Shown here: in pieces, positions 1-64,000 of the stretch
How the letters are laid out: each line of letters starts with the position of its first letter
Position numbering within the stretch: the first letter of the stretch is position 1
NCBI GenBank assembly: GCA_030647005.1
Contig: JAUSKG010000022.1
Coordinates: 18,196 to 82,195, forward strand
DNA: 64,000 nt
Source of the DNA: a bacterium
GTDB taxonomy: Bacteria > Patescibacteriota > Patescibacteriia > JACPHY01
Direction of reading: 5' to 3'
The notes under the pieces: model-generated
What the model was told of the DNA's origin: nothing
Databases searched by the model: none
What the model saw: only the letters and a program-made list of their open reading frames with translations
Program-made: the position numbers and the translations under genes

Positions 1-1367
1 TGCTCCCGCGTCGTGATCCACACAGAGCTGCGCGAGGAGCGGCCGAAGTGCCGTCCATGATTCCACCACGTGAACGTGCGGGAGGAAGCCGTACATATTG
101 TGCAATCCGAATGAGATGACCGGCACACCGAGCACTGCGGATTCAAGGCCGAGCGTCCCAGTAATCACCGCAACCGCACGCGCGCCACGCGCGACGTCGA
201 GCGCATACGCGTACGGCGAGAGCATGATGACATTCGGAATATCGAAAAGCGTCGCGTAGAAATCCCGCGGACGCCGCCCGATTGCAGGGAGGTGCTCTTT
301 CACGACGAGTCGCACACCCGCGGGAAGATTCTTCGCAAGGAATTCAATGCATGCGAGCTGCTCGTTCATTTCGGGACTCATGAGTCCCACGGACGATTCT
401 GGCTCCACATGGAGCGGAAAAAAAACATACGCCATACCCGCAAGTGCCGAAGCATCCGCGAGGGGCATCCGCATGAGACGATGGAAATCCGCGCGGACGC
501 GCGCAAGCGCACGCAACTGCTCTCCAAGGTGGTAATTGCCCATCGTCACCACCCCGCGAACACGCCGATACACTGCATGCCGAATCTGTATCCATGCCTT
601 TTTCACCAGTGCCCGCAATGACGCTTGCCGCGCGAATGACCGATAGTACGCGTCGGTGAACGGAATGCGTCGCATCGCAGCGAGCGCATCATCCGTCACC
701 ACCGCAGCCGCCTCCGCATCGCTCATCACCGTGTACCGACTCGCAATCGCCGGCACCGCAAGATACTCATCCACGCCCCACCCGTGATATGACTGGTAGT
801 ACATCAGAAAAAGCGTTCGCGTAGGAATGCGGCGGTGCCGCGCAATGGCCACACACAACTTGCCGAGCACACTCGACGTGGTACCAATAATCAACGAGGG
901 CGCGACGCGATCGAAGTACTCTTCCCAGAACTTCGCCGCACGATTAAAAAAATTGATGGATCTTTCGTACGTTGCCTGATCGCTCAACCGCGAGCGCGCA
1001 TGACCTGGCCCCGCCGCAGCAAATCCCCGCCCAAGGTGGCGATCCGCCTGGAGCGCATCGGTCGCGAGCAGGCCATAGGTGGTCTCATGCTGACGTGCAC
1101 GCTCGTAGGCGACCGTCTCGGATTCATCCACGCTGCCGTACGCAAGAAAAAAATGATGTACGGTGGTGTATGAATCGATCACTCCATCAACGTCCTGTCG
1201 CTTCCAAAATGCAACACTCGCATCATTCGTCGTCACGAGGTGAATGGCTGCACCATGGCGGCGCTTGAGCTCCCGCGCAAGCGGCACCCAGAGCCACTGC
1301 TGGTTTGTGTAGCCCCAGATGACAATACTACGAAGATGTACGGGGTGCCGCTCCTCATGATACTGCA
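1..1367 (-). CDS. KpsC/KpsS-like (Capsule_synth family) polysaccharide biosynthesis protein, 3'-truncated at the window edge
   Basis: Open minus-strand frame from ATG ~1367 to position 1, with no stop in the window (absent from the ORF track for that reason). Translation begins MQYHEERHPVHLRSIVIWGY... and contains LVVKEHLPAIGRRPRDFY, resembling the K-x-H-P motif region of KpsS/KpsC beta-Kdo transferases. Confidence 0.5.
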
Positions 1368-1377
1368 TAGATGCGCA

Positions 1378-1623
1378 TCACTCGCTCGCCGATGTCGCCG
1401 CACGCTGCGCAAGCGTCGCCCATACTATCGGGTACGACACCATCGCGATGATCTCGGCATCCGTGAATACGACTCCATACCGCTGCTCAATAGTGGTGAC
1501 GAGCGATAAGTGACGCAACGAATCCCATACCGCAACCGTTTCCATCGCGGTCGCCGTACCGATATCCGCCACGTCAACCCCGAGCACCGATGCGAAAAGC
1601 TGTTTAAGTTCTTGTTCCTGCAT
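1378..1623 (-). CDS. acyl carrier protein (ACP-like, ~81 aa)
   Basis: MQEQELKQLFASVLGVDVADIGTATAMETVAVWDSLRHLSLV... is a phosphopantetheine attachment site (D-S-L). The true start is the internal M of ORF 1378..1836 and overlaps the end of the upstream FkbH-like gene. Confidence 0.7.
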   Translation of the reverse strand: MQEQELKQLFASVLGVDVADIGTATAMETVAVWDSLRHLSLVTTIEQRYGVVFTDAEIIAMVSYPIVWATLAQRAATSASE

Positions 1624-3448
1624 AGTGTACGGTGACGTACGGGACCGAATTGATGGTATCTGACGTGCAATCCAATGCGTACCGACGGGCACCGTCGTAC
1701 ACATCCACCCGCATGAACCCGAGACGGTCGTAAAAATCGGCGGCAGGCGCGTTCTTCGCGGAGGAGACGTATGAAGATCGCACCAGTCGCACCCCTTCCG
1801 CGCGAAGCACATCAACGATACACCGCGCGAACGCATATTCCAATGAGCGACCGATCACGCGACAGCTCATGAGGAATGTGTCGAAGTCGGCAACGTCACG
1901 GTCAATCCGTACAATACAGCATCCCGTCACTCCATACTCGCCGAACCGATCTGCCGCGTCGAACGTAAAGCACCGATACGCGGGATTGGCAACAAACGAC
2001 GTTATCTCGCCTTCCGTGTAGCGCTTCGTCGTGCAATTGAATTGGTTCGTTTTCTGAGTAAGCTGCACCATGCGTGGAATCAGCCGCGCGTCATCTACAC
2101 GCACAACGATGCGGAGATCAAGCGATTGCAGAAATTGCTCCGTGCTGACAAAGGACTGCTGTGCGACATTGCGCTGCTCCTCTACACGATACTGCTCCGT
2201 TTTCTGCGTATCCTCTATCGTCACCAAGCGACGATCGAACAACCGCGCAACTGCACGCATGCGTTGTGGATACTCGTGCAGCGCAAGAGGCACCTGCACC
2301 GCCGTCACTTCCGGGCACACCGCACGCACATGTGCAATCTCCACACTCGAATCGTCAATAAATACAACGCTCTCTAACCCCACATGGAGCGTCGAGGCAA
2401 TCGCGCGAAGGTTCGTCACTTTATCCTCCCAGTTCACCAGCTTCGCGGCAATATGTTCATCCCGCAGCACCATGTGCGGGTGTGCCCGAAGCACCGCATC
2501 GACATCTTCAGGATTGTTCTTGCTCGCAAGTGCGATGAGTACTCCACGGCGCTCAAGTGCGCGTGCGAGGTACTGTACCTCTGTATACATCGCACCGTGT
2601 GCAGTCGCAGGATCAAGCGTAATACCATCCACACCGTCCTCCCCCACCGCACCACCCCATAACGTACCGTCACAATCAAAAACGATGACCTTCTTCACAT
2701 CGCCACGCATGGCCCGAATCATTGGCACGAGACGCGCTGCATACGCATGAGCGAATGTCGGTGTATACGGTGCCAATGCGGAAGCGTAGAATCGTCGGTC
2801 GAGGGCGGTCGCGGTCCCAATCTCGGAAAAAATATTATCCACGGACACCGTGACGACATTGGGCAACGCTACGGCAGCAAGGTGCCGATTGAGACGCGCA
2901 GCAAGTTCCTCCAGGCGCCGATCACCTACTACCGCGAGCGAAAAAGCTGTTGCGGTAAACTCATGTACGATCACGAGCGGCACGCGGGCAAGTGACGAAA
3001 GCACCGTATGAAGCGTCTGCTCCGTATGCACTGCCAACGCCTCAACCGCGTCATCGGACATCATTGCAATACGATAGTGAAAACCGCTCGTGAGCCGAGC
3101 GAGCTCCCACCAAAGGATGACGCACGGCACATCACCAATGTGCGCACTCTCCTGCACGAACGCATCGAGACCGCCAGCCCGACATCGCGCAGGCACGCCA
3201 ACAGAGCGTAAATGATACTCGATAATATCAAAAAGCGGAGCAGTGATAATATTGCTCAAAACAGTAATGTCATACGCGCTTGCATCCGTAATCAAACGCC
3301 CGAGCGATCGGTTACGATCCATGAGCGCATCCAACGGAACGAGGGCATCAAATGGCGTGTCTTCATGCATACGAACGCACCGCACGCTGTGCAGTGGTTG
3401 CCTGACGAGCACTGCGAACCCTGTACGCGATCGCGTATGCAATCGCAT
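1604..3448 (-). CDS. FkbH-like HAD-superfamily IIIC phosphatase/acyltransferase (614 aa)
   Basis: KVIVFDCDGTLWGG HAD motif I; size and architecture are typical of the FkbH family. It sits immediately upstream of the ACP. Confidence 0.7.
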   Translation of the reverse strand: MRLHTRSRTGFAVLVRQPLHSVRCVRMHEDTPFDALVPLDALMDRNRSLGRLITDASAYDITVLSNIITAPLFDIIEYHLRSVGVPARCRAGGLDAFVQESAHIGDVPCVILWWELARLTSGFHYRIAMMSDDAVEALAVHTEQTLHTVLSSLARVPLVIVHEFTATAFSLAVVGDRRLEELAARLNRHLAAVALPNVVTVSVDNIFSEIGTATALDRRFYASALAPYTPTFAHAYAARLVPMIRAMRGDVKKVIVFDCDGTLWGGAVGEDGVDGITLDPATAHGAMYTEVQYLARALERRGVLIALASKNNPEDVDAVLRAHPHMVLRDEHIAAKLVNWEDKVTNLRAIASTLHVGLESVVFIDDSSVEIAHVRAVCPEVTAVQVPLALHEYPQRMRAVARLFDRRLVTIEDTQKTEQYRVEEQRNVAQQSFVSTEQFLQSLDLRIVVRVDDARLIPRMVQLTQKTNQFNCTTKRYTEGEITSFVANPAYRCFTFDAADRFGEYGVTGCCIVRIDRDVADFDTFLMSCRVIGRSLEYAFARCIVDVLRAEGVRLVRSSYVSSAKNAPAADFYDRLGFMRVDVYDGARRYALDCTSDTINSVPYVTVHYAGTRT

Positions 3449-3782
3449 GCTGGTCGCAATGAGCCATGCTCACACTCACCGTTATACCCACTGCCGCTGG
3501 ATGGTTGATACGCACCGTCGGCGCTCCACTCGCTCCACGAACAATCTCAATACGTGCAAGAGGTATCGGCTGACACCCAAGAGCACCAAGGGCCTTCACC
3601 ACCGCCTCCTTTGCACTAAACCGCGCAGCAAGACGCTGCGCGGCAGGTTGCTGCGCGTACGCATCCGCAAGCTCCCCCACCGTGAAGATGCGCGCGAGCA
3701 TTCGACCATCACGCGCGCGATCAAGCTCGTAAAACCGCGCAATGGCGACGATATCAACGCCGGCACCAACCTGCGATCGCAC
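3363..3782 (-). CDS. 4'-phosphopantetheinyl transferase (AcpS-type)
   Basis: GAGVDIVAIARF ... FSAKEAVVKALG AcpS motifs. The start is probably the GTG/V about 13 nt after the GNAT stop; the ORF-track N-terminus is likely spurious. Confidence 0.6.
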   Translation of the reverse strand: MRSQVGAGVDIVAIARFYELDRARDGRMLARIFTVGELADAYAQQPAAQRLAARFSAKEAVVKALGALGCQPIPLARIEIVRGASGAPTVRINHPAAVGITVSVSMAHCDQHAIAYAIAYRVRSARQATTAQRAVRSYA

Positions 3783-3792
3783 GGACGTCCGC

Positions 3793-4440
3793 TCAACGTG
3801 TGAGCGGGTCCACTCCTGAAGCGTGCGGAGGGTCCACTCCCGCTTGGTTCGTGGCTTGATGGGCATAATATTCACGATCAAGTAATCCGAAGAGATGGAC
3901 ATCGTGGTAGCTCCCATCTTTAAACACCTCACTGCGCCGCACGCCTTCATGCTGAAACCCAAGTGTGCGGCAGTACAATTGTGCGACTGCCTCTGATAGG
4001 GAACCGCCACCCACTCTGTGCATGTGTAATCCATTGAATGCATGCGCAAGTATGAGTTGGTGGGATTCTACAAAATTGCCAAGGTTACGATGCGTACGCT
4101 CACCAATCACGACCGCAATGGCGCACGTTTGATGGAACCAATCAATCGTATCGAGGGAAATAATCCCGATCAACACCGCGCTCGCTCGGTGCACGATGCC
4201 AAGCTGCAACTTCGTGCGGTTCCCAGCGATCGCCTCACGAAAGTATACACGCTGCGCCTCTCGAGTATTGGGAACATAGCGCTGCTGCATCGCAGCAGTC
4301 GTATCTGGATCGTTGAACCAACGATACCAATTGGTACGATCGATGAGGTCCTCGTCCATCGCGACAAGGTCGATGCTCTTGCCTGTAAGAAACACGTCGT
4401 ATTGTAGAGTATCCATACCAGCAATAGCATTCCTCACCAC
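3793..4440 (-). CDS. GNAT family N-acetyltransferase
   Basis: RimL-like GNAT fold signatures (…AIAVVIGERTHRNLGNFVESHQLILAHAF…). Confidence 0.6.
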   Translation of the reverse strand: MVRNAIAGMDTLQYDVFLTGKSIDLVAMDEDLIDRTNWYRWFNDPDTTAAMQQRYVPNTREAQRVYFREAIAGNRTKLQLGIVHRASAVLIGIISLDTIDWFHQTCAIAVVIGERTHRNLGNFVESHQLILAHAFNGLHMHRVGGGSLSEAVAQLYCRTLGFQHEGVRRSEVFKDGSYHDVHLFGLLDREYYAHQATNQAGVDPPHASGVDPLTR

Positions 4441-5783
4441 GCACGATGCCCAGATTGCTCCCCCGTCAACGCACGCTCCCCCGTGATCGCCCGCCGATGC
4501 AGGAAGACCTTTTCAAACGCCGCGACGATGTCATCGAGGTCCTGCCGCGAGAGTCCGGGGTGCATGAGTTCACTGATAAAAAGATCCGATGCGTGCATAC
4601 GCTCGGCAACGGGACAGCTCCCCGCTGCGTACGTCGCGAGCGCGCTCGGATGTGCGAGCGTGAACGGGTATCCACTGCGGCCGAATGCGATGCGCCGCTG
4701 AAAGAGGGGCAATTGATAGAGTGGTGTGCAGTACCCTCCCCATATTCGCACGCCGAGGTCCTCGTGGTTTTTGGTTGGAGCCAGCTCAGCGCGCACCGCG
4801 TCGAGGAATGCATCACGCGAGCACCCGGCAACGTCGCTCCGAAATAGGAACGGCTGCTCATAATACACGTGGACCGCATCGGGCCGAGCGACCGCCGGCA
4901 TCAGTGCAGGAATCGTACGCAGGCGCTCGGTGAGGTATGCGCAATTGTCGAGCCGCTCCCGCACGAACGCATCGAGCTTCCGGAGCTGACATCGGCTGAT
5001 CGCCGCCTCTACTTCCGTCATGCGAATGTTGCACCCAACCATGTTCACGAGATCTGTCTCGCCTTTGTCACCCACCACCGCCTCCGCGTGATTGCGGATG
5101 AGTCGCACGCGGTTTGCGAGCGCATCATCATCGGTCACGACGACCCCTCCCTCCCCGGCCTGGATGTGTTTATGGCAGTTGAGCGAGAAGACGCCAACGT
5201 CGCCGAGTGTACCCGCATGGCGTCCACGATAGCGCGCGCCGGGTGCCTGCGCCGCGTCCTCAATGACGATGAGGTGATGCTCACGCGCAATCGCGGCGAT
5301 GACATCCGCATCGTATGGCTGCCCGAAAAGGTCTACCACGATGATCGCTTTCGTTCGCGGCGTGATCCGTGCGCGCACGGATGCAGGATCGAGACAAAAA
5401 TACTCTGGCTCGATGTCCGCAAACACGGGGATACCGCCGTACCAGAGTGGCACCGTCGCAGACGCGCTCATGGTGTACGGGGAGACAATCACCTCATCGC
5501 CCGGGCTGATCCCCGCTGCCCCCACCGCAGCCATGAGTCCCGAGGTGGCAGAGTTCACCGCGATCGCGTGGCGCACGCCGAATCGCTGCGCCCACTCTTC
5601 CTCGAGCGCACGCACTTCCGGGCCGCCAAAAAACCGCGCATCCCACGAGCCGAGGAACCCGGAGAGCGTACCGCTCTCGAGCACACGCGCGACTGCCGCC
5701 TGTTCCTCCGCGCCGATGGTGCGATAATCGGGAAACGGGTGTCGCCGGACCGGAGTGCCGCCATGGAGTGCGAGTATTGACAT
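4434..5783 (-). CDS. DegT/DnrJ/EryC1/StrS-family PLP-dependent sugar aminotransferase
   Basis: AIAVNSATSGLMAA...GDEVIVSPYTMSASA...FSLNCHKHI (Lys in HK) are typical of DegT. Confidence 0.8.
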   Translation of the reverse strand: MSILALHGGTPVRRHPFPDYRTIGAEEQAAVARVLESGTLSGFLGSWDARFFGGPEVRALEEEWAQRFGVRHAIAVNSATSGLMAAVGAAGISPGDEVIVSPYTMSASATVPLWYGGIPVFADIEPEYFCLDPASVRARITPRTKAIIVVDLFGQPYDADVIAAIAREHHLIVIEDAAQAPGARYRGRHAGTLGDVGVFSLNCHKHIQAGEGGVVVTDDDALANRVRLIRNHAEAVVGDKGETDLVNMVGCNIRMTEVEAAISRCQLRKLDAFVRERLDNCAYLTERLRTIPALMPAVARPDAVHVYYEQPFLFRSDVAGCSRDAFLDAVRAELAPTKNHEDLGVRIWGGYCTPLYQLPLFQRRIAFGRSGYPFTLAHPSALATYAAGSCPVAERMHASDLFISELMHPGLSRQDLDDIVAAFEKVFLHRRAITGERALTGEQSGHRAW

Positions 5784-5795
5784 ACCTACGGAGCA

Positions 5796-6818
5796 CTATC
5801 CGTTCCTCAACACGACTCGTTTCCCATCCTTTTGCGCGCTCTGCTCAAGTGCACGAATCACCATGAGGACGCGGAGTGCATCCTCGCCTGTGCTCACCGG
5901 CACATCCCGCCCCTCAAGGCAATCCACGATGTGCGGGAGGACAGGCGTAAGGAAGCTCCGTGGCGGGCCGACGCGCTTCACGCGCTCGTCGTTGAGCTCT
6001 CGGTAGCTCGAATACTCATCGCTCGCACGGGTGCCGATGATCTCGATGGTCAGCCCCGACTCATGCTTGAGATTCATGCGCCCCTTCTCACCAAAAAAAC
6101 TCATCTCGGAGAGCGAATACTGTGCCGAATCAAAATACTGCAACGCCGCAGTGGCCCCGTCAAATCCGAGCAGCGCATCCACGCGCACATCGTGCGGATC
6201 GCGCGGATACACGGTGCTAGGAACCGCACTCACCCACCGCACGTTCCCAAGAAAATACCGCAGGAGATCAATGAAATGCGTACCCCCATGGTACAGTCCC
6301 TTATCGTACGACGCAACCGCCATGCGCACGGGCCCGAGGAACGTATCACGCACGTATCCGCCGCGGAGATTCTCGCGGAACTTCCGAATCCACGGATCAA
6401 ACCGGCGGCTGTGATTGACAAAAAGCGGAACTCGGTACGTCCGGCAGGCGCGAATGGCCTCGCGCGCCTCCTGCACATCGTGCGCAATCGGTTTCTCGCA
6501 GAGGATCGCCTGTACGCGGTGCTTTGCGGCGAGCCGCACCAGTGCGCAGTGCGATTCCGGGGACGTCGCGATGATGACAATGTCGGGTTGAACGGTCACG
6601 AGCATCCGCGCGATGTCCGAGAAGCGCGGCACATCGGGATAGAGCTGCTTCGCGCGCGCGAGCGATCGCCGATCCGTATCCGCGAGTGCCGCGAGTGACG
6701 TGCGCCGATACATCGTCGCGGCCTGCGCGTGGCTCGCCGGCGCAATACGCAACGGATCGAGCTGCGCACCGAGCCCAATCCATCCGCATCCAATAACCGC
6801 GACCGTATATTTTTTCAT
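5796..6818 (-). CDS. Gfo/Idh/MocA-family NAD(P)-dependent oxidoreductase
   Basis: N-terminal Rossmann MKKYTVAVIGCGWIG; conserved EKP motif (ILCEKPIA). Confidence 0.75.
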   Translation of the reverse strand: MKKYTVAVIGCGWIGLGAQLDPLRIAPASHAQAATMYRRTSLAALADTDRRSLARAKQLYPDVPRFSDIARMLVTVQPDIVIIATSPESHCALVRLAAKHRVQAILCEKPIAHDVQEAREAIRACRTYRVPLFVNHSRRFDPWIRKFRENLRGGYVRDTFLGPVRMAVASYDKGLYHGGTHFIDLLRYFLGNVRWVSAVPSTVYPRDPHDVRVDALLGFDGATAALQYFDSAQYSLSEMSFFGEKGRMNLKHESGLTIEIIGTRASDEYSSYRELNDERVKRVGPPRSFLTPVLPHIVDCLEGRDVPVSTGEDALRVLMVIRALEQSAQKDGKRVVLRNG

Positions 6819-7594
6819 ACCGTGTACCCCACGCGATTGATGTCCGGCTGCTGTGCCGATGTAAAAATCTCGGGGTGCGCATCCGCGAGCGCAAGGACGT
6901 CATCAATGTCAAAACTCGAATCTGTGGAATGGAACCGTTCGTAGATCGCCCGCATCATGCCGAGATCTGCTGGAGTATCAAGGAGGAGCGTAAGTGCGGG
7001 GCGATGGTATTGCGGCGGTGCAGTGTAGCGATAGATGGAAAACGCGTCCGAGTGATTCCGAATGAAGTAGTTCACGTGCTCGAAGTTATCCAGATTGTTC
7101 CGGTGTGGCTCCTCCTGTGCCATCGCATGCGCGCGTTGGAGCGCAGGGAAGCGCACCACCTGCACATCAATACCCTGTGGGAAGGTATCCTCAAGACAAT
7201 TGGAGAGGAAGTCGCACCTCCGTGCAAAGAATGCTGCAACCCCGCGATCAAGCACCATCGGCGAGATACACGGGCAATCCCCCGTCACGAGGACGAGCAC
7301 ATCCGCGCCCGCCGATGCGCCAGCACCAACGACGCGCCCGAGGACATCGGTCTCGCTCCCGCGGAACGTGCGCGCGCCAAACCGCTCCGCGATAGCGATA
7401 ATGGCATCATCGCGTTGCTCGGTGCTCGTCGCCACCACCACTTCATCAATCCGCTGTGCGCGCTGGACGCGCTCGATCACCGCGCCGAGTGCTGGCAACC
7501 CTGGGAGAAGCTCCAGGGCCATCTTCCCGGGAAGTCGCGTCGCGCCCATCCGCGCTTCGATCGTGGCAACAACCTTCGACATACTCACGCGCAC
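6815..7594 (-). CDS. CMP-sugar cytidylyltransferase (NeuA/SpsF-like) 1
   Basis: VVATIEARMGATRLPGKMA N-terminal cytidylyltransferase motif. Confidence 0.7.
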   Translation of the reverse strand: MRVSMSKVVATIEARMGATRLPGKMALELLPGLPALGAVIERVQRAQRIDEVVVATSTEQRDDAIIAIAERFGARTFRGSETDVLGRVVGAGASAGADVLVLVTGDCPCISPMVLDRGVAAFFARRCDFLSNCLEDTFPQGIDVQVVRFPALQRAHAMAQEEPHRNNLDNFEHVNYFIRNHSDAFSIYRYTAPPQYHRPALTLLLDTPADLGMMRAIYERFHSTDSSFDIDDVLALADAHPEIFTSAQQPDINRVGYTV

Positions 7595-9405
7595 GCAGCA
7601 AGAAACAACTGCGCATTGATGACGTTGAACAAAAACTTGCTGGTACTGTTGGGCAGCGGGTTCGCATCCATGAGTTCCGCGACGGCGCGACGATCCACGA
7701 GGTCAAAAATCCGGCCCGGCGCGAGGATCCGCTCGCGAACCGCACCGTCGCGCAGATCAATGAGCGATGCAAGAGAAACGTTGAATCCCTTCTTCTGGCG
7801 ATCAAGCCGCACGCGGTCGTGCAGCGTACCGCGCATGGCCTCGCGGAGCACGTACTTGCCGTACCCGTCACGAATGAGGTGCTCTGCGGGAATGCGGAAC
7901 GCGAACTCGCAGAGACGCGTGTCGAGGTATGGACTGCGGTTCTCCACCGAGTAGTACATCGAATTCAAATCGTCCTCGCGCAGAATCACCGGCACCACTT
8001 CATGAAACAACTCATTGAGCATCCGGTTACGCAGGAGCGAATCGCAAAAGATGTGTTCGCGAAATTCCTCACGGAAGTCCACGGTCACGTACTGCAGGAA
8101 CCGGTCACGTTCATCGTACACATGGCCGCGGAACTGTCTATCGGCACTGTAGAGATCGGGATCCCGCAACAGCGGATTGCGCACCATGGGTGCCACATGC
8201 GTGATGAAATCACTCCGCGCGCGTGCATACGCCGGATGATTTCGCATCTCATAGAGGTGGAGCGGAAAATGATCGTAGTAGCCCGTTACCAGCTCGTCTG
8301 CCGCAGTGCCAGAGATCGCAACGCGGTAGCCGGCATGCGCGATTGCCTCGGACAGGTAGGAATGCACGAAGTATGAAATGGTCGCAATCGGCGCATCGTG
8401 GTACGCAATGAGCTGCTCGAGGCGCTCAAAAAAACCCGGCTGCGGAAACGGGATGGCGGTGTGCACGCTCCCAATATCCGCAACGATTTCCTGAATGTTC
8501 GGCTCCTCATTATAGCGTGGATCGTGATCAATGACGGAGAATGTGGCGACGCGATATCCAAACTCCTTCGCCGCGATGGAGGCAAGTGATGCCGAGTCCA
8601 CACCGCCGCTCAAACAGAACGCGAGCGGAACATCCGCACGGAGACGGATGCGCATACTCTCGAGCAGTCGCGCACGGAATCCCTCCACTGCGTCTGCAAG
8701 CGTCATGTCTTGGAGTGTGCAGTGCGGCTGCCAGTAGCGATACGAACGCACGGCACCATCCGACTGAACAATGACGTTCGTCGCGTAAGGCACCTCGCGC
8801 ACACCCTGAAAAAACGTCTCCGACCCCTTCATGAGCGACTTGTACCCGTTCACCAGATACCGAAGCACCTGCGGCGTATTCACGACGAGACGCTGTCCAG
8901 ACAGTGCTGCAAGGAATTTGATCTCGGAGCCGAACAACACGCCTCCTGTCGTCTCGAGAAGATACAGCGGCTTCTCGCCAAACCGATCACGCGAAAGAAA
9001 CACCGTCTGCGAGCGCGCGTCGTGAATCGCAAACGCCCACATCCCCTCAAAATCATCCACGCAGCGTTCACCGAAGGTGAGGTACGATTGAAGGAGCACC
9101 TCGGAATCGGAAGTCGTACGGAACACGATACCACGCGCTTCGAGGCACTTCCGGAGCTCAAGGTAGTTGTAAATTTCACCGTTGAAAATGAGCGTGCAAC
9201 CCCCGATGGTCATGGGGAGGTGCGCGCGGGGATCGAGATCAATGATACTCAAACGCGTATGGAGGAACACGCACATGCGATCGCGCATAGGCAAGCGCAC
9301 GAAACGCTGCGCGTCCGGACCGCGACGGTGCATGGTTGCCAATGTGGCAACCGCGCGCGTGTCGTCCGGGGGTTGTGTTCCGATGTAGCCGGCGATGCCG
9401 CACAT
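7585..9405 (-). CDS. asparagine synthase (glutamine-hydrolysing)-like amidotransferase
   Basis: MCGIAGYIG N-terminal Ntn Cys; the SGGVDSA PP-loop lies in the central region. Confidence 0.85.
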   Translation of the reverse strand: MCGIAGYIGTQPPDDTRAVATLATMHRRGPDAQRFVRLPMRDRMCVFLHTRLSIIDLDPRAHLPMTIGGCTLIFNGEIYNYLELRKCLEARGIVFRTTSDSEVLLQSYLTFGERCVDDFEGMWAFAIHDARSQTVFLSRDRFGEKPLYLLETTGGVLFGSEIKFLAALSGQRLVVNTPQVLRYLVNGYKSLMKGSETFFQGVREVPYATNVIVQSDGAVRSYRYWQPHCTLQDMTLADAVEGFRARLLESMRIRLRADVPLAFCLSGGVDSASLASIAAKEFGYRVATFSVIDHDPRYNEEPNIQEIVADIGSVHTAIPFPQPGFFERLEQLIAYHDAPIATISYFVHSYLSEAIAHAGYRVAISGTAADELVTGYYDHFPLHLYEMRNHPAYARARSDFITHVAPMVRNPLLRDPDLYSADRQFRGHVYDERDRFLQYVTVDFREEFREHIFCDSLLRNRMLNELFHEVVPVILREDDLNSMYYSVENRSPYLDTRLCEFAFRIPAEHLIRDGYGKYVLREAMRGTLHDRVRLDRQKKGFNVSLASLIDLRDGAVRERILAPGRIFDLVDRRAVAELMDANPLPNSTSKFLFNVINAQLFLAACA

Positions 9406-9409
9406 AATG

Positions 9410-10453
9410 CTACACGGGCAACGAACGCTCCGGCATGCACTCTTCTATACACTGTGGATCCAAAACCGTTCCCGCCACTACGGCACGTCGAAGACGCTTC
9501 CCGATAATCCCAAGCTCCTGCCCTGGCGCAAAAGGTCCCGCGGGGCGCACCCACGTCAGGTGTGCGGCTGACAGCACGATTCCTTCCGGGAGATCTTCTG
9601 CAGCGACTACCGCCCGACGGAATGCGCTCCTACCCACTTCCTCACATGGCTGTGGCACCTTCACGCCGCTTCCCATCATCAACTCTACCGCACGGATGCG
9701 TTCGACGAGTACTCGGATCTCATCCGGAGTTGCGGAGAGCTGATGGTCGCGAAAATCTGAGTAGTCGTGCGCAAGCGTGAAATGCTTCTCGACGATCCGC
9801 GCGCCGATCGCGACCGCTGCAACCGCCGCATCATTCCCCATGGTGTGATCCGAGTATCCGATGGTGGAATGTGGAAATTGCTCCCGTAGCGTCGAGATCG
9901 CCCCAAGATTCGCCTGTCCCGGCGGTACCGGATACGATGCGACGCAATGGAGGAGCGCATGATCTCCAGATACGCCACGCGCCGCCCACGCTCCCTGTAC
10001 GTGAGCGACTGCCACACGGATCTCGTCTACCGTCGCAGCACCAGTCGAAAAAATAACTGGCTTTCCCGTATGTGCGATGACCTCGATCATCGGCAGGAAT
10101 GTCAGATCACCCGAGGCGACTTTGTATGCAGGGACGAGCGCATCAAGAAATGCCGCACTCTCACAATCGAATGGGGTTGAAAGAAAGAGCACGCCCGCCC
10201 GTTGCGCAACAGTAGCGAGATGCCGAAAGTCATCATACGAAAGCTGAAAACGGCGTAGCTGCGCAAGACGCCGCTCATCCGTGCGCGCAACAAGTCGCTC
10301 CGGAACAATGGTCTGAAACTTCACCGCGTCCACTCCTGCGAGAGCGGCGCGACCAATGAGGTCTTCTGCAAGCGCACGCGAACCCTCGTGATTATTGCCA
10401 ATCTCTGCAATCACGAATACACGCGATGCAGTATTGTGATGACCAATCATCAT
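9410..10453 (-). CDS. NeuB/PseI/LegI-family nonulosonic acid synthase 1 (with SAF domain)
   Basis: VFVIAEIGNNHEGS...AGVDAVKFQT motifs. The start was trimmed to the MMIGHH methionine, which overlaps the upstream stop by ATGA. Confidence 0.85.
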   Translation of the reverse strand: MMIGHHNTASRVFVIAEIGNNHEGSRALAEDLIGRAALAGVDAVKFQTIVPERLVARTDERRLAQLRRFQLSYDDFRHLATVAQRAGVLFLSTPFDCESAAFLDALVPAYKVASGDLTFLPMIEVIAHTGKPVIFSTGAATVDEIRVAVAHVQGAWAARGVSGDHALLHCVASYPVPPGQANLGAISTLREQFPHSTIGYSDHTMGNDAAVAAVAIGARIVEKHFTLAHDYSDFRDHQLSATPDEIRVLVERIRAVELMMGSGVKVPQPCEEVGRSAFRRAVVAAEDLPEGIVLSAAHLTWVRPAGPFAPGQELGIIGKRLRRAVVAGTVLDPQCIEECMPERSLPV

Positions 10454-10908
10454 ACCGGTAGAGAGACATCTACGTCCTGGAATGCGACCCGTACCATGTG
10501 CATATGCGCCGCGCCCTGCTCCGGTGTCAGCTCGTGCACCGCATCGAGCACCGGCGCGCGCGGCCAGCCCGGATCCGTGAACGTCATCCCACCAAACTCC
10601 CTTGCCTCGCAATACCGTGGAAGAATCGCCGCGTGCGCCTCGGGCGTTGCCATCATGAGGAACAGGAGGTTTATGCGGTCGGGTGCAAACACCCGCGCGA
10701 GCGCATGCTCGACATCGCGCATGACCTGCGCGAATTCCGTCCATGCTTCCGACGTGATTCCACCAAGCGTCGTCGCGTCATCACGATACACCACAAGGAG
10801 CGCGCCGAGGGTGAGCGGCTTCCGTTGCACAAGAACGATCCAATGCATGTACTCGCGGACGAGTGTGTCCGGGTAACCAAATTTTTCCAGAACTGCAGAT
10901 GGGACCAT
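10450..10908 (-). CDS. HIT-like domain protein (degenerate histidine triad)
   Basis: The hydrophobic pattern matches the HIT fold, but the triad position reads EAHAAILPRY in place of HxHxH. Confidence 0.4.
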   Translation of the reverse strand: MVPSAVLEKFGYPDTLVREYMHWIVLVQRKPLTLGALLVVYRDDATTLGGITSEAWTEFAQVMRDVEHALARVFAPDRINLLFLMMATPEAHAAILPRYCEAREFGGMTFTDPGWPRAPVLDAVHELTPEQGAAHMHMVRVAFQDVDVSLPV

Positions 10909-10914
10909 AACGTT

Positions 10915-11898
10915 TTAGGGCGATGTACCGCGCATCAGTGGAGGAGCAGCCACCGTCGCACGCGACTGATACCACGCGTGTACTGCTTCTCGTACGGTCG
11001 CAAGCCGATCATACCGCTGCACCGCATCACGCAACGGCGTGCCGTCGTCCGCGAATGTCGCCTGGACAATCCAAAGCGCGCGATCCGCAGCGCATATGAG
11101 CATGCCGCGCTCGGTGATACGGTAGATGCGGCCTGGCTCGCCGTACATCGGAAGCGTTGCGAGTTCCGATCGGAGCAGTTGCACCTTCCGCCCGTCCGCG
11201 TAGGTAAACGCACATGGGTATGGCGCAGTGAGCGCGCGGATGCGGTTATGCGCCTCCTGTGCGGTGAGCTGATCCCAGAGGATAAGGCCGTCATCGGGAA
11301 ACCGAAGCGGGAGATACGCAGCGCGTGCCACATCCTGTACACGCAATGCAGCAGTCCCGTGTGCGAGCTGCTCCACCGCCGCCATGAGCATGACGGGAAA
11401 CTCACGTTCTGCAATCGTATGCAGGTCCACAATCGTATCATGCGCACCAATAGGAAACGTACGATCGAGAATGACATCGCCAGCATCCACGCCGCTCGCC
11501 ACTTTGATCACCGATAGCGTGAACGATGTTTCGCCGCGAATGAGCGCCCAGTTCATGGGGGAAGAGCCGCGATACTCGGGCAGCTTCCCGCCGTGCAGAT
11601 TGATCGTCATCACGAACGGAATATCAATGATGCGCTGCGCAATAATCTTCCCGTACCCGCCAAGCACGAAGAGATCTGCCCGGTACGCGCGGAGCTGCAA
11701 TGCCACAGCATCCGCGTTCGGATTCTCCGGAGCAATCACGGGAATACCGAATGCTGCTGCGACCGACCGAACGGACGTTGGGGAGTGTCCGGCATCATCC
11801 GGATGCACAACGACGCATGCAATTTCGTCTCCATGCTGTTGGAGCGCCCGCAGACACGCGACCCCGCGCGCGCCCTTCCCCCAAAAAACGATTCGCAT
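10915..11898 (-). CDS. formyltransferase (Fmt/PurN fold) 1, putative sugar N-formyltransferase
   Basis: MRIVFWGKG...; NLHGGKLPEYRGSSPMNWAL = N-x-H-x-x-LP-x-x-RG formyltransferase motif. Confidence 0.75.
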   Translation of the reverse strand: MRIVFWGKGARGVACLRALQQHGDEIACVVVHPDDAGHSPTSVRSVAAAFGIPVIAPENPNADAVALQLRAYRADLFVLGGYGKIIAQRIIDIPFVMTINLHGGKLPEYRGSSPMNWALIRGETSFTLSVIKVASGVDAGDVILDRTFPIGAHDTIVDLHTIAEREFPVMLMAAVEQLAHGTAALRVQDVARAAYLPLRFPDDGLILWDQLTAQEAHNRIRALTAPYPCAFTYADGRKVQLLRSELATLPMYGEPGRIYRITERGMLICAADRALWIVQATFADDGTPLRDAVQRYDRLATVREAVHAWYQSRATVAAPPLMRGTSP

Positions 11899-11911
11899 AC
11901 GCGCGTCCTCG

Positions 11912-12973
11912 TCACGCGGGCACCGCCGTCCTTGTGCGGGGCATCGCCACCGCCGCTGGCACGGCGAACGCAGGATGAAATCCCTTGTACCAACCAATGT
12001 ACCGCTCGTATCCACGCTCAAGCGGATGCTGCGGTGTGTACCCAATCATGCGACGCGCCTTCGCGACATCGAGCGTTCCGCGGTCTGGCATCAATGCGTC
12101 TTTCGGCTCGTAACGGACGGTAATACCGGGGAATTCCTTACGCACGACATCCGCAAGCTCTGCGATGGAACGGCCGGTGCCGTAGGTGAGATTGAACGTC
12201 TCGTTCTTTGCCTCTGGACGCGCAAGGACACACATGATGCCGTGCACGAGATCGTGTACACAGGTGAAATCGAGCCGATCCGTCCCGTCCCCTTGCACCA
12301 CAATGTCCTGCCCTGCGATCGCATTCTCGATGAAAATCTGCCCCACGCGGCGCGAGACGCACCGCTCGCCGTAGAGCGCAGACGGACGGACGATCGTATA
12401 CGGCAATCCAAACACCTGATGATAGGACTTCACGATAAGCTCTCCGGCGAGCTTCAGCGCGCCGTAAATACCCATGGGATGACACGGCGTATCTTCGGAC
12501 GCAAATCCATCCGGGAAATTTCCGTACACCATGGACGACGAGAAGTACACGAAGTGCTGCACATTCCCACGCGAGTAGTCGAGCGCATTCTCGAGCGTGC
12601 GGAGCGAGTGGTCAAACGTGCTATGCGGGTCCTTGTTCGAACGATTCGCGTGCGCGACCGCCGCGAGCTGGACAATGGCATCCGGTTGGATGCGCTTGAG
12701 CACTGCGGTGAGCGGATGATAATCGCGCGCATCCTGCACATAGAGCGGCACACCCGCGGCCTCGAGCAGCGCAAGTCGCTCGTGCAGGATACGCGTGTAC
12801 AACGCGCGGTGCTGCGTCACGCCTTCGCCGACAAATGCGAGGAGATTGTTGATTTGCAAACTATCCACGATCGCAACTTCCGCCCCCTCCGCGCGCAATC
12901 CGAGCGCGAGGTTATGGCCGATGAACCCTGCGCCGCCAATCAACGCAATGCGCCGTCCGCTCAAGAGTGCCAT
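11912..12973 (-). CDS. NAD-dependent sugar epimerase/dehydratase (extended SDR)
   Basis: IALIGGAGFIGHNL Rossmann; YGALK catalytic YxxxK. Confidence 0.8.
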   Translation of the reverse strand: MALLSGRRIALIGGAGFIGHNLALGLRAEGAEVAIVDSLQINNLLAFVGEGVTQHRALYTRILHERLALLEAAGVPLYVQDARDYHPLTAVLKRIQPDAIVQLAAVAHANRSNKDPHSTFDHSLRTLENALDYSRGNVQHFVYFSSSMVYGNFPDGFASEDTPCHPMGIYGALKLAGELIVKSYHQVFGLPYTIVRPSALYGERCVSRRVGQIFIENAIAGQDIVVQGDGTDRLDFTCVHDLVHGIMCVLARPEAKNETFNLTYGTGRSIAELADVVRKEFPGITVRYEPKDALMPDRGTLDVAKARRMIGYTPQHPLERGYERYIGWYKGFHPAFAVPAAVAMPRTRTAVPA

Positions 12974-12986
12974 ACGAACACAAGGT

Positions 12987-14177
12987 TTATGAAACAGCTA
13001 CCCGAAGAGGTTGCTGCACGACAACCGCCGCAATTGCTTCTGTCACCATCGCCGCAATGTACGCCATGTCATCTGTCGTGAGGTGCGGACCGACGGGGAG
13101 TGCGATGCCGTGATTGCTGATGCGCGCCGCGTGCGGGAATGTGTCGAGACCGTACCCGTACTTCGTGCGGAAGTAGGTGAGGTGCGGAACCGGGTGTGGA
13201 TAGTAGATGCTCGTGCCGACGCCGCGCGCCTTGAGCGCTGCCACAATCTCAAAGCGCCTCGGCGCGAGTGCATCCGAGAGCATCACGAGGCCGCAGTAGC
13301 GACTACTGACACCGTCGCCGTCACTCGTTGCGAGGAGCGCGATGCCGGGAATACGCGCGAGCGCGACGCGGAGCGCGTCGTCATTGCGCACACGCGCAGC
13401 AAGGAATCCGGGGACGCGCGTGAGCTGCACGGTGCCGATTGCCGCCTCGATCTCGTTCATCCGGTAATTGTACCCGAGCATCGTCACATCATAGATGCCG
13501 GGGATTGCCCGCTCGGTGACGGTCTTGTCCAGACCAAACGCACGCTGGCGACGCATATGCGCCGCGAGCGCGTCGTCGTTTGTCGTCACCATGCCGCCCT
13601 CGGCGGTCGTCATGTGCTTCACGGGATAGAACGAAAAGCAGCCAACGTCCCCAAACGTCCCCGCGTGCGCACCGCGGAACCACGTGCCGATCGCGAGCGC
13701 GCAATCCTCCACGACGAAAAGGCGGTGCCGATCCGCGATGGCGCGGACGCGATCCATGTCCACCGGCATGCCGAGGTAGTGGACGAGCGAGAGCGCGCGC
13801 GTTCGGGACGTAATCGCCACCTCCACCGCATCGAGATCTATGTTCCCCGTGCGCGGCTCTGCATCCACAAACACTGGTGTCGCGCCGACGTACTCCACGG
13901 CGAACGCGGTTGCCACATGCGTCTGTGCCGGCACGATCACCTCGTCGCCACGACCGATTCCAGCCGCAAGATACGCGAGGTGCAGACCTGTGGTGCAAGA
14001 GCTCACGGCGATCGCGTGCTTCACGCCGACAAATTCTGCAAAGCGATGCTCGAACTCCTCCACGCGCGGACCATGGACGAACGTCGAACCTGCGAGGACG
14101 TCCGCAACCGCCGCACGCTCTTCCGCACCGAGCAACGGTTTCCCAAAGGGAATAATCCGCGGAGCAGTGATTTGCAT
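12987..14177 (-). CDS. DegT/DnrJ/EryC1/StrS-family sugar aminotransferase
   Basis: HAIAVSSCTTGLHLA...GDEVIVPAQTHVATA...FSFYPVKHM. Start at MQITAPR. Confidence 0.8.
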   Translation of the reverse strand: MQITAPRIIPFGKPLLGAEERAAVADVLAGSTFVHGPRVEEFEHRFAEFVGVKHAIAVSSCTTGLHLAYLAAGIGRGDEVIVPAQTHVATAFAVEYVGATPVFVDAEPRTGNIDLDAVEVAITSRTRALSLVHYLGMPVDMDRVRAIADRHRLFVVEDCALAIGTWFRGAHAGTFGDVGCFSFYPVKHMTTAEGGMVTTNDDALAAHMRRQRAFGLDKTVTERAIPGIYDVTMLGYNYRMNEIEAAIGTVQLTRVPGFLAARVRNDDALRVALARIPGIALLATSDGDGVSSRYCGLVMLSDALAPRRFEIVAALKARGVGTSIYYPHPVPHLTYFRTKYGYGLDTFPHAARISNHGIALPVGPHLTTDDMAYIAAMVTEAIAAVVVQQPLRVAVS

Positions 14178-14263
14178 AGTGGCGTAGGTACTTGTCCGCA
14201 CCTGGCGCGGGAGCACCAGAGGATCAAAAGAGTGCGCATCATGCGCACTCTCATACAACGCAT

Positions 14264-15328
14264 CTATCGTACCGTAGTTGTGTGCGCGCGGGAAACGATC
14301 CCCATCTCCCGCTCTATCTCCACAACATCCACAGGTTCTCCACAGTCGGCGGACCGTTCGATTGCGAAGCAGGCCGCCATGGTCAGAAACGCATCATCTC
14401 CCGTAATGAGCGGATCACGTCCGTCGAGCACGGCGGTGATGAAGTCCGTCAAAAGATCGTACTTCGCGCACCCGGGATACGGCTGCTCCACCGCTGTCGG
14501 CGGCACCACGGGATCGCGGGAAGTGTAGTACCGCCCGTGCGGGAGATCGTTCACGAATGTCGCCCGTGTTCCATAGAGCGCAACCGGGTGGAAATGTGGC
14601 GCGACGCACCCAAAGTGCACGCCGACGGTCCCGATGATACCACTCGCAAACGTGAGTGTCGCGGTGATGGAGTCGCGGAAATGATACGGTGTGCCACGCG
14701 AGGCGATCTGGTTCCCGACCGCGAACACGCGCGTGATGTCATCACCCGTGAACCACCGCAAGAGATCAACCACATGGATCCCGCCACCATACACGACGGA
14801 GTAGAACGGGAGCCGCCCACGCCACCCATCGGTGATCTTCTGCAAGCGTCCGTACTGATAGCTCGCTTCCACCGCGAAAAGCTGACCGAACGCGCCCGCA
14901 TCGCACTGCTCCTTCACCCACCGGAACCGCTGCGAGGTGCGCAGGATGGTATTCGTGGAGAGCCGAAGGCCGGGATGTGCCGCGAGTGCGGCGCGAATAC
15001 GACATGCTTCCTCCACCGAATAGCACAGCGGCTTCTCCGCGAACACGTGCTTCCCGTGCGCAAGCGCAGTCAGGATCTGCGCCCCGTGCGCATCGTCGTA
15101 CGTTGCGATGACCACGCAGTCCACGTCTGGATCTGTGAGTACCGCATCGGCATCGCCGATGCGGCGTACGCCCGGAAATCGCGCGCCCACCTCCGCGAGC
15201 TTCGCTGGATCCCGATCGCAGAGCACCGCGAGTGTCGCACGCGGGTGCTGCAGGACGCCGATCGCGTGCTGCTCCCCGACGCCGAGTCCAATAACACCAA
15301 CACGAAACGATTCCATACACTCCTCCAT
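14264..15328 (-). CDS. Gfo/Idh/MocA-family oxidoreductase 2
   Basis: FRVGVIGLGVGEQH Rossmann; FAEKPL motif. Start at MEEC/MESF, preceded by GGAGGAG. Confidence 0.75.
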   Translation of the reverse strand: MEECMESFRVGVIGLGVGEQHAIGVLQHPRATLAVLCDRDPAKLAEVGARFPGVRRIGDADAVLTDPDVDCVVIATYDDAHGAQILTALAHGKHVFAEKPLCYSVEEACRIRAALAAHPGLRLSTNTILRTSQRFRWVKEQCDAGAFGQLFAVEASYQYGRLQKITDGWRGRLPFYSVVYGGGIHVVDLLRWFTGDDITRVFAVGNQIASRGTPYHFRDSITATLTFASGIIGTVGVHFGCVAPHFHPVALYGTRATFVNDLPHGRYYTSRDPVVPPTAVEQPYPGCAKYDLLTDFITAVLDGRDPLITGDDAFLTMAACFAIERSADCGEPVDVVEIEREMGIVSRAHTTTVR

Positions 15329-15330
15329 GT

Positions 15331-16038
15331 TCAATGAACGCTGTGGGTGCCCCCACGCTCGCCTTCGGGCACCATCGCAAGGATTTCCTCGTAATGGTAT
15401 GCGGTGTGCGAACGCTCCATCTGCTGCACGATCCGCACGAAGCGCTCCCAATCCTCCACCGTATCCACCGCGAGCTGCGCAGTACTGTTATCGTGCGACG
15501 CGCTGAAGTTCTTGATGCGGAACTCCTCTGGGTGCTGATAATAGTACCGCGTAACATGCTCGCGATCCAACGGATCCGTCATGCGCACATGCGCGCGTCG
15601 GAATGGCTCCGTGCGCACAACCTCCACGGAAACGCCCACGGGAAAACTCCGCGGAAACGTGTTCGTGACAAGATCATACTCGCTACCGCGAAACAATGCC
15701 ACCGCAGTCGAAATGACCGCAGGATCAGTGAGCGGGCTATCCCCGCACACGCGCACGAATGCGTCGAATTCGTGCGCGTCCGCAGCGGCAAAAAATCGCC
15801 CAGCGACGTCCACAAGTGAACCACGGAAGCACGGAATGCTCTTGTCCGCACAGAACGCAGCGATGGGATCATCGCTCGTTTCGTCCGACGTTGCCACGAT
15901 CACACCATCCACGCCGTGCGCAAGTGCAACACGCTCAAGTGTGTACAGAAGCATGGGCTTCCCCCCAAGGTCACGGAGCACCTTCCCCGGCAACCGTTGC
16001 GAGCTCATCCGTGCTTGAACGATGATGCCGATCGTCAT
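15331..16038 (-). CDS. CMP-sugar cytidylyltransferase (NeuA/PseF-like) 2
   Basis: MTIGIIVQARMSSQRLPGKVL motif. ATGA overlap with the upstream methyltransferase. Confidence 0.7.
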   Translation of the reverse strand: MTIGIIVQARMSSQRLPGKVLRDLGGKPMLLYTLERVALAHGVDGVIVATSDETSDDPIAAFCADKSIPCFRGSLVDVAGRFFAAADAHEFDAFVRVCGDSPLTDPAVISTAVALFRGSEYDLVTNTFPRSFPVGVSVEVVRTEPFRRAHVRMTDPLDREHVTRYYYQHPEEFRIKNFSASHDNSTAQLAVDTVEDWERFVRIVQQMERSHTAYHYEEILAMVPEGERGGTHSVH

Positions 16039-16943
16039 ACGTATGTTTGTGGTGCGGCTGGTACCGCAACCCCTTCGGGATAATATGCAACCGTTTCTGC
16101 ATGCCACCGCTCGAAAAAATTCTGCACCGCACGGTAATCGTCGCCAGTCCAAGGGATGGTTTCGTCGACATCGCGCCGCTCCGCGATCATACACAGAACG
16201 TCATGATCAATGTAGCGATTCGTCTGTCGCACCGCGAAGTGCGCAGTAGCGAGCTGTGCCGTGAGCGTCTGGGCGCTCCACCGGAACGCGTGACTATCCG
16301 CAGCACGACCCCCGAGGTAGTAGTGGAGCGGCTTCTTGAATGGGACGAAAATGCGACTGCCCGTTGCCACCACCACCTGCCCACCGGGCCGCAACATCCG
16401 GTGTGCTGCCGCGAGCATCGCGCGCGGCGACTGACAATTCTCCATGGTCCACGCGATGACCGCGATATCATACTGCCCTGCGGATGTTCCGCTTGCCGCA
16501 TACTCCTCAATGGTGCCACGGAAATTGGGAATACCAAGGGCTGTCATGCGCGCACAGTTCGCGCGCGACGGCTCAATACCAAACACGGCGGCTCCGTACT
16601 CCGACTGCCGGAGCATCTCGAGGAATACCCCCTCCCCTGCACCGATGTCGCACACACGCTTCCCCTGCAGCCCCCCGAGCTGCTCCGCCATGAACGCCGC
16701 GACGAACGTGAGCCGCGCCCGCACTGCCGGTAGGAGCGCGGTGTACCCGTTCCCATAAATCTGCTCTGACCACTCATCCGCAATCGCGCCCGCGGAGCGG
16801 CGTTGCTTCACATACACAAACCCGCACTGTATGCAGATATGAATCGGCTGCCCGCCCGTGTATTCGCGCGCATGCGGAACCTCCACGGCATCCGTGGTAC
16901 CACAAATGTCACAGGGAAAATCCATTGGGTCAGATTGGGACAT
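16035..16943 (-). CDS. class I SAM-dependent methyltransferase with N-terminal Zn-ribbon
   Basis: CDICG...CIQCG Cys pairs; VCDIGAGEG SAM motif I. Confidence 0.7.
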   Translation of the reverse strand: MSQSDPMDFPCDICGTTDAVEVPHAREYTGGQPIHICIQCGFVYVKQRRSAGAIADEWSEQIYGNGYTALLPAVRARLTFVAAFMAEQLGGLQGKRVCDIGAGEGVFLEMLRQSEYGAAVFGIEPSRANCARMTALGIPNFRGTIEEYAASGTSAGQYDIAVIAWTMENCQSPRAMLAAAHRMLRPGGQVVVATGSRIFVPFKKPLHYYLGGRAADSHAFRWSAQTLTAQLATAHFAVRQTNRYIDHDVLCMIAERRDVDETIPWTGDDYRAVQNFFERWHAETVAYYPEGVAVPAAPQTYV

Positions 16944-16951
16944 ACATTTGT

Positions 16952-16990
16952 GTCATTGCGAGGGAGTCCGCGACCAAAGCAATCCCGACC
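16952..16990. repeat. half-copy of GTCATTGCGAGG…GCAATCCCG palindromic repeat family (intergenic)
   Basis: gtcattgcgagggagtccgcgaccaaagcaatcccgacc. It shares about 30 of 35 nt with the copies inside leuS. Confidence 0.6.
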
Positions 16991-17082
16991 ACGACCAGAT
17001 GCAGGAGCTACGGCCGTTCCCCACCAATGATATCCAGCATTGCTTCGACGCGCGCAGCCGTGCTCCTCGCAATGACATCGAA

Positions 17083-18252
17083 TTACACTGGCGGAAACCG
17101 CAGCTGCCATTCCCCTCCCTCCTGCTTCCAAATCTCGGCATTTCGGTGCCGGTCAATGAGCGCGGTGAACTCCTGATCCGTGAGGTGGAGGTACGCGAGC
17201 ATGTCCTGGTAGTACCGCGCAGGAAACTCATGATCGTATGCGCGTGCGTGCGCGAGTCCCCGCTCCCGCGTGAGTTGCTTGTTCTGGATCATGCGACTCG
17301 CATCGCGTATCGCGCGGCCAAAACCAAACTTCACGTACTGCAGGTAGTAGTAGAGGTTGTCCGATTTGTCATCCAACGAATCAAAGTCCGTGAATGTTCC
17401 CTCCGTGCGCCCCTCGGCACACGTCTGAAAATCAATCTTATCCTTGATGTATTCGTAATTCTCAAAGCTGCTCCACTTGAAGAAATACGCGAAGTAGTAT
17501 GCGCGCACGCCGACGCGCTGGATGTCCTGGATGGCAGGATACCGATACGGGTTGAGGTCACGCTCCGTCACCACGTCATCCACCCAGTTGCGCGGATCGT
17601 CACCAATTTGATGCTCGATAACCTCGGTAAAATCCCGCACTTTCGCAGAATCCTCACGAAGCACCTTGCCGCCGTACTCGCTCTCGCCGTGCTCGGCGTA
17701 CAAAACGAGCGGGATGCCGTACCGCACCGCGGCCTGTACTGGCGTTGCGTTGATACCCGCATCCCACGCAATCTTATGATTGCCGCGCTCCAGAAAGAAT
17801 CGCCGCGCGAGATGCCGGTGGATACGCTGATCTGGACGAAGGAGATGATGATCAAACCCCGCCTGAATCATCGCCTCGTAGTTGTGCAGACCGACAGCCG
17901 TCGGAAGTTGTGGCGAGAACGTGACGAGGAGCGGATTCATCCCAAACTCATGCTTGAGCTTGTACGCGATGGCACTGCTGTCCTTCCCACCGCTCCACGG
18001 CACGATGCAATCCCACGATCCATCGTCCGCACGGTACTGATCGAGCAACGCGAGAAACTCCGCACGCCGCGCCGCCCAATCAATGCCATCCCACTTCCGC
18101 TCCGCATACCGACATGCATTGCACACGCCCTCTGCATCAAAAACGATGCGCGGACGCGAGTTGGGCATGACGCAACGCGTACAGTACTGAATCGTGCGGC
18201 CCCCATGTGCTGCGATGTCTTGCCGCGTGTGCGATGTGATCGTCATGTCCAT
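17083..18252 (-). CDS. N-acetyl sugar amidotransferase (WbuX/PseA-like PP-loop ATPase)
   Basis: YCTRCVMPNSRP...CNAC Zn-ribbon followed by SGGKDS PP-loop. Start trimmed to MDMTITSH. Confidence 0.8.
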   Translation of the reverse strand: MDMTITSHTRQDIAAHGGRTIQYCTRCVMPNSRPRIVFDAEGVCNACRYAERKWDGIDWAARRAEFLALLDQYRADDGSWDCIVPWSGGKDSSAIAYKLKHEFGMNPLLVTFSPQLPTAVGLHNYEAMIQAGFDHHLLRPDQRIHRHLARRFFLERGNHKIAWDAGINATPVQAAVRYGIPLVLYAEHGESEYGGKVLREDSAKVRDFTEVIEHQIGDDPRNWVDDVVTERDLNPYRYPAIQDIQRVGVRAYYFAYFFKWSSFENYEYIKDKIDFQTCAEGRTEGTFTDFDSLDDKSDNLYYYLQYVKFGFGRAIRDASRMIQNKQLTRERGLAHARAYDHEFPARYYQDMLAYLHLTDQEFTALIDRHRNAEIWKQEGGEWQLRFPPV

Positions 18253-18256
18253 ACAG

Positions 18257-19003
18257 TTACACGCGCACCGAAATCCCCGCCTTCGCAAGGTACGCCTTCG
18301 CGCTATGGATACTCGGCTCCGTGAAGTGATAAATATTCGCAGTGCACACCGCGGACGCATGGCCGTCGCGAAATCCGTCCACAAAATCCTGCCACTTGCC
18401 CGCGCCACCGCACACGAGTACCGGAACGTCCACGGCATCGGCGACGAGCTGGTTCAACGTATTGTCGTAGCCCTCCAATGACCCGTCCTTCTCCATGGAG
18501 GTGATCATGACCTCCCCCGCTCCGCGCGCTTGCGCTTCTCGCGCCCACGCCGCTGGATTGAGCCCTGTCGGTTGCGTCCCACACTCGGTATACACCTCGT
18601 AGGTCCCCTGCGCATTCCGCCTCGCATCCAAAGAAACAACGACGCACTGCGCTCCGTATGCCTGTGCGATCTCCGTGATAAACCCAGGCCGTTGCACTGC
18701 CACCGAATTCACCACCACCTTGTCGGCACCGCTCCGCAGGAGCTGCTGCACATCCTCCATCGTACGCACTCCGCCGCCCGCTGCCAATGGCACGAAACAG
18801 CGCTCCGAGAATTGCTCCACCACTGCAAGAAAATGCTCACGCACACCCAACCCGGGACGGGTGATATCGAGGAGCACCACTTCATCTACAGACCATGCGT
18901 CCACAAAACTCGCCGTGTAGCGGTAGTCCGGTTGAAACTCCTTCGTCCGAAACAGCACGCCGTCATTGAACGTAAGGACGGTGACAACACGATTACGCAA
19001 CAT
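18257..19003 (-). CDS. imidazole glycerol phosphate synthase cyclase-subunit homolog (HisF/WbuZ-like)
   Basis: Full-length HisF-like (beta/alpha)8 signature (…VPLAAGGGVRT…VVNS…). Confidence 0.85.
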   Translation of the reverse strand: MLRNRVVTVLTFNDGVLFRTKEFQPDYRYTASFVDAWSVDEVVLLDITRPGLGVREHFLAVVEQFSERCFVPLAAGGGVRTMEDVQQLLRSGADKVVVNSVAVQRPGFITEIAQAYGAQCVVVSLDARRNAQGTYEVYTECGTQPTGLNPAAWAREAQARGAGEVMITSMEKDGSLEGYDNTLNQLVADAVDVPVLVCGGAGKWQDFVDGFRDGHASAVCTANIYHFTEPSIHSAKAYLAKAGISVRV

Positions 19004-19625
19004 ACGAGCGCGCAGGCATTTGCAACAAAAAATTCTTCAGGAACTGCAATCCATGCTGCTGACTCTTCTCCGGATGAAACTGTGTTGCGACAATGTTTTT
19101 TTGCTGGAACGCGGCCGTGAAACGCGACCCGTACTCGCATTCCCCCACAACGATTGTGGAATCATCGCATCGAATGTGAAAACTATGGACATAATAAAAC
19201 AGCGCGTCGGTAGGAATGCCATCAAACAGCGGGGACTGTTGCGTGCGGATGCAATCGTTCCATCCGACATGCGGCACGCGCAGCCCATCCGGCGGCGCAA
19301 GGCGTACTACATCCGCAGCGATCCATCCCAGTCCTTCATGGTGACCAAATTCCTCACTCGATCGCGCGAAAAGCTGCGCGCCGAGGCAGACGCCAAGGAT
19401 GGGTTTCTGCTGGTGCAAGATGAGATCGGTGAGCGGCTCCACGAGATTACGCGTGCGGAGATTCGCCATGCCATCGCCAAACGCGCCCACGCCCGGCAGG
19501 ATGAGCGCCTCGGCGCGCTGCAGCTCTGCGGGGTCCGCCGTAACGATTGGCACGAACCCTACCCGCGCAACCGCCGCCGCGACCGAACGGATATTCCCGA
19601 GACCGTAGTCAATGATGGCAACCAT
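18993..19625 (-). CDS. glutamine amidotransferase HisH/WbuY-like
   Basis: MVAIIDYGLGNIRSV...GVCLGAQL (catalytic Cys)...FHPEKS. Confidence 0.85.
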   Translation of the reverse strand: MVAIIDYGLGNIRSVAAAVARVGFVPIVTADPAELQRAEALILPGVGAFGDGMANLRTRNLVEPLTDLILHQQKPILGVCLGAQLFARSSEEFGHHEGLGWIAADVVRLAPPDGLRVPHVGWNDCIRTQQSPLFDGIPTDALFYYVHSFHIRCDDSTIVVGECEYGSRFTAAFQQKNIVATQFHPEKSQQHGLQFLKNFLLQMPARSYVA

Positions 19626-19728
19626 ACGCGCACGACGGACGACACCGTATCTTGGACCAGCGTACCGCACGAGCGCGCGCCCGCAAGAGAAACGGACGGC
19701 CCATGAGGAGCCGTCCGTTCAGACACCG

Positions 19729-20637
19729 TCAGAACACAATGAAGATAATTGCGCAGCCCGCGATGCCGATGGCGAACCGTGCGTACACCCCGCGCCCGAG
19801 GCCCTGCGCCTCCTTGAACACGATGAGGCCGACCATGGTCGGAATCACCATTTCCGCGACCTGCTTGATCGGCTGGACGACGGTGATTGGTGCCAGCGAT
19901 TGCGACCACGTCCACATGAATAGTGCAATGGCAATCGTGGAAGCGAGGAGCAGCATACCGCGGATACCGCGCGCATCGAGCGGCGCTCCTGCTTCCGCAC
20001 GTCCGAGGAGGAACCGAATGCTCAACGCGCCGACGTATGACCCAAGGTACCACGCGGCGACGAAGCTCGGCACGGACACTCCCTCGAGCGCAAACACGCG
20101 CATGGCGAAGTGCCCGAATCCCCAGATGACGCTGTACCCCGCGATCCACAGCGCGAGCTGCTTCCATGGGAATGTCGCTGCAGGTACCGCTACACCATCT
20201 GCACCGCGATACCGCGCCACGGAGATTGCCGTGCCGCCAGCGATGGCAACCGCGACGCCGGTCGCAAGCAGTGCAGAGTCGGCGAGGTGCGCATACTCGT
20301 GGAGCACGAAGTACCCGAGTGCCATCGCGATGAAGTCGTCCGCCTGCGTGAAGAGGTATGTCCGACTCACGCTGATGTCCACGGCACGCCATTGACAGTA
20401 CGCGCCCAAGCTGTTCACGAATCCGATGGCACCGATTGCAAGGGTCCATGTCCCGACGATCGGCGCACCCACGATCCACGCGAACAGCACGGCGTAGCAC
20501 GCCGCAAACCCGAACATCCACACCATGCGCCGCGTCCGCGATGGAAGCCCTGTCGCACGCTTGATGAGGATTGGATTCACGACCATCGTGAAGAGTCCCA
20601 ACGATATCGGCAATTGCCAAGGAACCACTTCCATCAC
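19729..20637 (-). CDS. EamA/DMT-family 10-TM membrane transporter
   Basis: About ten hydrophobic helices across two halves. The overlapping 436-aa Arg-rich ORF on the same strand is spurious. Confidence 0.6.
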   Translation of the reverse strand: MMEVVPWQLPISLGLFTMVVNPILIKRATGLPSRTRRMVWMFGFAACYAVLFAWIVGAPIVGTWTLAIGAIGFVNSLGAYCQWRAVDISVSRTYLFTQADDFIAMALGYFVLHEYAHLADSALLATGVAVAIAGGTAISVARYRGADGVAVPAATFPWKQLALWIAGYSVIWGFGHFAMRVFALEGVSVPSFVAAWYLGSYVGALSIRFLLGRAEAGAPLDARGIRGMLLLASTIAIALFMWTWSQSLAPITVVQPIKQVAEMVIPTMVGLIVFKEAQGLGRGVYARFAIGIAGCAIIFIVF

Positions 20638-20702
20638 GCTTCCTCCTTTTCATGCGTTGCACCGCAACACACCAACCAACTATGATACTGCTGGATGCGC
20701 TG

Positions 20703-22295
20703 TCAATCGGACGACGGGAGGAGGTACCGATCGAGAAATGCCGTGTCGGTGGGATCGGCGGGCTGTGCGACCGCATCGCACAGCGCACGCGCATCGAATA
20801 CCACTCGCGCACGATCGTCGCAGGCCGCACGGACGATACGCACGCGCCGCGCAAGGAGCGCGAGCGCATCGGGGAATGGTGGTGCGGGGTCGCCGTCCAC
20901 CAACAGTGCCACTATCGGTTTGGTCGTGCAGAGTGCGATGGGAAACGCGGTGGTGCGCATGCTCCCGAATACGAACGCATCCGCGTGGGTATGCGCGGTG
21001 TGAAAGTCCTCCGCGAGCACCTCGGCGCGCCCATCAAACATCCCTCGCACTTCCGCGAGACGATCTGGGTGCGCCTTGTAGACAACACCGTACCCGGCAT
21101 CGCGGAGTGCTTCGATGATGCGGAGTTCGAGGTCCAACTGCTGGAGCCCAAGCGACGCGGCGGCAGTGTACTTACGTTGTGCGTTCTGCGGAAATCCGAT
21201 GACCATGACGCGACGGATGCGCGCCGCTGCAGGGACCGGGCGCATGCGCTGCCGGATTGCGCGATAGATACCGCTCACGCCCGATACAATTGTGAGCGGG
21301 TTTGGCACGATGGGAAGCCGCGCGCGATGGATGCGACGGCAGAGATCGGCACTCCCATCGGTGTAGGTGACGTAGGTATCCGAGAGCGCGAACTCGGACC
21401 ATGTTGGCATCGCGGTGTTGAAGAGCCCTACGAATCCCCCGTGCGCAGCCGTCATCACGCGCCCGCCACGCTCCCGCACGGCGAGCGCGAGTGCGCGTTG
21501 GCGATGCTGCGTCGCCGATCCAAGCGCAACGTGCGCGACGGCATGGGCTGCAACGAATGCGCGCATCTGCAGCAGCATGCGGACTGCATCCACGAGCATT
21601 GCGTCCGTCCGCGTACGGAGTACATCACGGAACGCATCATCGGTAGGAATCGCGTACTGCTGAGCGATACCGGTACACGCATCCACCAACGACGCGGCAG
21701 CGATGCGCAGGGCCGCGCGTACACCAACAGGACAATCGGGCATCGGGGGAAGCGCGTCGTTGTACAGCGTCCGAACCCACTCCGGGGTGTGCGCGAGGTA
21801 CTCCGCGAGAAGCGCATGCGGTGCTCCTGCAACCCATATCCGACGTTCGGAGCGGACGCGCGCCGCCATCTTCACCGCAGTTGCATTCGCGGCAATTCCG
21901 CGCCCCCATCGCACCAGCCGAACCGCAGGCACCATCCACACGGCGCGCGCGGCACCGACGGATGCCGTAAATGATGCGGCGTGCCCGAGTGCCTCCGCAA
22001 ACCACGCGGCGGCTGGCTGGCACACGGGCTCATGCCCCGCCGCACGCACGCGCACCACCACCGCGCGCGCGTGGAGCATGTGCACGAGCGTGACCGGAAG
22101 CTCGCGCGCGATGAGCAGCGCGGCACCGACATCCCCCGGCGTGGCGGCAATGGCGGATCGCACGGATCCTTCCACTGCATCGGCTAACGCAATAAATTCG
22201 TGGTCCGGGACGGGCCACGAGCATGTCTCGCGCCAGCGATCAACGCCGAATGCTTTCACGGAGCCGATGTCGAGGGGGAACTCGCGGGTTGCCAT
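20703..22295 (-). CDS. KpsC/KpsS-like (Capsule_synth-like) putative glycosyltransferase 2
   Basis: C-terminal VVYKAHPDRLAEV...ADAFVFGSMRTTAFPIALCTTKPIVAL resembles the K-x-HP retaining keto-sugar-acid transferase core. Assignment is weak. Confidence 0.4.
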   Translation of the reverse strand: MATREFPLDIGSVKAFGVDRWRETCSWPVPDHEFIALADAVEGSVRSAIAATPGDVGAALLIARELPVTLVHMLHARAVVVRVRAAGHEPVCQPAAAWFAEALGHAASFTASVGAARAVWMVPAVRLVRWGRGIAANATAVKMAARVRSERRIWVAGAPHALLAEYLAHTPEWVRTLYNDALPPMPDCPVGVRAALRIAAASLVDACTGIAQQYAIPTDDAFRDVLRTRTDAMLVDAVRMLLQMRAFVAAHAVAHVALGSATQHRQRALALAVRERGGRVMTAAHGGFVGLFNTAMPTWSEFALSDTYVTYTDGSADLCRRIHRARLPIVPNPLTIVSGVSGIYRAIRQRMRPVPAAARIRRVMVIGFPQNAQRKYTAAASLGLQQLDLELRIIEALRDAGYGVVYKAHPDRLAEVRGMFDGRAEVLAEDFHTAHTHADAFVFGSMRTTAFPIALCTTKPIVALLVDGDPAPPFPDALALLARRVRIVRAACDDRARVVFDARALCDAVAQPADPTDTAFLDRYLLPSSD

Positions 22296-23329
22296 ACCGA
22301 TGGAGCTACTGACGATATGCGCGACGCATCCGTGCGAAGCCCGTGCGCGTCATACACCGCCTCAAATGCACGGGCGGCATCGAGCACCGATTGCGGGGTT
22401 GCGCAACGAACACCAGGACGCATGACCGGCGGCTTCTCGCCAACGATCGGACGGACGGCGCGGACGACCAGCGTACGGTCGTGCGCCGCAATCGCGATAC
22501 CGTCATCATGCACACGAATAATCAGCCCACTCATGAACGGATGGAATGCCCCATCACGATCATGCGTGGTTGCCCCATGCAACGTCACACGCGCACCACG
22601 GAGGAACGTCATCGCACCGGAGTACGGATCGTCAAACGCCGCGATGAACTGCGCAATCTCCTCGCCACTCCACCGCCAATCAACGAAACCGTGCTCTGCG
22701 GTCGCGAGCCGCGGGAAGTACGTTGCACGTGCCTCGTCTTGCGAGATGTGCGGAAAATCATCGTCCACACGAAGCCGGTCGAGAAATCGCGCAAAAAAAT
22801 CCGGCTCGTGTGCAACGTGATATGCCCGATACTCCGCAGGGGTCCGACAGGTCTCTGGGAACATGTACGACTCCATGGCGATGATGGGACCGCTATCGAC
22901 ACCTGCATCCACCTCGTGGAAGAGGAACGCGCCACGGCGATCGTCGCGCATCACCTGCCACGAAAACGTCGCCGCGCCACGATTCTCCGGCAAGCACGTC
23001 CCGTGCGCGTTGAGGAGCCGACCCGCAAACAACACGAGGTGCTCATTGCGGAAAATCCACGGCGCACCAAACGATATACCAATCGTGCGCTCGTCGACGA
23101 GCGTCTCGAGGGGGAAGGCGCGGAGATCGGTAATGGAATGGAATGGGATGCCCATATCCCGCAGGTGCTGCTCGACCGTCACCGTCGTGCCGTCGAGTAC
23201 CGCCGTGAGGAGTCGCGGCGCGGAACACACGATCACGCCGTACCCGCGCGCGATCGCGTGCTGCGCGAATGCGGCGAGACGCGTCCCACCGCCGAAGAGC
23301 ACAAATCGGTTGATGGGGCCAAATCGCAT
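22256..23329 (-). CDS. formyltransferase 2 (Fmt-like, with C-terminal domain)
   Basis: LLNAHGTCLPENRGAA = N-x-H-x-x-LP-x-x-RG motif. The real start is MRFGPINRFVLFGGG. The 220-aa Arg-rich N-terminal part of ORF 22256..23995 is spurious and overlaps the PIG-L gene in another frame. Confidence 0.7.
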   Translation of the reverse strand: MRFGPINRFVLFGGGTRLAAFAQHAIARGYGVIVCSAPRLLTAVLDGTTVTVEQHLRDMGIPFHSITDLRAFPLETLVDERTIGISFGAPWIFRNEHLVLFAGRLLNAHGTCLPENRGAATFSWQVMRDDRRGAFLFHEVDAGVDSGPIIAMESYMFPETCRTPAEYRAYHVAHEPDFFARFLDRLRVDDDFPHISQDEARATYFPRLATAEHGFVDWRWSGEEIAQFIAAFDDPYSGAMTFLRGARVTLHGATTHDRDGAFHPFMSGLIIRVHDDGIAIAAHDRTLVVRAVRPIVGEKPPVMRPGVRCATPQSVLDAARAFEAVYDAHGLRTDASRISSVAPSVWQPASSPSTSAP

Positions 23330-23330
23330 A

Positions 23331-24029
23331 CTATGACGCAATGATGCGCACCACCTCAAACGCCTCGGCCGCACGCAAGCCAGCCGTCGCGCCGCGCCAG
23401 CATGCGAGCGCATCAATCGCCTCATGCGACCGCGGATGCGGAAAGGGGCGCATCTCCCGCTCGTAGTGCCGGAGCGCTTCATGTTTCGTTGCGAGTGTGT
23501 CGGTGATGTCCACAAAGAGCGTCGGCGCAAAGGCAGCGGGGCTGTTCCACTCGGTTGCGGACGGCGTCTCAAATGAGAGAATCGTCCGCACGCACATGCC
23601 AGGGAGCGGCCGACACGCGGTGAGCACTGCTGCGAACGTTGCGCGATGGTCCACATTGAGGTCGCCGCGGTGATGCGTGAGAATCGTGTCGGGACGATGC
23701 TCCGCAACCGCCGCCTCCACGGCCTTCGCAATGTCGAGGAGCGGAACGGTATCAAAACGGTTATCCGGAAAATCGAGGACACGTACGGAAGCAACCGCCA
23801 ATGCTGCTGCCGCACCCTGTGCCGCCGCTTGAAGCCCATCAACCACTGCGTGTTGCGCAAGCCCCACAGCGCGCGTCGCATGCCGCGCGGTCTCACCTTC
23901 TCCGAGAACGAGCACATGCGCGGTCGCGCCCGCACGCACCCACTTTGCAACCGTCCCCGCACAACCGAGTACTTCGTCATCGGGATGCGCGGCAACGATG
24001 AGTACGCTCCGCGGTATTGAAAATGCCAT
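23331..24029 (-). CDS. PIG-L/LmbE-family N-deacetylase
   Basis: LIVAAHPDDEVLGCAG motif. Confidence 0.7.
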   Translation of the reverse strand: MAFSIPRSVLIVAAHPDDEVLGCAGTVAKWVRAGATAHVLVLGEGETARHATRAVGLAQHAVVDGLQAAAQGAAAALAVASVRVLDFPDNRFDTVPLLDIAKAVEAAVAEHRPDTILTHHRGDLNVDHRATFAAVLTACRPLPGMCVRTILSFETPSATEWNSPAAFAPTLFVDITDTLATKHEALRHYEREMRPFPHPRSHEAIDALACWRGATAGLRAAEAFEVVRIIAS

Positions 24030-24035
24030 ATATGG

Positions 24036-24758
24036 TTACCGACGCCCTCCGCTCACGAGCACGGTCTCACCGGAAATGTACCGCGCTGCGTCGGATGCGA
24101 GGAACGCGACGACGCTCGCGACATCATCCGGCGTACCAACGCGCCCGAGCGGGGTTTGTGCGATGATCCGATCCGTACGATCGGCAGTGGAATGACGCGC
24201 TTGAAAATCCGTCGCAATCACGCTTGGCGCGACGCCAACAACACGCACGCCACGTGGCCCGAGCTCCTTCGCGAGGCCGATCGTAAATGCGTCTACCCCG
24301 GCCTTCGCCACTGCATAGTGGAGCGAATCACCGGACCCGCCGGTGCGTGCAGCAATGGACGATACATTCACAATGACCGCGTGTGTTGATGCAGTGAGCA
24401 ACGAGAGGAGTGCGTGCGTTGTGCGTACCGTCGAAAGGAGATTGGTATCGAGCGCCGCGCGCCAGAGCGTATCATCCGATGCGGTAAACGATGACCGCCG
24501 CACCGCATCGCCAACATTGTTCACCAGGATGTCCAATGATGCACACTCGCCACCGAGATGATCGGCGAGTGCGGCGATGGCGGCGGGATCAACCGCGTCG
24601 CACACGATCACCGCACTCGTAGACACCGCAGGCATCGTGCGCGCGGTGACCCACACGCGCGCACCCGCGCTCGTGAGCGCATCGGCGATCGCGCGACCGA
24701 TGCCTTTGGTGCCACCGGTCACGAGTGCCGTACGGCCGTGAAGCGTGCTCGTGGTCAT
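24036..24758 (-). CDS. SDR-family short-chain dehydrogenase/reductase
   Basis: ALVTGGTKGIGRAIA; NVSS...YAVAKAG (YxxxK). Confidence 0.75.
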   Translation of the reverse strand: MTTSTLHGRTALVTGGTKGIGRAIADALTSAGARVWVTARTMPAVSTSAVIVCDAVDPAAIAALADHLGGECASLDILVNNVGDAVRRSSFTASDDTLWRAALDTNLLSTVRTTHALLSLLTASTHAVIVNVSSIAARTGGSGDSLHYAVAKAGVDAFTIGLAKELGPRGVRVVGVAPSVIATDFQARHSTADRTDRIIAQTPLGRVGTPDDVASVVAFLASDAARYISGETVLVSGGRR

Positions 24759-25888
24759 ACGGATGCAGTGCGTATGGACGCCGGCTCGCGCCGCGCTTCC
24801 GACTGCGACGCGACGATTGCGGCGGTGTGCGCAGCGAACCGGAGCGCATGAAGAAAGAGCAGCGTGCTCGCGTGACGGAACGCAGTTGCCTCGCCATCCA
24901 CGAACTCCACCGCCCGCTCGTAGTTTGCGGACACGCCACGGAGGAGGCACTGCAGGTACGAGAGTCGAAACCGAAGGCGCATGCGTCCATCGGCAAACCG
25001 CGGATCGAGCGCGACGAGCGCATCGTCCGTCGGAGCAACGAATGGCGCAAATTGTTCGACGTAGTGGCGGTATGCAACTTCGGGCCAGAGGAACGTGATG
25101 CGGAAATCGGGCGCACCGGACGTGTAGAGCGACGAGCGGATGAGGTACTGCTGGTAATCCGCGGTGTCATGGGGGAACGTGTATGCGAACCGTGCGACGC
25201 CGTAGAGCGGATCCGCCGTCGCCATACGCACGTCCGGATCAATCACCCGAAACGCGGCGGCACGCGCGAGGTCTTCGAGCACAAGATTGTCGCCGTGGAA
25301 ATTCCAGTGGCCAAGGGATGCGATATCCGACGGCCCGGTGTCGAGTGCGCCCACCGCATTGGAGGTGAGGATGCGATCCACGAGCACGGCGAGCGGCGCG
25401 TACCGGACGCCGTCCAAGGTCACTCCGTCCGCAGCGAGGAGGTACGGAAACGGCTCCAATGCGCGGACGGCATCAAGCTCGCCGCGGAGCGCCGTGCGAA
25501 AATAGCGACCCGTTCCGCCGTCGTACGCGGGATCCGGACAATGCTCTGCGGCGATGTCGAGGAGCGCCGCGAGCACGGTGCGAAATGCAGCGGCAAGCTC
25601 GTCGGATGCCGTGAGCACGCTCTGCGTGTGCTCCGAAAACGTACGTCCGGCGAGCCGGGGCATGACGTAGGATTCTTTTCCGCGGAAGACCCCCGCAGTG
25701 CACACCCCCGCCGCGAGGATGGGCGGGAGCCGGTAACGGAGCGACGTATACGCACCGAGAGCGCGGATGCGTGCCACCTCCGCGCGGAGCTGCGCACCAT
25801 CGCCGAGCGCAATCTTCACGACGCGCTCACCGCCTGGCACACCAACCACCGCAATGCAGTACTTGTCAGACGATTTGAGAATGCGCAT
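24755..25888 (-). CDS. phosphotransferase (APH/choline-kinase-like) family protein
   Basis: HWNFHGDNLVL and VIDPD match the H-x-D catalytic loop and DxD motif. Confidence 0.5.
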   Translation of the reverse strand: MRILKSSDKYCIAVVGVPGGERVVKIALGDGAQLRAEVARIRALGAYTSLRYRLPPILAAGVCTAGVFRGKESYVMPRLAGRTFSEHTQSVLTASDELAAAFRTVLAALLDIAAEHCPDPAYDGGTGRYFRTALRGELDAVRALEPFPYLLAADGVTLDGVRYAPLAVLVDRILTSNAVGALDTGPSDIASLGHWNFHGDNLVLEDLARAAAFRVIDPDVRMATADPLYGVARFAYTFPHDTADYQQYLIRSSLYTSGAPDFRITFLWPEVAYRHYVEQFAPFVAPTDDALVALDPRFADGRMRLRFRLSYLQCLLRGVSANYERAVEFVDGEATAFRHASTLLFLHALRFAAHTAAIVASQSEARREPASIRTASV

Positions 25889-27080
25889 GCATGGGGGCAA
25901 CAGACGGCATCGTACGCGCGGCGCGCGACAGCGTCGTGAAACACTCGGGACGAGTAGCGGTGGTGAGGTACCGAACGGCGTCGAGCACACTCCGGCAGTA
26001 CCCGCGAACATTGTGCACATACGCTTGCACGAGCAGCTCGCTCACCGGGTTTCCACCGATCCCGAACGCATCATCGCTCCACTGGAGGAACCGCTCACTC
26101 GCAAGGACCACTGCGGATGCACGACATCGCTCAAACCCGCGGCTCCCGAGCGGCACATCCGCCATGCGCAGCGTGTGCGGGAGACGCACCGCAGTGTCCG
26201 CAAACGCCGCTGCGACATCGCGGTGCGTGATACGAACGCCGCTCGCGGTCCGGTAGCGGAGGAAAAATCGCGAGAGCTGGTACCCTGGCGGCATGATGAG
26301 CGTCCGAAGGGCGACGGTGTTCACGCCGGGCACTTCGGGAAAGAGTGTCGCCATCGCCATCTCGAGCTGCGAAAAACTCGGCCGGAGATTGTTCCGAGCA
26401 TCTTGGCTCCGCGCCTCAAATGATTTGGTCCCGAGGCGTCCGGTCGGTGTATCCGGGTGCACGATATCTACCTCGAGCCGACGGATATCCCACTGGGAGA
26501 CATCCATGCGCTCCGCGAGTTCGAGTAGTCCGCGGAGTTGCGCCGCCCACCCGTTGCTCTGACAAGACCCCAGTGCGAAGACGCGATCCGCACCAATCGA
26601 CCGCAACGGGTTCGGGAGGAACCGCGACGGCGCGCCGATGAGGTTGATGTACAGCGACGGGAGCTGTGCTGCCTCGGCAACGCCCACAACGAATCGCGCC
26701 ACGTCCGTGAACCGGCGGATGACGGCGTCGTCCCCGATCTCCTTCTTTGAAGTCGCCAGGATCGCAACGGCGTACCGCTCGCCCAGTGCAGTGAGGTCCG
26801 CCGTCTGGCTATCGCCCCACACAACACGAATGAGATGACCGCGGACGACGAGCGCCTGCTGCACGCGATCGACGCGGACGACATCAAGAAGCTCCGGCTC
26901 CGCGAGCACAATGCGCGCGTAGAGGGCATCGAGCGCATCGAGGTGCGGGTGCTTTGTATCGCCCTCAATGGGATGCGTCAGGATCGTCGTGATGCGGAAG
27001 CCGTCTGCCGCGGGATCGTTCATCGCAACGAGCGACGCGCCGATTTCGGCACCGCAGCCAATGAGGAGGACACGGTTCAT
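25866..27080 (-). CDS. GAPDH/semialdehyde-dehydrogenase-like NAD(P)-binding dehydrogenase
   Basis: N-terminal VLLIGCGAEIG Rossmann; GSCQSNGWAAQL resembles the catalytic Cys loop (SCTTNCLAP) of GAPDH/ASADH. Confidence 0.45.
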   Translation of the reverse strand: MNRVLLIGCGAEIGASLVAMNDPAADGFRITTILTHPIEGDTKHPHLDALDALYARIVLAEPELLDVVRVDRVQQALVVRGHLIRVVWGDSQTADLTALGERYAVAILATSKKEIGDDAVIRRFTDVARFVVGVAEAAQLPSLYINLIGAPSRFLPNPLRSIGADRVFALGSCQSNGWAAQLRGLLELAERMDVSQWDIRRLEVDIVHPDTPTGRLGTKSFEARSQDARNNLRPSFSQLEMAMATLFPEVPGVNTVALRTLIMPPGYQLSRFFLRYRTASGVRITHRDVAAAFADTAVRLPHTLRMADVPLGSRGFERCRASAVVLASERFLQWSDDAFGIGGNPVSELLVQAYVHNVRGYCRSVLDAVRYLTTATRPECFTTLSRAARTMPSVAPMHAHSQIV

Positions 27081-28159
27081 AGCACGGGAACCCGCGCGGG
27101 CACTGATGCCGCGATGACGGGCGCAAAGTGCGCAACGGGGTACATTACAAGACCATCATGCACCGCCTCCGGACGTGCCGGATACCCAAGCAGCACACGA
27201 ACAACCGCGGCTGGCACATTGGCGCCGGCGACCACCGCGGCGCCAACTGCGCCACTCATGCGCACGCTGGCATCGAGGAGGCGCGGGGCACCATCCGCAT
27301 CGCGCGCAATGTCAAAATCGCACGCACCGTGGATGCCGAACGCGCGCACGATCGCGCCGACGTATTCCATGATATCGGGTTCGCACGCGACGCGACACCC
27401 AGCGTTCACCGGGAGCAATGGATCGTACAACCGCAGCCGCGGAATCACCTGCTCCGGGATACCGCCACGCGCCACCACGTCCACATCGTAGACCGCGCCG
27501 CCGTAGTAGGGCATCGCGAGATATCCTGCGAGCGCGATGCCCTGCGCCACGGCCGCGTCGAGCGATCCGGTCCCGCACGCGCGCTCCGGGAGGTCGGGAA
27601 GGAGCGAACGGAACGTGCGCACACGAGCATCGAGGATAATAACCCCGCGCGATCCCGTGCTCCGTCCGGGTTTGAGCACGACACGCCGATCCGGATACCC
27701 GAGACGCGCCGCCGCTTCGCGCGCCACACACCAATCGTCCACCACGGCAAATGCACCCACTGCGATGCCGCGCGCCGCGAGAAACGCGAGCGTCGCACGC
27801 TTATCCGTGAGACAGGACACGATGTCGTGCGCCGGAACCGCGGGGATTATTCCCGCCGCGAGGAGCGCATCACGGTGTGCAGCAAGCACACGACACTCGG
27901 CCTCCGATCCCGGCAGAATGACATCGAGGCGCTCGCGTGCGTGGAGTGCGAAAAGCGCCGCAATGTAGCGCTCGGGATCCTCCTCGGCCATCGGGAGCAC
28001 CGCGAACACATCAACAAATCGCCTGCCAGCCGCATCGGCATTTGCATCAATACCCACGATGAACGCATCGAGATCATCCGCGGTGCGCAGCGCGGTGCAG
28101 AGATCGTACGTGTAGCGACCGCCGATGCAGGTGACGGCGATGTGGGTGCGCCGCATCAT
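27077..28159 (-). CDS. ATP-grasp domain ligase
   Basis: VVLKPGRSTGSRGV and downstream acidic residues match a PylC/CarB-like ATP-grasp architecture. Confidence 0.6.
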   Translation of the reverse strand: MMRRTHIAVTCIGGRYTYDLCTALRTADDLDAFIVGIDANADAAGRRFVDVFAVLPMAEEDPERYIAALFALHARERLDVILPGSEAECRVLAAHRDALLAAGIIPAVPAHDIVSCLTDKRATLAFLAARGIAVGAFAVVDDWCVAREAAARLGYPDRRVVLKPGRSTGSRGVIILDARVRTFRSLLPDLPERACGTGSLDAAVAQGIALAGYLAMPYYGGAVYDVDVVARGGIPEQVIPRLRLYDPLLPVNAGCRVACEPDIMEYVGAIVRAFGIHGACDFDIARDADGAPRLLDASVRMSGAVGAAVVAGANVPAAVVRVLLGYPARPEAVHDGLVMYPVAHFAPVIAASVPARVPVL

Positions 28160-29184
28160 ACGACAGCAATCGCATCTGCGGTAACCGGCGCATCTTTCGC
28201 GACTGCGCGGACGAGACGGCGGCCGAGGAGCGTGTCATACTCCCGCGCGTCAATGCCCGGCGTTGCGGCGCGCTTCGCGGTCACGACATCCGGCGTCAGC
28301 GTGGTCCCCGCAGGGAGATCGCGCGCCGCAACAATGGTTCGCCGATACTGCGCACGGAGCGGCACCTCGGCCGTCACCGGCACCTTCACGCCAGACCCGA
28401 GGGCTGCCTCGGTGGCCCGCACGGCGCGGATGAGGTCTGCGAATTCCTCCATTGTCGCGGAGAAATGGTGATCAGGGCCCGAGAGCGCCCGGTCAAGCGT
28501 CACATGCTTCTCGATAATCTGTGCGCCAAGCGCAACTGCCGCAATCGCACAGGTTGCACCAATGCTGTGATCGGAGTATCCCACCGGATATGGAAACACG
28601 TCACGAAGCGTCGTGATCACACGGAGGTTGGCATCCTCAGGGGGTAATGGGTAGCGCGCGGTGCAGTGGAGGATTGCAAGCTGGCGACACCCCGCCTCCT
28701 CCACCGTCCGTACGGTCCATGCAACCTCTTCCTGGGTGCTCATCGCGGTCGAAATGATGAGCGGCAATCCAGACGTCGCGGCCGCACGGAGGAGCGGAAG
28801 GTTGGTGAGATTCCCGGAGGAAATCTTTATCGCAGGAAAGCCGAGCGCGCGAATCGTGGCGATGTCTTCTGGCATCGCAAAGGACGCAAACACCGAAATG
28901 TGGACGTCTGCGGCTGCACGGGCAATGCGCTCCCACGCCCCGGGCGGCAACGCAATGTGCCGAAACAACTCGTACGATGGCGTCCCCGGCGCATAGTCGC
29001 GCGCCGCGTCCACGAGCTGAAACTTCACCGCGTCCGCACCCGCCGCGGCCGACCGTCGCACCATCTCCATTGCGAGGTCGAGATTCCCGTTGTGGTTGAT
29101 GCCAATCTCGGCGATGACGTACACCGGGCACGCATCGCCAATACGAGACGTCGCAATCGTGAGCGAACGATAATCCATGGTCAT
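28156..29184 (-). CDS. NeuB/PseI/LegI-family nonulosonic acid synthase 2
   Basis: VYVIAEIGINHNGN...AGADAVKFQL; C-terminal SAF domain. ATGA overlap with the upstream gene. Confidence 0.85.
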   Translation of the reverse strand: MTMDYRSLTIATSRIGDACPVYVIAEIGINHNGNLDLAMEMVRRSAAAGADAVKFQLVDAARDYAPGTPSYELFRHIALPPGAWERIARAAADVHISVFASFAMPEDIATIRALGFPAIKISSGNLTNLPLLRAAATSGLPLIISTAMSTQEEVAWTVRTVEEAGCRQLAILHCTARYPLPPEDANLRVITTLRDVFPYPVGYSDHSIGATCAIAAVALGAQIIEKHVTLDRALSGPDHHFSATMEEFADLIRAVRATEAALGSGVKVPVTAEVPLRAQYRRTIVAARDLPAGTTLTPDVVTAKRAATPGIDAREYDTLLGRRLVRAVAKDAPVTADAIAVV

Positions 29185-29963
29185 ACAATACCCGTTGCTC
29201 CGGGAGCAGTAGTATTCATATACCACGCCCTGCCGACGCCAGCATCAATCCAATTATTCACCCGATTGATCTCCGGATGCGCGTCAAGGAAGGATATGAT
29301 GCGCGGGAAGTCCAGCGGTACCGCTGGCGACAACCCAATCCCCGCATAGATGGCCCGCATCACCACCAAATCCTCCGGCCAATCCACGGTGAGCCGATAC
29401 CGCTGCGGATCAATGGACAGCGGTGCGGGATGGTTCATGACGTGAAATTCCTCCGGATGTTCACGGATGTAAAGCCCGCAGAGCTCGCTCCGATGCCGCT
29501 CGTCCCCCTTTTCCCACGATGCGCGCAGGGCATCGGTACGAATAATCTGAAATGATGCCCCATCCGGCAACCCGAACACCCCAGAATAATCCAAGGCGTG
29601 CTCCTGATGGTACTGCCACACGCTCGGTAAACACCCGAGATATGGAAATGGACTCTCCGTCGTCACACGGAACACATGATCCGCACCCACGCGCTCGGCC
29701 CCCAGGATGAGCCGACGCAATACATCACGCTCATCGCCAACCACAAATGGGATCCCATACGCTGCGCTCTTCTGCCGATACACCGCGTTCTCTTCGCGCT
29801 CGGAAATACAGAGCACGATGTCGTCAATCTCGAGCCGCTGCTGCAGCTGCGCAACGAGATAATCGAGAATCGAAACGCCGCGCTCCACGTCGAGGTTCTG
29901 GAGTGGCTTCGCATACAATCGCGACGACTGGTTGCGACACGCGAGGATGGCGGCAAGTTTCAT
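29181..29963 (-). CDS. cytidylyltransferase-like (SpsF/NeuA family) 3
   Basis: MKLAAILACRNQSSRLYAKPL cytidylyltransferase N-terminal motif. Confidence 0.65.
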   Translation of the reverse strand: MKLAAILACRNQSSRLYAKPLQNLDVERGVSILDYLVAQLQQRLEIDDIVLCISEREENAVYRQKSAAYGIPFVVGDERDVLRRLILGAERVGADHVFRVTTESPFPYLGCLPSVWQYHQEHALDYSGVFGLPDGASFQIIRTDALRASWEKGDERHRSELCGLYIREHPEEFHVMNHPAPLSIDPQRYRLTVDWPEDLVVMRAIYAGIGLSPAVPLDFPRIISFLDAHPEINRVNNWIDAGVGRAWYMNTTAPGATGIV

Positions 29964-30964
29964 ACAAGATCACCAGCTGCAATGATCGTGTCCGATGCGA
30001 TTGCACGACGCGCACGCTTTCCTATAACATCCGCAACTGCGGTGATGGTATTAATCTTGCTCGTGCGCTTCAGGATAAGATCCTCGGCACACATCACCTC
30101 GCCCGGCGCGATGTCTCGGTACGCGCACACCGTCCGCTGCAGCTTCTTGCGGTACGCCCACTCCCGATCGGTGAGTGCCCACTCCTGCGAACCGAGCGCA
30201 GCGTATGCGGTTTTTACTTTCTGGGAAAAATCGAGAAACTCTTCCGGGGTGAGCGCAGACACCCAATCTTCCATACCCGCCCTGCGGGAGAGCGTCAGGT
30301 GCTTCTCAATCACGGTCGCCCCCAATCCGATCGCCATGAACGCCGTGAACGGCGCGAGATCGGAATCACCAGCGGTGTGATCCTGAAACCCGATGGACGC
30401 ACGATACCGCTCTGCCAGCGTCGTGATTCTTCGAAGATTGTTATCTGCAATATCGGTTGGTTCTGCCTGAAACCCATGCATGATCGTGATCGGATGCCCG
30501 GCGAAAAGTGCAACGGCGGCATCCACTTCATCGGGGAGACACCCGCCCGTTGAAATGAGCATGTGCCGCTCGCGACTGCTCTGTGCGGCGACCACATGGA
30601 GGAGCGGGGTGTTCGCAATGTTGCTCGTATGCACTTTGTAGCCATCAACGCCGATCCGCTCTAACATCGCAAAGGACGCGCGACCGATAGCATCGGCGTA
30701 AAACGCCATACCTCGCGCGTGCGCATCGGCAACTGCCCGCTCCCACACCGCAGGCGGAAGCTCGAGCTGCTTGTACAGCGCGTAGTGCGTGTAATCGGGG
30801 AATGCCGACTCGTCCGCGTAGAAAATCTGAAACTTCACCGCGTCCGCTCCCGCGGCGGCAGCGGCCTGCACGAACAATGCAACAAGTTTTTCGCTCCCTT
30901 CGTATCCTTGCGCAACCTCCGCAATGAGGAATGGCGGCGCAGCGGTCACAAATGTGGTGCTCAT
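29960..30964 (-). CDS. NeuB/PseI-family nonulosonic acid synthase 3 (divergent)
   Basis: FLIAEVAQGYEGS...AGADAVKFQI, a NeuB TIM-barrel plus SAF domain. Start trimmed to MSTTF. Confidence 0.75.
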   Translation of the reverse strand: MSTTFVTAAPPFLIAEVAQGYEGSEKLVALFVQAAAAAGADAVKFQIFYADESAFPDYTHYALYKQLELPPAVWERAVADAHARGMAFYADAIGRASFAMLERIGVDGYKVHTSNIANTPLLHVVAAQSSRERHMLISTGGCLPDEVDAAVALFAGHPITIMHGFQAEPTDIADNNLRRITTLAERYRASIGFQDHTAGDSDLAPFTAFMAIGLGATVIEKHLTLSRRAGMEDWVSALTPEEFLDFSQKVKTAYAALGSQEWALTDREWAYRKKLQRTVCAYRDIAPGEVMCAEDLILKRTSKINTITAVADVIGKRARRAIASDTIIAAGDLV

Positions 30965-32085
30965 AGGGATTGCGTGGTGCGCGTGAGCATCACAAATTGC
31001 CCACGACGACCGACCGCACGAAACCCAGCTGACGCGAAGAGTGCGAGCGACGCCGCATTCTCTTCGGCAATCTCCGCGGTGATGGAACGCACGTCGGGGA
31101 ATGCGGTCCGGCACGCCGCACCCGCCTCACGCAACGCGGCCGCGCCCAATCCCTTGCCGCGATGCTCGGCGGCGATCGCAAGCGTGATCTCCGCGGTATC
31201 CGCGTGCTGATCAAAGCGCACCTGCCCTACCGGCATCCCATCGGTGCTGACGATGTACAGCGCACGCGTAGGATCCGCGAGTACGGATGCCACCCATGCG
31301 ACGTGCGCATCCCATGGGACCGCATGCGGTGTACGGTAAAACTGGTACGCAGAAGGATCATTTCGCCACGCGAAGAGCGTCGCCGCATCCGCGAGCGTCG
31401 CGGGCCGGAGCGTCACCACACGCGACATGCGCGCGGCAAGATGCCGTTCGGCATCGGCGGGCGCTGCGACGTGCGCGGCATACGCACGGATCTTCGCGTA
31501 CTCCAGTATGACGGCTGCGGCAGCGGTATCCCGGCGTTCGCTCGGCACCGCACCCCACGGCAACTCCGCGGGCTGGTTCACGATACGCCCAAACCACCCG
31601 ACCTCCTGCGCGCGCTTCAGGAACGTGAGAAACGCGCGGAGCTGGTGGTGTGGGGAGGCGACGAGGAGAAGTGTACGCCATTGATACTCCTGCGCGAGCG
31701 CGAGCACATGAACGGCCTGATCGCGCGTATGCATCGCATTGGCATCGAGTACGATGGCCGATACGGGCACCGCGCGTTCGCAGAGCCACCCCGCGAGATG
31801 GTCCACGGTCACCGGAGAGCGAACACGATTGCCCGTAATCGCGACCTGCGCAGCAAAACCGCCGCGAAACAACGCAAGAACCTTCGCTCCCCTATCGTAT
31901 CCGTTGCCCTGGAGCCACACAATCGCATCCGCACGCTCCGGTGCCTGCGTCAGGATACGCGCGTGGATCGCGTCGAGCGCGGGATTACCCGACAGCGGCA
32001 TGCCATCGCGTGGGGTCCACGAGGCCGCTGGTTCCTGGAGGGACATACTGTTCAAGGATAGCAGCACATGCACCGCACGGCGCAT
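30961..32085 (-). CDS. DUF218(YdcF/SanA-like)–GNAT acetyltransferase fusion
   Basis: The N-terminal half reads ADAIVWLQGNGYDRGAKVLALF (DUF218-like). The C-terminal half reads RFDQHADTAEITLAIAAEHRGKGLGAAAL (GNAT motif A). Start is uncertain (32046–32247). Confidence 0.5.
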   Translation of the reverse strand: MRRAVHVLLSLNSMSLQEPAASWTPRDGMPLSGNPALDAIHARILTQAPERADAIVWLQGNGYDRGAKVLALFRGGFAAQVAITGNRVRSPVTVDHLAGWLCERAVPVSAIVLDANAMHTRDQAVHVLALAQEYQWRTLLLVASPHHQLRAFLTFLKRAQEVGWFGRIVNQPAELPWGAVPSERRDTAAAAVILEYAKIRAYAAHVAAPADAERHLAARMSRVVTLRPATLADAATLFAWRNDPSAYQFYRTPHAVPWDAHVAWVASVLADPTRALYIVSTDGMPVGQVRFDQHADTAEITLAIAAEHRGKGLGAAALREAGAACRTAFPDVRSITAEIAEENAASLALFASAGFRAVGRRGQFVMLTRTTQSL

Positions 32086-32869
32086 TCCACGCTGCTGCGA
32101 GTTCCGCAACCTGCAATGCCGTCTCTGCGCCAACGAGCACGTCCGCAGCAGGGCATCGTTCACGCACGTACGCAAGTGCCAGCGCGATCGGCGAAACCGC
32201 ACGGTCATCACACACACGCCGAATACCCGCGAGTGCCTCGCGTGCACCCGGAATCGGCGGCGCGTCGTCCGGCGCCATCGTCAGGAGCCCTTGGAGCAGC
32301 ACGCTCCGCACGACGATACGCTTTCCCAACGCGGCAGCGCGATCGAATATCTCGGCTGTGAGAAACCGACGATCCACGATGCTCGTGGGTACCTGCACGA
32401 ATGTGACATCCGTGAGCGCCAACGCAGCCAACGCCTCCTCCGGAGTGTAGACCGATATCCCGATATGCTCAACGACGCCGCCACCGATCATCTGCACGAG
32501 TGCAGGACGAACCGTGCCCCACCGCGCGAGGAGCGTCCGCCGCACCAGGAGACCATCGAGTCGCGCAACGCCAAGGCGCTCCCGCGATGCACCCACGCTC
32601 TGCACGATCGCCGCCGCATCCGCGCCGTCACCTTCCGCCCCCAGTTTCGTCGTGACCCGCGCGGCATCAGCGATGTCGAGCGTACGGAATGCCGCTCCCA
32701 TTCGCTCCTCGGCATCCCCGTAGTCCGGCGCCGTATCGAACGCACGAACTCCCGCCCCCCACGCTGCCGCGATAATCGCATGCGCGCCAACCATATCTGG
32801 CTGCCCGACACGATTGGCAATGCCGTACCGCTGCCCAAGTTGAGCCGTACCGAGCATGAGATTACCCAT
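31985..32869 (-). CDS. aldo/keto reductase
   Basis: LGTAQLGQRYG...FDTAPDYGDAEE AKR signature. Confidence 0.75.
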   Translation of the reverse strand: MGNLMLGTAQLGQRYGIANRVGQPDMVGAHAIIAAAWGAGVRAFDTAPDYGDAEERMGAAFRTLDIADAARVTTKLGAEGDGADAAAIVQSVGASRERLGVARLDGLLVRRTLLARWGTVRPALVQMIGGGVVEHIGISVYTPEEALAALALTDVTFVQVPTSIVDRRFLTAEIFDRAAALGKRIVVRSVLLQGLLTMAPDDAPPIPGAREALAGIRRVCDDRAVSPIALALAYVRERCPAADVLVGAETALQVAELAAAWNAPCGACAAILEQYVPPGTSGLVDPTRWHAAVG

Positions 32870-32944
32870 ACATAGCCATTGCAGTCCGTATCCCCTGCGC
32901 TGTCAAACGAAACGCCGCCCGGGATATCGGGCGGCGCACTGGTA

Positions 32945-33991
32945 TCATACGGGGCCGCGTGCGTCGAGGTACCGCGCCCGGAAGTCCGCAATGATGCGCT
33001 CAGCGGACCACTGACGGAACGGAATTTCGAGGCAAACAATTTCCATGGTCTTGAGCGCGTCGCGGATCGGCGCTGGAGCCGGCGCGTCCATGTAGTCGCT
33101 CACATCAATAAGTGTCGGCGGGATGCCAGAGAAGTGACAGATGGGCCAGTGCGGCAGCGCGAGGTACGCCGCAATGGAGCGATCAAACCAATCGAGCACC
33201 GAGCACGTCGGGGATTCCTTTGCCAGCACGGTGTACTGATTTACAGCAACCGCAACGTGTGTGAAATCAATGAGGCAGCGCCACCCGGACCCGAGGGCGA
33301 CGAGGAGCATCTCCATGTCCTCCGGCGTACCACCGAACCCCCAAAACATATCCCGACTCCAGGACGTGCGCGCACCAATCACGGCCTCGTACCACTCCCG
33401 CTTGACGACAGGGGGCACGTTCTCCACCGCGAGACACGACCCATCATCGAGACCACCGAGTGCGTCCATCATCCGCCGCCGCGCCTCGCCGTCATCGTGG
33501 TACTGCCCGTACCCGGGATGCACCACGCCCATGGGGATGCCATGCGGGCGCACTGCTGCGCGTGCGACGCATTTCCCCCACACGATGGTTTCCGCGCACC
33601 ATTCCGCCCAGCTGCGATCGAGCGGTCTCCCGCGTATCGCGTAGGAACCGGTCTCGTCGAATCGCTCCGCAAAATCCACCCCGCAGTTCTCGGCACCGAA
33701 GTGCACAAACACTGGCATTCCGGTGGGCAGTCGAGCCACGATGCCCGGCAGATCATCCGTGGTGACCCCAGGTGTGTAGCTCGAATGTGCGACGCGCATC
33801 TGAATACCCTGTATGATGCCACGCTCGAAGAGCACGCACTGGAGTACGAAGTGCTGATCCTGTGCGACGAGATTCTCAAACCACAATCCACCGTAGACAT
33901 CTACCATCACTATTCTCCATGGAAAAGAACCACGCCGCAACAGTATCCTGCTGCGGCGAAAGACGCAAGTATCTGCGGTACCACACGTCAA
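32945..33991 (-). CDS. hypothetical protein (348 aa)
   Basis: Long ORF in the operon frame pattern. Its start overlaps the upstream stop by ATGA. No family recognised. Confidence 0.4.
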   Translation of the reverse strand: MTCGTADTCVFRRSRILLRRGSFPWRIVMVDVYGGLWFENLVAQDQHFVLQCVLFERGIIQGIQMRVAHSSYTPGVTTDDLPGIVARLPTGMPVFVHFGAENCGVDFAERFDETGSYAIRGRPLDRSWAEWCAETIVWGKCVARAAVRPHGIPMGVVHPGYGQYHDDGEARRRMMDALGGLDDGSCLAVENVPPVVKREWYEAVIGARTSWSRDMFWGFGGTPEDMEMLLVALGSGWRCLIDFTHVAVAVNQYTVLAKESPTCSVLDWFDRSIAAYLALPHWPICHFSGIPPTLIDVSDYMDAPAPAPIRDALKTMEIVCLEIPFRQWSAERIIADFRARYLDARGPV

Positions 33992-36513
33992 TTGTACCTC
34001 CGGAACACCGGCTTCACTGCGGGTCCCACGAGATACCGATCACGGTGCGCGGTATCATTGAGCGCGCGCGAATACGCGGGGAGCACGCGCTCCACTGCGG
34101 CGAGCGTCTCGGCAATCTCCGCGTCGCCGTGTGAGAAGGAAAGCACAAACGCACCTTGGAAGAGCATCCGCTCCTTGATCATCTCCTGCAGGAGTATCGT
34201 CTTCAGTACGAGCGAAACCGTCCCATCGCGCTCGGTGCACTGTACCATCGTGTTGCATGGGAAACCGATGACGCGGATGGAATCGGTAAGCCCTGCGGCG
34301 GCAAGGCGGCTACGAAGACCGTTCTGGAGCTGCACCCCGCGCTCCCAGAGGTGCCGTGCAACATCCTCGCGCTCGACCGTGATGATCGCTGCATACGCTG
34401 CCGCAAGCGCAATCGTTTCTGCGCCGTGGGTCGTCGAAATAAGAAACACGCGCGGCTTATCGTGATGGAGACCGCCGAGCTCCATGACATCGCGCCGTCC
34501 GGCGAGCACTGCGCACGAGTATCCGTTGGCAATGCCCTTGCCGTACGTCGAAAGATCCGGATGGATCTTGTACCGCGCCTGCGCGCCACCGATACCAAAC
34601 CGGAAGCCCGTAATCATCTCGTCCATGATGAGCAACGCGCCCTCGCGTGCAGTAATCGCGCGCACGCCCTCCAAAAACCCAGGCGCCGGATCTTCCGTGG
34701 TCATCGCCTCCATAATGACGCACGCAATCTCTCCGGGATGCTCCGCGAAAAGCTGCTCGACACTCGCGAGATCGTTATAGGCGAACTTTAATGTCAATCC
34801 CTTAATCTCCTCGGGGACGCCTGCGTCGCATGCAGTGGTGCCAATGAACCAATCGTCGTAACTGAAGAACGGCTGATTGCACGCGGCGATGTACTTCCGT
34901 CCGGTAAACGCCCGCGCGAGCTTCGTTGCCGCCGTCGTCACTGTGGAACCATTCTTTGCAAACTTGACCATGTCCGCGTGCGGAAGTTTCGCGGTGAGGA
35001 GATCTGCAAGCTCAAACTCGACAACGTGCGGGCGTCCAAAATTGGTGCCCATGTCCATCTGCGCGCGCACGGCCTCCTGCACCGCCGGGTAGCAGTGCCC
35101 AAGGAGCACGGAGCGCAACCCCATGCACCAGTCCACATACTCCACGCCGTCGCTACCGATCACGCGCGCACCATTCCCGCGCACGATGGCCGCGGGCGCA
35201 TTGGCGGAGAACTGATCATCGCCTTTCGAATTCGTATGCGCACCACCGGGGATAAGATCATGGCGGCGAGCGAGGAGCGCATCGAGTGACGCGCTGGTGC
35301 GCGGAGAGACATCACGACGTGCAGGGAGTGCGGAATAGTGTTGGATGCATTGCGTGACGGTGGCGATGACACGCTGCACGTCGTCATCACTCATGGCAGG
35401 GAAGAGCGGAATCGTGAGGCAGTGGTCGTAGTACGCCTCGGCGCTCGGACACCGCACGGCAGCGTACGCGGACTGCGCACGGTAGTACGGGTGACGGTAC
35501 ACGGGGAGATAGTGTACTTGCGTCCCAACCCCGCGAGCAGCGAGGTCCGCAACGACTGCCGCGCGCGTCGTCCCGAGCGCGGCAAAATCACACTGGAGGA
35601 CATACAGGTGCGCGTTCGTCACGCGATCGGGCAGCCATGTCGGCGGCGTGAGGTGTGGGATACCGGAAAACGCCGCATCGTACGCCGCGACGATCGCGCG
35701 ACGGCGCGCCATGAACTGCGGGAGCTTCTGGAGCTGCGAAATGCCGAGTGCCGCCTGGAGATCCGTGAGGAAGTAGTTGTACCCCAATGCAATCTCCTCG
35801 TGATACCACGGCCCGTCAGCCGGTGATCGAAACTGAAGCGGGTCTTTCGTGATGCCGTGACCGCGGAGCAGCGCGATGCGATCGCGGAGCGCCGCATCGC
35901 GCGCGGTGACTGCGCCGCCTTCCCCAGTCGTAATGTGCTTCACGGGATGAAAGCTGAACACCGCGAAATCGCTCTGCGTGCACGCACCGATGATCTGCCC
36001 GCGATAGACGGACCCGAGCGTATGGCACGCGTCCTCAATAATCCAAACCTTCTTGCCAAATCGCCGCTCCGCATCGCGCGCGATCATGGCGATTGCGTCC
36101 ATGTCCGCGCTCTGTCCGGCAAAGTGCACGGGAATGATCGCGCGCGTCCGTGCAGTCACCTTCCGTGCAACATCCGCGACATCCACGCATGTCGTCGCGG
36201 GGTCAACGTCCGCGAACACCGTCACCGCACCGCAGTATGCAACGCAGTTTGCACTTGCTGCGAAGGTGATCGCAGGAACAATAACCTCATCGCCCGTACC
36301 AATTCCTGCCGCGAGACAAGCGAGGTGCAGTCCCGCAGTTCCGGAAGAGCATGCGACGACGTGCGGCGTACCAACGACCGGGACGAGCGCGCGCTCAAAT
36401 GCGGCAATCGTCGGCCCGCGGGCGATCGTCGCAGACCGGAGGACCGCAGCTACCGCCGCGATGTCGTCCGCATCCACCATCTGGCGTCCGTACGGAATGA
36501 TCTGCTCGTTCAT
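33988..36513 (-). CDS. bifunctional DegT-type aminotransferase / glutamate-1-semialdehyde-2,1-aminomutase-like (class III aminotransferase) fusion (841 aa)
   Basis: The N-terminal half reads VVACSSGTAGLHLA...GDEVIVPAITFAASA...FSFHPVKHI (DegT). The C-terminal half reads GGAHTNSKG...DEMITGFRFG...TYGKGIANG (HemL-like PLP fold). Confidence 0.75.
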   Translation of the reverse strand: MNEQIIPYGRQMVDADDIAAVAAVLRSATIARGPTIAAFERALVPVVGTPHVVACSSGTAGLHLACLAAGIGTGDEVIVPAITFAASANCVAYCGAVTVFADVDPATTCVDVADVARKVTARTRAIIPVHFAGQSADMDAIAMIARDAERRFGKKVWIIEDACHTLGSVYRGQIIGACTQSDFAVFSFHPVKHITTGEGGAVTARDAALRDRIALLRGHGITKDPLQFRSPADGPWYHEEIALGYNYFLTDLQAALGISQLQKLPQFMARRRAIVAAYDAAFSGIPHLTPPTWLPDRVTNAHLYVLQCDFAALGTTRAAVVADLAARGVGTQVHYLPVYRHPYYRAQSAYAAVRCPSAEAYYDHCLTIPLFPAMSDDDVQRVIATVTQCIQHYSALPARRDVSPRTSASLDALLARRHDLIPGGAHTNSKGDDQFSANAPAAIVRGNGARVIGSDGVEYVDWCMGLRSVLLGHCYPAVQEAVRAQMDMGTNFGRPHVVEFELADLLTAKLPHADMVKFAKNGSTVTTAATKLARAFTGRKYIAACNQPFFSYDDWFIGTTACDAGVPEEIKGLTLKFAYNDLASVEQLFAEHPGEIACVIMEAMTTEDPAPGFLEGVRAITAREGALLIMDEMITGFRFGIGGAQARYKIHPDLSTYGKGIANGYSCAVLAGRRDVMELGGLHHDKPRVFLISTTHGAETIALAAAYAAIITVEREDVARHLWERGVQLQNGLRSRLAAAGLTDSIRVIGFPCNTMVQCTERDGTVSLVLKTILLQEMIKERMLFQGAFVLSFSHGDAEIAETLAAVERVLPAYSRALNDTAHRDRYLVGPAVKPVFRRYN

Positions 36514-37565
36514 ACTGGTGCGCCGGACGGCGTTGCAATCGGTATGTGCAGGTGCTCGGCATGCTGTGCGCCATCGAGTACCGCAATGGCCTGCCGAAGA
36601 TGCGACACATCAAAGAACCAGGAGTTACTGTCTGAACTGTACTCAAACCCATCGCGACAACGCGCTGCGTCCCGGTACGCTGCAGCGCGCTGTGCAAAAC
36701 GATCCTGCGGGAGGAGCATGTAGTACCCACGGAATTCCAGCGTGTTCCGGGAGTCATCACGACCAATGAGCACTTCGTGGATCTTTTCTCCCGGACGAAT
36801 ACCGACATGCTCCTGTCGAACGCCTGGCGCAATCGCTTCCGCGAGATCAGAAATTTTCATCGAGGGAATCTTCGGCACGAAAATCTCATACCCCTTTGCG
36901 GCCATGAGCACGCCGAGCACAAACCGCGCCGCCTGATCGAGCGTAATCCAGAACCGCGTCATGCGGGGGTCTGTAACCGGAATAACACCCTGTACCGCGC
37001 ACTGCCGGAAGTACGGAATGACTGACCCACGGGAACCTATGACATTTCCATACCGTACAACCGTAAAAACCTTCTCATGTCCACTGCCGTACGCGTTCGC
37101 GGCAATGAAAAGCTTGTCCGAGCAGAGCTTCGTTGCGCCGTAAAGATTGATCGGGTTACACGCCTTGTCTGTCGAGAGCGCAATAACACGCTTCACGCCA
37201 TTCTCCAACGCAGCATCAATGACATGCATAGCACCCATGACGTTCGTGCGAATGCACTCCGCGGGATTGTACTCCGCGGCCGGAACCTGCTTCAATGCCG
37301 CTGCGTGCACGACGTAGTCCACTCCATGGAATGCACGGATGAGCCGCTCGCGATCACGCACGTCACCGATGAAGTACCGGAGACAGGGGTACCGCTCGGT
37401 GCTCAACTGTTGCTGCATCTCATATTGCTTGAGCTCATCGCGGCTGAAGATGATGAGTTTCTTCGGTTTCCAATTCGCGAGGATGTACTGGGTGAGTTGC
37501 TTACCCAGTGAACCGGTGCCGCCGGTAATGAGAATGGTGCTGCCGTCGAACTCCGCGTATGGCAT
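36510..37565 (-). CDS. pseB: UDP-N-acetylglucosamine 4,6-dehydratase (inverting), PseB/FlaA1/CapD-like
   Basis: ILITGGTGSLGK, YFIGDVRDRERL, IHAAALKQVPAAEYNP, NPINLYGATKLCSDKLF and VRYGNVIGSRGSVIP are near-identical in pattern to H. pylori FlaA1/PseB. Confidence 0.85.
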   Translation of the reverse strand: MPYAEFDGSTILITGGTGSLGKQLTQYILANWKPKKLIIFSRDELKQYEMQQQLSTERYPCLRYFIGDVRDRERLIRAFHGVDYVVHAAALKQVPAAEYNPAECIRTNVMGAMHVIDAALENGVKRVIALSTDKACNPINLYGATKLCSDKLFIAANAYGSGHEKVFTVVRYGNVIGSRGSVIPYFRQCAVQGVIPVTDPRMTRFWITLDQAARFVLGVLMAAKGYEIFVPKIPSMKISDLAEAIAPGVRQEHVGIRPGEKIHEVLIGRDDSRNTLEFRGYYMLLPQDRFAQRAAAYRDAARCRDGFEYSSDSNSWFFDVSHLRQAIAVLDGAQHAEHLHIPIATPSGAPV

Positions 37566-37574
37566 AGATGATCG

Positions 37575-38276
37575 TTACCGATTTTCCGATGATGCCGGTG
37601 CGCGCATGTAGGAGGTCATGGTACTCCCAGCGAGAGCGTGCGCAGCGAGTCCGGGAAGACGACTCACGAGAAACAACGCGTTACCAGCTGCGGAGGGAAA
37701 GCCGAGCGCGAGCGCGAGCGCCGCAAGGCATCCGTCCACATTCAGAGGGATACGACGACCCTTCGCCGTCGCGAGTGCCTCCGAGAGCGCACGAGCACGC
37801 TCCAAAGGAGGCCCTGCGATCCCGAGCGTCGAGGCGCGAATAAAAAGTGCGGTGGTCCGCGGGTCCTCCTCCGTATACACCTTATGCCCAAAACCGGGGA
37901 GACGTTCGTCTGCGGCGATGGCTGCATGCACAACCGCGACCGGATCGCCCGCGCGCGCTAACAACTCCATCGCCGCACTCACCGCGCACCCGTGCCGCGG
38001 CCCCATGGTGAGAATGCCGGCGGCGATCGCGGTGTGGAGCGCGTTCCCCGTCGAAGCCGAGACCCGCGCCGCCACGGTGGATGGTGGCTCCTCTCCGTGA
38101 TCGCACGCAGCGACGAGCATCGCATCGAGCATGGCGCGCTCGCGCTCAAGCGGCCGCGATCCGCGAAGGAGGAGAAACACCACATCCACGAACGATGCCT
38201 CGGCGATGAGGGACGCGAGCGGAACGCCGACAACGTCGGGTGCATGCTCATGATGCGTGGAATTCATAGTATGCAT
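37575..38276 (-). CDS. citrate synthase-family small protein (citryl-CoA lyase-like)
   Basis: GFGHKVYTEEDPR, the canonical citrate-synthase catalytic His motif. Only the ~230-aa small-domain form is present. First gene of the long minus-strand array. Confidence 0.55.
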   Translation of the reverse strand: MHTMNSTHHEHAPDVVGVPLASLIAEASFVDVVFLLLRGSRPLERERAMLDAMLVAACDHGEEPPSTVAARVSASTGNALHTAIAAGILTMGPRHGCAVSAAMELLARAGDPVAVVHAAIAADERLPGFGHKVYTEEDPRTTALFIRASTLGIAGPPLERARALSEALATAKGRRIPLNVDGCLAALALALGFPSAAGNALFLVSRLPGLAAHALAGSTMTSYMRAPASSENR

Positions 38277-38425
38277 ACCACTGCTCCGCGACGAACAGCG
38301 TGCATCTCTCCAAGCTCCTGAAGAGTGCCGCAACATCCGTATCCCCATCATTGCGAAACAACGAGAGCGTGTCCAATGAACGAAATGCAGCCCCCAGAAG
38401 AGGGGCTGCACGTACTCCACCAACG

Positions 38426-42400
<3,975 letters not shown>

Positions 42401-42442
42401 CACGTCCTCCGTCGTTCCGTTGTTCTGTTGTGAAGGAGCTCC

Positions 42443-42490
42443 TCTTCCCCGCTCAACCCCATGTTGCCATGGGGTTGAGCGGGGAAGAGG
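42443..42490 (-). terminator. perfect ~20-bp-stem hairpin between two minus-strand genes (candidate terminator/attenuator; no U-tract)
   Basis: TCTTCCCCGCTCAACCCCAT-gttgcc-ATGGGGTTGAGCGGGGAAGA, located between the stop of gene 42507..43475 and the start of the giant repeat protein. Confidence 0.35.
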
Positions 42491-42506
42491 CGCGTCGCAA
42501 CGCGCC

Positions 42507-43475
42507 TCATGGAGCAGCTCCACCGGTGTCCTCATCTTCCATGATGAGGAGGACGATCGCGGTGATCGCAACGCTCGCACCAACTCCCAAGAGGATGTTC
42601 GCTCGCACGCCGGCAGCTTCGCCCTGCTCCTTCGCCGCGACCGCCTCGAGCTGTGTCGCGGCAATCGAGAATCCCTCCTGCGCAGACACCGTCTCCCATC
42701 CCTGCCACGCGCCGAGTCCGATTCCCGCGAGTCCGAGCGCGACACCGGACCACTCGGCGATCACGAGGCCGTAGGATGGTTTCTCCGGCACGTCAAAGTC
42801 ACGGAATGGAGGTGTCAACGGTGCGCGCGAAGGGTCGGAATGATCCACGTCCGTTGCGGGTGGCGGATCGTCCTGACGAGATGGCGGGACAGTCATCACC
42901 GCATTGTTCGGCGGAGATGGGAGGTCCTCGACAGCAGGAACGATGTGCTCGTCCGACGCATCTGCTCCCTGCGTGCGCATCGTGCGAAAGAATTGCTCCG
43001 CCTGTCGCTTGAATTCCCGCGTGAGCACTCCCGCACCACCGGAAACCTCGAAGGTTGCTCGGTCGCTCACCGTCGAGCTCGCGACACGCACGCGGAACAG
43101 CGTCGCCTGGAACACCGTCACCTCCAGCCGATCAATGGAGACCATGACGATGGACTGCACGCGCAGCGTGCTGCCGATCTGCGCGAGGCACAGGATATCC
43201 ATTGCGCATCCTTGGACGGCAACGACTGGCGAGAAGCCGAGCAGGCGTTCCGCATCGGTGATGGAAACGATATCGCCAAGCTGTCCCTCAAGGTGCGCGG
43301 TTACGAGGAGGATAGACGAGAGCTCCTCCGCCGTCGCTCCGGCAATCGCACCGTTCGCTATGACTGGCACCACGAAGGTGCGCTCGCGGGGTTCTTTCGC
43401 CTCAGCACTGCCGATCACGCTCGTCATGAAGACGAGGGCGATTGTACGCGCACACCACGTTCGCAGAAACTGCAT
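42507..43475 (-). CDS. hypothetical secreted/membrane-anchored protein
   Basis: Start MQFLRTWCARTIALVFMTSVIGSAEA (signal peptide; GGAGGA SD). The C-terminus is hydrophobic (GVALGLAGIGLGAW…ITAIVLLIM). The upstream 65 aa in the ORF track are spurious. Confidence 0.45.
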   Translation of the reverse strand: MQFLRTWCARTIALVFMTSVIGSAEAKEPRERTFVVPVIANGAIAGATAEELSSILLVTAHLEGQLGDIVSITDAERLLGFSPVVAVQGCAMDILCLAQIGSTLRVQSIVMVSIDRLEVTVFQATLFRVRVASSTVSDRATFEVSGGAGVLTREFKRQAEQFFRTMRTQGADASDEHIVPAVEDLPSPPNNAVMTVPPSRQDDPPPATDVDHSDPSRAPLTPPFRDFDVPEKPSYGLVIAEWSGVALGLAGIGLGAWQGWETVSAQEGFSIAATQLEAVAAKEQGEAAGVRANILLGVGASVAITAIVLLIMEDEDTGGAAP

Positions 43476-43545
43476 GGAAATCCTCCTCTCCGTACTCTCT
43501 CCTCCAAAGGACTTGCGCTGAGGATACCCTGCGTGCGGCGCATCG

Positions 43546-44373
43546 TCAAACGCGCGCCTGCGCGGCGCGGACGGTCTGCGCGAGGAGCATGGCGACGGTG
43601 ACGGGTCCCACGCCACCCGGGACCGGCGTGAGTGCGCCTGCGACCTCCGCGACATCCAGCGCGACGTCACCGACGACCTTCCCGTTCACGCGCGCCCACC
43701 CGACATCAATGACCGTTGCGCCTGCGGCAACCATCTCGCGTGTCACCATCCCGGGCTTGCCAGAGGCCACGATGAGGAGCTCGGCGTTGCGGCATGCATC
43801 GGCGAGCGCGGCCGTCTTCGTGTGTGCAATCGTCACCGTCGCATCGCGGGCTAAGAGCATCCCTGCGAGCGGGAGACCGACAAGACGCGACCTCCCAACG
43901 ATCGTGGTGCGTACTCCGACAATCGGTATGTGGTAAAAATCGAGGATGCTGAGTACCGCCGCAGCGGTTGCTGCGCGAAATCCCGGCTCGTTGAGGTACG
44001 CTGCAGCGATATTCGCGGAGGTAAGTCCATCCACATCCTTTGATGGATCAATAGCATCGAGAACGGCGTGCATGGCGATGGCACGAACGAGCGGGAGCTG
44101 TACGATGATGCCGTCCACCGAATCGTCATCGCTCCAACGCCGCACCCGTGCGACGAGTGCATCGGTCGTGCGCGATTGCTCTGGTACTGCGTCCACCGTG
44201 CAGCGCATGCCGACCTGCTCGACCATGCTCATTTTCTTTGCCACGTACGTCCGTGACTCCTCCCGATCTGTGGCGAGTACGACCACGAGATGTGGCGGTC
44301 GCACACACACCGATACGTCCGCGCGCACGCGCGCGAGTATCGCATCTGCAACGGGTTGACCACGAAGTACGGT
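43546..44373 (-). CDS. folD: bifunctional methylenetetrahydrofolate dehydrogenase/cyclohydrolase
   Basis: The body reads MTVLRGQPVADAILARVRADV...GIIVQLPL...IVGRSRLVGLPLAGML...VASGKPGMV. The N-terminal 145 aa of the ORF are spurious. Confidence 0.85.
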   Translation of the reverse strand, partial: TVLRGQPVADAILARVRADVSVCVRPPHLVVVLATDREESRTYVAKKMSMVEQVGMRCTVDAVPEQSRTTDALVARVRRWSDDDSVDGIIVQLPLVRAIAMHAVLDAIDPSKDVDGLTSANIAAAYLNEPGFRAATAAAVLSILDFYHIPIVGVRTTIVGRSRLVGLPLAGMLLARDATVTIAHTKTAALADACRNAELLIVASGKPGMVTREMVAAGATVIDVGWARVNGKVVGDVALDVAEVAGALTPVPGGVGPVTVAMLLAQTVRAAQARV

Positions 44374-44452
44374 CATAGAGCGATCGCTGCACCGATCTCG
44401 CAAATAGTGCGCAGATACATGCACGTATACGGCGACAAACAACTTAGGACAC

Positions 44453-44896
44453 CTACGAATGATCTGTGCGAATCTGCGCAGTGATCTCCTTAAACGCCCA
44501 CACACGGTACATGGTGAAATTCCAAAGCACGACGAGCGGTGCCGCGAGTAGCTTTGCGAGAAGGTCGAGGATCCCGAGCGTGGCAACACCAAGCGCGAGC
44601 ATCCCCTGCTCGATCCCAAGACCCACGACGGTGACGAGTATGAATTTCGCATACTGCACTCCGTAGCGCCGCTCGCGGTTCCCAAAACTCCATCGTTTGT
44701 TCCAGAAGAAACTCCACGTGACAGCCACAACGAACGCGAGCGCGTTCGCGGCGAGGTAATGCGCACGCCAGAACGTGGTTCCCCGCGTGAGCGCAGCGTA
44801 CATACCAAAATTCAGCGCCGTATTGCTGACGCCGATCGTCGCGTAGCGAATAAATGATCTGCGCAGTTCAGCGTTTACCAAGTCGGCGATACGCAT
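44453..44896 (-). CDS. GtrA-family membrane protein (polysaccharide-synthesis associated)
   Basis: RYATIGVSNTALNFGMYAAL...FFWNKRWSF... four TM segments, GtrA-like. Confidence 0.6.
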   Translation of the reverse strand: MRIADLVNAELRRSFIRYATIGVSNTALNFGMYAALTRGTTFWRAHYLAANALAFVVAVTWSFFWNKRWSFGNRERRYGVQYAKFILVTVVGLGIEQGMLALGVATLGILDLLAKLLAAPLVVLWNFTMYRVWAFKEITAQIRTDHS

Positions 44897-45212
44897 AGTG
44901 GACGATGAGTGCAATACATGCCAGTGTGACCGTCACGAGTGCGAGGAGCACAAAGAGCTGCTGCGTTGCGTGCGGACCGGCAGTCCGTGCGATCCGTGGT
45001 GCCGCAACCGCCACCACTCCCGACGTCACCAGTATTGATCCGAGCACGGTGAGTGTTGCGCGTTCAATCCAATCCATACCGCGATGGCTCGACTCGCTGA
45101 ACCGATCGTGGAAAGGAAACGCAATGTACGAAAGTGCAACACCCGGCAGCACGAACGTGAGGAGGACACCAACGACCACTTTGCCGACACGGAGCAGCAC
45201 GGGAATATCCAT
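44868..45212 (-). CDS. small hypothetical membrane protein
   Basis: Three hydrophobic helices; no recognisable family. Confidence 0.35.
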   Translation of the reverse strand: MDIPVLLRVGKVVVGVLLTFVLPGVALSYIAFPFHDRFSESSHRGMDWIERATLTVLGSILVTSGVVAVAAPRIARTAGPHATQQLFVLLALVTVTLACIALIVHYAYRRLGKR

Positions 45213-45251
45213 AGGTTCTCTCACACGAGACGCAACAACCGCCGCACACCG

Positions 45252-46205
45252 TCAGGCATGCACGATCAACCCATCAGCGTGCACGCGCAAGCTGGGGGCA
45301 AGATGACGTGCATACGTGAGCTGATGCAGGAGGATGGGAATTTCTTCCAACCGATCAGCAATGCGTACACCGGCATCGGCGAACGCAGCGACTTTTGACC
45401 GATAACTCCCACAACCAGCCGCAACGATCGCTCCCGCGTGGCCGAGGGTCGTCCCGATCGGCAGGGTCTCCGTAAAACGTCCCGCAACGACGGCCACGAC
45501 CGGCTTCGTCCATACACCGGAAGCGAGATACGCTGCTGCAAGCTCCTCGTAGGCACCGCCGATCTCACCAAAGAGCACGACAGCATCCGTATCTTCATCA
45601 TCCCGAAATGCACGGAGCATGTCCACGAAATCCGATCCAATGAGCACGTCGCCACCGATACCGACGGCCGTCGAGATACCGAGGCCCGCTCGCCGAAGCG
45701 TGACGGCAATCTCTGCGGTCATGCCACCACTCTTGGAGAGCACCCCCGTACGCCCAGGCGTAAACACCTCCGCAATCTCCGATGAACCGATGGCACCCAC
45801 CTTGCCCTTCCCCGGTGAAATGATCCCGACCGAACTTGGACCAACGACGCGTACCTGTGCGATCCGCGATGCCGCGATGATGCGCGCGCTATCCGCAACT
45901 GGTACGTGCTCGGTCATAATGACGATGAGCGGAATGCCCGCCGCAATCGCCTCGATCGCGGCGGCGTAGACGTGCGATGCCGGAACCACAATGAGCGATG
46001 TCGTGATCGCAGGATGCACACGAAGTGCATCGATCACCGTGTCAAAAACCGGTACGCCGTGGACGCGCTCGCCCGCCTTGCCAGGCCGTACGCCTGCGAG
46101 CACCACGGTTCCGTACGCGAGCATCTCTTTCGTCGCTCGACTCCCCTCACTCCCCGTGATGCCTTGAACGAGCACGCGTGTGTGTTCATGCACGAGAATA
46201 GCCAT
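45252..46205 (-). CDS. sucD: succinyl-CoA synthetase alpha subunit (CoA-binding/ligase-CoA domains)
   Basis: VLVQGITGSEG, SKSGGMT and GHAGAI (phospho-His loop) motifs. Confidence 0.8.
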   Translation of the reverse strand: MAILVHEHTRVLVQGITGSEGSRATKEMLAYGTVVLAGVRPGKAGERVHGVPVFDTVIDALRVHPAITTSLIVVPASHVYAAAIEAIAAGIPLIVIMTEHVPVADSARIIAASRIAQVRVVGPSSVGIISPGKGKVGAIGSSEIAEVFTPGRTGVLSKSGGMTAEIAVTLRRAGLGISTAVGIGGDVLIGSDFVDMLRAFRDDEDTDAVVLFGEIGGAYEELAAAYLASGVWTKPVVAVVAGRFTETLPIGTTLGHAGAIVAAGCGSYRSKVAAFADAGVRIADRLEEIPILLHQLTYARHLAPSLRVHADGLIVHA

Positions 46206-46214
46206 ATCCTGCTC

Positions 46215-47282
46215 CTATTGGTACGCGAGCTTACACATGATACGCGCGCTCTCCTCCATGGGCGTGGCGGAATCAAACGTATACATCTGATACCCTTCAT
46301 GCGCCGCGGCATCCTGAAGCATGGCGAACGCCTCCGTCTTTCGCGGGCCATCGCGACGCACGACGATGGGATACGTCGGCCGTGGCAGTATCCTGCGTAA
46401 CCCATCGAGGAACCCCTGCATCGTTCCGAGGATATCGGTGAAATTCGCCGTCCCACCAATAACCCAGCACCCGCGCAGTCCTTCTTGTGCAAGGACACGT
46501 ATCGTGAGATCACGCACGACATCGGCGGATGGATTCCCGGAGTACTCAGCGTAATTCGCGGGGCGACCGCCGTGTGCCATGAGTGCATCAACGTTGAGGA
46601 GTGAAGCACCGCCGCCGGACGCGATGATGGCGATATCGCCACCCAGCGAAAGGAAGCGTCGCTCCTGCGGCCGCAGGATATCATCGTCAACGATCACCTT
46701 CGCATCGCCCGCGATACACCGTCCATCTGGTGTCATGAAGAGCGGATTGATCTCTGCGAGGAGCAGTCGCTCCTCGGTGAAACACGTCCAGAGCCGTGCG
46801 ATACACTCCGCGAGCACCGCACGGTGCGCCGTTGGCACACCCGCACGATCCATGACATCCGCGATCGCCGTCGGCGCAATGGGTGCATCTGCCGTAATCG
46901 GCACGATGGTCGCGGCCTCGATCGCAACGCCACCGCTGACGCTCATCGCGAGCACGGGACCACGGGTCCGCGTATCATAGCTCGCGCTCACGTAGTACTC
47001 ACGTTCCGCAGACACGAAGTCCTCAATGAGCACCCGCTCAGCGCGCATACCGGCAATGTCCGCTTCAACGCACCGCGCAAACGCAGGCAGGAACGATGCT
47101 ACATCCTGCGCTACCTGGACCCCACCGGCCCTGCCGCGGCCACCGCTGCGCACCTGTGCCTTCATCACCGCCGGATACCGCCGCGCGGCCGGCACTACGC
47201 CACGATCCACGAGCACCCCATCGGGCACCGCGATACCGTAGCGCTGCAGAAGCAGCTTTCCTTCATATTCCATGAGGTCCAT
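46215..47282 (-). CDS. sucC: succinyl-CoA synthetase beta subunit-like (ATP-grasp)
   Basis: MDLMEYEGKLLLQRYGIAVP...VMKAQVRSGGRGRAGGV ATP-grasp N-terminus; C-terminal ligase-CoA domain. Confidence 0.75.
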   Translation of the reverse strand: MDLMEYEGKLLLQRYGIAVPDGVLVDRGVVPAARRYPAVMKAQVRSGGRGRAGGVQVAQDVASFLPAFARCVEADIAGMRAERVLIEDFVSAEREYYVSASYDTRTRGPVLAMSVSGGVAIEAATIVPITADAPIAPTAIADVMDRAGVPTAHRAVLAECIARLWTCFTEERLLLAEINPLFMTPDGRCIAGDAKVIVDDDILRPQERRFLSLGGDIAIIASGGGASLLNVDALMAHGGRPANYAEYSGNPSADVVRDLTIRVLAQEGLRGCWVIGGTANFTDILGTMQGFLDGLRRILPRPTYPIVVRRDGPRKTEAFAMLQDAAAHEGYQMYTFDSATPMEESARIMCKLAYQ

Positions 47283-47342
47283 AGATGAGTATCACGATAC
47301 CATGCACTCCACCGCGGAGCAATCATCGCGTGGACGAACGGA

Positions 47343-47876
47343 TCATCCGGCCTGGATGTCCCAGAACATCGGTCCGAAAATATCTGGAGGAAGTCGGTAC
47401 TCATCACCAGTATCCGACTCTGGATCGAACTGTTCGGTGACGAAGTAGATGAGCGACATCGGTCGCTCATACGGATTGGCCACCCCGTGCGCAACACCGG
47501 GCGGAATGCGGACCATGCGCGGACGCGCGGCGCCAAGCACAAACCGCATCTGCATACCCTGCGTGGGGGATCCCGTCCGGAGGTCCTTGAGACCCACGAG
47601 GAGCCGATCAGCAGATGGCACAAACCAAAAATCCGTCTGCTTCCGATGGAGATGCGTCGCTTTCACTGCGCCCGGAACGATCGTTGAGTAATTCACCTGT
47701 CGGATCTCCGCGTTTGCAGCACACTGGAGCATGCCAGCATCCAGACGACCAAGCTCAAGGAACGACCCCCCGTCATCTGCAAATTCCTTGAGCTCCAGCA
47801 TCTCCACACCGACGATCCTCTCACTGGGACCGTAGTGCTGTTTGGTGAGTTGTGCTTCTATGTGTGGATCGAACAT
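47343..47876 (-). CDS. dTDP-4-dehydrorhamnose 3,5-epimerase-like cupin (RmlC family)
   Basis: GVEMLELKEFADDGGSF...ATHLHRKQTDFWFVPSADRLLVGLKDLR matches the RmlC core. Confidence 0.6.
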   Translation of the reverse strand: MFDPHIEAQLTKQHYGPSERIVGVEMLELKEFADDGGSFLELGRLDAGMLQCAANAEIRQVNYSTIVPGAVKATHLHRKQTDFWFVPSADRLLVGLKDLRTGSPTQGMQMRFVLGAARPRMVRIPPGVAHGVANPYERPMSLIYFVTEQFDPESDTGDEYRLPPDIFGPMFWDIQAG

Positions 47877-47929
47877 ACGTGTTTCGCGGATAAACATGGT
47901 CGCACACCACATCTCCCGTCCCCGCCACA

Positions 47930-50497
47930 TTACTCCCTAATGAAATTCACGATCTTGTCCGGCACAAAAACAACGCGCACAGGATCGCGCTCCCCGAGGT
48001 GCTTGCGGACATTCGCCTCCCCGAGCGCACGCGCCCGCGCATCCTCCTCGCTCGTACCCGCAGGGACACGGATCGTCGCGCGGTGCTTGCCGTTCACCTG
48101 CACGACGAGGTTCACCTCCTCATCCACGATCAACGTGGGGTCATAGTGCGGCCAAGGGTGAGCAAGAACACTTTTTTTGTTCCCGAGCTTCTCCCACAGT
48201 TCCTCGGCGAGATGCGGCGCGAACGGCGCGAGGAGACGCAGAAAATCCGAGCGTATCGGTGAACCATCCGCAGCAAACTCTCGCGGATCGCGCGCAACCA
48301 AGTTCATGAATTCCATCATCGCGGCAATCGCCGTATTGAACCGCATTGCCTCAATATCCTCACTCACCTTCTTCATCGTCTTATGGAGTGCACGCTTCAA
48401 TGTTTTTTCTGACACTTCCTCAACGACGTGTTGAATTGGTCCGGTTGCATACGTCCAAACCTTTTCCAAAAACCGCCGACACCCCTTCAGCCCATCCGTG
48501 GACCACGGGACGGCCTGATCGAAAGGTCCAATGAACATCTCGTACAGACGCACGGCATCCGCGCCGTACTGCGCGATAATGTCGTCCGGATTCACAACGT
48601 TCCCACGCGACTTGGACATCTTCTCACCGTTTGCCGCCAAGATCATGCCGTGTGATGTGCGCTTCTGATACGGCTCCGCTACCGGCACAACGCCGATGTC
48701 GTGCAAAAACAGGTTCCAAAATCGCGAGTAGAGCAGGTGGAGCGTCGTGTGCTCCATGCCGCCGTTGTACCAGTCCACGGGGAGCCAGTGTTGCAGGAGC
48801 TCTTGGGACCATCGTCCCTGCCTGTCATTGCGAGGAGTCCGCGACGCGGCAATCCCGGTCAATGGAGTACGCGGAAACAACTCCCCATGCATCGCATACG
48901 CTAGGAAGTACCACGACGATCCCGCCCAGTTCGGCATGACATCGGTCTCACGTTTCGCCGGTCCACCGCACCGGGGACAATTGGTGTTCACGAACGAAGC
49001 AATATTCGCAAGCGGCGACTCCCCCGTATCCGTCGGCTCATACCGTTCCACCTCGGGCAACAAGATGGGGAGCTGATCCTCCGGTACAGGCACCGTCCCG
49101 CACGCCGCACAGAACACCACCGGAATGGGCTCACCCCAGTACCGCTGCCGCGAGAACACCCAATCGCGAAGCTTGTATGTCACGGTCATCGTGCCGCCGA
49201 CGGCTTCCGTAATCGCTGCGCGGGCCTCATCGCTGCGCATGCCGTCAAACGCTCCGCTGTTCGTGAGCAGGCCATCGCCGGTATAGACCTCTTCATTGGC
49301 CGGGATTGCCACGTCGCTCGCGGATTCACTCCTCGCAATGACCGTCGTGATATGCAACCCATACTTCTGTGCAAAACCAAAATCCCGCTCATCATGCGCG
49401 GGTACCGCCATAATGGCACCAGTGCCATAGGAACCGAGGACGTAGTCGGCGACCCAGACGGAAATCTCCTCGCCGTTCGCGGGGTTCACGGCGGTGATGC
49501 CGGCGGCAACACCGGTCTTCTCGCGCGCATCTGCGGCGCGGTCCATGTCGGTCACCTTTCGCGCGGCCGCGACGTACGCGCGCACGTCATCGGACGCTTG
49601 CCAACCGGCATCCATCCACCGCTGCGCGAGCTCGGGTGACACGACGAGGAACGTCGCACCAAAGAGCGTGTCCGGACGCGTCGTGAAGACGGAAATCACC
49701 ATGTCATTGCGAGGAGTCTGCGACGTGGCAATCCCGGCGTTTACTGTTGATGGCCAGGATTGCTTCGCCCCGACCAGAGCGCCGGGGCTCGCAATGACAG
49801 AAAACGTGATGTTCGCTCCCTCGGAACGCCCGATCCAGTTGCGCTGCTGCGCCTTCGCGGCTTCGATGTAGTCCACGTGGTGAAGACCATCCAAGAGCTG
49901 CTCGGCGTACGCGGTGATCTTGAGCATCCACTGTTCCTTCTCGCGCTTGTCCACGACGCCACCGCACCGCTCGCACCGTCCGCCGACGACCTCCTCGTTC
50001 GCCAAGCCAATCTTGCACGAGGGACACCAGTTGATCGGCACCCGCGCCTTGTACGCCAAGCCGCGCTCAAGGAGCTTGAGAAAAATCCACTGCGTCCACC
50101 GGTAGTACGCGGGGTCGGTCGTGTTCACCTCGCGCGACCAGTCAAAGGAAAAGCCGGCGGCCATGAGCTGCCGCTTGAAGTTCGCGATGTTCCGCTCGGT
50201 CGTCACGCGCGGGTGCTCACCGGTCTTGATCGCGTAGTTCTCCGCCGGAAGACCGAACGCATCCCACCCCATGGGGTAGAGGACGTTCTTCCCCTCCATC
50301 CGGTGCTTGCGCGCGATAACATCCATCGCCGTGTACGAGCGCAGATGCCCCACGTGGAGCCCGTCGCCGGACGGGTACGGAAACTCGACGAGGAGGTACT
50401 CCTCCTCGCCTCGTGCATCGTCGGCCGCGTGCGCGCGCTGCTCGTTCCACACGCGCTGCCACCGTTCCTCCATGGCTCCGTGATCGTATTTCGCCAT
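47930..50497 (-). CDS. leuS: leucine--tRNA ligase
   Basis: PYPSGDGLHVGHLRSYT (HIGH), KMSKSRGNVV (KMSKS) and the editing domain are present. Repeat-element insertions lie in-frame (see repeats). Confidence 0.95.
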   Translation of the reverse strand: MAKYDHGAMEERWQRVWNEQRAHAADDARGEEEYLLVEFPYPSGDGLHVGHLRSYTAMDVIARKHRMEGKNVLYPMGWDAFGLPAENYAIKTGEHPRVTTERNIANFKRQLMAAGFSFDWSREVNTTDPAYYRWTQWIFLKLLERGLAYKARVPINWCPSCKIGLANEEVVGGRCERCGGVVDKREKEQWMLKITAYAEQLLDGLHHVDYIEAAKAQQRNWIGRSEGANITFSVIASPGALVGAKQSWPSTVNAGIATSQTPRNDMVISVFTTRPDTLFGATFLVVSPELAQRWMDAGWQASDDVRAYVAAARKVTDMDRAADAREKTGVAAGITAVNPANGEEISVWVADYVLGSYGTGAIMAVPAHDERDFGFAQKYGLHITTVIARSESASDVAIPANEEVYTGDGLLTNSGAFDGMRSDEARAAITEAVGGTMTVTYKLRDWVFSRQRYWGEPIPVVFCAACGTVPVPEDQLPILLPEVERYEPTDTGESPLANIASFVNTNCPRCGGPAKRETDVMPNWAGSSWYFLAYAMHGELFPRTPLTGIAASRTPRNDRQGRWSQELLQHWLPVDWYNGGMEHTTLHLLYSRFWNLFLHDIGVVPVAEPYQKRTSHGMILAANGEKMSKSRGNVVNPDDIIAQYGADAVRLYEMFIGPFDQAVPWSTDGLKGCRRFLEKVWTYATGPIQHVVEEVSEKTLKRALHKTMKKVSEDIEAMRFNTAIAAMMEFMNLVARDPREFAADGSPIRSDFLRLLAPFAPHLAEELWEKLGNKKSVLAHPWPHYDPTLIVDEEVNLVVQVNGKHRATIRVPAGTSEEDARARALGEANVRKHLGERDPVRVVFVPDKIVNFIRE
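48824..48858. repeat. half-copy of GTCATTGCGAGG…GCAATCCCGG repeat, in-frame inside leuS
   Basis: gtcattgcgaggagtccgcgacgcggcaatcccgg. It is translated in LeuS as GIAASRTPRND. Confidence 0.6.
49703..49798. mobile_element. complete 96-bp palindromic miniature element with 11-bp terminal inverted repeats GTCATTGCGAG/CTCGCAATGAC, inserted in-frame in leuS
   Basis: gtcattgcgaggagtctgcgacgtggcaatcccggcg…ccaggattgcttcgcc…ggggctcgcaatgac. Length is 96 nt (32 codons) and encodes VIASPGALVGAKQSWPSTVNAGIATSQTPRND, absent from E. coli LeuS at this position. A nested GGCAATCC/GGATTGCC pairing lies inside. Confidence 0.7.
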
Positions 50498-50583
50498 ACC
50501 CCTGCATCGTAGCACGGGTGTGCGCGCATGGCAGTACCGCTCCGATGTCCATCGGAGCGGTACTGCGCGGTTCCTGTTTTTTC

Positions 50584-51222
50584 TTACTCTCCTGCGGATG
50601 CATCGGCGGCGGACGGCGCAGCATCGGGTGCTCCCGTGCCTTCCGGTGCCTGCTCCAACGGGTTCGGCTCCTCCGCGACGCGCTGTTCTGCCGACGCGGC
50701 GAGGATGCCCTGAACGACGGTGCTGTTGTCGCGGAGGGACTCCGTGAAGAGCACATGCTCACGATTGATCTGCATCTCGTCCGTGGGACCATGGAGCTCG
50801 CTGCCGAGCTTCACGAGTGCGACATTCGGTGGCGGCTCCGGTTGCCCGGCGTCGCGCTGCTGGAGTGACGGCGAGACCTGGAGGTAGTACACGTCACGGA
50901 GCACGAGCGATTCGCGCGTCCGTTCCGTCAGGTGCCCAAAGTACACCTGCCCGTTCGTGAGAAACACCGCGCTCCAGGCACTCGGCGGCGTCGCTCCGGG
51001 CACGGACACCACGCCGAAGACCACGAGCGCAAGCACGACGACCGCTGCCACCGCAACCGCCCACGGCGTGAGCGCATGGACCGACGCAGGCGCTGCGGAC
51101 GGTTTCATAACCGACGCAGTGCCAAACGCCCCCACCCGCTTCGCTGGCACGCGCCGGCGCGGGGCCTTCTGTGACGACTGCATCCCATACTCCTGTTGTT
51201 CTTCCATAGCATCAAGCATCAT
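50584..51222 (-). CDS. hypothetical single-pass membrane protein
   Basis: One TM (WAVAVAAVVVLALVVFGVVSV) plus an extracytoplasmic domain; acidic, Pro-rich C-terminus. Confidence 0.35.
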   Translation of the reverse strand: MMLDAMEEQQEYGMQSSQKAPRRRVPAKRVGAFGTASVMKPSAAPASVHALTPWAVAVAAVVVLALVVFGVVSVPGATPPSAWSAVFLTNGQVYFGHLTERTRESLVLRDVYYLQVSPSLQQRDAGQPEPPPNVALVKLGSELHGPTDEMQINREHVLFTESLRDNSTVVQGILAASAEQRVAEEPNPLEQAPEGTGAPDAAPSAADASAGE

Positions 51223-51306
51223 GACGACGAATCAGCAGCACGTCGCTGCGCGACTCGACATGATGGTTACGGTTACCCACATCGCTTCCATTGTACCACA
51301 GCACGA

Positions 51307-52605
51307 TCATCCGTGTGCACGGTACGCACGATCAATCCGCTCGAGCGCGAGCGCATACGCGGCAATGCGGAGCGTGCGTGCGCCACGCGCGCGTGCAAAA
51401 ACCTCGCGCGTCTCGCGGCACAGCTTCGCGCTGAGCTTGCGGAGCACGTCGCGCTCGCTCCAGTGCTCGCCGTCCATGTTCTGCTTCCACTCGAAATACG
51501 ACGTCGCCACACCACCCGCGTTCGCGAGGACGTCTGGGATGACGGGAATGCCACGCTCCGTCAAAATCGCTTCCGCCTCCGGTGTGACGGGTCCGTTCGC
51601 GAGTTCGAGCACGACCTTCGCCTTGATCCGCCGCGCGTTCGCCGCGGTGATCGCGCCCTCGAGCGCAGCGGGGATGAGCACGTCGCACTCCTGCTCCAGG
51701 ATACTCGCATTCGTGACGACCTTCCCACCGCTCACCGCCGCGCAGTCCACCACGCTCCCACGTTCTCGCTTGCACGCCATGACGACCGCAGCACTCATCT
51801 CCTGGGCTTGCAGCTGTCGGCTTGCAGCTGTCGGCTTCCTCACAATGCCTCCCCGCGAATCCGAGAGTCCGACGACACGCATCCCCGCATCTTCCGCGCT
51901 CCGTGCAGCCCAGTACCCCACGTTGCCAAAACCCTGGACGACCACGGACGGGGACGCACCAACCCCCCACCGTCGCCCGCGCTGCCGAAGCGCCTCGCGC
52001 AGCACGACAATGCCACCGTACCCCGTCGCCTGTTCCCGCCCCGCGCTGCCGCCCATCGCTATCGGCTTGCCCGTGAACGTCGCGCGCCATTCCTTCGCGC
52101 TTGCGGCTTGCAGCTGTCGGCTTGTGACTCTTCGCCATTCATCCACCATCCACCCCATGATCGTCGCGTTCGTGTGCACGTCCGGCGCCGGAACATCCGT
52201 GCGCGGGCCGATGACCGGACCGAGCGCGCGCACGAACCCGCGGCTCAGCCGCTCGAGCTCGCCGCTCGACAGCAACGTGGAATCCACCGTCACGCCGCCC
52301 TTCCCACCGCCGAACGGGATGTTCACGACCGCGCACTTCATCGTCATCCAGAACGCGAGCGCGCGCACCTCGTCCATGTCCACGTTCGGGTGAAACCGTA
52401 TCCCACCCTTGTACGGCCCACGGAGCGACGAGTGCTGGACGCGGTACCCACGGAATAGACGCGTCGTCCCGTCATCCATCCGCACCGAAAACTGTACGTC
52501 AATCGTGCGCTCCGGCTCACGCAACCTTCCGAGGACATCCTCGCGCACCCGCACAACTGCGGCGGCCTGATCCAACTGCGCGAGTGCTGCGTGCCAGGGA
52601 GACAT
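51307..52605 (-). CDS. gdhA: NAD(P)-specific glutamate dehydrogenase
   Basis: GPYKGGIRFHP, FGGGKGGV, QGFGNVG and the Glu/Leu/Phe/Val DH fold are present. It contains two short in-frame repeat insertions. Confidence 0.9.
   Translation of the reverse strand: MSPWHAALAQLDQAAAVVRVREDVLGRLREPERTIDVQFSVRMDDGTTRLFRGYRVQHSSLRGPYKGGIRFHPNVDMDEVRALAFWMTMKCAVVNIPFGGGKGGVTVDSTLLSSGELERLSRGFVRALGPVIGPRTDVPAPDVHTNATIMGWMVDEWRRVTSRQLQAASAKEWRATFTGKPIAMGGSAGREQATGYGGIVVLREALRQRGRRWGVGASPSVVVQGFGNVGYWAARSAEDAGMRVVGLSDSRGGIVRKPTAASRQLQAQEMSAAVVMACKRERGSVVDCAAVSGGKVVTNASILEQECDVLIPAALEGAITAANARRIKAKVVLELANGPVTPEAEAILTERGIPVIPDVLANAGGVATSYFEWKQNMDGEHWSERDVLRKLSAKLCRETREVFARARGARTLRIAAYALALERIDRAYRAHG
51806..51837. 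repeat. GCTTGCAGCTGTCGG tandem repeat (x2) in-frame in gdhA
   Basis: gcttgcagctgtcggcttgcagctgtcggctt. It encodes …KPTAASRQLQA… on the gdhA strand. Confidence 0.55.
52098..52128. repeat. GCTTGC(G/A)GCTTGCAGCTGTCGGCTTG repeat in-frame in gdhA
   Basis: gcgcttgcggcttgcagctgtcggcttgtgac. It encodes …TSRQLQAASAKE…, about 9 aa more than E. coli GDH has between the conserved flanks. Confidence 0.55.
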
Positions 52606-52647
52606 AGAATGCTATTCTACCACGCATCCACATGCGCACTATGCACA

Positions 52648-52676
52648 TTGACCGTCGCTACGCCCGCACCTATACT
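52648..52676 (+). promoter_or_regulatory. sigma70-like promoter TTGACC-N17-TATACT for a leaderless small gene
   Basis: cattgaccgtcgctacgcccgcacctatactccagagacATG. The -10 hexamer ends 8 nt before the ATG at 52685, which implies a leaderless or near-leaderless mRNA. Confidence 0.55.
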
Positions 52677-52684
52677 CCAGAGAC

Positions 52685-53080
52685 ATGGAGGAACCCATCA
52701 CCAAATCATACTTCGACGAAAAGTTCGACGGCTTCACCCGAGCGGTGGACGAAAAGATCGGCGGCCTCGCTCGAACGATGGACGAAAAGATCGGCGGTCT
52801 TGCTCGAGCGATGGACGAACAGATCGGCGGCCTCGCCCGAGCGGTGAAGGAGGGATTTGATCGTGTTGATGAGCGATTTGATGCAGTGGATGAGCGATTC
52901 AACACGATAGAGGGTGACATCGCCGACCTCAAATACCGCATGCGTCTCATGGAGGGCGAAATCCAAGCACTGAGCGCGAACATGGTGACGAAGCAGTACC
53001 TCGATGCAAAAACGGCGCGTTGGCGCCGTCCTGAGGACGTCTTCGGCCGAAGGATCTCGTACGCGTCGTGTTCCCGTTGA
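52685..53080 (+). CDS. small coiled-coil protein with three tandem 11-aa repeats (A/T)(V/M)DEKIGGLAR
   Basis: MEEPITKSYFDEKFDGFTRAVDEKIGGLARTMDEKIGGLARAMDEQIGGLARAVKEGFDRVDERFDAVDERF…. The 33-nt DNA tandem repeats lie at ~52729–52838. It is the only plus-strand gene before 61.6 kb. Confidence 0.5.
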   Translation: MEEPITKSYFDEKFDGFTRAVDEKIGGLARTMDEKIGGLARAMDEQIGGLARAVKEGFDRVDERFDAVDERFNTIEGDIADLKYRMRLMEGEIQALSANMVTKQYLDAKTARWRRPEDVFGRRISYASCSR

Positions 53081-53225
53081 TGCGAACATCCTCTCACCGG
53101 AGACCCGGGCGAAACTCGAACAGCTCATCCCCGCAATCACCCTCAACGGGTGACCCGTCAACGCTCCGCACAAAGGAAAAGGCCCTGGACGCATATCGCG
53201 TCCAGGGCCTCGTGGTGCCACGCAC

Positions 53226-55898
53226 TCAGTTCTTCTGTCCCTCCGTTGCATCAACGATCGCTGCGATCTCCTGGAGCTCGCGCAGATTAACGACAGATGG
53301 GAGTGTCTCCGGTTGGAGCACTGCCCGTGCATCGGCGATGATCCGCTCGATGTCATCCGGCAGCGACCGACGGGAGTTCGCGGCGGCGACGGCGGCGAGC
53401 GTCATCTTGGCATCCTGCAGGCGATCCGCGGATGGCACCGCATCGGCAATCGCGTCGGCGAGCGACTGCGTGGTGATGGTCCCGCCACCAAACTGGTAGG
53501 CGCGACGGCAGCAGTTGAGGATGCCCGCACCGGAGAACCCGCGTGCGCGGACCTGCGCCACGAACGGCGTGAAGTCCGCAACCGTGCACGGGAACTGCTC
53601 GCGCGCAACGTACACCGGGAACAACCCCGAGTACTCCGCGTCGCCCGTGATGACGACGATACGCTCGTCCGCGCGACCGTCGCGCTTCATCGCGGGGTCC
53701 ATGAGGTCTGGCCGATTCGTCGCCTTGACGAACAGCACGCAACCGCGAATGCGCTCGTCCGCCTCGAACTCCATGAGCCGCTGACGGATGCGATTGGAGA
53801 CACCGGTGTCGCCCTGTGGCATATCGCGGCCGCTGTCCTCCTGGTCCGTCTCATCGCGGAAGACGATGCACGGTGCGAGGTCGAGGAGTGCCTGGCAGAC
53901 CTCCTCGACGCGCTGCTCGGAGTTCCCCACGAACATGCTCCGCAGGTTTCGGAACTTCACGAGGAGCATGTCGCACTCCCGCGCGAACGCCTCCGCGATC
54001 GCGGTCTTGCCCGTTCCCGGCGGGCCCATGAGGAGCACGCCCTGGGGTACGGCCTTCACGTCTCCGCTGCGCATCGCGTCTCGCGCAGCAATGAGCACGC
54101 GCTTGACGTGACCGAGGCCGGCGAGGCCGGCAAAGCCGTAGCGGGGCTCCACGATGGTGAGGAGATGCCCGTACGCACGGTGGAGAAGCGCGACGCGCCG
54201 TTCGGCAATCGTTGCCGCGTCGAGCGTTGGATCGCGGAGCAACGCGGCGATGTCGCGGTAGCTCATGCCCTGGGTGTGTCGCACGAAGGCGGAGATGCCC
54301 ATCTTCGGCGTGGAGAGCTGACCGCCGCTCTCTGCCGCCGCGAGCGCGGCATTCGCCTGCTCGTGTGTTGCGCGAGCAGCACGGATCTCCGGAGTATCCG
54401 GATGCTCCGCGCGCGCGGCGAGCGGCGCGATCTGCTGTGCGATGCGGTCGCGCTCACGCTCCCAACGGACGAGTGCATGGCCGTGCGCATGCTGCACGGC
54501 ATCCGTTGCCTTTCGGTACGCCTCCTGTGCCTTGCGCACTGCGCGGGGAACAACGTCTGCCTCGTCTGTGCACGCGCTGCGCTGCTCGGTGAGCGACCGC
54601 AGCTCATCCTCAAGCGCAAAACGTCGCTTCGGCACGCGGAGCACTGCGCGAAGTCCGTCCGGGAGCGGAAGCGGACTCGCATCGTAGAGGTCCGTGCTGA
54701 CGATGAAACCGTTCTGGTGCGTGTACAGCATCGCCGACAGCTCCGATGCCCCGCCGGGGAGCGTGAAACGATACACGCCACTGCGCTCGCGCTGCGCCAC
54801 GACGAACGTGTACACATGGAAGACCCCGCTCGCCTCTACGAACTCCACACGCACGCCATCACCCACACCGAGCTGCTTCCAAACCGTCGCGCTCATCGGT
54901 ACGCACGCGATGTCCGGAGCGGTGAGCGTGCGCTCGATCGTTGCGATTGCTGCGTCGAGTGTATGACGTCGCTGGTGCGCAACCGCGTTTTGCTTCCGCT
55001 CCGCCTCGTCGCGCTCCAATGTGGCGCGCTCACGCGCAGTCACGGCTTTCCGGTACGTCCGATCGTCGGCGAGGGTCCTCTCGCGCACTGCGTCGTGCGC
55101 GCGCCGCGCATCGTACAGCGGATCGAGCGTGACAAACACACGCTCGCGCTCCGCCTCCTCAAGCGCTGCGAGCGCCTCCGCAGCGGTATGCACCGCCGTG
55201 CGGAGATCAACCACACCTCCGCAGCACCGCCGAACGAACGCACAACGCTCCTCTTCCGTGGGTCTGCCGATGGCGATGGTCGTCAGCGGCCCATCCGGCC
55301 TGCGGAGAAGCTCATCCACGGATGCGGCAGTTGGCGCAGCGCACGCGATGAGGTGCCCGGCGCGCCGAAACCGATCCATGGACAACAGCTGGAGGAGCGC
55401 GAGTGCGGCGGCGCGACGCTCCGGCAGCGCGGCAGCGCCGGACTCGGCCGGCAGCACCACGTCAAGCGCGGGGAGGAGCGCGATGCACCGCTTTGGCGCG
55501 TCACTGCGTGCGGCGGATACGAAGACATCGCGCATGGCTAAGGTCGCGGAGAGCGGGCTGCGCGGGAGCGCGGCCGCATCGGCCGCGACGCGCTCCGCCG
55601 CTGCAGTCGCATCATTGGCTGGCGACGCACCGCCACCGCTCGCATCGAGCAGTGCCCGAAAACGCTCCTCATGGACATCGTGCGGGAATGTGAACCCGCG
55701 CGCCGCATCGTACACCCAGCAGAGCACGCTATCGTCATCCGCAGTGAGATGCGCGAAGAGCACTTCCTCGAACGCCGCGAGCGCGTCCACCGGCTGGTCT
55801 CCTGCATGGATGGGAAATCCATCCCCAATCCCGCCCGTGAACAGAAACGCGTGCACGCCACGCTGACGCGCTTCGTCCAACGCCTGAAGCCAGTGCAT
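53226..55898 (-). CDS. AAA+ ATPase with large N-terminal domain of unknown function
   Basis: GVLLMGPPGTGKTA (Walker A), CIVFRDETD (Walker B) and a classic AAA second region of homology. The ~550-aa N-terminal region is unassigned. Confidence 0.7.
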   Translation of the reverse strand: MHWLQALDEARQRGVHAFLFTGGIGDGFPIHAGDQPVDALAAFEEVLFAHLTADDDSVLCWVYDAARGFTFPHDVHEERFRALLDASGGGASPANDATAAAERVAADAAALPRSPLSATLAMRDVFVSAARSDAPKRCIALLPALDVVLPAESGAAALPERRAAALALLQLLSMDRFRRAGHLIACAAPTAASVDELLRRPDGPLTTIAIGRPTEEERCAFVRRCCGGVVDLRTAVHTAAEALAALEEAERERVFVTLDPLYDARRAHDAVRERTLADDRTYRKAVTARERATLERDEAERKQNAVAHQRRHTLDAAIATIERTLTAPDIACVPMSATVWKQLGVGDGVRVEFVEASGVFHVYTFVVAQRERSGVYRFTLPGGASELSAMLYTHQNGFIVSTDLYDASPLPLPDGLRAVLRVPKRRFALEDELRSLTEQRSACTDEADVVPRAVRKAQEAYRKATDAVQHAHGHALVRWERERDRIAQQIAPLAARAEHPDTPEIRAARATHEQANAALAAAESGGQLSTPKMGISAFVRHTQGMSYRDIAALLRDPTLDAATIAERRVALLHRAYGHLLTIVEPRYGFAGLAGLGHVKRVLIAARDAMRSGDVKAVPQGVLLMGPPGTGKTAIAEAFARECDMLLVKFRNLRSMFVGNSEQRVEEVCQALLDLAPCIVFRDETDQEDSGRDMPQGDTGVSNRIRQRLMEFEADERIRGCVLFVKATNRPDLMDPAMKRDGRADERIVVITGDAEYSGLFPVYVAREQFPCTVADFTPFVAQVRARGFSGAGILNCCRRAYQFGGGTITTQSLADAIADAVPSADRLQDAKMTLAAVAAANSRRSLPDDIERIIADARAVLQPETLPSVVNLRELQEIAAIVDATEGQKN

Positions 55899-56047
55899 GG
55901 CTCCTCCTCTCGTGAGTTGTCCAAAGAATCGTCGGGACATCCCGACGCTGCACCATAGCACTGGAGCGCGTAGCTGTCAAACAAACACACAAGAGAATCC
56001 CCCACCCTTCTGAAAGGATGGGGGATCAAAGTATCAAAGTACAAATC

Positions 56048-56812
56048 TCATGGTTTGACTGGGTCCGAGGCGCGCGAACCCCAGCCAACGGAGGAGGAAC
56101 CGAGATCGGCAGCATCCCACCCGCGCACGCACACGCGACCGGCGGCCCCGTCCGCGCGGAGAGCACCAGAGGCACGAGGGCCGAAGCGGGTGCGGAGCAA
56201 ACACCAGGTGGGAACATCGAACATGCGGTTGTGCTCGTGGCGGGTCGCGTGCCAGGAGAGGGTGTACTCCTCGAGGGAGGGCATACGGAATCCGGGCAGG
56301 GCGGTGAGGTCGTTCCAGGAGGTGCCGGTGCGTGGGCATGCGTCAGGGGTTTCCACCCATGACCAGCGGGGGAAGGCGACATCCTCCCATACGATCTGCG
56401 CGCGGTTGGGGTCTCCATCTTTTGCCGTCCAGTGATCGCGCTGCCCCACGGCTGCCATGAAGCGGTCGTAGGCGAGGGAGGGACTCGCCTTGCTCGTGTA
56501 CAGGGAGCTCGGTGTCTGGAGGATGAGCGTTTGCGGGGCGCGGTGCCTCGCGGGGTGCTCATCCGTGCAGAACGTGCCTGCGGTGCGTTGCTCGTACTCC
56601 TCGTCCGTGATGTTCGGGGGGAGAAGGTCTGCGAGCGCGCTCGCTGGCAGGAGGGCGAGGACTGGCGTTAGGTACTGCACCCACCAGTCCCTGCGGGCTT
56701 GTGCCATGGGACCGGCGCGGAGGCCGCGCATGTGCGCGACGGCGCGCGCGATCTCGCGGGCGATGGCCGGGTGCTTCGGATCGGTGTTGATCACCTGCTT
56801 CTGCGGGGGCAT
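56048..56812 (-). CDS. hypothetical protein
   Basis: Starts MPPQKQVINTDPKHPAIAREIARA and is preceded by AGGAGC. No family recognised. Confidence 0.4.
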   Translation of the reverse strand: MPPQKQVINTDPKHPAIAREIARAVAHMRGLRAGPMAQARRDWWVQYLTPVLALLPASALADLLPPNITDEEYEQRTAGTFCTDEHPARHRAPQTLILQTPSSLYTSKASPSLAYDRFMAAVGQRDHWTAKDGDPNRAQIVWEDVAFPRWSWVETPDACPRTGTSWNDLTALPGFRMPSLEEYTLSWHATRHEHNRMFDVPTWCLLRTRFGPRASGALRADGAAGRVCVRGWDAADLGSSSVGWGSRASDPVKP

Positions 56813-56922
56813 GGGGGAGCTCCTTTCGTGGGGGGTTGGTTGGTGAAGGAACAATGAGGCATCGGCCTCCCCGCCGCCTCGGAGCCGAAAGATGGCGCGC
56901 GGGAAGAGCGCGCCGCGGGGAA

Positions 56923-57540
56923 CTACAGCGTTGCGTCTGCAAGATCGAGCACCACACGAACGAGCTCGTAGTCCGTCACACCAGTAACGAGAGTACCGTC
57001 GGGTGCCACTACCACTTCGACTTCCGTGTGCAGGAACTCGTCCAGTGTGTGGCGGCCGGTGAGCAGATGCATGCGCTGGTTGCTCGAGCCACGGAGCGGA
57101 TCGCCTGCTGCGAGACGTTGGACGAACCGTCCGTCAATGAGCACGTCGAGTTGCTCCAGAAGTGCTTGGGCGCCAACTGGTGCATGCTCGCTGCGAAGCT
57201 CACGGAGTGTATAGCCCGACCACGCGAGCGTGGAGAGACCTCGCACTCGCGCATGGCGCGCGATCTCGACGAGTGCTGGTGCCTGCGCGAACGGATCACC
57301 ACCGGAGAAGGACACGCCGTCAATGCCGTGCTCTGCCTTCGCACGATCAATCCACGCACTGACCTGCGCGACGGTGTGCTGTTCCGACCCACGCCCGTCA
57401 CGCGCGAACGCTTGGAGCTCCGGCGTGGCGCACCCGCGACATCGAAACGGACAACCGCGCATCCAGAGGCACGCGCGCAACCCGGGCCCCATGGCGCGGG
57501 TTGCCTCTTGGAAGCGACCGACGGAGCAGAACGCACTCAT
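56923..57540 (-). CDS. small radical-SAM activating-enzyme-like protein (NrdG/QueE-like 4Fe-4S, CxxxCxxC)
   Basis: GLRACLWMRGCPFRCRGCATPE cluster motif; SFSGGDPF glycine-rich SAM-binding motif. About 205 aa. Confidence 0.6.
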   Translation of the reverse strand: MSAFCSVGRFQEATRAMGPGLRACLWMRGCPFRCRGCATPELQAFARDGRGSEQHTVAQVSAWIDRAKAEHGIDGVSFSGGDPFAQAPALVEIARHARVRGLSTLAWSGYTLRELRSEHAPVGAQALLEQLDVLIDGRFVQRLAAGDPLRGSSNQRMHLLTGRHTLDEFLHTEVEVVVAPDGTLVTGVTDYELVRVVLDLADATL

Positions 57541-57755
57541 GTGCCACCTCCGATCTTCACGCCGTGTCGCACACCGTTCGGCACCGCCGGCGGGTCCTCC
57601 ACGCGCTCGTCCGTGAGGCGAACGCCGCCGATCTCGAGTATCGCGCGGAGCAACGCTGCGGCATCATCGCACTCGGTGCTCCCATCCGGCATGTTGATGT
57701 CCACGCGCGTCGTTCCGTCGGGAAGCAATGTGACACGGATGACTTCGTCGCTCAT
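57537..57755 (-). CDS. small hypothetical protein (72 aa) ending VKIGGGT
   Basis: Start MSDEV, preceded by GGGAGGTGG. ATGA overlaps at both ends. Confidence 0.4.
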   Translation of the reverse strand: MSDEVIRVTLLPDGTTRVDINMPDGSTECDDAAALLRAILEIGGVRLTDERVEDPPAVPNGVRHGVKIGGGT

Positions 57756-58279
57756 ACGCCACCTCCCACCTTGACGGTGAAGCGCACCGAGCCGTCCGAT
57801 GCCTGCTCCTCCGTACTCGTTCCACGGAGGTATGCGCCGAGGATGCGCATCGCGCGCCGCACGAACGCGACGCGGTACGCCTCGCGCAGGCGATCTTCCA
57901 TCTCCGTGAGATCGCCCGCATGGTCTTTCGGAGCAACACCGTGGAGTTGCATCGTGCCGTTCTCCCGCTGCACGATGCCGAGCTGACGATCGCCGGAGAG
58001 CGTGAGGACACCGATGACATCGCCGACCGGCGGATGCCACTCCCCGCTCCAAAAGTCATGCGGACGCGAGAAGGTGGCGGCAGTCGCGCACCTGAGCTCC
58101 TCGGCGAGCTGATGCACGGCTTCTGCGGCTGCCTCACGCACAATATCGTTCCATGCAACGCGGTGCAGCAAACGGCCGACTGCCGGACGCTGTGCCGCGT
58201 ACTTCGCGATGATCTCCTGCAGTGAAGCCGACACACCGTCGAGCACGCGCTGGCGTGCAATGAAATGCAACGACATGCT
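57752..58279 (-). CDS. hypothetical protein (175 aa) ending VKVGGGV
   Basis: Start MSLHFIARQ, preceded by GGGAGGT. Confidence 0.4.
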   Translation of the reverse strand, partial: SMSLHFIARQRVLDGVSASLQEIIAKYAAQRPAVGRLLHRVAWNDIVREAAAEAVHQLAEELRCATAATFSRPHDFWSGEWHPPVGDVIGVLTLSGDRQLGIVQRENGTMQLHGVAPKDHAGDLTEMEDRLREAYRVAFVRRAMRILGAYLRGTSTEEQASDGSVRFTVKVGGGV

Positions 58280-58396
58280 ACCTCCCTTTCCGCTCAGTTC
58301 TCCAATGAACAACCGGGGGGACCCCCAGCCCTGCACCATACACAAAAAAAACGGGTGTGTCAAATAGCACTCGCCACCATCATACCGTGATGCTGC

Positions 58397-59404
58397 CTAC
58401 CGTTTCTCCGACGTGTCCCAGTCAATCATCACGGCCGGTTTGCCCGCGTGCGTCTGGAGGTACTTGAACACCTGGAACGCGGCTTTCACGCCCTCACCCA
58501 CCGATACCGCGGCTTGCTTGTACGCAATGTCGCAGAGGTCGCCGGCTGCGAACACACCGGGCGTGCTCGTCTCGCAATCGCGCGTGATGACTACCTCGCG
58601 CTTCGTGTTCAAGGTGACGATGTCCGAGAGCCACGTCGTGTGCGCGCGGAAACCGATCTGCACGAAGACGGAGTCCACGTCGAGCACGCGGAGGTCGCCC
58701 GCAACCGGCTCGCCGGTCTTTGGATCGGTCGGAGCGAGCATGACTTGCGCGACACGCCCATCGCCGCGCACCTCGACCACCTTCCGCGCGGTGAGCTGCT
58801 CAACGCCCGTCATCTCAGCGAGCCGATCGAGGAGCGGCCGCTCCGCGCTGAACGCCGCGCGACGATGGATGAGGTACACCTTCGCCGCACGCGGTGCGAG
58901 CGCGAGCGCGGCGGTGACCGCCGAGCTCCCGCCACCGACCACCGCAACGACCTTGCCGTCCTGCGTGGGCGCGTCATCAACCGCCGAGTAGTACACGCCC
59001 TTGCCGACGAATTCCTGCTCACCGTCTGCACCGAGGTCATTCGGCGTGAGCCCGAACGCGAGAATGATGGCTTTCGTCTCGAGCGGTGCACCTTGGCGGA
59101 GCGACACGACGAACCCCGCGGTACTCCGCTGGATCCCTGTCACCTCGCCGAGGAGCACCCGTGCGCCGTCGCGCTTCGCCTGCATGAGCATCCGATCGAC
59201 AAGCGCACGACCGCCAATGCGATCAACACCCGGGTAGTTCTCAATCCACTCGGTGAGTGCGAGCTGTCCGCCGATGTCCTTCGAGATGATCTGCGTCGTG
59301 AGACCGCGCCGCGCCGCGAACATCGCCGCCGCGAGGCCGGCCGGACCAGCACCGACGACCACGACATCGAGATGCTCCTGCATTTTGCGTTTTACGTTCG
59401 TCAT
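58397..59404 (-). CDS. thioredoxin-reductase-like FAD/NAD(P) flavoprotein lacking the CxxC redox motif (YumC/FNR-like)
   Basis: VVVVGAGPAGLAAA and VAVVGGGSSA dinucleotide motifs. YYSAVDDA stands at the position of the TrxB CAVC active site. Confidence 0.7.
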   Translation of the reverse strand: MTNVKRKMQEHLDVVVVGAGPAGLAAAMFAARRGLTTQIISKDIGGQLALTEWIENYPGVDRIGGRALVDRMLMQAKRDGARVLLGEVTGIQRSTAGFVVSLRQGAPLETKAIILAFGLTPNDLGADGEQEFVGKGVYYSAVDDAPTQDGKVVAVVGGGSSAVTAALALAPRAAKVYLIHRRAAFSAERPLLDRLAEMTGVEQLTARKVVEVRGDGRVAQVMLAPTDPKTGEPVAGDLRVLDVDSVFVQIGFRAHTTWLSDIVTLNTKREVVITRDCETSTPGVFAAGDLCDIAYKQAAVSVGEGVKAAFQVFKYLQTHAGKPAVMIDWDTSEKR

Positions 59405-59411
59405 TCTGCGT

Positions 59412-61418
59412 TTATCCCAGTTTCTTCTTCTTCACCGTCACGCGGATGAACTTCAGCACGTCGCCCACTTCCGTGTCCACGATCCCCTTCACCTTCACGC
59501 CGCACTCCTGACTCTCCACGACCTCGCGGACATCCTCCCTGCCGGATTGGAGCGCCTGGAGCGTGCCCTCGGCACCATCGCGGTCGCGGATGATCTGCAC
59601 GGTAGGGTCCATGATGATCGCACCGCGCTCGACCCGCCCGCCGAGAATCTGCCAGTGCTCGGACGCACGGAAGAGCGCGAGGACCTTGAGCTGCCCGAGT
59701 TCCTCGACGATACGCTCTTCCGGGAGCCGCGCCTCAAGCGCACGGCGCACCTCCTTGAGGAGCTCGTAGATGACCTTGTGCGTGACGACTGAGACCTTCT
59801 CCTCGCGCGCGAGTGTTTCGATGTGGTCGGGCGCGCGCACGCCGAACCCAAAGATCACCGCCGAGACCGCCGCGGCCTGCTTCACGTCATTCTCCGTAAT
59901 CGTCCCCAGTCCCTTCGCGATCACGCGCACGCGCGCGATGGGAGTGCTGATCTTCTCAATCTCCGACGCGAAGGCCTCGAGCGACCCAAGCACGTCTGCG
60001 CGGATCATCACCGGTAGGATCGTCGCGGGCTCCTCACCCTCGTCCTCCGCACGTGCGGGCATCGTCACCGGTGAAGGCGCAGCGTCGCGCTTCGTCGCTT
60101 TCTGCCGCTTCGTTCTCGTGAGGAGCTTGGCGTCGGCCGCCACCGACACGACGTCGCCTACCTCCGGAAGCACCTTGAACCCCAAGATGCGCGCTGGCAT
60201 GGACGGTGTCGCTGCGAGGATCGCATCGCCGTTGTAGTTCGTCATCGCGCGCACCTTTCCGACGAACGCACCGGCATCCGCGAGAACATCGCCCACGCGA
60301 AGCGTCCCGCGCTGGACGAGGAGCGTCGCAACTGGCCCCTCCTGCTTGTCTACATGCGACTCCACGGTGACGGTCGTTGCATACCCTCCCGCCTCGACGC
60401 GACGCCGCGCCTCATCAATATCCGCAACGAGGAGGATGACCTCGAGGAGCGTCTCGATGCCGGTCCCCTCCTTGGCGGACACGGGCACGAACGGCGTCTT
60501 CCCACCCCAGTCCTCCGGCGTCACGCCGAGTGCGCCGAGCTCGGACCTCACCGTGTCGAGGTTCGCGTCCGGCTTGTCCATCTTGTTCACGGCGACAACG
60601 AACGGCACCTTCGCCGCCTGGATAATCTTGAGTGCTTCTCGCGTCTGCGGTTGCACGCCGTCATCCGCCGCCACCACGAGAATGGCGACGTCCGCGATAC
60701 GCGCACCACGCGAGCGCATGGTCGTGAAGGCCTCATGCCCGGGCGTATCAATGAACGTGACGAGTCGGTCACCGTACTGTGTTTGATACGCGCCAATGTG
60801 CTGCGTGATCCCACCGGCTTCACCTGCTGCGACGTGTGTAGAGCGGATGCGGTCAAGAATCGCCGTCTTCCCGTGGTCCACGTGCCCCATGACCACGACG
60901 ACTGGTGGTCGCGTCATCCCATCTGCCGTACTCACCACCGGAACGTCTGTTTCATCGGCAACTGCCTCTGCAATCGCATCTTCCATGCGCGTGTCCACCT
61001 TCGGATGGGGCTTGAACCCCAGGTCTTCCGCGATGATCGCCGCGGTTGCGTAGTCAATCGGCTCGTTGAGGTTCGCGAGGATGCCGTTGCGCAGGAGCTC
61101 CTGGAGGACCTCGGAGACCGTCATGCCGAGGAGCGACGCAAAATCGCGCACGGTGATGATCGCGGGAATGGCAACGGTCTTCGCGGTGCCCTCCGCCACG
61201 GCAGTGCGGCGCTTCTCGCGCAGCTCTTCCTCATGCTCTTTCTCGCGCTGCCGTTGAATCTCTCGACGGATGCGTGGCCACTGCTTGAGGAACCGTTGCG
61301 CGAGCCGGTCGTCAATCTTGATCGCACGCCGACCGATATCAAAACCATACCGCGGGAGCAGCTCGTACAGCTCCTGCGGCGGGACGTTACATCGTCGTGC
61401 GAGTTCGGTGACGTTCAT
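59412..61418 (-). CDS. infB: translation initiation factor IF-2 (short form, 668 aa)
   Basis: VVVVMGHVDHGKTAILD (G1), DTPGHEAF, NKMD and C-terminal beta-barrel domains. Confidence 0.95.
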   Translation of the reverse strand: MNVTELARRCNVPPQELYELLPRYGFDIGRRAIKIDDRLAQRFLKQWPRIRREIQRQREKEHEEELREKRRTAVAEGTAKTVAIPAIITVRDFASLLGMTVSEVLQELLRNGILANLNEPIDYATAAIIAEDLGFKPHPKVDTRMEDAIAEAVADETDVPVVSTADGMTRPPVVVVMGHVDHGKTAILDRIRSTHVAAGEAGGITQHIGAYQTQYGDRLVTFIDTPGHEAFTTMRSRGARIADVAILVVAADDGVQPQTREALKIIQAAKVPFVVAVNKMDKPDANLDTVRSELGALGVTPEDWGGKTPFVPVSAKEGTGIETLLEVILLVADIDEARRRVEAGGYATTVTVESHVDKQEGPVATLLVQRGTLRVGDVLADAGAFVGKVRAMTNYNGDAILAATPSMPARILGFKVLPEVGDVVSVAADAKLLTRTKRQKATKRDAAPSPVTMPARAEDEGEEPATILPVMIRADVLGSLEAFASEIEKISTPIARVRVIAKGLGTITENDVKQAAAVSAVIFGFGVRAPDHIETLAREEKVSVVTHKVIYELLKEVRRALEARLPEERIVEELGQLKVLALFRASEHWQILGGRVERGAIIMDPTVQIIRDRDGAEGTLQALQSGREDVREVVESQECGVKVKGIVDTEVGDVLKFIRVTVKKKKLG

Positions 61419-61549
61419 AGGTTGACCATGTAGAAAAAGATGTAGTGGAGGCCTTCAGGCCTCCATCCCTCCTCCTATGGGATATTTTCTACGGTCTCAG
61501 GTTGACCATCTCCTCTCAACATAGCGGAAAGGTGGAAAACGTCAAGGAC

Positions 61550-61578
61550 TTGCTCGCGCGTGTGTCTCCTGCTATGCT
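61550..61578 (+). promoter_or_regulatory. candidate sigma70-like promoter TTGCTC-N17-TATGCT upstream of rny
   Basis: acttgctcgcgcgtgtgtctcctgctatgctcc, in the 420-nt divergent infB/rny intergenic region. It would give a ~260-nt 5'UTR. Confidence 0.3.
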
Positions 61579-61841
61579 CCAAGCATGGAGGCCCGAGCAT
61601 CGGGACCCTCCGCATAACGGAACACGAGACGTACTCCAGCGGTGAGCTTTTCGGCACATGACCTGCACCATTGCTGTCTCTTCCTCGACATCGGTACACG
61701 CTCCCCGACCATCAATGGACGGGAGCGTTCGCGTGGTTGCATCCGCTCCCCCGATGGCCTGAACGACCGCAAACGCCGCTCACGCTCACTCCCCTGGATG
61801 ACCCGCTCTCCCGAGCGGTTGTACGCCTCGTGCACAATTCT

Positions 61842-63374
61842 ATGAACGAGGCATTATTTATTCCTCTCATCGGCGGCATCGTACTCGTCGGTGTCGGCGC
61901 AGCCGGCGGCTATGCGTACCGGCACCTCGCCGCAACGCACCGCGCGCACGGCGCCGAGCAGAAAGCCGAGGCGATCATGGCGGAGGCAAAGCGCCGCGAG
62001 CGCGAGTTCCTCCTCAAAGCGAAGGACAAGGGGTTGAAGATCATTGACGACGCGAAGCGCGAGGAGACGGAGCGCCGGAAAGAACTCCAGCAGCTCCAGC
62101 AGCGTCTCGAGCAGCGCGAGACGAAGTTCGACGGCAAGCTCCTTGAACTCGAAGAGAAGCAGACGAAGCTCGACCAGGCCCGCGAGAAGCTCGTCGTGGC
62201 GAAGGATCGCCTCGAGGTGCTGCACGGTGAGGAGGAGCGCAAACTCGCGGAGATCGCCCAGCTCTCGCGCGCGGACGCGGAGCTGCGCCTCCTCGCAAAC
62301 GTGGAGACACAGGTCCAGGATTCGCTCATGAGCCGCGTGCGGAAGCTCGAGGCGATGAGCACGGAAGAGATTGAACGCAGGGCGCACATCGAGCTCGCGA
62401 GCGCGATGCAGCGCGTCGCATCGTCGCACTCCGTTGAGACCACGACGACCTCGGTGAAGCTCCCGTCCGATGACATGAAGGGGCGCATCATCGGCAAGGA
62501 GGGACGCAACATCAAGGCGATCGAGCACCTCACGGGGTGTGAGATTGTCGTGGATGAGACGCCGATGACGATCACCATTTCCGGCTTCTCACCCGTCCGG
62601 AGGCAGGTGGCACGTCGCGCACTCGAGGACCTCATCAAGGACGGCCGCATCCACCCCGCACGCGTGGAGGAAGCGGTTGCGACCGCGAAGAAGGACCTCG
62701 CGTCTGACATCAAAAAGGCGGGCGAGGACGCGCTCTACGAGCTCGGCATCGCGGGCGTTGACCCCAAGCTCGCGCAGATCCTCGGTCGGCTCAAGTACCG
62801 GACGAGCTACGGCCAGAACGTCCTCCACCACTCCATCGAGGTGGCGAACCTCGCCGGGCTCATGGCCGCGGAGCTCAAGCAGAACGTCCGCGAGGCGAAA
62901 CTCGGCGGGCTCATGCACGACATCGGCAAGGCCGTGGACCACGACATCCAGGGCACGCACATCGAGATCGGCTACAACATCCTCAAGAAGTTCAACATGC
63001 CGGAGGAGGTATGCTACGCGCCGATCGCCCACCATGAGGATAAGCCCACGACGGTGCTTGGCTGCATCATCAAGTCGGCGGATGCCATGTCCGGCGCGCG
63101 CCCGGGCGCGCGGAAGGACAGCTACGAGAACTACCTCAAGCGCCTCACGGAGCTTGAGAGCGTCGCGACCTCCTTCGAGGGTATCGAGCGCGCATACGCG
63201 ATCCAGGCAGGCCGCGAGATCCGCATCTTCATCTCGCCAAAAATCGCCGACGACTACCGCATGTACCAGCTCGCGAAGGACGTCGCGCAGAAGATCGAGC
63301 AGGAGCTCACGTACCCGGGCGAGATCAAGGTGACCGCCATCCGCGAGTCACGCGCGGTGGAGTACGCACGATAA
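61842..63374 (+). CDS. rny: ribonuclease Y
   Basis: N-terminal TM (IPLIGGIVLVGVGAAGGYAY), coiled coil, KH domain (IGKEGRNIKAIE) and HD domain (HHSIEVANLAG…MHDIGK). Start trimmed from ORF 61671. Confidence 0.9.
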   Translation: MNEALFIPLIGGIVLVGVGAAGGYAYRHLAATHRAHGAEQKAEAIMAEAKRREREFLLKAKDKGLKIIDDAKREETERRKELQQLQQRLEQRETKFDGKLLELEEKQTKLDQAREKLVVAKDRLEVLHGEEERKLAEIAQLSRADAELRLLANVETQVQDSLMSRVRKLEAMSTEEIERRAHIELASAMQRVASSHSVETTTTSVKLPSDDMKGRIIGKEGRNIKAIEHLTGCEIVVDETPMTITISGFSPVRRQVARRALEDLIKDGRIHPARVEEAVATAKKDLASDIKKAGEDALYELGIAGVDPKLAQILGRLKYRTSYGQNVLHHSIEVANLAGLMAAELKQNVREAKLGGLMHDIGKAVDHDIQGTHIEIGYNILKKFNMPEEVCYAPIAHHEDKPTTVLGCIIKSADAMSGARPGARKDSYENYLKRLTELESVATSFEGIERAYAIQAGREIRIFISPKIADDYRMYQLAKDVAQKIEQELTYPGEIKVTAIRESRAVEYAR

Positions 63375-63382
63375 ATACGTAA

Positions 63383-63462
63383 GCCGCAAGCTGACAGCCA
63401 ACAGCTGCAAGCTGGAAAACAAAACGAATATTTCTCTCTCACGCTTGCAGCTTGCAGCTAAC
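63383..63462. repeat. intergenic imperfect inverted repeat built from the GCTTGCAGCTG motif (same family as the gdhA insertions)
   Basis: agccgcaagctgacagccaacagctgcaagctgg …40 nt… cgcttgcagcttgcagcta, between the rny stop and the next start. Confidence 0.5.
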
Positions 63463-63464
63463 GT

Positions 63465-64000
63465 ATGCGTTTCCTCATCTTCGGTGATGTCGTCGCAAAG
63501 ATCGGCCGGCGGGCGCTCGCAGAGACGCTCCCGGAGCTCCGCGCGACCTACGCACCCGACCTCATCCTCGCGAACGTCGAGAACCTCGCGCACGGGCTCG
63601 GCATCACCGCGAGCACGATCCGCGAAGTGTTCACCGCGGGCGTGGATATCGCGACCGGCGGCAACCACATCTGGCGCAAGCCGGAGGGCGTGGAGCTCAT
63701 TCGCGCGGGGGAACTCCCCATCGTGCGACCGGCAAACTACCCCGAGGGGGCACCGGGCAAGGGGTGGTACGTCCGCTCGGTTGCGGGCACGGATGTGCTC
63801 GTGGTAAACTTGCTGGGACGGGTGTTCATGAATAACCTCGTGGACGATCCCTTCCGTACGTTCGATACCATTCTTGCGGAGCACCCCGCACCCATCGTCC
63901 TCGTGGACTTCCATGGCGAGACCACGTCGGAGCGCGGTGCGTTTGGCTGGTACGTTGATGGACGCGCGAGCGTCGTGTACGGCACGCACACGCATGTCCC
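63465..64000 (+). CDS. YmdB-like TIGR00282-family metallophosphoesterase (2',3'-cyclic-nucleotide phosphodiesterase), 3'-truncated
   Basis: MRFLIFGDVVAKIGRRAL…LILANVENLAHGLGIT…GGNHIW… The rny–ymdB gene order is conserved in Firmicutes and other lineages. It runs off the window end. Confidence 0.75.
   Translation, partial: MRFLIFGDVVAKIGRRALAETLPELRATYAPDLILANVENLAHGLGITASTIREVFTAGVDIATGGNHIWRKPEGVELIRAGELPIVRPANYPEGAPGKGWYVRSVAGTDVLVVNLLGRVFMNNLVDDPFRTFDTILAEHPAPIVLVDFHGETTSERGAFGWYVDGRASVVYGTHTHV

What the first reader, a model, noticed from the sequence alone, without database searches (positions are those of the whole stretch)
1..38300. About 38 kb co-directional glycan island with three NeuB-family synthases and three CMP-sugar cytidylyltransferases
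Every gene from 38.3 kb down to position 1 is on the minus strand (about 38 genes), and most junctions are 4-nt ATGA overlaps. The island holds three NeuB/PseI/LegI paralogs (9410–10453, 28156–29184, 29960–30964) and three cytidylyltransferases. It also has PseB, four DegT aminotransferases, two formyltransferases, an acetamidino module, AsnB-like, PIG-L deacetylase, MocA oxidoreductases, SDRs and GNATs. That is enough for two or three distinct nonulosonic acids, or one very heavily tailored one. This density of NulO tailoring functions in a single transcription unit is unusual and likely encodes an undescribed glycan.
Basis: partly seen in the sequence, partly recalled or inferred. Interest (0 to 1): 0.9.

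Follow-up and report, generated by a model that had tools for sequence, protein, structure and literature searches.

The report
Three-synthase sialic-acid-like sugar island
A likely ultra-small (candidate-phyla-radiation) bacterium carries a gene island of at least 45 kb for making, decorating and exporting sialic-acid-like nine-carbon surface sugars. It encodes three sugar synthases, one of which belongs to a conserved, undescribed enzyme subfamily with a remodelled active site.

Summary
Window 1-38.4 kb holds 37 tightly packed minus-strand genes, including three NeuB+SAF synthases and three CTP_transf_3 cytidylyltransferases. PseB and PseC score above their NCBIfam equivalog cut-offs.

- There are three DegT domains, not four.
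- Only 13 of 36 junctions are 4-nt overlaps, and 10 of those are ATGA.
- The co-directional run extends to 61.4 kb and includes housekeeping genes, so it is not specific to the island.
- The island continues at least 6.9 kb past position 1 and probably starts near 47.9 kb.

New findings:
- LeuRS places the source nearest Candidatus Uhrbacteria (Patescibacteria/CPR).
- None of the three synthases falls in the PseI clade.
- NeuB#3 belongs to a deep subfamily with conserved pocket changes (N29G, H30Y/F, C182G, N184Q, Y186E, S213Q/M). It is followed by its own cytidylyltransferase in 10 of 10 loci. A canonical NeuB lies within 10 kb in 7 of 7 loci.
- The cassette is syntenic with an Uhrbacteria contig at 36-69% amino-acid identity and recurs in Margulisiibacteriota and Omnitrophica.

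Verdict: this is a multi-product CMP-nonulosonic acid island, a new variant of a known kind. The products are inferred, not shown.

The parts
1..1368 (-). g01: KpsC/KpsS-like (Capsule_synth superfamily) protein, a candidate CMP-ulosonic-acid glycosyltransferase. Its 3' end runs off the window; the full length is 528 aa on Logan contig L082.
   Evidence: The six-frame read shows the ORF running off position 1. Pfam Capsule_synth is weak for g01 itself (E 0.0024), but 39 of 42 family members match it, best E 2.6e-12. The family profile hits KpsC structures, 6MGD at E 9e-4. The family has 5719 cluster representatives.
1378..1623 (-). g02: acyl carrier protein (81 aa)
   Evidence: PP-binding, 23.6 bits. 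The gene call matches L082.
1604..3370 (-). g03: FkbH-domain protein (HAD-IIIC), predicted to load a glyceryl unit onto the ACP
   Evidence: TIGR01686 FkbH 239 bits against a cut-off of 147.
3363..3782 (-). g04: 4'-phosphopantetheinyl transferase
   Evidence: ACPS, 59 bits. Called as 139 aa on L082.
3793..4437 (-). g05: GNAT N-acyltransferase, weakly PseH-like
   Evidence: Acetyltransf_3, 41 bits. PseH 37 bits, below the cut-off of 93.
4434..5783 (-). g06: DegT-family sugar aminotransferase (a)
   Evidence: DegT_DnrJ_EryC1, 287 bits. PseC 198 and LegC 164, both below cut-off. 55% identical to a Chthoniobacter homologue in a two-NeuB locus.
5796..6818 (-). g07: Gfo/Idh/MocA oxidoreductase (a)
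   Evidence: GFO_IDH_MocA N- and C-terminal domains. Best NCBIfam hit is IolG-like, 82 bits.
6815..7588 (-). g08: CMP-sugar cytidylyltransferase (a)
   Evidence: CTP_transf_3, 62 bits. KdsB-type subfamilies 50-55 bits, PseF 22 bits, all below cut-off.
7585..9405 (-). g09: glutamine-dependent AsnB-type amidotransferase
   Evidence: TIGR01536, 374 bits against a cut-off of 267.
9410..10453 (-). g10: NeuB#1, a NulO synthase with canonical active-site residues
   Evidence: NeuB 230 and SAF 32 bits. TIGR NeuB 288 and PseI 220, both below cut-off. Residues; tree.
10450..10908 (-). g11: HIT-family nucleotide hydrolase/transferase
   Evidence: HIT, 23.4 bits against a cut-off of 21.5.
10915..11898 (-). 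g12: sugar N-formyltransferase (a), like the ArnA N-terminal domain or Fmt
   Evidence: Formyl_trans_N 82 and Formyl_trans_C 55 bits. PRK06988, 168 bits.
11912..12973 (-). g13: extended SDR, like an NDP-sugar 4,6-dehydratase or epimerase
   Evidence: Epimerase 148 and GDP_Man_Dehyd 118 bits. Best NCBIfam hits are dTDP-glucose dehydratase 111 and LegB 77, both below cut-off.
12987..14258 (-). g14: DegT-family aminotransferase (b)
   Evidence: DegT, 381 bits. PseC 300 and LegC 219, both below cut-off. 67% identical to the Uhrbacteria ortholog.
14264..15334 (-). g15: Gfo/Idh/MocA oxidoreductase (b)
   Evidence: 51% identical to the Uhrbacteria ortholog.
15331..16038 (-). g16: CMP-sugar cytidylyltransferase (b)
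   Evidence: CTP_transf_3, 103 bits. 51% identical to the Uhrbacteria ortholog.
16035..16943 (-). g17: SAM-dependent methyltransferase
   Evidence: Methyltransf_23, 60 bits.
17083..18252 (-). g18: N-acetyl sugar amidotransferase (WbuX/PseA/PtmG type)
   Evidence: TIGR03573, 330 bits against a cut-off of 203.
18257..19003 (-). g19: HisF-like cyclase subunit (WbuZ type)
   Evidence: His_biosynth, 175 bits.
18993..19670 (-). g20: HisH-like glutaminase subunit (WbuY type)
   Evidence: GATase, 75 bits.
19729..20637 (-). g21: polytopic membrane protein of unknown family
   Evidence: Frame chosen by codon usage. Several hydrophobic segments. No Pfam or NCBIfam hit.
20703..22295 (-). g22: GT-B-fold protein of a very rare family. 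It is either an analogue of a hydrolysing NDP-sugar 2-epimerase or a CMP-sugar/TagF-like transferase.
22256..23329 (-). g23: formyltransferase (b)
   Evidence: Formyl_trans_C 47 and Formyl_trans_N 25 bits. Start chosen by frame scan. 51% identical to the Uhrbacteria ortholog.
23331..24029 (-). g24: PIG-L family de-N-acetylase
   Evidence: PIG-L, 90 bits.
24036..24758 (-). g25: classical SDR oxidoreductase
   Evidence: adh_short_C2, 169 bits.
24755..25888 (-). g26: APH-like kinase fold (weak)
   Evidence: APH, 22 bits, below the cut-off of 23.2.
25866..27080 (-). g27: unknown protein, weakly GAPDH-like, with an N-terminal Rossmann motif and an SCQSNG motif
   Evidence: No Pfam, NCBIfam or PDB hit. 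A global alignment to a GAPDH scores z 3.9, with the catalytic Cys and His aligned.
27077..28159 (-). g28: ATP-grasp ligase
   Evidence: ATPgrasp_Ter, 52 bits; PylC-like_N.
28156..29184 (-). g29: NeuB#2, a NulO synthase with near-canonical active-site residues (position 134 is Asn)
   Evidence: NeuB 229 and SAF 43 bits. TIGR NeuB 292 and PseI 236, both below cut-off. Best PDB hit is B. subtilis SpsE, 171 bits. 51% identical to the Uhrbacteria ortholog.
29181..29963 (-). g30: divergent cytidylyltransferase (c), the invariable partner of NeuB#3-type synthases
   Evidence: CTP_transf_3, 33 bits. No NCBIfam hit. It lies immediately downstream of NeuB3-type genes in 10 of 10 loci.
29960..30964 (-). 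g31: NeuB#3, a member of a deep NeuB subfamily with a remodelled substrate pocket
   Evidence: NeuB 139 and SAF 31 bits. Clade signature, tree, homologues.
30961..32046 (-). g32: DUF218 (YdcF-like) domain fused to a PseH-like GNAT
   Evidence: DUF218 40 and Acetyltransf_3 65 bits. PseH 50 bits, below the cut-off of 93. Called as 361 aa on L001.
31985..32869 (-). g33: aldo-keto reductase
   Evidence: Aldo_ket_red, 99 bits.
32945..33907 (-). g34: unknown 320-aa protein, followed by a strong hairpin at 32937-32912
   Evidence: No Pfam, NCBIfam or PDB hit. The single-sequence AF2 model failed, pLDDT 33. Hairpin.
33988..36513 (-). g35: fusion of PseC (DegT) with a class III aminotransferase like glutamate-1-semialdehyde aminomutase (841 aa)
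   Evidence: PseC, 450 bits against a cut-off of 423. PRK06209, 550 bits against a cut-off of 486.
36510..37565 (-). g36: PseB, the inverting UDP-GlcNAc 4,6-dehydratase
   Evidence: TIGR03589, 486 bits against a cut-off of 408.
37575..38423 (-). g37: citryl-CoA-lyase-like protein directly upstream of PseB. Its membership of the island is uncertain.
   Evidence: Citrate_synt, 132 bits. NF004869, 195 bits, below the cut-off of 212.
43546..44442 (-). g40: FolD, a possible supplier of 10-formyl-THF to the two formyltransferases. Its membership of the island is uncertain.
   Evidence: THF_DHG_CYH N- and C-terminal domains.
44453..44914 (-). g41: GtrA-family membrane protein, linked to translocation of lipid-linked sugars
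   Evidence: GtrA_DPMS_TM, 91 bits.
47343..47930 (-). g44: RmlC-like cupin (sugar isomerase/epimerase fold). This is the probable upstream edge of the glycan genes, and it overlaps the LeuRS stop by 1 nt.
   Evidence: dTDP_sugar_isom, 47 bits. Junction.

Best explanation
The region is a surface-glycan island for biosynthesis, tailoring, transfer and export. It makes at least two, probably three, different CMP-activated 2-keto-3-deoxy nonulosonic acids.

SHOWN
- g36 is PseB and the N-terminal half of g35 is PseC, both at equivalog level. They convert UDP-GlcNAc into UDP-4-amino-4,6-dideoxy-beta-L-AltNAc.
- There are three NeuB-family PEP-condensing synthases and three CTP_transf_3 cytidylyltransferases.

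INFERRED FROM GENE ORDER AND CONSERVED NEIGHBOURHOODS: three sub-pathways
- Sub-pathway A: PseB, the PseC/class-III-aminotransferase fusion, AKR, DUF218-GNAT, NeuB#3 and its dedicated cytidylyltransferase g30.
- Sub-pathway B: NeuB#2 with cytidylyltransferase g16 and MocA g15.
- Sub-pathway C, a Leg-like chain: dehydratase-like SDR g13, DegT g14, N-formyltransferase g12, HIT g11, NeuB#1, AsnB and cytidylyltransferase g08, together with MocA g07 and DegT g06.

INFERRED FROM ESTABLISHED ROLES OF THE FAMILIES: tailoring
- PIG-L plus formyltransferase swap N-acetyl for free amine or N-formyl.
- WbuX/HisH/HisF make an acetamidino group, and the methyltransferase methylates it.
- FkbH/ACP/PPTase plus a GNAT add a glyceroyl-type N-acyl group.
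- ATP-grasp and AsnB form amide linkages.
- The recurring cytidylyltransferase-MocA-aminotransferase triads probably introduce a further amino group by oxidation and transamination.

INFERRED: delivery
- Delivery uses a KpsC/KpsS-like transferase (g01), a GT-B protein (g22) and GtrA.
- Just beyond the window it also uses a PglK/MsbA-like ABC exporter, a FemAB-like enzyme and an AglJ-like GT2.

The host is most likely a Patescibacteria (CPR) bacterium. The acceptor is therefore probably a surface protein or lipid-linked polymer rather than LPS or flagellin.
For: - PseB scores 486 against a cut-off of 408, and PseC 450 against 423.
- The three synthases are only 28-41% identical to each other, so they are ancient paralogs and not recent duplicates.
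- NeuB#1 and NeuB#2 keep the canonical pocket residues: N29/H30, C182, Y186 and S213, as well as E25, K53, Q55, K129, H215, E234, H236, D247 and R314. NeuB#3 keeps the metal ligands and the two catalytic glutamates E25 and E234, but carries a pocket signature conserved in 76 clade members.
- NeuB3-type genes are followed by the g30-type cytidylyltransferase in 10 of 10 loci. A canonical NeuB lies within 10 kb in 7 of 7 such loci, against 3 of 80 control loci (Fisher 2e-8).
- The Uhrbacteria contig JACQMM010000031.1 is syntenic across g36 to g14 at 36-69% identity. Related cassettes occur in Margulisiibacteriota, Omnitrophica and other metagenomes, and in a second population of the same sample.
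- Precedents for the tailoring steps exist. A deacetylase plus formyltransferase in the Ca. Kuenenia cluster gives CMP-NulOs with a free or formylated amine (preprint 10.64898/2026.04.20.719630). The C. jejuni glycosylation locus has an FkbH-domain gene (PMC7099621). NulO transferases in T. forsythia have a GT-B/TagB-like fold (PMC5420450).
- g01 belongs to the KpsC/KpsS family. g22 has a GT-B fold.
- The nearest named relatives of LeuRS are Uhrbacteria, top hit 63%.
Against: - No product has been observed. Every step after PseC is inferred.
- None of the three synthases reaches the NeuB or PseI equivalog cut-off, and none groups with PseI. It is therefore not established which enzyme condenses the PseB/PseC product.
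- No recognisable PseG or NeuC/LegG (Epimerase_2) is present. The nucleotide-removal step rests on candidates only: g22, g11 HIT, the DUF218 domain and g34.
- Assigning genes to three sub-pathways from gene order is one plausible parse, not the only one.
- Several related loci show two NeuB genes but only one cytidylyltransferase within 10 kb either side. A strict rule of one synthase, one activase and one product may therefore not hold.
- The tree is neighbour-joining on one alignment, without support values.
- The CPR assignment rests on one housekeeping protein.
Confidence: 0.7

Rival explanations
1. The island makes one heavily tailored pseudaminic-acid-type sugar. It has a single productive pathway: PseB, PseC, GNAT, an unknown hydrolase, one NeuB and one cytidylyltransferase. 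The other NeuB and cytidylyltransferase copies are redundant, alternative or regulatory paralogs.
For: Only the Pse front end reaches equivalog level. No second clear 4,6-dehydratase of LegB type passes its cut-off. No NeuC/LegG is present (Pfam searches show no Epimerase_2). Some related loci have two NeuB genes but only one cytidylyltransferase within 10 kb.
Against: The paralogs are only 28-41% identical and each keeps the metal ligands H215/H236 and the catalytic glutamates E25/E234. Each has its own conserved orthologs in other lineages. There are three synthases and three cytidylyltransferases, each with a nearby aminotransferase. The pairing of NeuB#3 with g30 is conserved in 10 of 10 loci, which argues for selection on a distinct function.
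Confidence: 0.12
2. The NeuB#3/g30 pair does not make a Pse, Leg or Neu-type nonulosonic acid. It makes a chemically different CMP-activated 2-keto-3-deoxy acid, for example one with a free or extra amino group or a different chain length. The canonical NeuB copies make conventional 5,7-diamino NulOs.
For: The NeuB#3 clade branches outside the PseI and NeuB/LegI-like groups. It has fixed changes at pocket positions that are canonical in the characterised reference enzymes: N29G, H30Y/F, M157G, C182G, N184Q, Y186E and S213Q/M. It always has its own divergent cytidylyltransferase, which has no NCBIfam hit. It always co-occurs with a canonical NeuB. It is repeatedly flanked by a class III (omega-type) aminotransferase, MocA and AKR. 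CMP-ulosonic acids with no assigned structure or genes are known to exist.
Against: In 5 of 7 loci the pair sits directly after PseB/PseC. That fits equally well with a PseI analogue acting on a variant of the Pse intermediate. R314, the residue that contacts the N-acetyl group in NmNeuB (from my knowledge of that structure), is retained. No biochemical data exist.
Confidence: 0.3
3. The clustering is a by-product of genome architecture. In a small, strand-biased CPR genome, unrelated sugar genes merely sit next to each other, so there is no functional island.
For: The whole 61-kb stretch is co-directional and tightly packed, housekeeping genes included.
Against: Gene content and order are shared with loci from other phyla whose GC content is 0.41-0.48, against 0.61 here. 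About 35 consecutive genes belong to sugar-nucleotide, acyl or amide-tailoring families. Multi-NeuB loci are rare, 3 of 80.
Confidence: 0.02

Closest known systems
Campylobacter jejuni NCTC 11168 flagellar glycosylation locus (Cj1293-Cj1342)
   Same: It is a large locus that combines more than one NulO pathway: pseI and legI, pseF and legF. It also has HisH/HisF/amidotransferase modules for acetamidino groups, a methyltransferase, ACPs and an FkbH-domain gene for a glyceroyl-type acyl group. The gene list is from my own knowledge. The FkbH-domain gene cj1302 is cited in PMC7099621, and the Pse and Leg derivative repertoire.
   Different: - No Maf transferases, flagellin or DUF2920 genes are seen here.
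- There are three synthases rather than two, and none is in the PseI clade.
- NeuC/LegG and PseG are not recognisable.
- Extra parts are present: MocA/aminotransferase triads, a class III aminotransferase fusion, ATP-grasp, AsnB, two formyltransferases and a KpsC-like transferase.
- The host is probably a non-flagellated CPR bacterium.
Leptospira interrogans NulO cluster
   Same: One cluster holds multiple NulO synthases, aminotransferases and CMP-NulO synthetases, and has been interpreted as making several NulO species (PMC3438082). NeuB#1 and NeuB#2 sit near the Leptospira synthase 6NCS in the tree.
   Different: The Leptospira cluster encodes a complete Leg pathway with LegG and LegH homologues, plus a synthase-phosphatase fusion. 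It has no Pse front end, no NeuB#3-type enzyme, and no FkbH or formyl modules.
Candidatus Kuenenia stuttgartiensis Leg-type cluster with deacetylase and formyltransferase (SugarBase preprint, 10.64898/2026.04.20.719630)
   Same: A deacetylase and a formyltransferase are embedded among NulO genes. CMP-NulOs with a free amine, an N-formyl group and a methyl group have been observed, which shows that such tailoring happens at the CMP-sugar level. The PIG-L/formyltransferase pair g24/g23 is the counterpart here.
   Different: Kuenenia has a single Leg-type pathway that includes legG. The island here has three synthases, a Pse front end and many more tailoring genes.
Tannerella forsythia Pse5Am7Gra / Leg-derivative loci and their NulO transferases
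   Same: The sugar carries acetamidino plus N-glyceroyl decoration. The dedicated GT-B/TagB-like NulO transferases have an HP motif (PMC5420450). This parallels the WbuX module, the FkbH module and the GT-B protein g22, which has an invariant K-x-H-P-D-R motif.
   Different: T. forsythia has one NulO per strain within a canonical pathway. No sequence similarity between g22 and the T. forsythia enzymes was tested.
Legionella pneumophila serogroup 6/12 O-antigen cluster
   Same: The gene set is the same: GNAT, PseG, a GSA-aminomutase-like class III aminotransferase, acylneuraminate cytidylyltransferase, HisF/HisH, an LPS biosynthesis (WbuX-type) protein, an AKR-like oxidoreductase and DegT (PMC3694923). 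It is the only cultured-organism parallel I found for the class III aminotransferase/AKR/cytidylyltransferase association.
   Different: It is an LPS O-antigen locus in a Gram-negative pathogen. Whether it carries a NeuB#3-type synthase was not examined, and its chemistry has not been assigned to these genes.

Membership tests
NeuB-family NulO synthases (Pfam NeuB + SAF) | NeuB TIM-barrel domain plus a C-terminal SAF domain | tested here: met
   All three ORFs score above the Pfam gathering thresholds for both domains.
NeuB-family NulO synthases (Pfam NeuB + SAF) | Metal ligands H215/H236, catalytic E25/E134/E234, PEP and sugar contacts K53, Q55, K129, N184, Y186, S213, and R314 (NmNeuB numbering) | tested here: inconclusive
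   NeuB#1 and NeuB#2 keep all of these except position 134, which is D and N respectively. NeuB#3 keeps H215, H236, E25, E234, K53, Q55, K129, D247 and R314, but has N184Q, Y186E, S213Q, N29G, H30Y and N at 134. E134D is common in environmental enzymes (PMC8208679).
Pseudaminic acid pathway (PseB, C, H, G, I, F) | PseB, the inverting 4,6-dehydratase | tested here: met
   TIGR03589, 486 bits against a cut-off of 408.
Pseudaminic acid pathway (PseB, C, H, G, I, F) | PseC aminotransferase | tested here: met
   TIGR03588, 450 bits against a cut-off of 423, for the N-terminal half of g35.
Pseudaminic acid pathway (PseB, C, H, G, I, F) | PseH N-acetyltransferase | tested here: inconclusive
   The GNAT domains of g32 (50 bits) and g05 (37 bits) match TIGR03585 below its cut-off of 93.
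Pseudaminic acid pathway (PseB, C, H, G, I, F) | PseG UDP-sugar hydrolase (Glyco_tran_28_C-type GT-B) | tested here: not met
   No Pfam or NCBIfam PseG hit in any island ORF. The only GT-B candidate is g22, which is structurally nearer to 2-epimerases and TarL. A relative locus, L088, does carry a PseG-like gene.
Pseudaminic acid pathway (PseB, C, H, G, I, F) | PseI synthase | tested here: not met
   TIGR03586 scores are 220, 236 and 153 against a cut-off of 340. For each paralog this is lower than its NeuB_NnaB score. None groups with CjPseI (8H2C) or a PGAP-annotated pseI.
Pseudaminic acid pathway (PseB, C, H, G, I, F) | PseF cytidylyltransferase | tested here: not met
   TIGR03584 scores are 22 and 29 bits, with none for g30, against a cut-off of 206. 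All three are nevertheless CTP_transf_3 members.
Legionaminic acid pathway (LegB, C, H, G, I, F) | LegB and LegC at family level | tested here: not met
   g13 scores 77 bits on LegB against a cut-off of 475. g14 scores 219 bits on LegC against a cut-off of 420.
Legionaminic acid pathway (LegB, C, H, G, I, F) | LegG/NeuC hydrolysing 2-epimerase (Epimerase_2) | tested here: not met
Neu5Ac pathway (NeuC, NeuB, NeuA) | NeuB equivalog (TIGR03569) | tested here: not met
   Scores are 288, 292 and 180 against a cut-off of 400.
Flagellin glycosylation island (Campylobacter/Aeromonas type) | Maf (motility accessory factor) transferase and neighbouring flagellar genes | tested here: not met
   No Maf/MptE-like or flagellar Pfam family appears among the roughly 60 window ORFs scanned with Pfam or NCBIfam, or in the L082 extension.
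KpsC/KpsS (Capsule_synth) CMP-Kdo-dependent glycosyltransferases, for g01 | Match to the Capsule_synth domain | tested here: inconclusive
   g01 itself scores 17.8 bits, below the cut-off of 20. 39 of 42 relatives match, best E 2.6e-12, and the family profile hits KpsC structures at E 9e-4. Donor specificity cannot be tested here.
Acetamidino (WbuX/WbuY/WbuZ; PseA/PtmG) module | N-acetyl sugar amidotransferase together with HisH- and HisF-like subunits | tested here: met
   TIGR03573, 330 bits against a cut-off of 203. GATase and His_biosynth genes are adjacent.

The most novel reading that the evidence does not exclude
The NeuB#3-type synthase and its dedicated cytidylyltransferase define a previously unrecognised class of CMP-activated ulosonic acid, distinct from Neu, Leg and Pse types. 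It would be made alongside a conventional nonulosonic acid by a laterally spread cassette. The cassette's backbone is PseB, PseC, NeuB#3, cytidylyltransferase, a class III aminotransferase and a second NeuB; MocA and AKR flank it in only some loci. It occurs in Patescibacteria, Margulisiibacteriota, Omnitrophica and relatives. In a CPR bacterium, this island of 45-55 kb would be a sizeable share of a genome of about 1 Mb (a typical CPR size, from my knowledge). That would point to an elaborate acidic surface glycan as central to the episymbiotic lifestyle.
Probability: 0.3. Interest if true: 0.8.

Novelty: new variant of a known kind. Interest (0 to 1): 0.62.

Why it matters
Nonulosonic acids cap bacterial surface structures and control recognition by hosts, phages and neighbouring cells. 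Recent mass spectrometry keeps finding CMP-ulosonic acids that have no assigned genes, such as free-amine, formylated and extended-backbone forms.

This island offers three things:
1. A concrete, conserved gene set with an uncharacterised NeuB subfamily that can be tested directly by expression and CMP-sugar profiling.
2. Candidate enzymes for N-formyl, N-glyceroyl, acetamidino and extra-amino decoration.
3. Evidence that a probable CPR bacterium, a group known for minimal biosynthetic capacity, invests heavily in a complex acidic surface sugar.

I found no paper in the searchable library that links CPR/Patescibacteria with NulO biosynthesis.

Tried and rejected
- Genome-collection scan with NeuB#2. 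The best relative is only 44% identical. Neither the source genome nor the Uhrbacteria locus was returned, so the scan served only as a background set.
- Metagenome scan with NeuB#3 gave only 8 loci.
- Sequence searches of g22, g27 and g34 against PDB chains gave nothing.
- Pairwise BLASTP of g22 and g01 against each other, and against the PGAP 'surface carbohydrate biosynthesis protein' next to an Azospirillum neuB, gave no similarity.
- Single-sequence AlphaFold of g34 failed, with pLDDT 33.5.
- The AFDB fold library was unavailable.
- GC3 filtering could not separate the coding strand from antisense ORFs at this GC content. I replaced it with a codon-usage frame scan.
- One contig look-up was wasted on P0001, which returned the same Logan contig.
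- The large-scale NulO synthase phylogeny paper gave no information on copy number per genome or on the NeuB#3 signature.
- Rfam and tRNA scans of the window were empty.
- Rejected: recent duplication as the origin of the three synthases, because they are only 28-41% identical.
- Rejected: recent horizontal acquisition of the island. Its GC is 0.609 against 0.640 in the flank, while related cassettes have 0.41-0.48.
- Rejected: hidden opposite-strand genes.
- Rejected: a flagellin-glycosylation island, because there are no Maf or flagellar genes.

Full report
OBSERVATION

The window has about 62% G+C, so mechanical ORF lists are full of antisense shadows. I trained a codon-usage model on Pfam-supported genes. 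It assigns the minus strand continuously from 226 to 61426, and the plus strand only from about 61.7 kb, where an RNase Y gene lies.

The ten longest plus-strand ORFs inside 1-38.3 kb have no Pfam match. Independent gene calls on two Logan contigs from the same sample (SRR13727527) agree with my model. The array is therefore not interrupted by opposite-strand genes.

From 38423 down to position 1 I count 37 genes. Of their 36 junctions:
- 13 are 4-nt overlaps (10 ATGA, 2 GTGA, 1 TTGA);
- 6 are other overlaps;
- 12 are gaps of 15 nt or less;
- 5 are gaps of 58-139 nt.

The packing is very tight, but 'mostly ATGA' is an overstatement.

Co-directionality is a property of the whole 61-kb stretch. 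That stretch also holds LeuRS, glutamate dehydrogenase, an AAA ATPase, thioredoxin-reductase-like and IF-2 genes. It is not specific to the island.

A single transcript is not demonstrated. Terminator-like sites do not exceed shuffled expectation. One strong 10-bp GC-rich hairpin lies directly after the stop of the 32945-33907 gene.

GENE CONTENT

In order of transcription:
- PseB (486 bits on TIGR03589, cut-off 408).
- An 841-aa fusion of PseC (450 bits, cut-off 423) with a class III aminotransferase of the PRK06209 'GSA-aminomutase-like' family (550 bits, cut-off 486).
- An unknown 320-aa protein.
- An aldo-keto reductase.
- A DUF218-GNAT fusion (weakly PseH-like).
- NeuB#3, then a divergent cytidylyltransferase, then NeuB#2.
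- An ATP-grasp ligase, an unknown weakly GAPDH-like protein and an APH-like protein.
- An SDR, a PIG-L deacetylase and a formyltransferase.
- An unknown 530-aa protein and a polytopic membrane protein.
- HisH-like, HisF-like and WbuX amidotransferase genes.
- A methyltransferase, a cytidylyltransferase, a MocA oxidoreductase and a DegT.
- An extended SDR, a second formyltransferase and a HIT protein.
- NeuB#1, AsnB, a cytidylyltransferase, a MocA and a DegT.
- A GNAT, a PPTase, FkbH and an ACP.
- A final gene that runs off the window edge.

BORDERS

The island is truncated by the window. On Logan contig L082 the last gene is 528 aa long. It is followed, in the same direction, by:
- an ABC exporter (HepA/MsbA/PglK-like);
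- a FemAB-family protein;
- a GNAT;
- a second PIG-L;
- an AglJ/ArnC-like GT2;
- one more gene.

Upstream of PseB lie further minus-strand genes:
- a citryl-CoA-lyase-like gene;
- a 1369-aa Cys-rich MopE-repeat lipoprotein;
- a secreted or membrane protein;
- FolD;
- GtrA, with a small membrane ORF in front of it;
- two genes like citryl-CoA or succinyl-CoA synthetase;
- an RmlC-like cupin that overlaps the LeuRS stop codon.

The glycan region therefore probably spans from about 47.9 kb to beyond position 1, at least 45-55 kb. The membership of the genes between 37.6 and 47.9 kb is uncertain.

SOURCE ORGANISM

NeuB#3, the 530-aa protein and LeuRS are each 99-100% identical to proteins of an NCBI MAG labelled only '[bacterium]'. 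These carry locus tags Q7S96_ and lie on a 98,333-bp contig.

The nearest named relatives of LeuRS are Candidatus Uhrbacteria, with a top hit of 63%. Other Uhrbacteria and Patescibacteria follow. The source is therefore most likely a CPR/Patescibacteria bacterium. This is an inference from one marker.

Island G+C (0.609) is close to that of the housekeeping flank (0.640). Related cassettes elsewhere have 0.41-0.48. The island is therefore long resident, not a recent import.

THE THREE SYNTHASES

The three are only 28-41% identical to each other. None reaches the NCBIfam equivalog cut-off for NeuB (scores 288, 292 and 180; cut-off 400) or for PseI (scores 220, 236 and 153; cut-off 340).

I built a neighbour-joining tree with these references: CjPseI (8H2C), NmNeuB (1XUU), the Leptospira synthase 6NCS, a PGAP-annotated pseI, two PGAP-annotated neuB from Leg-type contexts, and about 100 other sequences.
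- NeuB#1 and NeuB#2 fall near the Leptospira enzyme and the NeuB/LegI-like group, outside the PseI clade.
- NeuB#3 and its relatives form a separate deep branch.

Against NmNeuB numbering, 76 members of the NeuB#3 clade keep E25, K53, Q55, K129, D214, H215, E234, H236, D247 and R314. They carry fixed changes at N29G, H30Y/F, M157G, C182G, N184Q, Y186E and S213Q/M. NeuB#1 and NeuB#2 are canonical at these positions.

This looks like a functional enzyme with a remodelled substrate pocket. It does not look like a decaying paralog.

A CONSERVED CASSETTE

The NeuB#3-type gene is followed immediately by the g30-type cytidylyltransferase in all 10 loci examined. A canonical NeuB lies within 10 kb in all 7 loci with enough flank. 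Among loci retrieved with NeuB#2 the figure is 3 of 80 (Fisher 2e-8).

The Candidatus Uhrbacteria contig JACQMM010000031.1 shares gene content, and largely gene order, with the window. The shared genes and their amino-acid identities are:
- PseB, 66%;
- class III aminotransferase, 31%;
- AKR, 44%;
- DUF218, 42%;
- NeuB#3, 55%;
- cytidylyltransferase (c), 60%;
- NeuB#2, 51%;
- formyltransferase (b), 51%;
- the 530-aa protein, 36%;
- HisH, 65%, and HisF, 69%;
- cytidylyltransferase (b), 51%;
- MocA, 51%;
- DegT, 67%.

Variants of the core recur in a Margulisiibacteriota contig, an Omnitrophica contig and other metagenomes. The core there is PseB, PseC, [AKR], NeuB#3, cytidylyltransferase, [MocA], class III aminotransferase, [PseG-like or TIM-barrel protein] and a second NeuB. 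A sibling population in the same sample carries the downstream half at 56-76% identity.

A cultured-organism parallel for part of the set exists in the L. pneumophila Sg6/12 O-antigen cluster (PMC3694923). It has GNAT, PseG, a GSA-aminomutase-like protein, a cytidylyltransferase, HisF/H, an AKR-like protein and DegT.

UNKNOWN PROTEINS

The 530-aa protein (g22) belongs to a very rare family, with 9 members found among 5.8 billion sequences.
- An AlphaFold model from that alignment is confident (pLDDT 83.5, pTM 0.85) and has a GT-B fold.
- Foldseek ranks UDP-GlcNAc 2-epimerases first, including hydrolysing NeuC.
- It could be the missing hydrolysing 2-epimerase/PseG analogue, or a CMP-sugar transferase of the TagB/TagF type like the T. 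forsythia NulO transferases (PMC5420450). I cannot decide between these.

The last gene (g01) belongs to a large family, with 5719 cluster representatives.
- 39 of 42 sampled members match Pfam Capsule_synth.
- The family profile hits KpsC beta-Kdo transferase structures.
- A weak relative sits between pseF and pseG in a canonical pse cluster on a Sphingobium plasmid.
- It is the best candidate for the CMP-ulosonic acid transferase.

g34 remains unknown, because its single-sequence model failed.

MECHANISM

Shown:
- the first two Pse steps, by PseB and PseC;
- three PEP-condensing synthases;
- three cytidylyltransferases;
- the acetamidino module;
- FkbH, ACP and PPTase;
- the deacetylase and two formyltransferases.

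Inferred: three synthase/activase pairs give up to three CMP-ulosonic acids.
- One plausible parse puts NeuB#3 and g30 behind the Pse front end, together with the class III aminotransferase.
- A second parse unit is a Leg-like chain of g13 (dehydratase-like SDR), g14 (DegT), g12 (N-formyltransferase), g11 (HIT), NeuB#1 and g08.
- NeuB#2 would pair with g16.

Tailoring by analogy:
- PIG-L plus formyltransferase give a free or formylated amine at the CMP-sugar level, as in Ca. Kuenenia. FolD may supply the formyl donor.
- WbuX/HisH/HisF plus the methyltransferase give (N-methyl)acetamidino groups. This follows PseA/PtmG/PtmH of C. jejuni, which I cite from my own knowledge.
- FkbH/ACP/PPTase plus a GNAT give a glyceroyl-type N-acyl group, by analogy with the C. 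jejuni cj1302 context and with T. forsythia Pse5Am7Gra.
- ATP-grasp and AsnB form amide bonds.

A cytidylyltransferase-MocA-aminotransferase triad recurs twice here and also in the Uhrbacteria, Chthoniobacter and other loci. This suggests oxidation and transamination of a CMP-linked sugar to add a further amino group.

The nearest solved relatives of the class III aminotransferase include GSAM and aminoglycoside C-6' aminotransferases, which act on terminal aldehydes.

Export and transfer would use g01, g22, GtrA, the ABC exporter and the AglJ-like GT2.

COMPARISON AND NOVELTY

The kind of system is well known. It is a NulO island with several pathways and many tailoring genes, as in C. jejuni and L. 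interrogans.

What is new:
- Three synthases lie in one locus.
- No recognisable PseI, PseG or LegG is present, despite equivalog-level PseB and PseC.
- A conserved NeuB subfamily with an altered pocket is always paired with its own cytidylyltransferase and always accompanied by a canonical NeuB.
- The probable host is CPR.

The searchable literature holds nothing that links CPR/Patescibacteria with NulO biosynthesis. The large-scale synthase phylogeny does not describe the NeuB#3 signature.

I rate it a new variant of a known kind, with interest 0.62. It gives directly testable enzymes for unassigned CMP-ulosonic acids. Every claim about products is inference.

Noticed in passing
window 37575-38423, 45252-46205 and 46215-47282 (minus strand): A citryl-CoA-lyase-like gene (NF004869, 195 bits, just below the cut-off of 212) sits directly upstream of PseB. 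Its expected partners lie 7 kb further upstream: an ATP-grasp_2+Citrate_bind protein and a CoA_binding+Ligase_CoA protein. The three are separated by GtrA, FolD and a giant surface protein. This could be a split ATP-citrate-lyase or citryl-CoA-synthetase-like system, or an acyl-CoA supply for sugar acylation.
   Followed up: partly
window 38426-42535 (minus strand): A 1369-aa protein with a lipoprotein-like signal peptide (…LVGAC). It is 9% Cys and 13% Asp, with about 20 'CDGxDNDCDG' MopE-type repeats and a distinct C-terminal domain. It is embedded between the glycan genes and could be a surface adhesin or a glycosylation target.
   Followed up: partly
window 33988-36513 (minus strand): PseC is fused in frame to a class III (GSA-aminomutase-like) aminotransferase, giving 841 aa. 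In relatives the two are separate genes. A Margulisiibacteriota locus instead fuses an SDR domain to the DegT (706 aa, L083 7869-9989).
   Followed up: partly
window 44868-45212 (minus strand): The apparent 337-nt intergenic gap upstream of GtrA holds a small membrane-protein ORF of about 114 aa, in the frame favoured by codon usage.
   Followed up: partly
window 32912-32937 (minus strand): A strong 10-bp hairpin with 9 G-C pairs lies immediately after the stop codon of the unknown gene g34 and 43 nt before the AKR start. It could be an internal terminator or attenuator, although its T-tract is weak.
   Followed up: no
L100 11743-17511 (Logan SRR22388020 contig): A related cassette carries 2-Hacid_dh, FAA_hydrolase, HAD, CTP_transf_3, an HpcH/HpaI pyruvate aldolase, MocA and SIS genes next to the g22 homologue. 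This may be an aldolase-based route to a second CMP-activated keto-acid sugar. A similar set (2-Hacid_dh, FAA_hydrolase, CTP_transf_3, GAPDH) occurs in the Oligoflexia locus L087.
   Followed up: no
L101 (Logan SRR13727527 contig, 9079 bp): A second population in the same sample carries the formyltransferase, g22, HisH, HisF, WbuX, methyltransferase, cytidylyltransferase and MocA genes in the same order, at 56-76% identity. It lacks the membrane gene g21.
   Followed up: partly
window 1-61426: Every gene over 61 kb is on one strand and GC skew is uniformly negative. This is consistent with strong co-orientation with replication in a small genome. The first plus-strand gene is RNase Y at 61671-63374.
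   Followed up: partly
window 3363-4049 versus 3793-4440 (minus strand): The longest PPTase ORF would overlap the 3' end of the GNAT gene by about 250 nt, and codon usage favours the PPTase frame up to about 3976. The Logan gene call starts it at 3782, giving 139 aa, which is short for an Sfp-type PPTase. The true start is uncertain.
   Followed up: no

Follow-up and report, generated by a model that had tools for sequence, protein, structure and literature searches.

The window analysed here is a stretch of 64,000 nucleotides, and two of its genes, P1 and P2, were followed up (Table 1). Both are real genes. The two frames and the two peptides quoted in the original prediction were found on the minus strand, with LVVKEHLPAIGRRPRDFY starting at residue 354 of P1 and VVYKAHPDRLAEV at residue 404 of P2. 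The P1 frame is open from its ATG (1368-1366) down to base 1, 456 codons with zero stops, which moves the gene end first given (1367) by one base. P1 had been described as 3'-truncated and as missed by the ORF list; both points held, since the frame runs past the window end and its stop lies outside. The 72 missing codons and the downstream genes were recovered on a Logan contig, and the full-length protein is deposited (P0001, 528 aa, 100% identity, NCBI entry 'MAG: bacterium' Q7S96_02875). The P2 sequence is the same as that of P0100 (Q7S96_02980), and an independent gene call gave the identical protein. The chance of such open frames, computed from the window stop-triplet frequency (0.0164), was 5e-4 for 456 codons (P1) and 1.5e-4 for 530 codons (P2). 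Homologues were found for both (P1, n = 99; P2, n = 1,566 cluster representatives).

The genes lie in a nonulosonic acid (NulO) island of more than 37 kb with three NeuB synthases, three CMP-transferases (CTP_transf_3), PseB, PseC-like aminotransferases, WbuX/HisH/HisF, FkbH-ACP and formyltransferases. PseB and the PseC-like fusion (33988-37565) form the start of a pseudaminic-type pathway. The genes at 15331-19670 are an acetamidino-forming set, and those at 1378-4437 are a probable N-glyceroyl side-chain cassette. A fused ABC transporter gene adjoins P1 just beyond the window (Logan contig). The scan of minus-strand genes from 1 to 37565 brought up no further recognisable glycosyltransferase. 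In a Ca. Uhrbacteria genome (L008) the gene order is kept from the aldo-keto reductase and DUF218-GNAT via NeuB b to P2; NeuB c was not detected there.

Table 1. Genes and sequence motifs of the island, in window coordinates.
Feature	Position	Strand	Remarks
P1	1-1368	minus	first 456 codons of 528-aa KpsS1/GT118-like GT-B protein; 3' end beyond window
P1 nucleotide-binding loop and helix ITGTLGLESAVLGVPV, residues 402-417	118-165	minus	G407, G414 invariant; E409 in 45/47
P1 K-E-H-L-P, residues 357-361	286-300	minus	aligns with KpsC K-x-H-P CMP-phosphate motif and KpsS1 K-D-H; K357 invariant, H359 in 41/47
P1 P-L-H-V-E-P-E, residues 318-324	397-417	minus	aligns with KpsC QXXXD nucleophile motif and KpsS1 P-I-H-F-H-P-E; E324 invariant in family
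P1 N-domain motif DRHLGRGF, residues 109-116	1021-1044	minus	aligns with KpsS1 DRFLTHDF; R110, H111, L112, G113 at least 90% conserved, G115 invariant
ACP	1378-1623	minus	directly upstream of P1
FkbH-like HAD	1604-3370	minus	
PPTase	3363-3782	minus	
GNAT	3793-4437	minus	
CMP-sugar cytidylyltransferase	6815-7594	minus	
AsnB/PseA-like amidotransferase	7585-9405	minus	
NeuB synthase a	9410-10744	minus	
Second cytidylyltransferase	15331-16194	minus	
Methyltransferase	within 15331-19670	minus	listed between second cytidylyltransferase and WbuX
WbuX	17083-18438	minus	
HisF-like	18257-19003	minus	
HisH-like	18993-19670	minus	
P2	20703-22295	minus	530-aa GT-B-fold protein, unnamed family; includes stop codon
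P2 D439 and T448-T449	20949-20981	minus	D439 in 45/48; Thr or Ser at T448-T449 in 48/48
P2 K-A-H-P, residues 407-410	21066-21077	minus	in 48 diverse relatives: H409 and P410 48/48, K407 44/48
P2 R374	21174-21176	minus	present in 33/48
P2 H285-G286	21438-21443	minus	end of N-domain strand; H285 invariant
Formyltransferase	22256-23329	minus	in module ending with P2 (22256-31114)
PIG-L, SDR, APH-like, 404-aa unknown, ATP-grasp	within 22256-31114	minus	same module, listed between formyltransferase and NeuB b
NeuB b	28156-29226	minus	
Cytidylyltransferase c	29181-29963	minus	
NeuB c	29960-31114	minus	
DUF218-GNAT	30961-32247	minus	
Aldo-keto reductase	31985-32869	minus	
348-aa protein, no assigned family	32945-33991		
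PseC-like DegT fused to class-III aminotransferase	33988-36513	minus	
PseB	36510-37565	minus	TIGR03589 486 bits, over cut-off

P1 alone scored 17.5-17.8 bits against PF05159, under the 20-bit gathering cut-off, and 42/47 of its relatives matched at E<=0.01 (best 2.6e-12). The P1 family profile detected KpsC (E about 4e-4) and WbbB (E 0.017) in the PDB. On Acinetobacter baumannii KpsS1 (GT118) it scored 118.9 bits, spanning both domains; elsewhere it gave 29.0 bits on E. coli KpsC, 13.6 on E. coli KpsS, 9.0 on WecB, 0.2 on NeuC and -2.3 on PseG. The A. baumannii kpsS1 gene also came up when P1 was run by tblastn against plasmid records totalling 7.3 Gb (E 3e-9), and BLASTP aligned the two proteins at 30% identity across 131 residues, in the C-domain only. 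The AF2 model of P1 (pLDDT 90) has a GT-B fold. Its Foldseek matches were headed by generic GT-B enzymes, chiefly UDP-GlcNAc 2-epimerases, with low TM-scores, and KpsC was not among the best 50. P1 and KpsS1 share the motifs DR[HF]L, P-[LI]-H-x-x-P-E-S-S, NLP-x-G...VK-[ED]-H, PNV and T-x-G-x-E-A-x-x-L-G-x-PV. They differ in length (528 versus 480 aa, with extra helical insertions in P1) and at the proposed general base of KpsS1, Y131-E132, which aligns with G162-T163 of P1. These sequence comparisons place P1 in Capsule_synth (PF05159), as a divergent protein within the KpsS1 (GT118) lineage. The original label, KpsC/KpsS-like Capsule_synth, was right for the superfamily and wrong in detail: P1 has no QXXXD, and its K-E-H-L departs from the K-x-HP core ascribed to it (only 4/47 relatives have the Pro).

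KpsS1 is a retaining Pse5Ac7Ac alpha-2,6 pseudaminyltransferase, proven in 2024 (Walklett 2024, as cited in PMC12887879). For the PF05159 proteins encoded beside NulO modules in K loci (KpsS1, KpsS2 and Gtr59), a role as NulO transferases had been put forward in 2015 (PMC4487303). The analogy between Kdo and NulO drawn in the original prediction was already established in this literature. Being distantly related to a pseudaminic-acid transferase already known, with a NulO biosynthesis module alongside as in KpsS1, P1 is ordinary. Their settings differ, P1 lying in a CPR-like MAG beside an ABC exporter and KpsS1 in a proteobacterial Wzx/Wzy capsule locus.

That exporter and the PF05159 superfamily would also suit a genuine KpsS-type beta-Kdo transferase, which would initiate the Kdo-glycolipid anchor of a polymer exported by the ABC-transporter-dependent route and handle no NulO. 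The second cytidylyltransferase points the same way, its top NCBIfam matches being KdsB models (about 70 bits, far under cut-offs). We consider this reading of P1 highly improbable, as the family profile scores KpsS1 far above KpsS and KpsC, and the QXXXD and the Pro of HP present in the E. coli proteins are missing. The island showed no homologue of KdsA, KpsC or KpsE/D. P1-family genes travel with NeuB (23/36 loci of at least 8 kb), WbuX (20/36) and HisH/F, not with Kdo genes. A PglK/MsbA-type ABC transporter was present in 24 related loci, often directly adjacent.

The PF05159 search returned no match for P2 or any of 48 diverse relatives, and its assignment to that family was dropped. P2 had zero Pfam match, zero PDB sequence match and no sequence match to KpsS1, and all family names retrieved were 'hypothetical protein'. 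Its model, of moderate quality (pLDDT 77), has a GT-B fold. Foldseek placed UDP-GlcNAc 2-epimerases first and KpsC at rank 24 (E 4.6e-3), with low TM-scores; matches included polysialyltransferase 5wcn (E 0.016). A few relatives gave faint A-2_8-polyST or Glyphos_transf matches (E 0.007-0.05). In profile-profile comparison (hhalign) the P1 family was closest to P2 (probability 71-84%). The K-x-HP core claimed for P2 is present, VVYKAHPDRL being locally almost identical to IVYKPHPDVL of E. coli KpsC. The rest of the KpsC/KpsS resemblance failed, the Capsule_synth link being the remote profile match to the P1 family only. R374 was placed at or next to the nucleophilic Asp of KpsC QXXXD by hand alignment guided by profile-profile comparison, not by tool output; no conserved acid was found at this position across the 48 relatives. 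The putative link of P2 to glycosyltransferases is made by its modelled fold, one short motif and the remote hhalign match. The P2 family, widespread, unnamed and occurring almost only in NulO islands, is a good candidate for a new transferase family.

In 12/13 P2-family genome loci a same-strand NeuB gene lay no more than 10 kb away, and P1-like and P2-like genes adjoin each other in five loci (L009, L059, L076, L077, L099). Gene context supports well, for both genes, their original description as candidate CMP-nonulosonate transferases. P2 genes are placed inside biosynthetic operons, not at their edges, a position that would equally fit a biosynthetic enzyme, and P1 likewise lies within such an operon. 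Either protein, or both, might then supply the nucleotide-sugar hydrolase or hydrolysing 2-epimerase missing from the island, as an analogue of PseG or LegG/NeuC. The role at stake is release of the hexose substrate that NeuB joins to PEP. No recognisable PseG or NeuC/Epimerase_2 protein was found within the window, and the top Foldseek PDB matches of both models were UDP-GlcNAc 2-epimerases, including hydrolysing NeuC. PseG (a UDP-sugar hydrolase) and NeuC/LegG (hydrolysing UDP/GDP-GlcNAc 2-epimerases) share with P1 and P2 the GT-B fold and residence in NulO clusters. PseG is a GT-B hydrolase whose catalytic His lies in the N-domain, and P2 also has an invariant N-domain His. Related loci make a hydrolase role improbable. 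Canonical PseG homologues were present in 7/13 P2-family loci, WecB/NeuC-type genes in 3/13 and at least one of them in 9/13; both also occur in many P1-family loci. Three loci (L010, L012, L013) have a P2-type gene on top of recognisable PseB, PseC, PseG and NeuB homologues, two of them (L010, L013) with a cytidylyltransferase in addition. This coexistence argues that neither P1 nor P2 replaces the pathway hydrolase. The P2 profile matched PseG-like (1.3%) and WecB-like (0.6%) profiles without significance (PseG-versus-WecB control, 94%). P1 matched PseG/NeuC-type profiles weakly (28% and 38%), and its family profile strongly preferred KpsS1 to NeuC and PseG.

P1 and P2 are probably two distinct GT-B glycosyltransferases, each transferring a CMP-NulO of the island to a glycoconjugate; donor, acceptor, stereochemistry and residue roles are what we infer from fold, homology, motifs and gene neighbourhood. 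Each would take one CMP-activated NulO and attach it to the growing glycoconjugate on the cytoplasmic side, and the product would probably be exported by the fused ABC transporter. By homology, H359 of P1 may contact or protonate the CMP phosphate. The invariant E324 would sit where QXXXD has its nucleophilic Asp, which suggests retaining double displacement via a glycosyl-enzyme intermediate. P2 keeps the CMP-type K-x-H-P and a Thr/Ser-Thr phosphate loop, with D439 and T448-T449 as candidate ribose and phosphate contacts. Arg instead of Asp stands at the nucleophile position or next to it, and the N-domain His is invariant; P2 therefore probably works by another chemistry, possibly an inverting direct displacement. 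H285 is a candidate catalytic base.

It is also conceivable, though doubtful, that P2 recognises a NulO intermediate linked to CMP or another nucleotide without glycosyl transfer, as a tailoring scaffold or carrier, an adaptor for chain length or export, or a catalytically inactive paralogue. Consistent with this are the lack of a conserved carboxylate at the nucleophile position and of a sequence match to any characterised enzyme, the tailoring neighbours (formyltransferase, PIG-L, GNAT, ATP-grasp) and an N-terminal helical region of ~150 residues with an invariant W21...W27-P28. Against it, the invariant H-P (a motif described in PMC5420450 and PMC12887879), conserved Lys, Thr/Ser-Thr loop and invariant N-domain His make up the pattern of an active CMP-sugar GT-B enzyme. 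P0142, in which two P2 modules are naturally fused in tandem, resembles a bifunctional polymerising transferase and recalls the dual-module KpsC.

Among known systems, KpsC/KpsS (GT107) and WbbB (GT99) are retaining beta-Kdo transferases acting by double displacement. P1 and P2 would share with them a modified GT-B fold, a CMP-ulosonic acid donor and a CMP-phosphate His after the second C-domain strand. They differ in a full-size N-terminal Rossmann domain with helical insertions and in context (NulO versus Kdo). The QXXXD motifs of E. coli KpsC (QTFND, QVEDD) and KpsS (QVYND) correspond to H-V-E-P-E in P1, and in P2 the motif is absent, with Arg there or adjoining. Tannerella forsythia Tanf_01245/TFUB4_00887 are TagB-like GT-B transferases of Pse/Leg derivatives with an HP motif, encoded directly downstream of CMP-NulO genes (PMC5420450). 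No significant sequence relation to P1 or P2 was found for these enzymes or for the bacterial sialyltransferases (GT38, GT52, GT80), which have D/E-D/E-G and HP motifs. P2 shares the HP motif and, at 530 aa, is longer than this group (about 445 aa).

Both genes put forward in the original prediction as KpsC/KpsS-like candidate CMP-nonulosonate transferases exist as described, as open minus-strand frames carrying the quoted peptides. The frame of P1, the gene cut by the start of the window, begins with an ATG at 1368-1366 and is open to base 1 (456 codons), with peptide LVVKEHLPAIGRRPRDFY beginning at residue 354; in P2, peptide VVYKAHPDRLAEV begins at residue 404. The chance of an open frame was computed from the stop-triplet frequency of the window as 5e-4 for the 456 codons of P1 and 1.5e-4 for the 530 codons of P2. 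Both proteins are deposited (P0001, 528 aa, and P0100, 530 aa) on a 98,333-bp contig. The 72 absent codons of P1 and the genes downstream of it were recovered from a Logan contig. Ca. Uhrbacteria, Parcubacteria and Omnitrophica supply the closest named homologues of the two proteins, which makes a CPR-type (candidate phyla radiation) bacterium the probable source. The interpretation placed on the pair was borne out in part: P1 belongs to the Capsule_synth/KpsS1 lineage, and P2 is not a PF05159 protein.

Few of the enzymes that transfer pseudaminic, legionaminic and related acids onto glycans are known, and the first pseudaminyltransferase was reportedly characterised in vitro only in 2024. Knowledge of Pse/Leg-attaching enzymes has been called 'scarce' (PMC5420450). 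PF05159 proteins encoded next to nonulosonic acid (NulO) modules were proposed as retaining NulO transferases (Kenyon et al. 2015; PMC4487303). PMC12887879 cites a 2024 demonstration of retaining NulO transfer for KpsS1 and proposes Glu132, in a Y-E motif, as its general base. In the retaining beta-Kdo transferases of GT107 and GT99 (KpsC, KpsS and WbbB) the QXXXD motif, comprising a carboxylate-binding Gln and a nucleophilic Asp, is invariant (PMC10148158, PMC12887879). These enzymes are also marked by an HP motif, whose His handles the CMP phosphate, and by a modified GT-B fold in which the N-terminal domain is smaller and displaced.

Against PF05159 (Capsule_synth, the KpsC/KpsS/LipA/LipB superfamily), the part of P1 inside the window scored 17.8 bits and the whole protein 17.5 bits (E 0.002-0.003), under the gathering cut-off of 20 bits. 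Forty-two of 47 diverse P1 relatives matched at E ≤ 0.01 (best 2.6e-12), and the P1-like protein of Hwanghaeella, at 23.6 bits, was over the cut-off. The NCBIfam search gave no match for P1 or P2. When the P1 family profile was run against the PDB, KpsC (E 3.8e-4 to 1.1e-3) and WbbB (E 0.017) were found and otherwise nothing notable. The AF2 model of P1 (pLDDT 90) has a two-Rossmann GT-B fold, and generic GT-B proteins top its Foldseek list.

A tblastn search of plasmid records (7.3 Gb) with P1 gave a match (E 3e-9) to an A. baumannii chromosome filed as a plasmid. The KpsS1-type and PseG genes used for comparison came from PLSDB records NZ_CP077849.1 and NZ_CP104448.1 (A. baumannii, 3.66 and 4.09 Mb), evidently chromosomes; one of the two has just 45 annotated features. 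The match is a 480-aa ORF between wzx and wzy, just after psaA-F, and has Y131-E132 in the same numbering as KpsS1 in PMC12887879. Because of this gene position (psaA-F, wzx, ORF, wzy) and numbering, the ORF is identified from sequence as KpsS1 or a very close homologue, of the GT118 prototype type. It scored 118.9 bits with the P1 profile (profile positions 129-437; 68 bits by BLASTP), against 29.0 for E. coli KpsC, 13.6 for KpsS, 9.0 for WecB, 0.2 for NeuC, -2.3 for PseG and -2.5 for NeuS. A true Kdo transferase was rejected for P1 on the KpsC and KpsS scores compared with that on KpsS1.

P1 and KpsS1 have in common the motifs DRHLGRGF/DRFLTHDF, PLHVEPESS/PIHFHPESS, NLPAG..LVVKEH/NLPFG..LYVKDH, PNV and ITGTLGLESAVLGVPV/VNSTAGYEALLLGKPV. 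The invariant QXXXD of GT107/GT99 is not present in P1 or P2; E. coli KpsC has QTFND and QVEDD and KpsS has QVYND, both with K-x-H-P. At this place P1 has H320-V-E-P-E324, and E324 aligns with the KpsC nucleophile. In the family, residue 320 is mostly His (38/47) and occasionally Gln (3/47), and residue 324 is always Glu (47/47). At the HP motif the family has His in 41/47, followed by Leu in P1 and by Pro in just 4/47. Since scores and motifs follow KpsS1, P1 groups by sequence with KpsS1 and not with KpsC/KpsS in its catalytic motifs, having H-x-x-P-E for QXXXD and K-[DE]-H for K-x-HP, the marks of the KpsS1/GT118 lineage.

The similarity of P1 to KpsS1 is significant over the full length and P1 adjoins NulO biosynthesis genes, as the GT118 group does, but the Y-E base is not conserved: KpsS1 'VLYENIS' aligns with P1 'IIGTTSS' by both HMM and MAFFT, so that Y-E is replaced by G-T. 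The idea of P1 as a transferase is sound, yet was already proposed for its kind; P1 is a divergent member of a known group and carries the KpsS1/GT118 lineage into candidate-phyla-radiation (CPR) bacteria.

Fold, homology, motifs and neighbourhood are the direct basis from which we infer all mechanism steps. By homology with KpsS1, KpsC and WbbB (PMC10148158, PMC12887879), P1 would bind CMP-NulO in its C-domain, with H359 handling the phosphate and the T-G-T...E409 loop-helix holding the nucleotide. E324 would attack C2 to form a glycosyl-enzyme intermediate, which the acceptor hydroxyl would resolve with net retention. With no Y-E in P1, the base may instead be supplied by E95 or by D109-R110-H111, all of them conserved. 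An ABC transporter adjoins P1, which suggests that assembly of the glycoconjugate would take place at the cytoplasmic face, with export afterwards.

P2, alone or as a profile, had no Pfam, NCBIfam or PDB sequence match. By the test that the original prediction itself named, its assignment to PF05159 was not upheld, with no match at E ≤ 1 for P2 and 0/48 diverse relatives matching at E ≤ 0.1. There was no significant similarity to A. baumannii KpsS1, no match of the P2 profile to characterised KpsC, KpsS or WbbB (PDB, E. coli proteins) and no tblastn match in the plasmid records. An exhaustive HMM search recovered 1,566 family representatives (clusters at 50% identity) at E ≤ 1e-3, of which 580 reached E ≤ 1e-30; compared with this, a word-index search was a strong under-count (just 7 matches). 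The source names of the 7 closest relatives and 10 sampled clusters were all 'hypothetical protein'. We know of no CAZy family for P2.

In 48 diverse members, W21, P28, H285, H409 and P410 are invariant. Conservation is 90% or more at D9, W27, G277, G286, K407, D439 and R484, and only Thr or Ser occurs at positions 448-449 (48/48). P2 has the HP motif as K407-x-H409-P410, within a segment, VVYKAHPDRL, almost identical to IVYKPHPDVL of E. coli KpsC. At the QXXXD strand-loop of KpsC, P2 has GFPQNAQR (Q370-N-A-Q-R374) and no conserved acid. Position 370 is variable in the family, and Arg occurs at 374 in 33/48, on or beside the KpsC Asp position as placed by hand alignment guided by profile-profile comparison. 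This motif pattern is unlike those of GT99, GT107, GT118 and GT140.

The AF2 model of P2 (pLDDT 77) also has a GT-B fold. A plant UGT and UDP-GlcNAc 2-epimerases were the best Foldseek matches (E 1e-5 to 1e-3); the list also includes KpsC (rank 24, E 4.6e-3) and a polysialyltransferase (E 0.016). An hhalign comparison of the P2 family with the P1/KpsS1-like family gave a probability of 71-84% and E of 4e-5 to 7e-6, in alignments of up to 302 columns that bring the HP motifs together. This signal appeared only with the enlarged P2 alignment; direct BLASTP of P1 with P2 showed no similarity, and hhalign of the small families was also not significant. P2 would at best be a remote relative of the Capsule_synth/GT118 lineage. 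P0142, a 1,079-aa protein from an ENA contig, joins two P2 modules in tandem as a natural fusion; YKAHPD is present in both, and the arrangement recalls KpsC, a polymerising transferase with two modules.

On these motifs it is plausible that the P2 family forms a new variant, at the level of a family, among the CMP-ulosonic-acid transferases. The CMP-type K-x-H-P and the Thr/Ser-Thr loop are kept. Because the nucleophile seems to be gone and an invariant N-domain His is present, a single-displacement (inverting) or another retaining route would be more likely. With its 1,566 clusters, the family is a strong candidate for a second type of NulO transferase that works by a different mechanism.

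Gene neighbourhoods were compared in 13 P2-relative loci, found with a narrower 20-sequence alignment, and in 36 metagenome loci of the P1 family, each 8 kb or longer. A NeuB (NulO synthase) homologue lies within 10 kb on the same strand in 12/13 P2-relative loci, the exception being a 2.8-kb contig. The 13 genome loci come from Peribacteria, Uhrbacteria, Parcubacteria, Omnitrophota, Nitrospirae, Desulfobacteraceae, Alpha- and Gammaproteobacteria, and from a cultured species, Hwanghaeella grinnelliae. In an Uhrbacteria locus (L008) the genes from the aldo-keto reductase through to P2 follow the order seen in the window, and P2 closes the module. The P1-family loci contain NeuB (23/36), WbuX (20/36) and HisH/HisF (17-18/36), often ordered P1-HisF-HisH-WbuX. 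P1-like and P2-like genes are adjacent in five loci (L009, L059, L076, L077 and L099) and share contigs in a Parcubacteria genome. A PglK/MsbA-type fused ABC_membrane+ABC_tran transporter, homologous to the one downstream of P1, was found in 24 related loci, often directly by the P1-like gene. The module of P1-like gene, P2-like gene and ABC exporter recurs across distant phyla.

In H. grinnelliae the neighbours of the P1-like gene encode a sulfotransferase and FemAB-like, AsnB-like and GT4 proteins, and the locus looks like a polysaccharide rather than a flagellin locus. In strain Gri0909 of this cultured species (NZ_SADE01000002) the two genes lie side by side, at 8464-9942 and 9914-11581 of locus L009, which makes function directly testable. 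Tentatively, P2 may represent a new NulO-dedicated glycosyltransferase family, without a Pfam model or a sequence-detectable solved structure, in which the CMP-binding K-x-H-P is kept and the covalent-catalysis Asp has become Arg, so that the mechanism would be different and probably inverting. In CPR bacteria, Omnitrophota and several lineages of Proteobacteria and Nitrospirota, it may work in tandem with the KpsS1-like enzyme and the PglK-type ABC exporter to build surface polymers rich in NulO.

No PseG or NeuC/LegG homologue was recognisable in the window, and 2-epimerases stand at the top of both fold searches, as would be expected if P1 or P2 replaced the PseG/NeuC-LegG hydrolase step. 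However, of the 13 loci with P2-type genes, 7 also have a PseG homologue and 3 a WecB/NeuC-type gene (at least one of them in 9/13); the rest are the window-like 16.8-kb L008 and three contigs that are short or end-limited. Many P1-family loci also have PseG or WecB/NeuC-type genes. Using profiles built from the related loci themselves, hhalign kept the families apart, at 1.3% and 0.6% for P2 and 28% and 38% for P1 (PseG-like and WecB/NeuC-like, respectively; control PseG vs WecB 94%). Neither P1 nor P2 had an NCBIfam/Pfam match to PseG (TIGR03590) or Epimerase_2 (PF02350), with HMM scores of at most 9 bits. Replacement was rejected on the coexisting PseG/WecB genes and the separate profiles; P1 and P2 do not appear to perform the hydrolase step. 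As a speculation, this step could fall to a 348-aa protein or a DUF218 domain of the island (see table). The 348-aa protein, tried as a possible PseG, had no Pfam, NCBIfam or PDB match.

Every gene from 1 to about 37565 lies on the minus strand, and together they make up a single, very large NulO island, which runs on at least 6 kb past window base 1 (L001, the extending sequence). A small-genome CPR-like, probably Uhrbacteria-like, bacterium thus gives more than 40 kb of one strand to decorated sialic-acid-like sugars. Three NeuB, three CMP-transferases, two formyltransferases, WbuX/HisH/HisF, an AsnB-like protein and a methyltransferase imply that several differently decorated NulOs are made. 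These could include formylated, acetamidino, glyceroyl and methylated derivatives. No further recognisable glycosyltransferase domain was found among the minus-strand genes scanned (1-37565).

Features of the NulO island and of the sequence around P1 and P2 (window coordinates unless a locus is named)
Feature	Position	Strand	Remarks
P2 (P0100)	20703-22295	minus	530 aa
NeuB-type synthases	9410-10744, 28156-29226, 29960-31114	minus	
CTP_transf_3 cytidylyltransferases	6815-7594, 15331-16194, 29181-29963	minus	
PseB	36510-37565	minus	TIGR03589, 486 bits, above cut-off
DegT aminotransferases	island	minus	three, one fused to class-III aminotransferase
DegT/PseC-type + class-III (Aminotran_3) aminotransferase fusion	33988-36513	minus	841 aa
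GFO oxidoreductases (2), formyltransferases (2), AsnB/PseA-like amidotransferase (1)	island	minus	
WbuX, HisH-like, HisF-like, methyltransferase, GNATs	island	minus	
FkbH-like HAD phosphatase, ACP, PPTase, GNAT cassette	1378-4437	minus	directly upstream of P1
DUF218 domain fused to PseH-like GNAT	30961-32247	minus	
348-aa protein	32945-33991	minus	between PseC-like gene and aldo-keto reductase; 4-base overlap at its start
Overlapping ORFs	19559-20869 vs 19729-20637	minus	just downstream of P2
Fused ABC transporter (599 aa), FemAB-like acyltransferase, GNAT, PIG-L protein, GT2	outside window		downstream of P1, Logan contig
Fused ABC transporter	L001 6579-8378; L099 8152-9978		23 further loci

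The FkbH-ACP-PPTase-GNAT cassette has the look of a pathway that leads by way of glyceryl-ACP to an N-glyceroyl NulO, comparable to Tannerella Pse5Am7Gra. FkbH adjoins a P1-like gene in another related locus (L080) too. The products of both ORFs directly downstream of P2 are without a Pfam or NCBIfam match; the longer ORF is probably wrong as a gene, an independent gene call using the 19729-20586 frame.

Past the island, 37575-38423 encodes a citrate-synthase C-terminal domain and 45252-47282 encodes ATP-grasp_2+Citrate_bind and CoA_binding+Ligase_CoA domains. These genes resemble ATP-citrate lyase or citryl-CoA synthetase subunits, which to our knowledge are unexpected in a CPR-like genome. 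Immediately past the island, 38426-42745 encodes a protein of 1,439 aa in which the MopE-type 'putative metal-binding' repeat (PF11617) occurs 14 times; this protein may lie on the cell surface and could be a target for glycosylation.

Follow-up and report, generated by a model that had tools for sequence, protein, structure and literature searches.

An FkbH-like protein, a stand-alone acyl carrier protein, and a phosphopantetheinyl transferase in a patescibacterial nonulosonic-acid gene cluster: a candidate unit for N-glyceroylation of amino sugars

The window analyzed here (64,000 nucleotides of contig JAUSKG010000022.1) encodes three NeuB paralogues together with several aminotransferases and acyltransferases, and the nonulosonic-acid (NulO) context of the genes described below is real. 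Maf and flagellin genes were not seen in the window. A run of 33 co-directional genes contains a trio encoding an AcpS-type 4'-phosphopantetheinyl transferase (PPTase), an FkbH-like protein, and an acyl carrier protein (ACP), which follow one another in this order on the minus strand, each gene overlapping the next (Table 1). The FkbH-like gene overlaps the PPTase stop codon by 8 nt when read from the ATG at 3370, which is a likelier start than 3448 and agrees with the database copy P0001, and the ACP ATG overlaps the stop codon region of the FkbH-like gene by 20 nt. The identities that the earlier note had assigned to these three genes held up, with matches to TIGR01686, PP-binding, and ACPS all above their cut-offs.

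Table 1. Positions of the trio and of the other genes discussed in the text within the window
Feature	Coordinates	Strand	Description
Next operon gene, 5' part (456 codons)	1..1368	minus	full protein 528 aa; cut by window start
Stand-alone ACP	1378..1623	minus	81 aa; Pfam PP-binding
FkbH-like protein	1604..3370	minus	588 aa, three domains; longest ORF reaches 3448
AcpS-type 4'-phosphopantetheinyl transferase	3363..3782	minus	~139 aa; PF01648, TIGR00556
GNAT, Acetyltransf_3 type, distantly PseH-like	3793..4440	minus	PF13302
DegT/PseC-type sugar aminotransferase	4434..5783	minus	PF01041, 287 bits
SAM-dependent methyltransferase	16035..16943	minus	Methyltransf_23, 59.6 bits
Divergent GAPDH-superfamily dehydrogenase	25866..27080	minus	404 aa; fold; invariant Cys173 in G-S-C-Q-x-N-G-W

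The FkbH-like ORF matched the NCBIfam "FkbH domain" model TIGR01686 over nearly the full profile (positions 2-320 of 323; 239.4 bits, E 5e-71, cut-off 146.65 bits), as the earlier note had expected, and the HAD-IIIC model TIGR01681 (64.6 bits, cut-off 35.75). It contained the motif VIVFDCDGTLWGG; Pfam by itself gave weak HAD matches. The protein consists of an N-terminal SGNH-like domain, a HAD-IIIC phosphatase domain, and a C-terminal acyltransferase domain, whose GNAT fold was visible in the structural model. Alignment of the FkbH-like family with four polyketide-type FkbH enzymes showed that the HAD motifs D232-C-D234-G-T236 (comprising the HAD domain residues Asp232, Asp234, and Thr236), S283-K-N-N, K317, and D339-D340 were invariant or nearly so in the family and common to the four enzymes. 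Across polyketide-type and glycan-type proteins, 26 columns were invariant, including all HAD motifs, T-N-Q-x-N, and S-C-R, the last corresponding to Ser-Cys503-Arg in the acyltransferase domain (Cys codon 1862-1864). The catalytic Cys was assigned by this conservation, and our literature search found no published naming of the catalytic Cys of FkbH. Both the C-terminal acyltransferase-like domain and the Cys, on which the reading of the earlier note had hinged, are thus present, and Cys503, common to polyketide-type FkbH enzymes, is the candidate acyl-carrying cysteine. Judged by the domain model, the HAD motifs, the Cys, and the adjacent ACP, the protein is a predicted member of the FkbH family, with the qualification that its 588 aa and added SGNH-like domain do not match the two-domain FkbH layout (~340-370 aa).

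The ACP scored 25.9 bits against Pfam PP-binding (PF00550; cut-off 20.8). Its predicted phosphopantetheine-attachment residue, the conserved Ser that the earlier note had looked for, is Ser35 in W-D-S-L (codon 1519-1521), and each of W, D, and S recurred in 61 of 63 homologues. The closest PDB match, the putative ACP 2lml, has the WDSL motif too. The PPTase exceeded the cut-offs of Pfam ACPS (PF01648; 59.3 bits, cut-off 25) and TIGR00556 (65.1 bits, cut-off 45.35); its best PDB relatives were holo-ACP synthases (E ~5e-13), and it was 74% identical to its orthologue in a related locus (L083), aligned from residue 2. Since its scores were below the species-specific AcpS equivalog cut-offs, it is a divergent AcpS-type copy that is probably dedicated.

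The operon continues past the ACP gene with a further minus-strand gene, whose start is at 1368 and whose 3' part lies beyond position 1 of the window. The ACP gene as the last gene of the operon was ruled out by this gene, and the terminator/promoter scan and the Rfam scan downstream of the ACP gene were empty because the operon continues. The translation of the gene was identical to L092:4996-6582, from a contig identical to this locus, and its match to Capsule_synth (PF05159) was weak (17.5 bits, cut-off 20), making a KpsC/KpsS-like ulosonic-acid transferase a possible assignment. In L092, the homologue is followed by genes for an ABC transporter, a FemAB-like protein, a GNAT, a PIG-L protein, and a GT2 protein. 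The context of the locus, with this ABC transporter, has a capsule-like look.

Upstream of the trio lie genes for a GNAT and a DegT/PseC-type aminotransferase. The GNAT matched PF13302 (41 bits, cut-off 25.4) and scored 36.7 bits against the PseH model TIGR03585, below its cut-off of 93.1; it would act in a PseH-like position yet is no PseH equivalog. It is a candidate acyl-ACP:amino-sugar N-acyltransferase, and the predicted product of the adjoining aminotransferase would carry the acceptor amine. The methyltransferase (16943-16035) and GNATs named in the earlier note were confirmed by domain matches. The methyltransferase showed only distant similarity to those encoded next to FkbH/ACP in the loci L020, L083, and L061 (E 1e-6 to 1e-10); that it O-methylates the acyl group or a sugar is only a possibility.

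Next, we considered the gene that the earlier note had described as GAPDH-like. The call stood at the level of fold, as the protein has the two domains of a GAPDH fold and, where the catalytic-domain helix begins, a nucleophilic Cys; it failed at the level of sequence, where comparison with GAPDH, ASADH, and ArgC gave no Pfam, NCBIfam, or PDB match. The gene belongs to a conserved cassette (28159-24036) encoding an ATP-grasp protein, the GAPDH-like protein, a ~380-420 aa protein, and a short-chain dehydrogenase (SDR; 24950-24036). This SDR is a homologue of the FabG-like type found beside the FkbH/ACP pair elsewhere and lies 20 kb from the FkbH-like gene. GAPDH-like and FkbH genes occurred in one cluster only in this window and in L084, an acidobacterial locus. 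The suggestion that the GAPDH-like protein feeds FkbH was not borne out, and the gene was rejected as a general FkbH partner on its distribution: a homologue was found within 10 kb of FkbH/ACP in none of 80 loci, and the gene occurs without FkbH too.

The FkbH/ACP pair is not peculiar to this window. A genome scan detected the FkbH-like family in at least 597 species genomes, and of 80 loci taken from different species, 67 had an ACP gene adjoining it on the same strand, often overlapping; the exceptions were mostly truncated contigs. At least one candidate N-acyltransferase was encoded within 5 kb in 36 of the 48 loci with full flanks, and a NeuB gene within 10 kb in only about six of the 80. 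In 31 of 80 loci the pair had a FabG-like SDR as a neighbour, accompanied by MaoC or not; VOC/glyoxalase-like proteins were neighbours in 25 of 80 (17 immediately upstream), FabH-like proteins in 11 of 80, and methyltransferases were also frequent. Within 5 kb of FkbH, 32 loci had MaoC/SDR genes and 27 had VOC genes. Because FabG-like SDR/MaoC, VOC, and FabH-like neighbours appear in many loci, this distribution suggests that the group on the ACP there frequently undergoes modification ahead of its transfer.

The DegT-GNAT-PPTase-FkbH-ACP block was kept in L083, which is a 78%-identical relative, and in the identical contig L092. In L061, L084, and L083, FkbH/ACP has beside it a GNAT homologous to this one (28-32% identity, E 1e-16 to 1e-22), and the GNAT beside the pair in L020 was linked to it via the L061 protein. 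In the Pse-type cluster of Melioribacter roseus the gene order is PseB-PseC-PseG-like-MTase-GNAT-VOC-FkbH-ACP-PseI-..-PseF, the GNAT again being of the Acetyltransf_3 type, and FkbH/ACP adjoins an Acetyltransf_3 GNAT in a Pse-type cluster of Clostridium moutaii, which has a Maf gene, and in L084. On Sinorhizobium meliloti pSymB, the pair occurs with an MBOAT-family membrane O-acyltransferase and adjoins the rkp capsule export genes. Two further contexts were noted. On a plasmid of Streptomyces goshikiensis, the gene for an FkbH-like protein of 713 aa has sugar and amino-acid genes around it, and a Ralstonia megaplasmid has an FkbH match in a PKS-like context outside the eps operon. Ralstonia EPS I carries an N-3-hydroxybutanoyl sugar; the match is uninformative about a link to this sugar because of its PKS-like context, away from the eps operon.

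We then compared the module with known systems. Polyketide and tetronate examples are FkbH/FkbJ of FK520, Mad7/Mad8 and Mad14/Mad12 of tetromadurin, and a homologue on Bacillus thuringiensis plasmid pBMB422, which we take to be ZmaN of zwittermicin. The FkbH-like protein aligned end to end with this 359-aa FkbH from an NRPS/PKS cluster (E 6e-33) and also aligned with three FkbH proteins from canonical methoxymalonyl cassettes (3-hydroxyacyl-CoA dehydrogenase, ACP, acyl-CoA dehydrogenase, and FkbH) beside type I PKS genes; the polyketide-type proteins examined were 341-359 aa long. It shares with them the HAD-IIIC and GNAT-fold domains, all catalytic motifs including S-C-R, and an adjacent dedicated ACP, but is only 24-29% identical to them and has an extra N-terminal SGNH-like domain of ~225 aa. 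Likewise, the ACP has W-D-S, whereas the FkbJ-type ACPs examined have F-V-S-S. The partners here are DegT and GNAT proteins: FkbK-type and FkbI-type proteins, an FkbG O-methyltransferase, and PKS were absent from the annotated genes of the window, and a FabH-like query had no match in it. The SGNH-like domain and the three-domain architecture are instead shared with BF1531 of Bacteroides fragilis, whose structural-genomics structure (PDB 3slr) covers the N-terminal part of an FkbH-like protein without the GNAT-fold half; our literature search found no account of its function.

A closer parallel in genomic context is the flagellin glycosylation region of Campylobacter jejuni, with which di-O-methylglyceroyl derivatives of pseudaminic acid (Pse) are associated and which, we assume, also holds fabH2 and a second ACP gene. 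In strain 11168, this locus contains the fkbH-domain gene cj1302 and the ACP gene cj1299, so that an FkbH-domain gene and an ACP gene lie within a nonulosonic-acid locus here and there, and the earlier description of an ACP-tethered route as unprecedented for sugars was overstated (PMC7099621, PMC6109747). The two loci differ in that the window has no Maf or flagellin genes and shows a capsule-like context. The C. jejuni oxonium ions at m/z 391 and 317 (PMC7099621, PMC3068675) differ by a +74 shift that fits replacement of acetyl by dimethylglyceroyl. Experimentally, only cj1295 has been linked to the dimethylglyceroyl modification (PMC3068675). The two strains without dimethylglyceroyl-Pse carry a lesion either in cj1302, which is an fkbH-domain pseudogene there, or in cj1301 next to it (PMC7099621). 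This correlation comes from two strains only, and these have differences in other genes as well. The predicted product class is exemplified by Tannerella forsythia ATCC 43037, in which Pse5Am7Gra is a proven 7-N-glyceroyl pseudaminic acid (PMC5378307, PMC5420450, PMC6388019) and the glyceroyl modification is already on the sugar at the CMP-sugar stage (PMC5420450). ORFs Tanf_01195, 01205, 01210, 01220, and 01230 of its Pse locus were set aside as irrelevant (PMC6120980).

Acylation of sugars from a carrier protein has other precedents. LpxA and LpxD of lipid A biosynthesis acylate sugars from acyl-ACP, and DltA/DltC/DltB constitute a carrier-protein-dependent system of glycopolymer acylation, whose logic the S. 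meliloti variant with MBOAT resembles. In these systems, the donors are fatty acyl or D-alanyl groups loaded by fatty acid synthase or an adenylating ligase, whereas the glyceryl donor proposed here would stem from glycolysis and be loaded by a phosphatase/acyltransferase; the transferases also come from different families. A full-text literature search found no link of FkbH/ACP to glycan acylation, closed-access descriptions being outside its reach.

An FkbH-like enzyme with a stand-alone ACP is known to convert 1,3-bisphosphoglycerate (1,3-BPG) to glyceryl-ACP (PMC7489565). Building on the observed gene identities, domain architecture, catalytic-residue conservation, gene overlaps, and synteny of FkbH with ACP (and, in NulO clusters, with a GNAT), we infer 1,3-BPG as substrate, glyceryl as product, the GNAT as transferase, and the acceptor and acylated position of the following scheme. 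The PPTase would turn the dedicated ACP into its holo form at Ser35. The FkbH-like enzyme would take 1,3-BPG to form an acyl-enzyme on Cys503 of the GNAT-fold domain, its HAD domain would take off the 3-phosphate, and the glyceryl group would then be handed to the ACP thiol, a course of reaction that is accepted for FkbH enzymes of polyketide pathways. The PseH-like GNAT would take glyceryl-S-ACP instead of acetyl-CoA as donor and acylate a nucleotide-linked 6-deoxy-amino-hexose at the amine that the adjacent DegT aminotransferase has put there, this sugar being a precursor of one of the nonulosonic acids of the cluster. The resulting N-glyceroyl nonulosonic acid, possibly O-methylated later, would be CMP-activated and transferred. 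With three NeuB paralogues and more than one aminotransferase and acyltransferase encoded in the window, the acceptor is ambiguous. On this analysis, an N-glyceroyl product of the cluster is plausible; that the DegT-GNAT-PPTase-FkbH-ACP block is a self-contained amino-sugar N-acylation unit with glyceryl-S-ACP as donor is the leading reading, which we judge about as likely as not.

The alternatives concern either what the ACP carries or what it is for. The loading could proceed as proposed and glyceryl-S-ACP then be tailored on the carrier before transfer, by oxidation/reduction, dehydration to pyruvoyl or lactyl, epimerisation, methylation, or condensation, or the enzyme could accept another phosphorylated acyl donor. 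A different substrate is conceivable because of the 24-29% identity to polyketide FkbH and the extra SGNH-like domain, and tailoring would agree with the SDR/MaoC, VOC, FabH-like, and methyltransferase genes that often adjoin the pair in other genomes, as well as with the homologous SDR (24950-24036) and the methyltransferase of the window. However, VOC, MaoC, and FabH genes are absent from the window, the SDR belongs to another conserved cassette at a distance of 20 kb, and the catalytic residues common to FkbH enzymes that use 1,3-BPG are all kept. As far as we know, no common metabolite other than 1,3-BPG combines an acyl phosphate with a phosphate ester, and the two catalytic domains require both features. 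Carrier tailoring or another donor therefore seems unlikely here, while retaining a real share of the probability. The acyl-ACP might also serve O-acylation of the finished glycan, another sugar or peptide stem, or the lipid or linker of a capsule-like polymer, uses that recall the S. meliloti pair with MBOAT next to the rkp genes, the KpsC/S-like candidate, ABC transporter, FemAB-like protein, and further GNAT that follow the pair here and in L092, and the scarcity of NeuB near the pair in the 80 loci. We regard a purpose other than N-acylation of a nonulosonic-acid precursor as improbable in this window, where MBOAT is absent and overlaps tie the pair to the DegT aminotransferase and the PseH-like GNAT, a combination that recurs in Pse operons.

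Two other explanations would dissociate the trio from sugar acylation altogether. HAD phosphatases take part in some ulosonic-acid pathways, and, with the weak HAD matches from Pfam in mind, the FkbH-like protein might act solely as a phosphatase on a nonulosonate-9-phosphate or sugar phosphate, with the ACP and PPTase serving an unrelated process. This is very improbable: conservation extends over the entire FkbH domain, its GNAT-fold half and invariant Cys included, an ACP adjoins in most of the 80 loci, and the products of NeuB-type synthases are, as far as we know, not phosphorylated. That FkbH, ACP, and PPTase are typical of polyketide/tetronate secondary-metabolite pathways (PMC7489565) would allow the trio to be a fragment of one, placed by chance beside sugar genes. 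It is hardly credible for genes that overlap sugar-pathway genes within a 33-gene co-directional run and encode the three-domain architecture of the BF1531-like glycan-cluster subfamily, when ketosynthase, PKS, NRPS, FkbK/FkbI-type dehydrogenase, and FabH-like genes are all absent from the annotated genes of the window.

The proposed N-acylation unit may represent something wider. We offer as a tentative generalization, which we consider somewhat doubtful, that three-domain FkbH-like proteins and W-D-S-type ACPs constitute an acyl-donor module that is general in prokaryotic glycobiology and has gone unrecognised, turning glycolytic 1,3-bisphosphoglycerate into carrier-bound glyceryl. From the carrier, PseH-like GNATs, NeuD/PglD-like LbH, AAC(3)-like, and FemAB-like proteins, and MBOATs would attach the glyceryl to nonulosonic acids as well as to other sugars, across bacteria, archaea, and CPR organisms. 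The N-glyceroyl and di-O-methylglyceroyl Pse of T. forsythia and C. jejuni would be explained, and the Pfam-invisible GAPDH-fold family could have the dedicated role of supplying the acyl-phosphate substrate here and in L084.

N-glyceroyl and di-O-methylglyceroyl pseudaminic acids exist in nature (PMC5378307, PMC6388019, PMC3068675), and the genes for glyceroyl-type decoration have been called "a major challenge" by the T. forsythia groups (PMC5378307, PMC6388019). How flagella, S-layers, and capsules act as antigens, are recognized by phages, and interact with the immune system is set by the N-acyl decorations of their pseudaminic and legionaminic acids. The window adds one more member, known here from its sequence, to the very large group of proteins annotated as "HAD-IIIC family phosphatase", and with its relatives it puts forward specific candidate genes, open to experiment, for the making of N-glyceroyl nonulosonic acids. 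If the proposal is true, it would reveal a new activated acyl donor for glycan biosynthesis, give a function to this group, which is present in at least 597 species genomes, and offer a handle for engineering modified sialic-acid mimics.

The FkbH-like ORF aligned with the curated FkbH-domain model TIGR01686 at 239.4 bits (cut-off, 146.65) over profile positions 2–320 of 323 and also matched the HAD-IIIC model TIGR01681, with Pfam by itself giving only weak HAD matches. An internal ATG at position 3370 is the start of an identical, MAG-derived 588-aa database protein ("HAD-IIIC family phosphatase [bacterium]"), and from this ATG the gene overlaps the stop of the upstream gene by 8 nt. For comparison, we took four plasmid-borne polyketide-type FkbH proteins. 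The first, of 359 aa, is encoded in an NRPS/PKS cluster of B. thuringiensis pBMB422, and we take it to be ZmaN of zwittermicin; the other three come from canonical cassettes that neighbour type I PKS genes and encode, besides FkbH, a 3-hydroxyacyl-CoA dehydrogenase, an ACP, and an acyl-CoA dehydrogenase. The 359-aa protein aligned end to end with the FkbH-like protein of the window (26% identity; E = 6e-33). An alignment of these four with 11 glycan-cluster FkbH proteins contained 26 invariant columns, including D232, D234, T236, the remaining HAD motifs, T-N-Q-x-N, and S502-C503-R504. The C-terminal domain and its cysteine, named in the earlier note as features whose absence would refute its proposal, are thus both present. 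The N-terminal SGNH/GDSL-esterase-like domain is encoded at about 2700–3370 on the minus strand. It had no invariant residue in this alignment or across 23 homologues and is therefore probably non-catalytic; it did not match Pfam FkbH_N (PF21211), though more distant homologues do.

The ATG of the ACP gene overlaps the 3′ end of the FkbH-like gene by 20 nt. Ser35 of the ACP lies within W-D-S-L, and W-D-S was retained in 61 of 63 homologues, whereas the polyketide FkbJ-type ACPs examined have F-V-S-S at the equivalent position. The start of the PPTase is backed by a 74%-identical orthologue aligning from residue 2, and its scores fall under the species-level AcpS equivalog cut-offs, which would fit a dedicated copy. 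Domain matches (TIGR01686, PP-binding, and AcpS-type) bore out the gene identities proposed in the earlier note.

Coordinates of the FkbH/ACP module and of selected genes and cassettes discussed in the text
Feature	Position	Strand	Remarks
FkbH-like ORF	3448-1604	minus	TIGR01686 and TIGR01681 matches
ACP	1623-1378	minus	81 aa; PP-binding, 25.9 bits (cut-off 20.8)
AcpS-type PPTase	start near 3782, end 3363	minus	AcpS-type PPTase domain
NeuB-family synthases (three)	10744-9410; 29226-28156; 31114-29960	minus	
CTP_transf_3 genes (three of four)	6815-7594; 15331-16194; 29181-29963		
Formyltransferase-like genes (two)	12045-10915; 23995-22256	minus	second with long N-terminal extension
WbuX/HisH/HisF amidotransferase set	17083-19670	minus	WbuX-type N-acetyl sugar amidotransferase, 330 bits
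AsnB-like gene	9405-7585	minus	
GAPDH-fold cassette, window	24036-28159	minus	
GAPDH-fold cassette, acidobacterial locus L084	8916-12977		
GAPDH-fold cassette, locus L086	10001-13009		last three genes

Relatives of the FkbH-like protein were encoded by at least 597 stretches in a scan of one genome per species, spanning bacteria, archaea, and CPR organisms. Among the best 80 of these loci, an ACP homologue lay immediately beside the FkbH-like gene, in the same orientation, in 67 and was found somewhere in the locus in 72; the loci without one were mostly truncated contigs. About 10 had an adjacent PPTase, seven of them archaeal or CPR. De novo clustering of the neighbours in these 80 loci recovered FabG-like SDRs with or without MaoC (31 loci), VOC/glyoxalase-like proteins (25, of which 17 were directly upstream), NeuD/PglD-like hexapeptide acyltransferases (17), a family reading like AAC(3)-type N-acetyltransferases directly 3′ of the ACP (13), FabH-like proteins (11), and methyltransferases (11). 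At distances of up to 5 kb from the FkbH gene, MaoC/SDR genes occurred in 32 loci, VOC genes in 27, and DegT aminotransferase genes in 10, and at least one candidate N-acyltransferase lay that close in 36 of the 48 loci whose flanks were complete. The FkbH/ACP pair of S. meliloti pSymB is accompanied by an MBOAT protein and adjoins the rkp capsule export genes. This block (L087:8042-13077, on a pSymB-type replicon) comprises genes for the MBOAT-family protein, a product annotated as a TonB-dependent receptor, the ACP, and a 628-aa FkbH-like protein, and resembles a Dlt-like O-acylation system with the FkbH-like enzyme in place of the adenylating ligase. Another non-polyketide setting was seen on a Streptomyces goshikiensis plasmid (L002:4936-7077), where a 713-aa FkbH-like gene stands with genes for a UDP-glucuronate decarboxylase, a GNAT, two ATP-grasp proteins, and cysteine synthesis. 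Given the ACP adjacency and the varied transferase neighbours, the FkbH/ACP pair seems to serve glycan clusters as a general acyl-donor module that is combined with various transferases.

NeuB genes lay within 10 kb of the pair in about six of the 80 best loci. In Melioribacter roseus, the order is PseB, PseC, PseG-like, methyltransferase, Acetyltransf_3 GNAT, VOC, FkbH-like, ACP, PseI, and, further on, PseF, so that the GNAT stands in the place of PseH. In Clostridium moutaii, a Maf (MptE-like) gene precedes the pair and MaoC, an Acetyltransf_3 GNAT, PseF, and PseI follow it, and the acidobacterial locus L084 reads MaoC-SDR, FkbH-like, ACP, Acetyltransf_3 GNAT, cytidylyltransferase, and, further on, NeuB. 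The order DegT-GNAT-PPTase-FkbH-ACP is kept in a 78%-identical relative of the window. The GNATs of these nonulosonic-acid (NulO) clusters are mutually homologous (28–32% identity; E = 1e-16 to 1e-22).

FkbH-like enzymes and stand-alone ACPs convert 1,3-bisphosphoglycerate (1,3-BPG) into glyceryl-ACP for methoxymalonyl extender units and tetronates (PMC7489565). That the module of the window makes an acyl-ACP used for acylating a glycan is likely. In the best-supported reading, the PPTase would prime the ACP, the FkbH-like enzyme would load a glyceryl group from 1,3-BPG, and the PseH-like GNAT would move this group to the DegT-made amine of a NulO precursor; we give this chain as a whole about an even chance. 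The homologous GNATs and the PseH position in M. roseus are the main grounds for assigning the transfer step to the GNAT and for taking the DegT product to be its acceptor.

The main rival, in which the ACP would carry a tailored group or another one altogether, draws on the SDR, MaoC, VOC, and FabH neighbours of the pair elsewhere, but no such gene adjoins the pair of the window, and we consider this rival unlikely, at roughly one half of the standing of the full glyceryl chain. Other acceptors or O-acylation appear still less probable, and a phosphatase-only or polyketide role is very unlikely.

Genes are densely packed on the minus strand of the surrounding region, where 33 co-directional genes, overlapping or separated by short gaps, span 37565 to 1378. 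Its PseB-like dehydratase, four DegT aminotransferases, three NeuB synthases, and four CTP_transf_3 cytidylyltransferase-family genes bear out the nonulosonic-acid context claimed previously and mark it, by gene content, as a very large cluster of this kind. The presence of three NeuB and four CTP_transf_3 genes in one co-directional cluster implies that two or three different NulOs, or ulosonic-acid variants, would be made from one locus. The cluster also holds an ATP-grasp gene, GNATs, and the methyltransferase named in the earlier note. WbuX-type amidotransferases with HisF/HisH-like partners are tied to acetamidino formation on amino sugars. An 841-aa fusion (33988–36513, minus) joins a DegT/PseC-type aminotransferase (residues 14–386) to a class-III aminotransferase (residues 438–753). 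Among other minus-strand ORFs of the cluster, 19559–20869 and 20703–22295 had no Pfam or NCBIfam match and 32945–33991 had no Pfam match. Just upstream, a 1439-aa protein (38426–42745, minus) has eight repeats of the MopE-type "putative metal-binding motif" (242 bits).

The operon extends past the ACP into a minus-strand gene starting at 1368, 10 nt after the ACP stop, and running off the edge of the window. The gene is complete on an identical contig of 12.6 kb (L092, gene at 4996-6582), where it encodes 528 aa with a weak, sub-threshold Capsule_synth (KpsC/KpsS-like) match; it is a possible ulosonic-acid transferase, and ABC transporter, FemAB-like, GNAT, PIG-L, and GT2 genes follow. Since no flagellin or Maf gene was seen in the window, the glycan target looks more capsule-like than flagellar.

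The proposal that the GAPDH-like protein supplies 1,3-BPG to FkbH was not supported by gene distribution: a homologue was absent from all 80 best FkbH loci, and the gene belongs to a cassette of its own that also occurs without FkbH. The cassette consists of an ATP-grasp gene (PylC-like N/ATPgrasp_Ter), the GAPDH-fold gene, a gene for a protein of ~370–420 aa with a weak APH-like match, and an SDR gene; the GAPDH-fold protein is invisible to Pfam and NCBIfam. The full cassette directly follows a NeuB gene in both the window and L084, the two cases in which GAPDH-fold and FkbH genes share a cluster, and its last three genes occur in L086 without ATP-grasp, NeuB, or FkbH. A functional link between the GAPDH-fold gene and FkbH thus appears weak. 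In Geoalkalibacter sp. (L085:5979-11179), a GAPDH-fold homologue lies 28 bp after ATP-citrate lyase genes, in a neighbourhood free of glycan genes. The window also carries ATP-citrate-lyase-like genes (45252–47282) and a citrate-synthase-like gene (38423–37575). The co-occurrence could be fortuitous, or it might point to a function of the family in central metabolism.

A full-text literature search of about 8 million papers returned none linking FkbH to glycan acylation. Lipid A acyltransferases use acyl-ACP. The earlier statement that an ACP route is undescribed for sugars was too strong, as C. jejuni carries the same gene types, annotated in its flagellin glycosylation locus: strain 11168 has an fkbH-domain gene, cj1302, and an ACP gene, cj1299 (PMC7099621, PMC6109747), and its flagellin bears di-O-methylglyceroyl derivatives of pseudaminic acid (Pse) dependent on cj1295 (PMC3068675). 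Strains 12661 and 12664 are the two that lack dimethylglyceroyl sugars; one has a cj1302 pseudogene and the other is missing the neighbouring gene cj1301, whose product is annotated as an epimerase (PMC7099621). The authors of that study did not connect these lesions, seen in two strains, with the missing dimethylglyceroyl-Pse. If cj1301 encodes a VOC-type epimerase, the cj1301–cj1302 order would match the VOC–FkbH order of 17 loci.

N-glyceroyl NulOs do occur in nature: T. forsythia ATCC 43037 carries Pse5Am7Gra, which is modified already as the CMP-sugar, by enzymes stated to be unknown (PMC5378307, PMC5420450, PMC6388019), and several ORFs of the Pse locus were set aside as not belonging to carbohydrate metabolism (PMC6120980). 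Sugar N-acylation from a glyceryl-ACP donor would be a candidate route. The widespread FkbH/ACP module gives gene candidates for this openly acknowledged gap, the genes for glyceroyl NulOs, and the module of the window is, judged from its sequence, one further member, encoded in an unclassified MAG.
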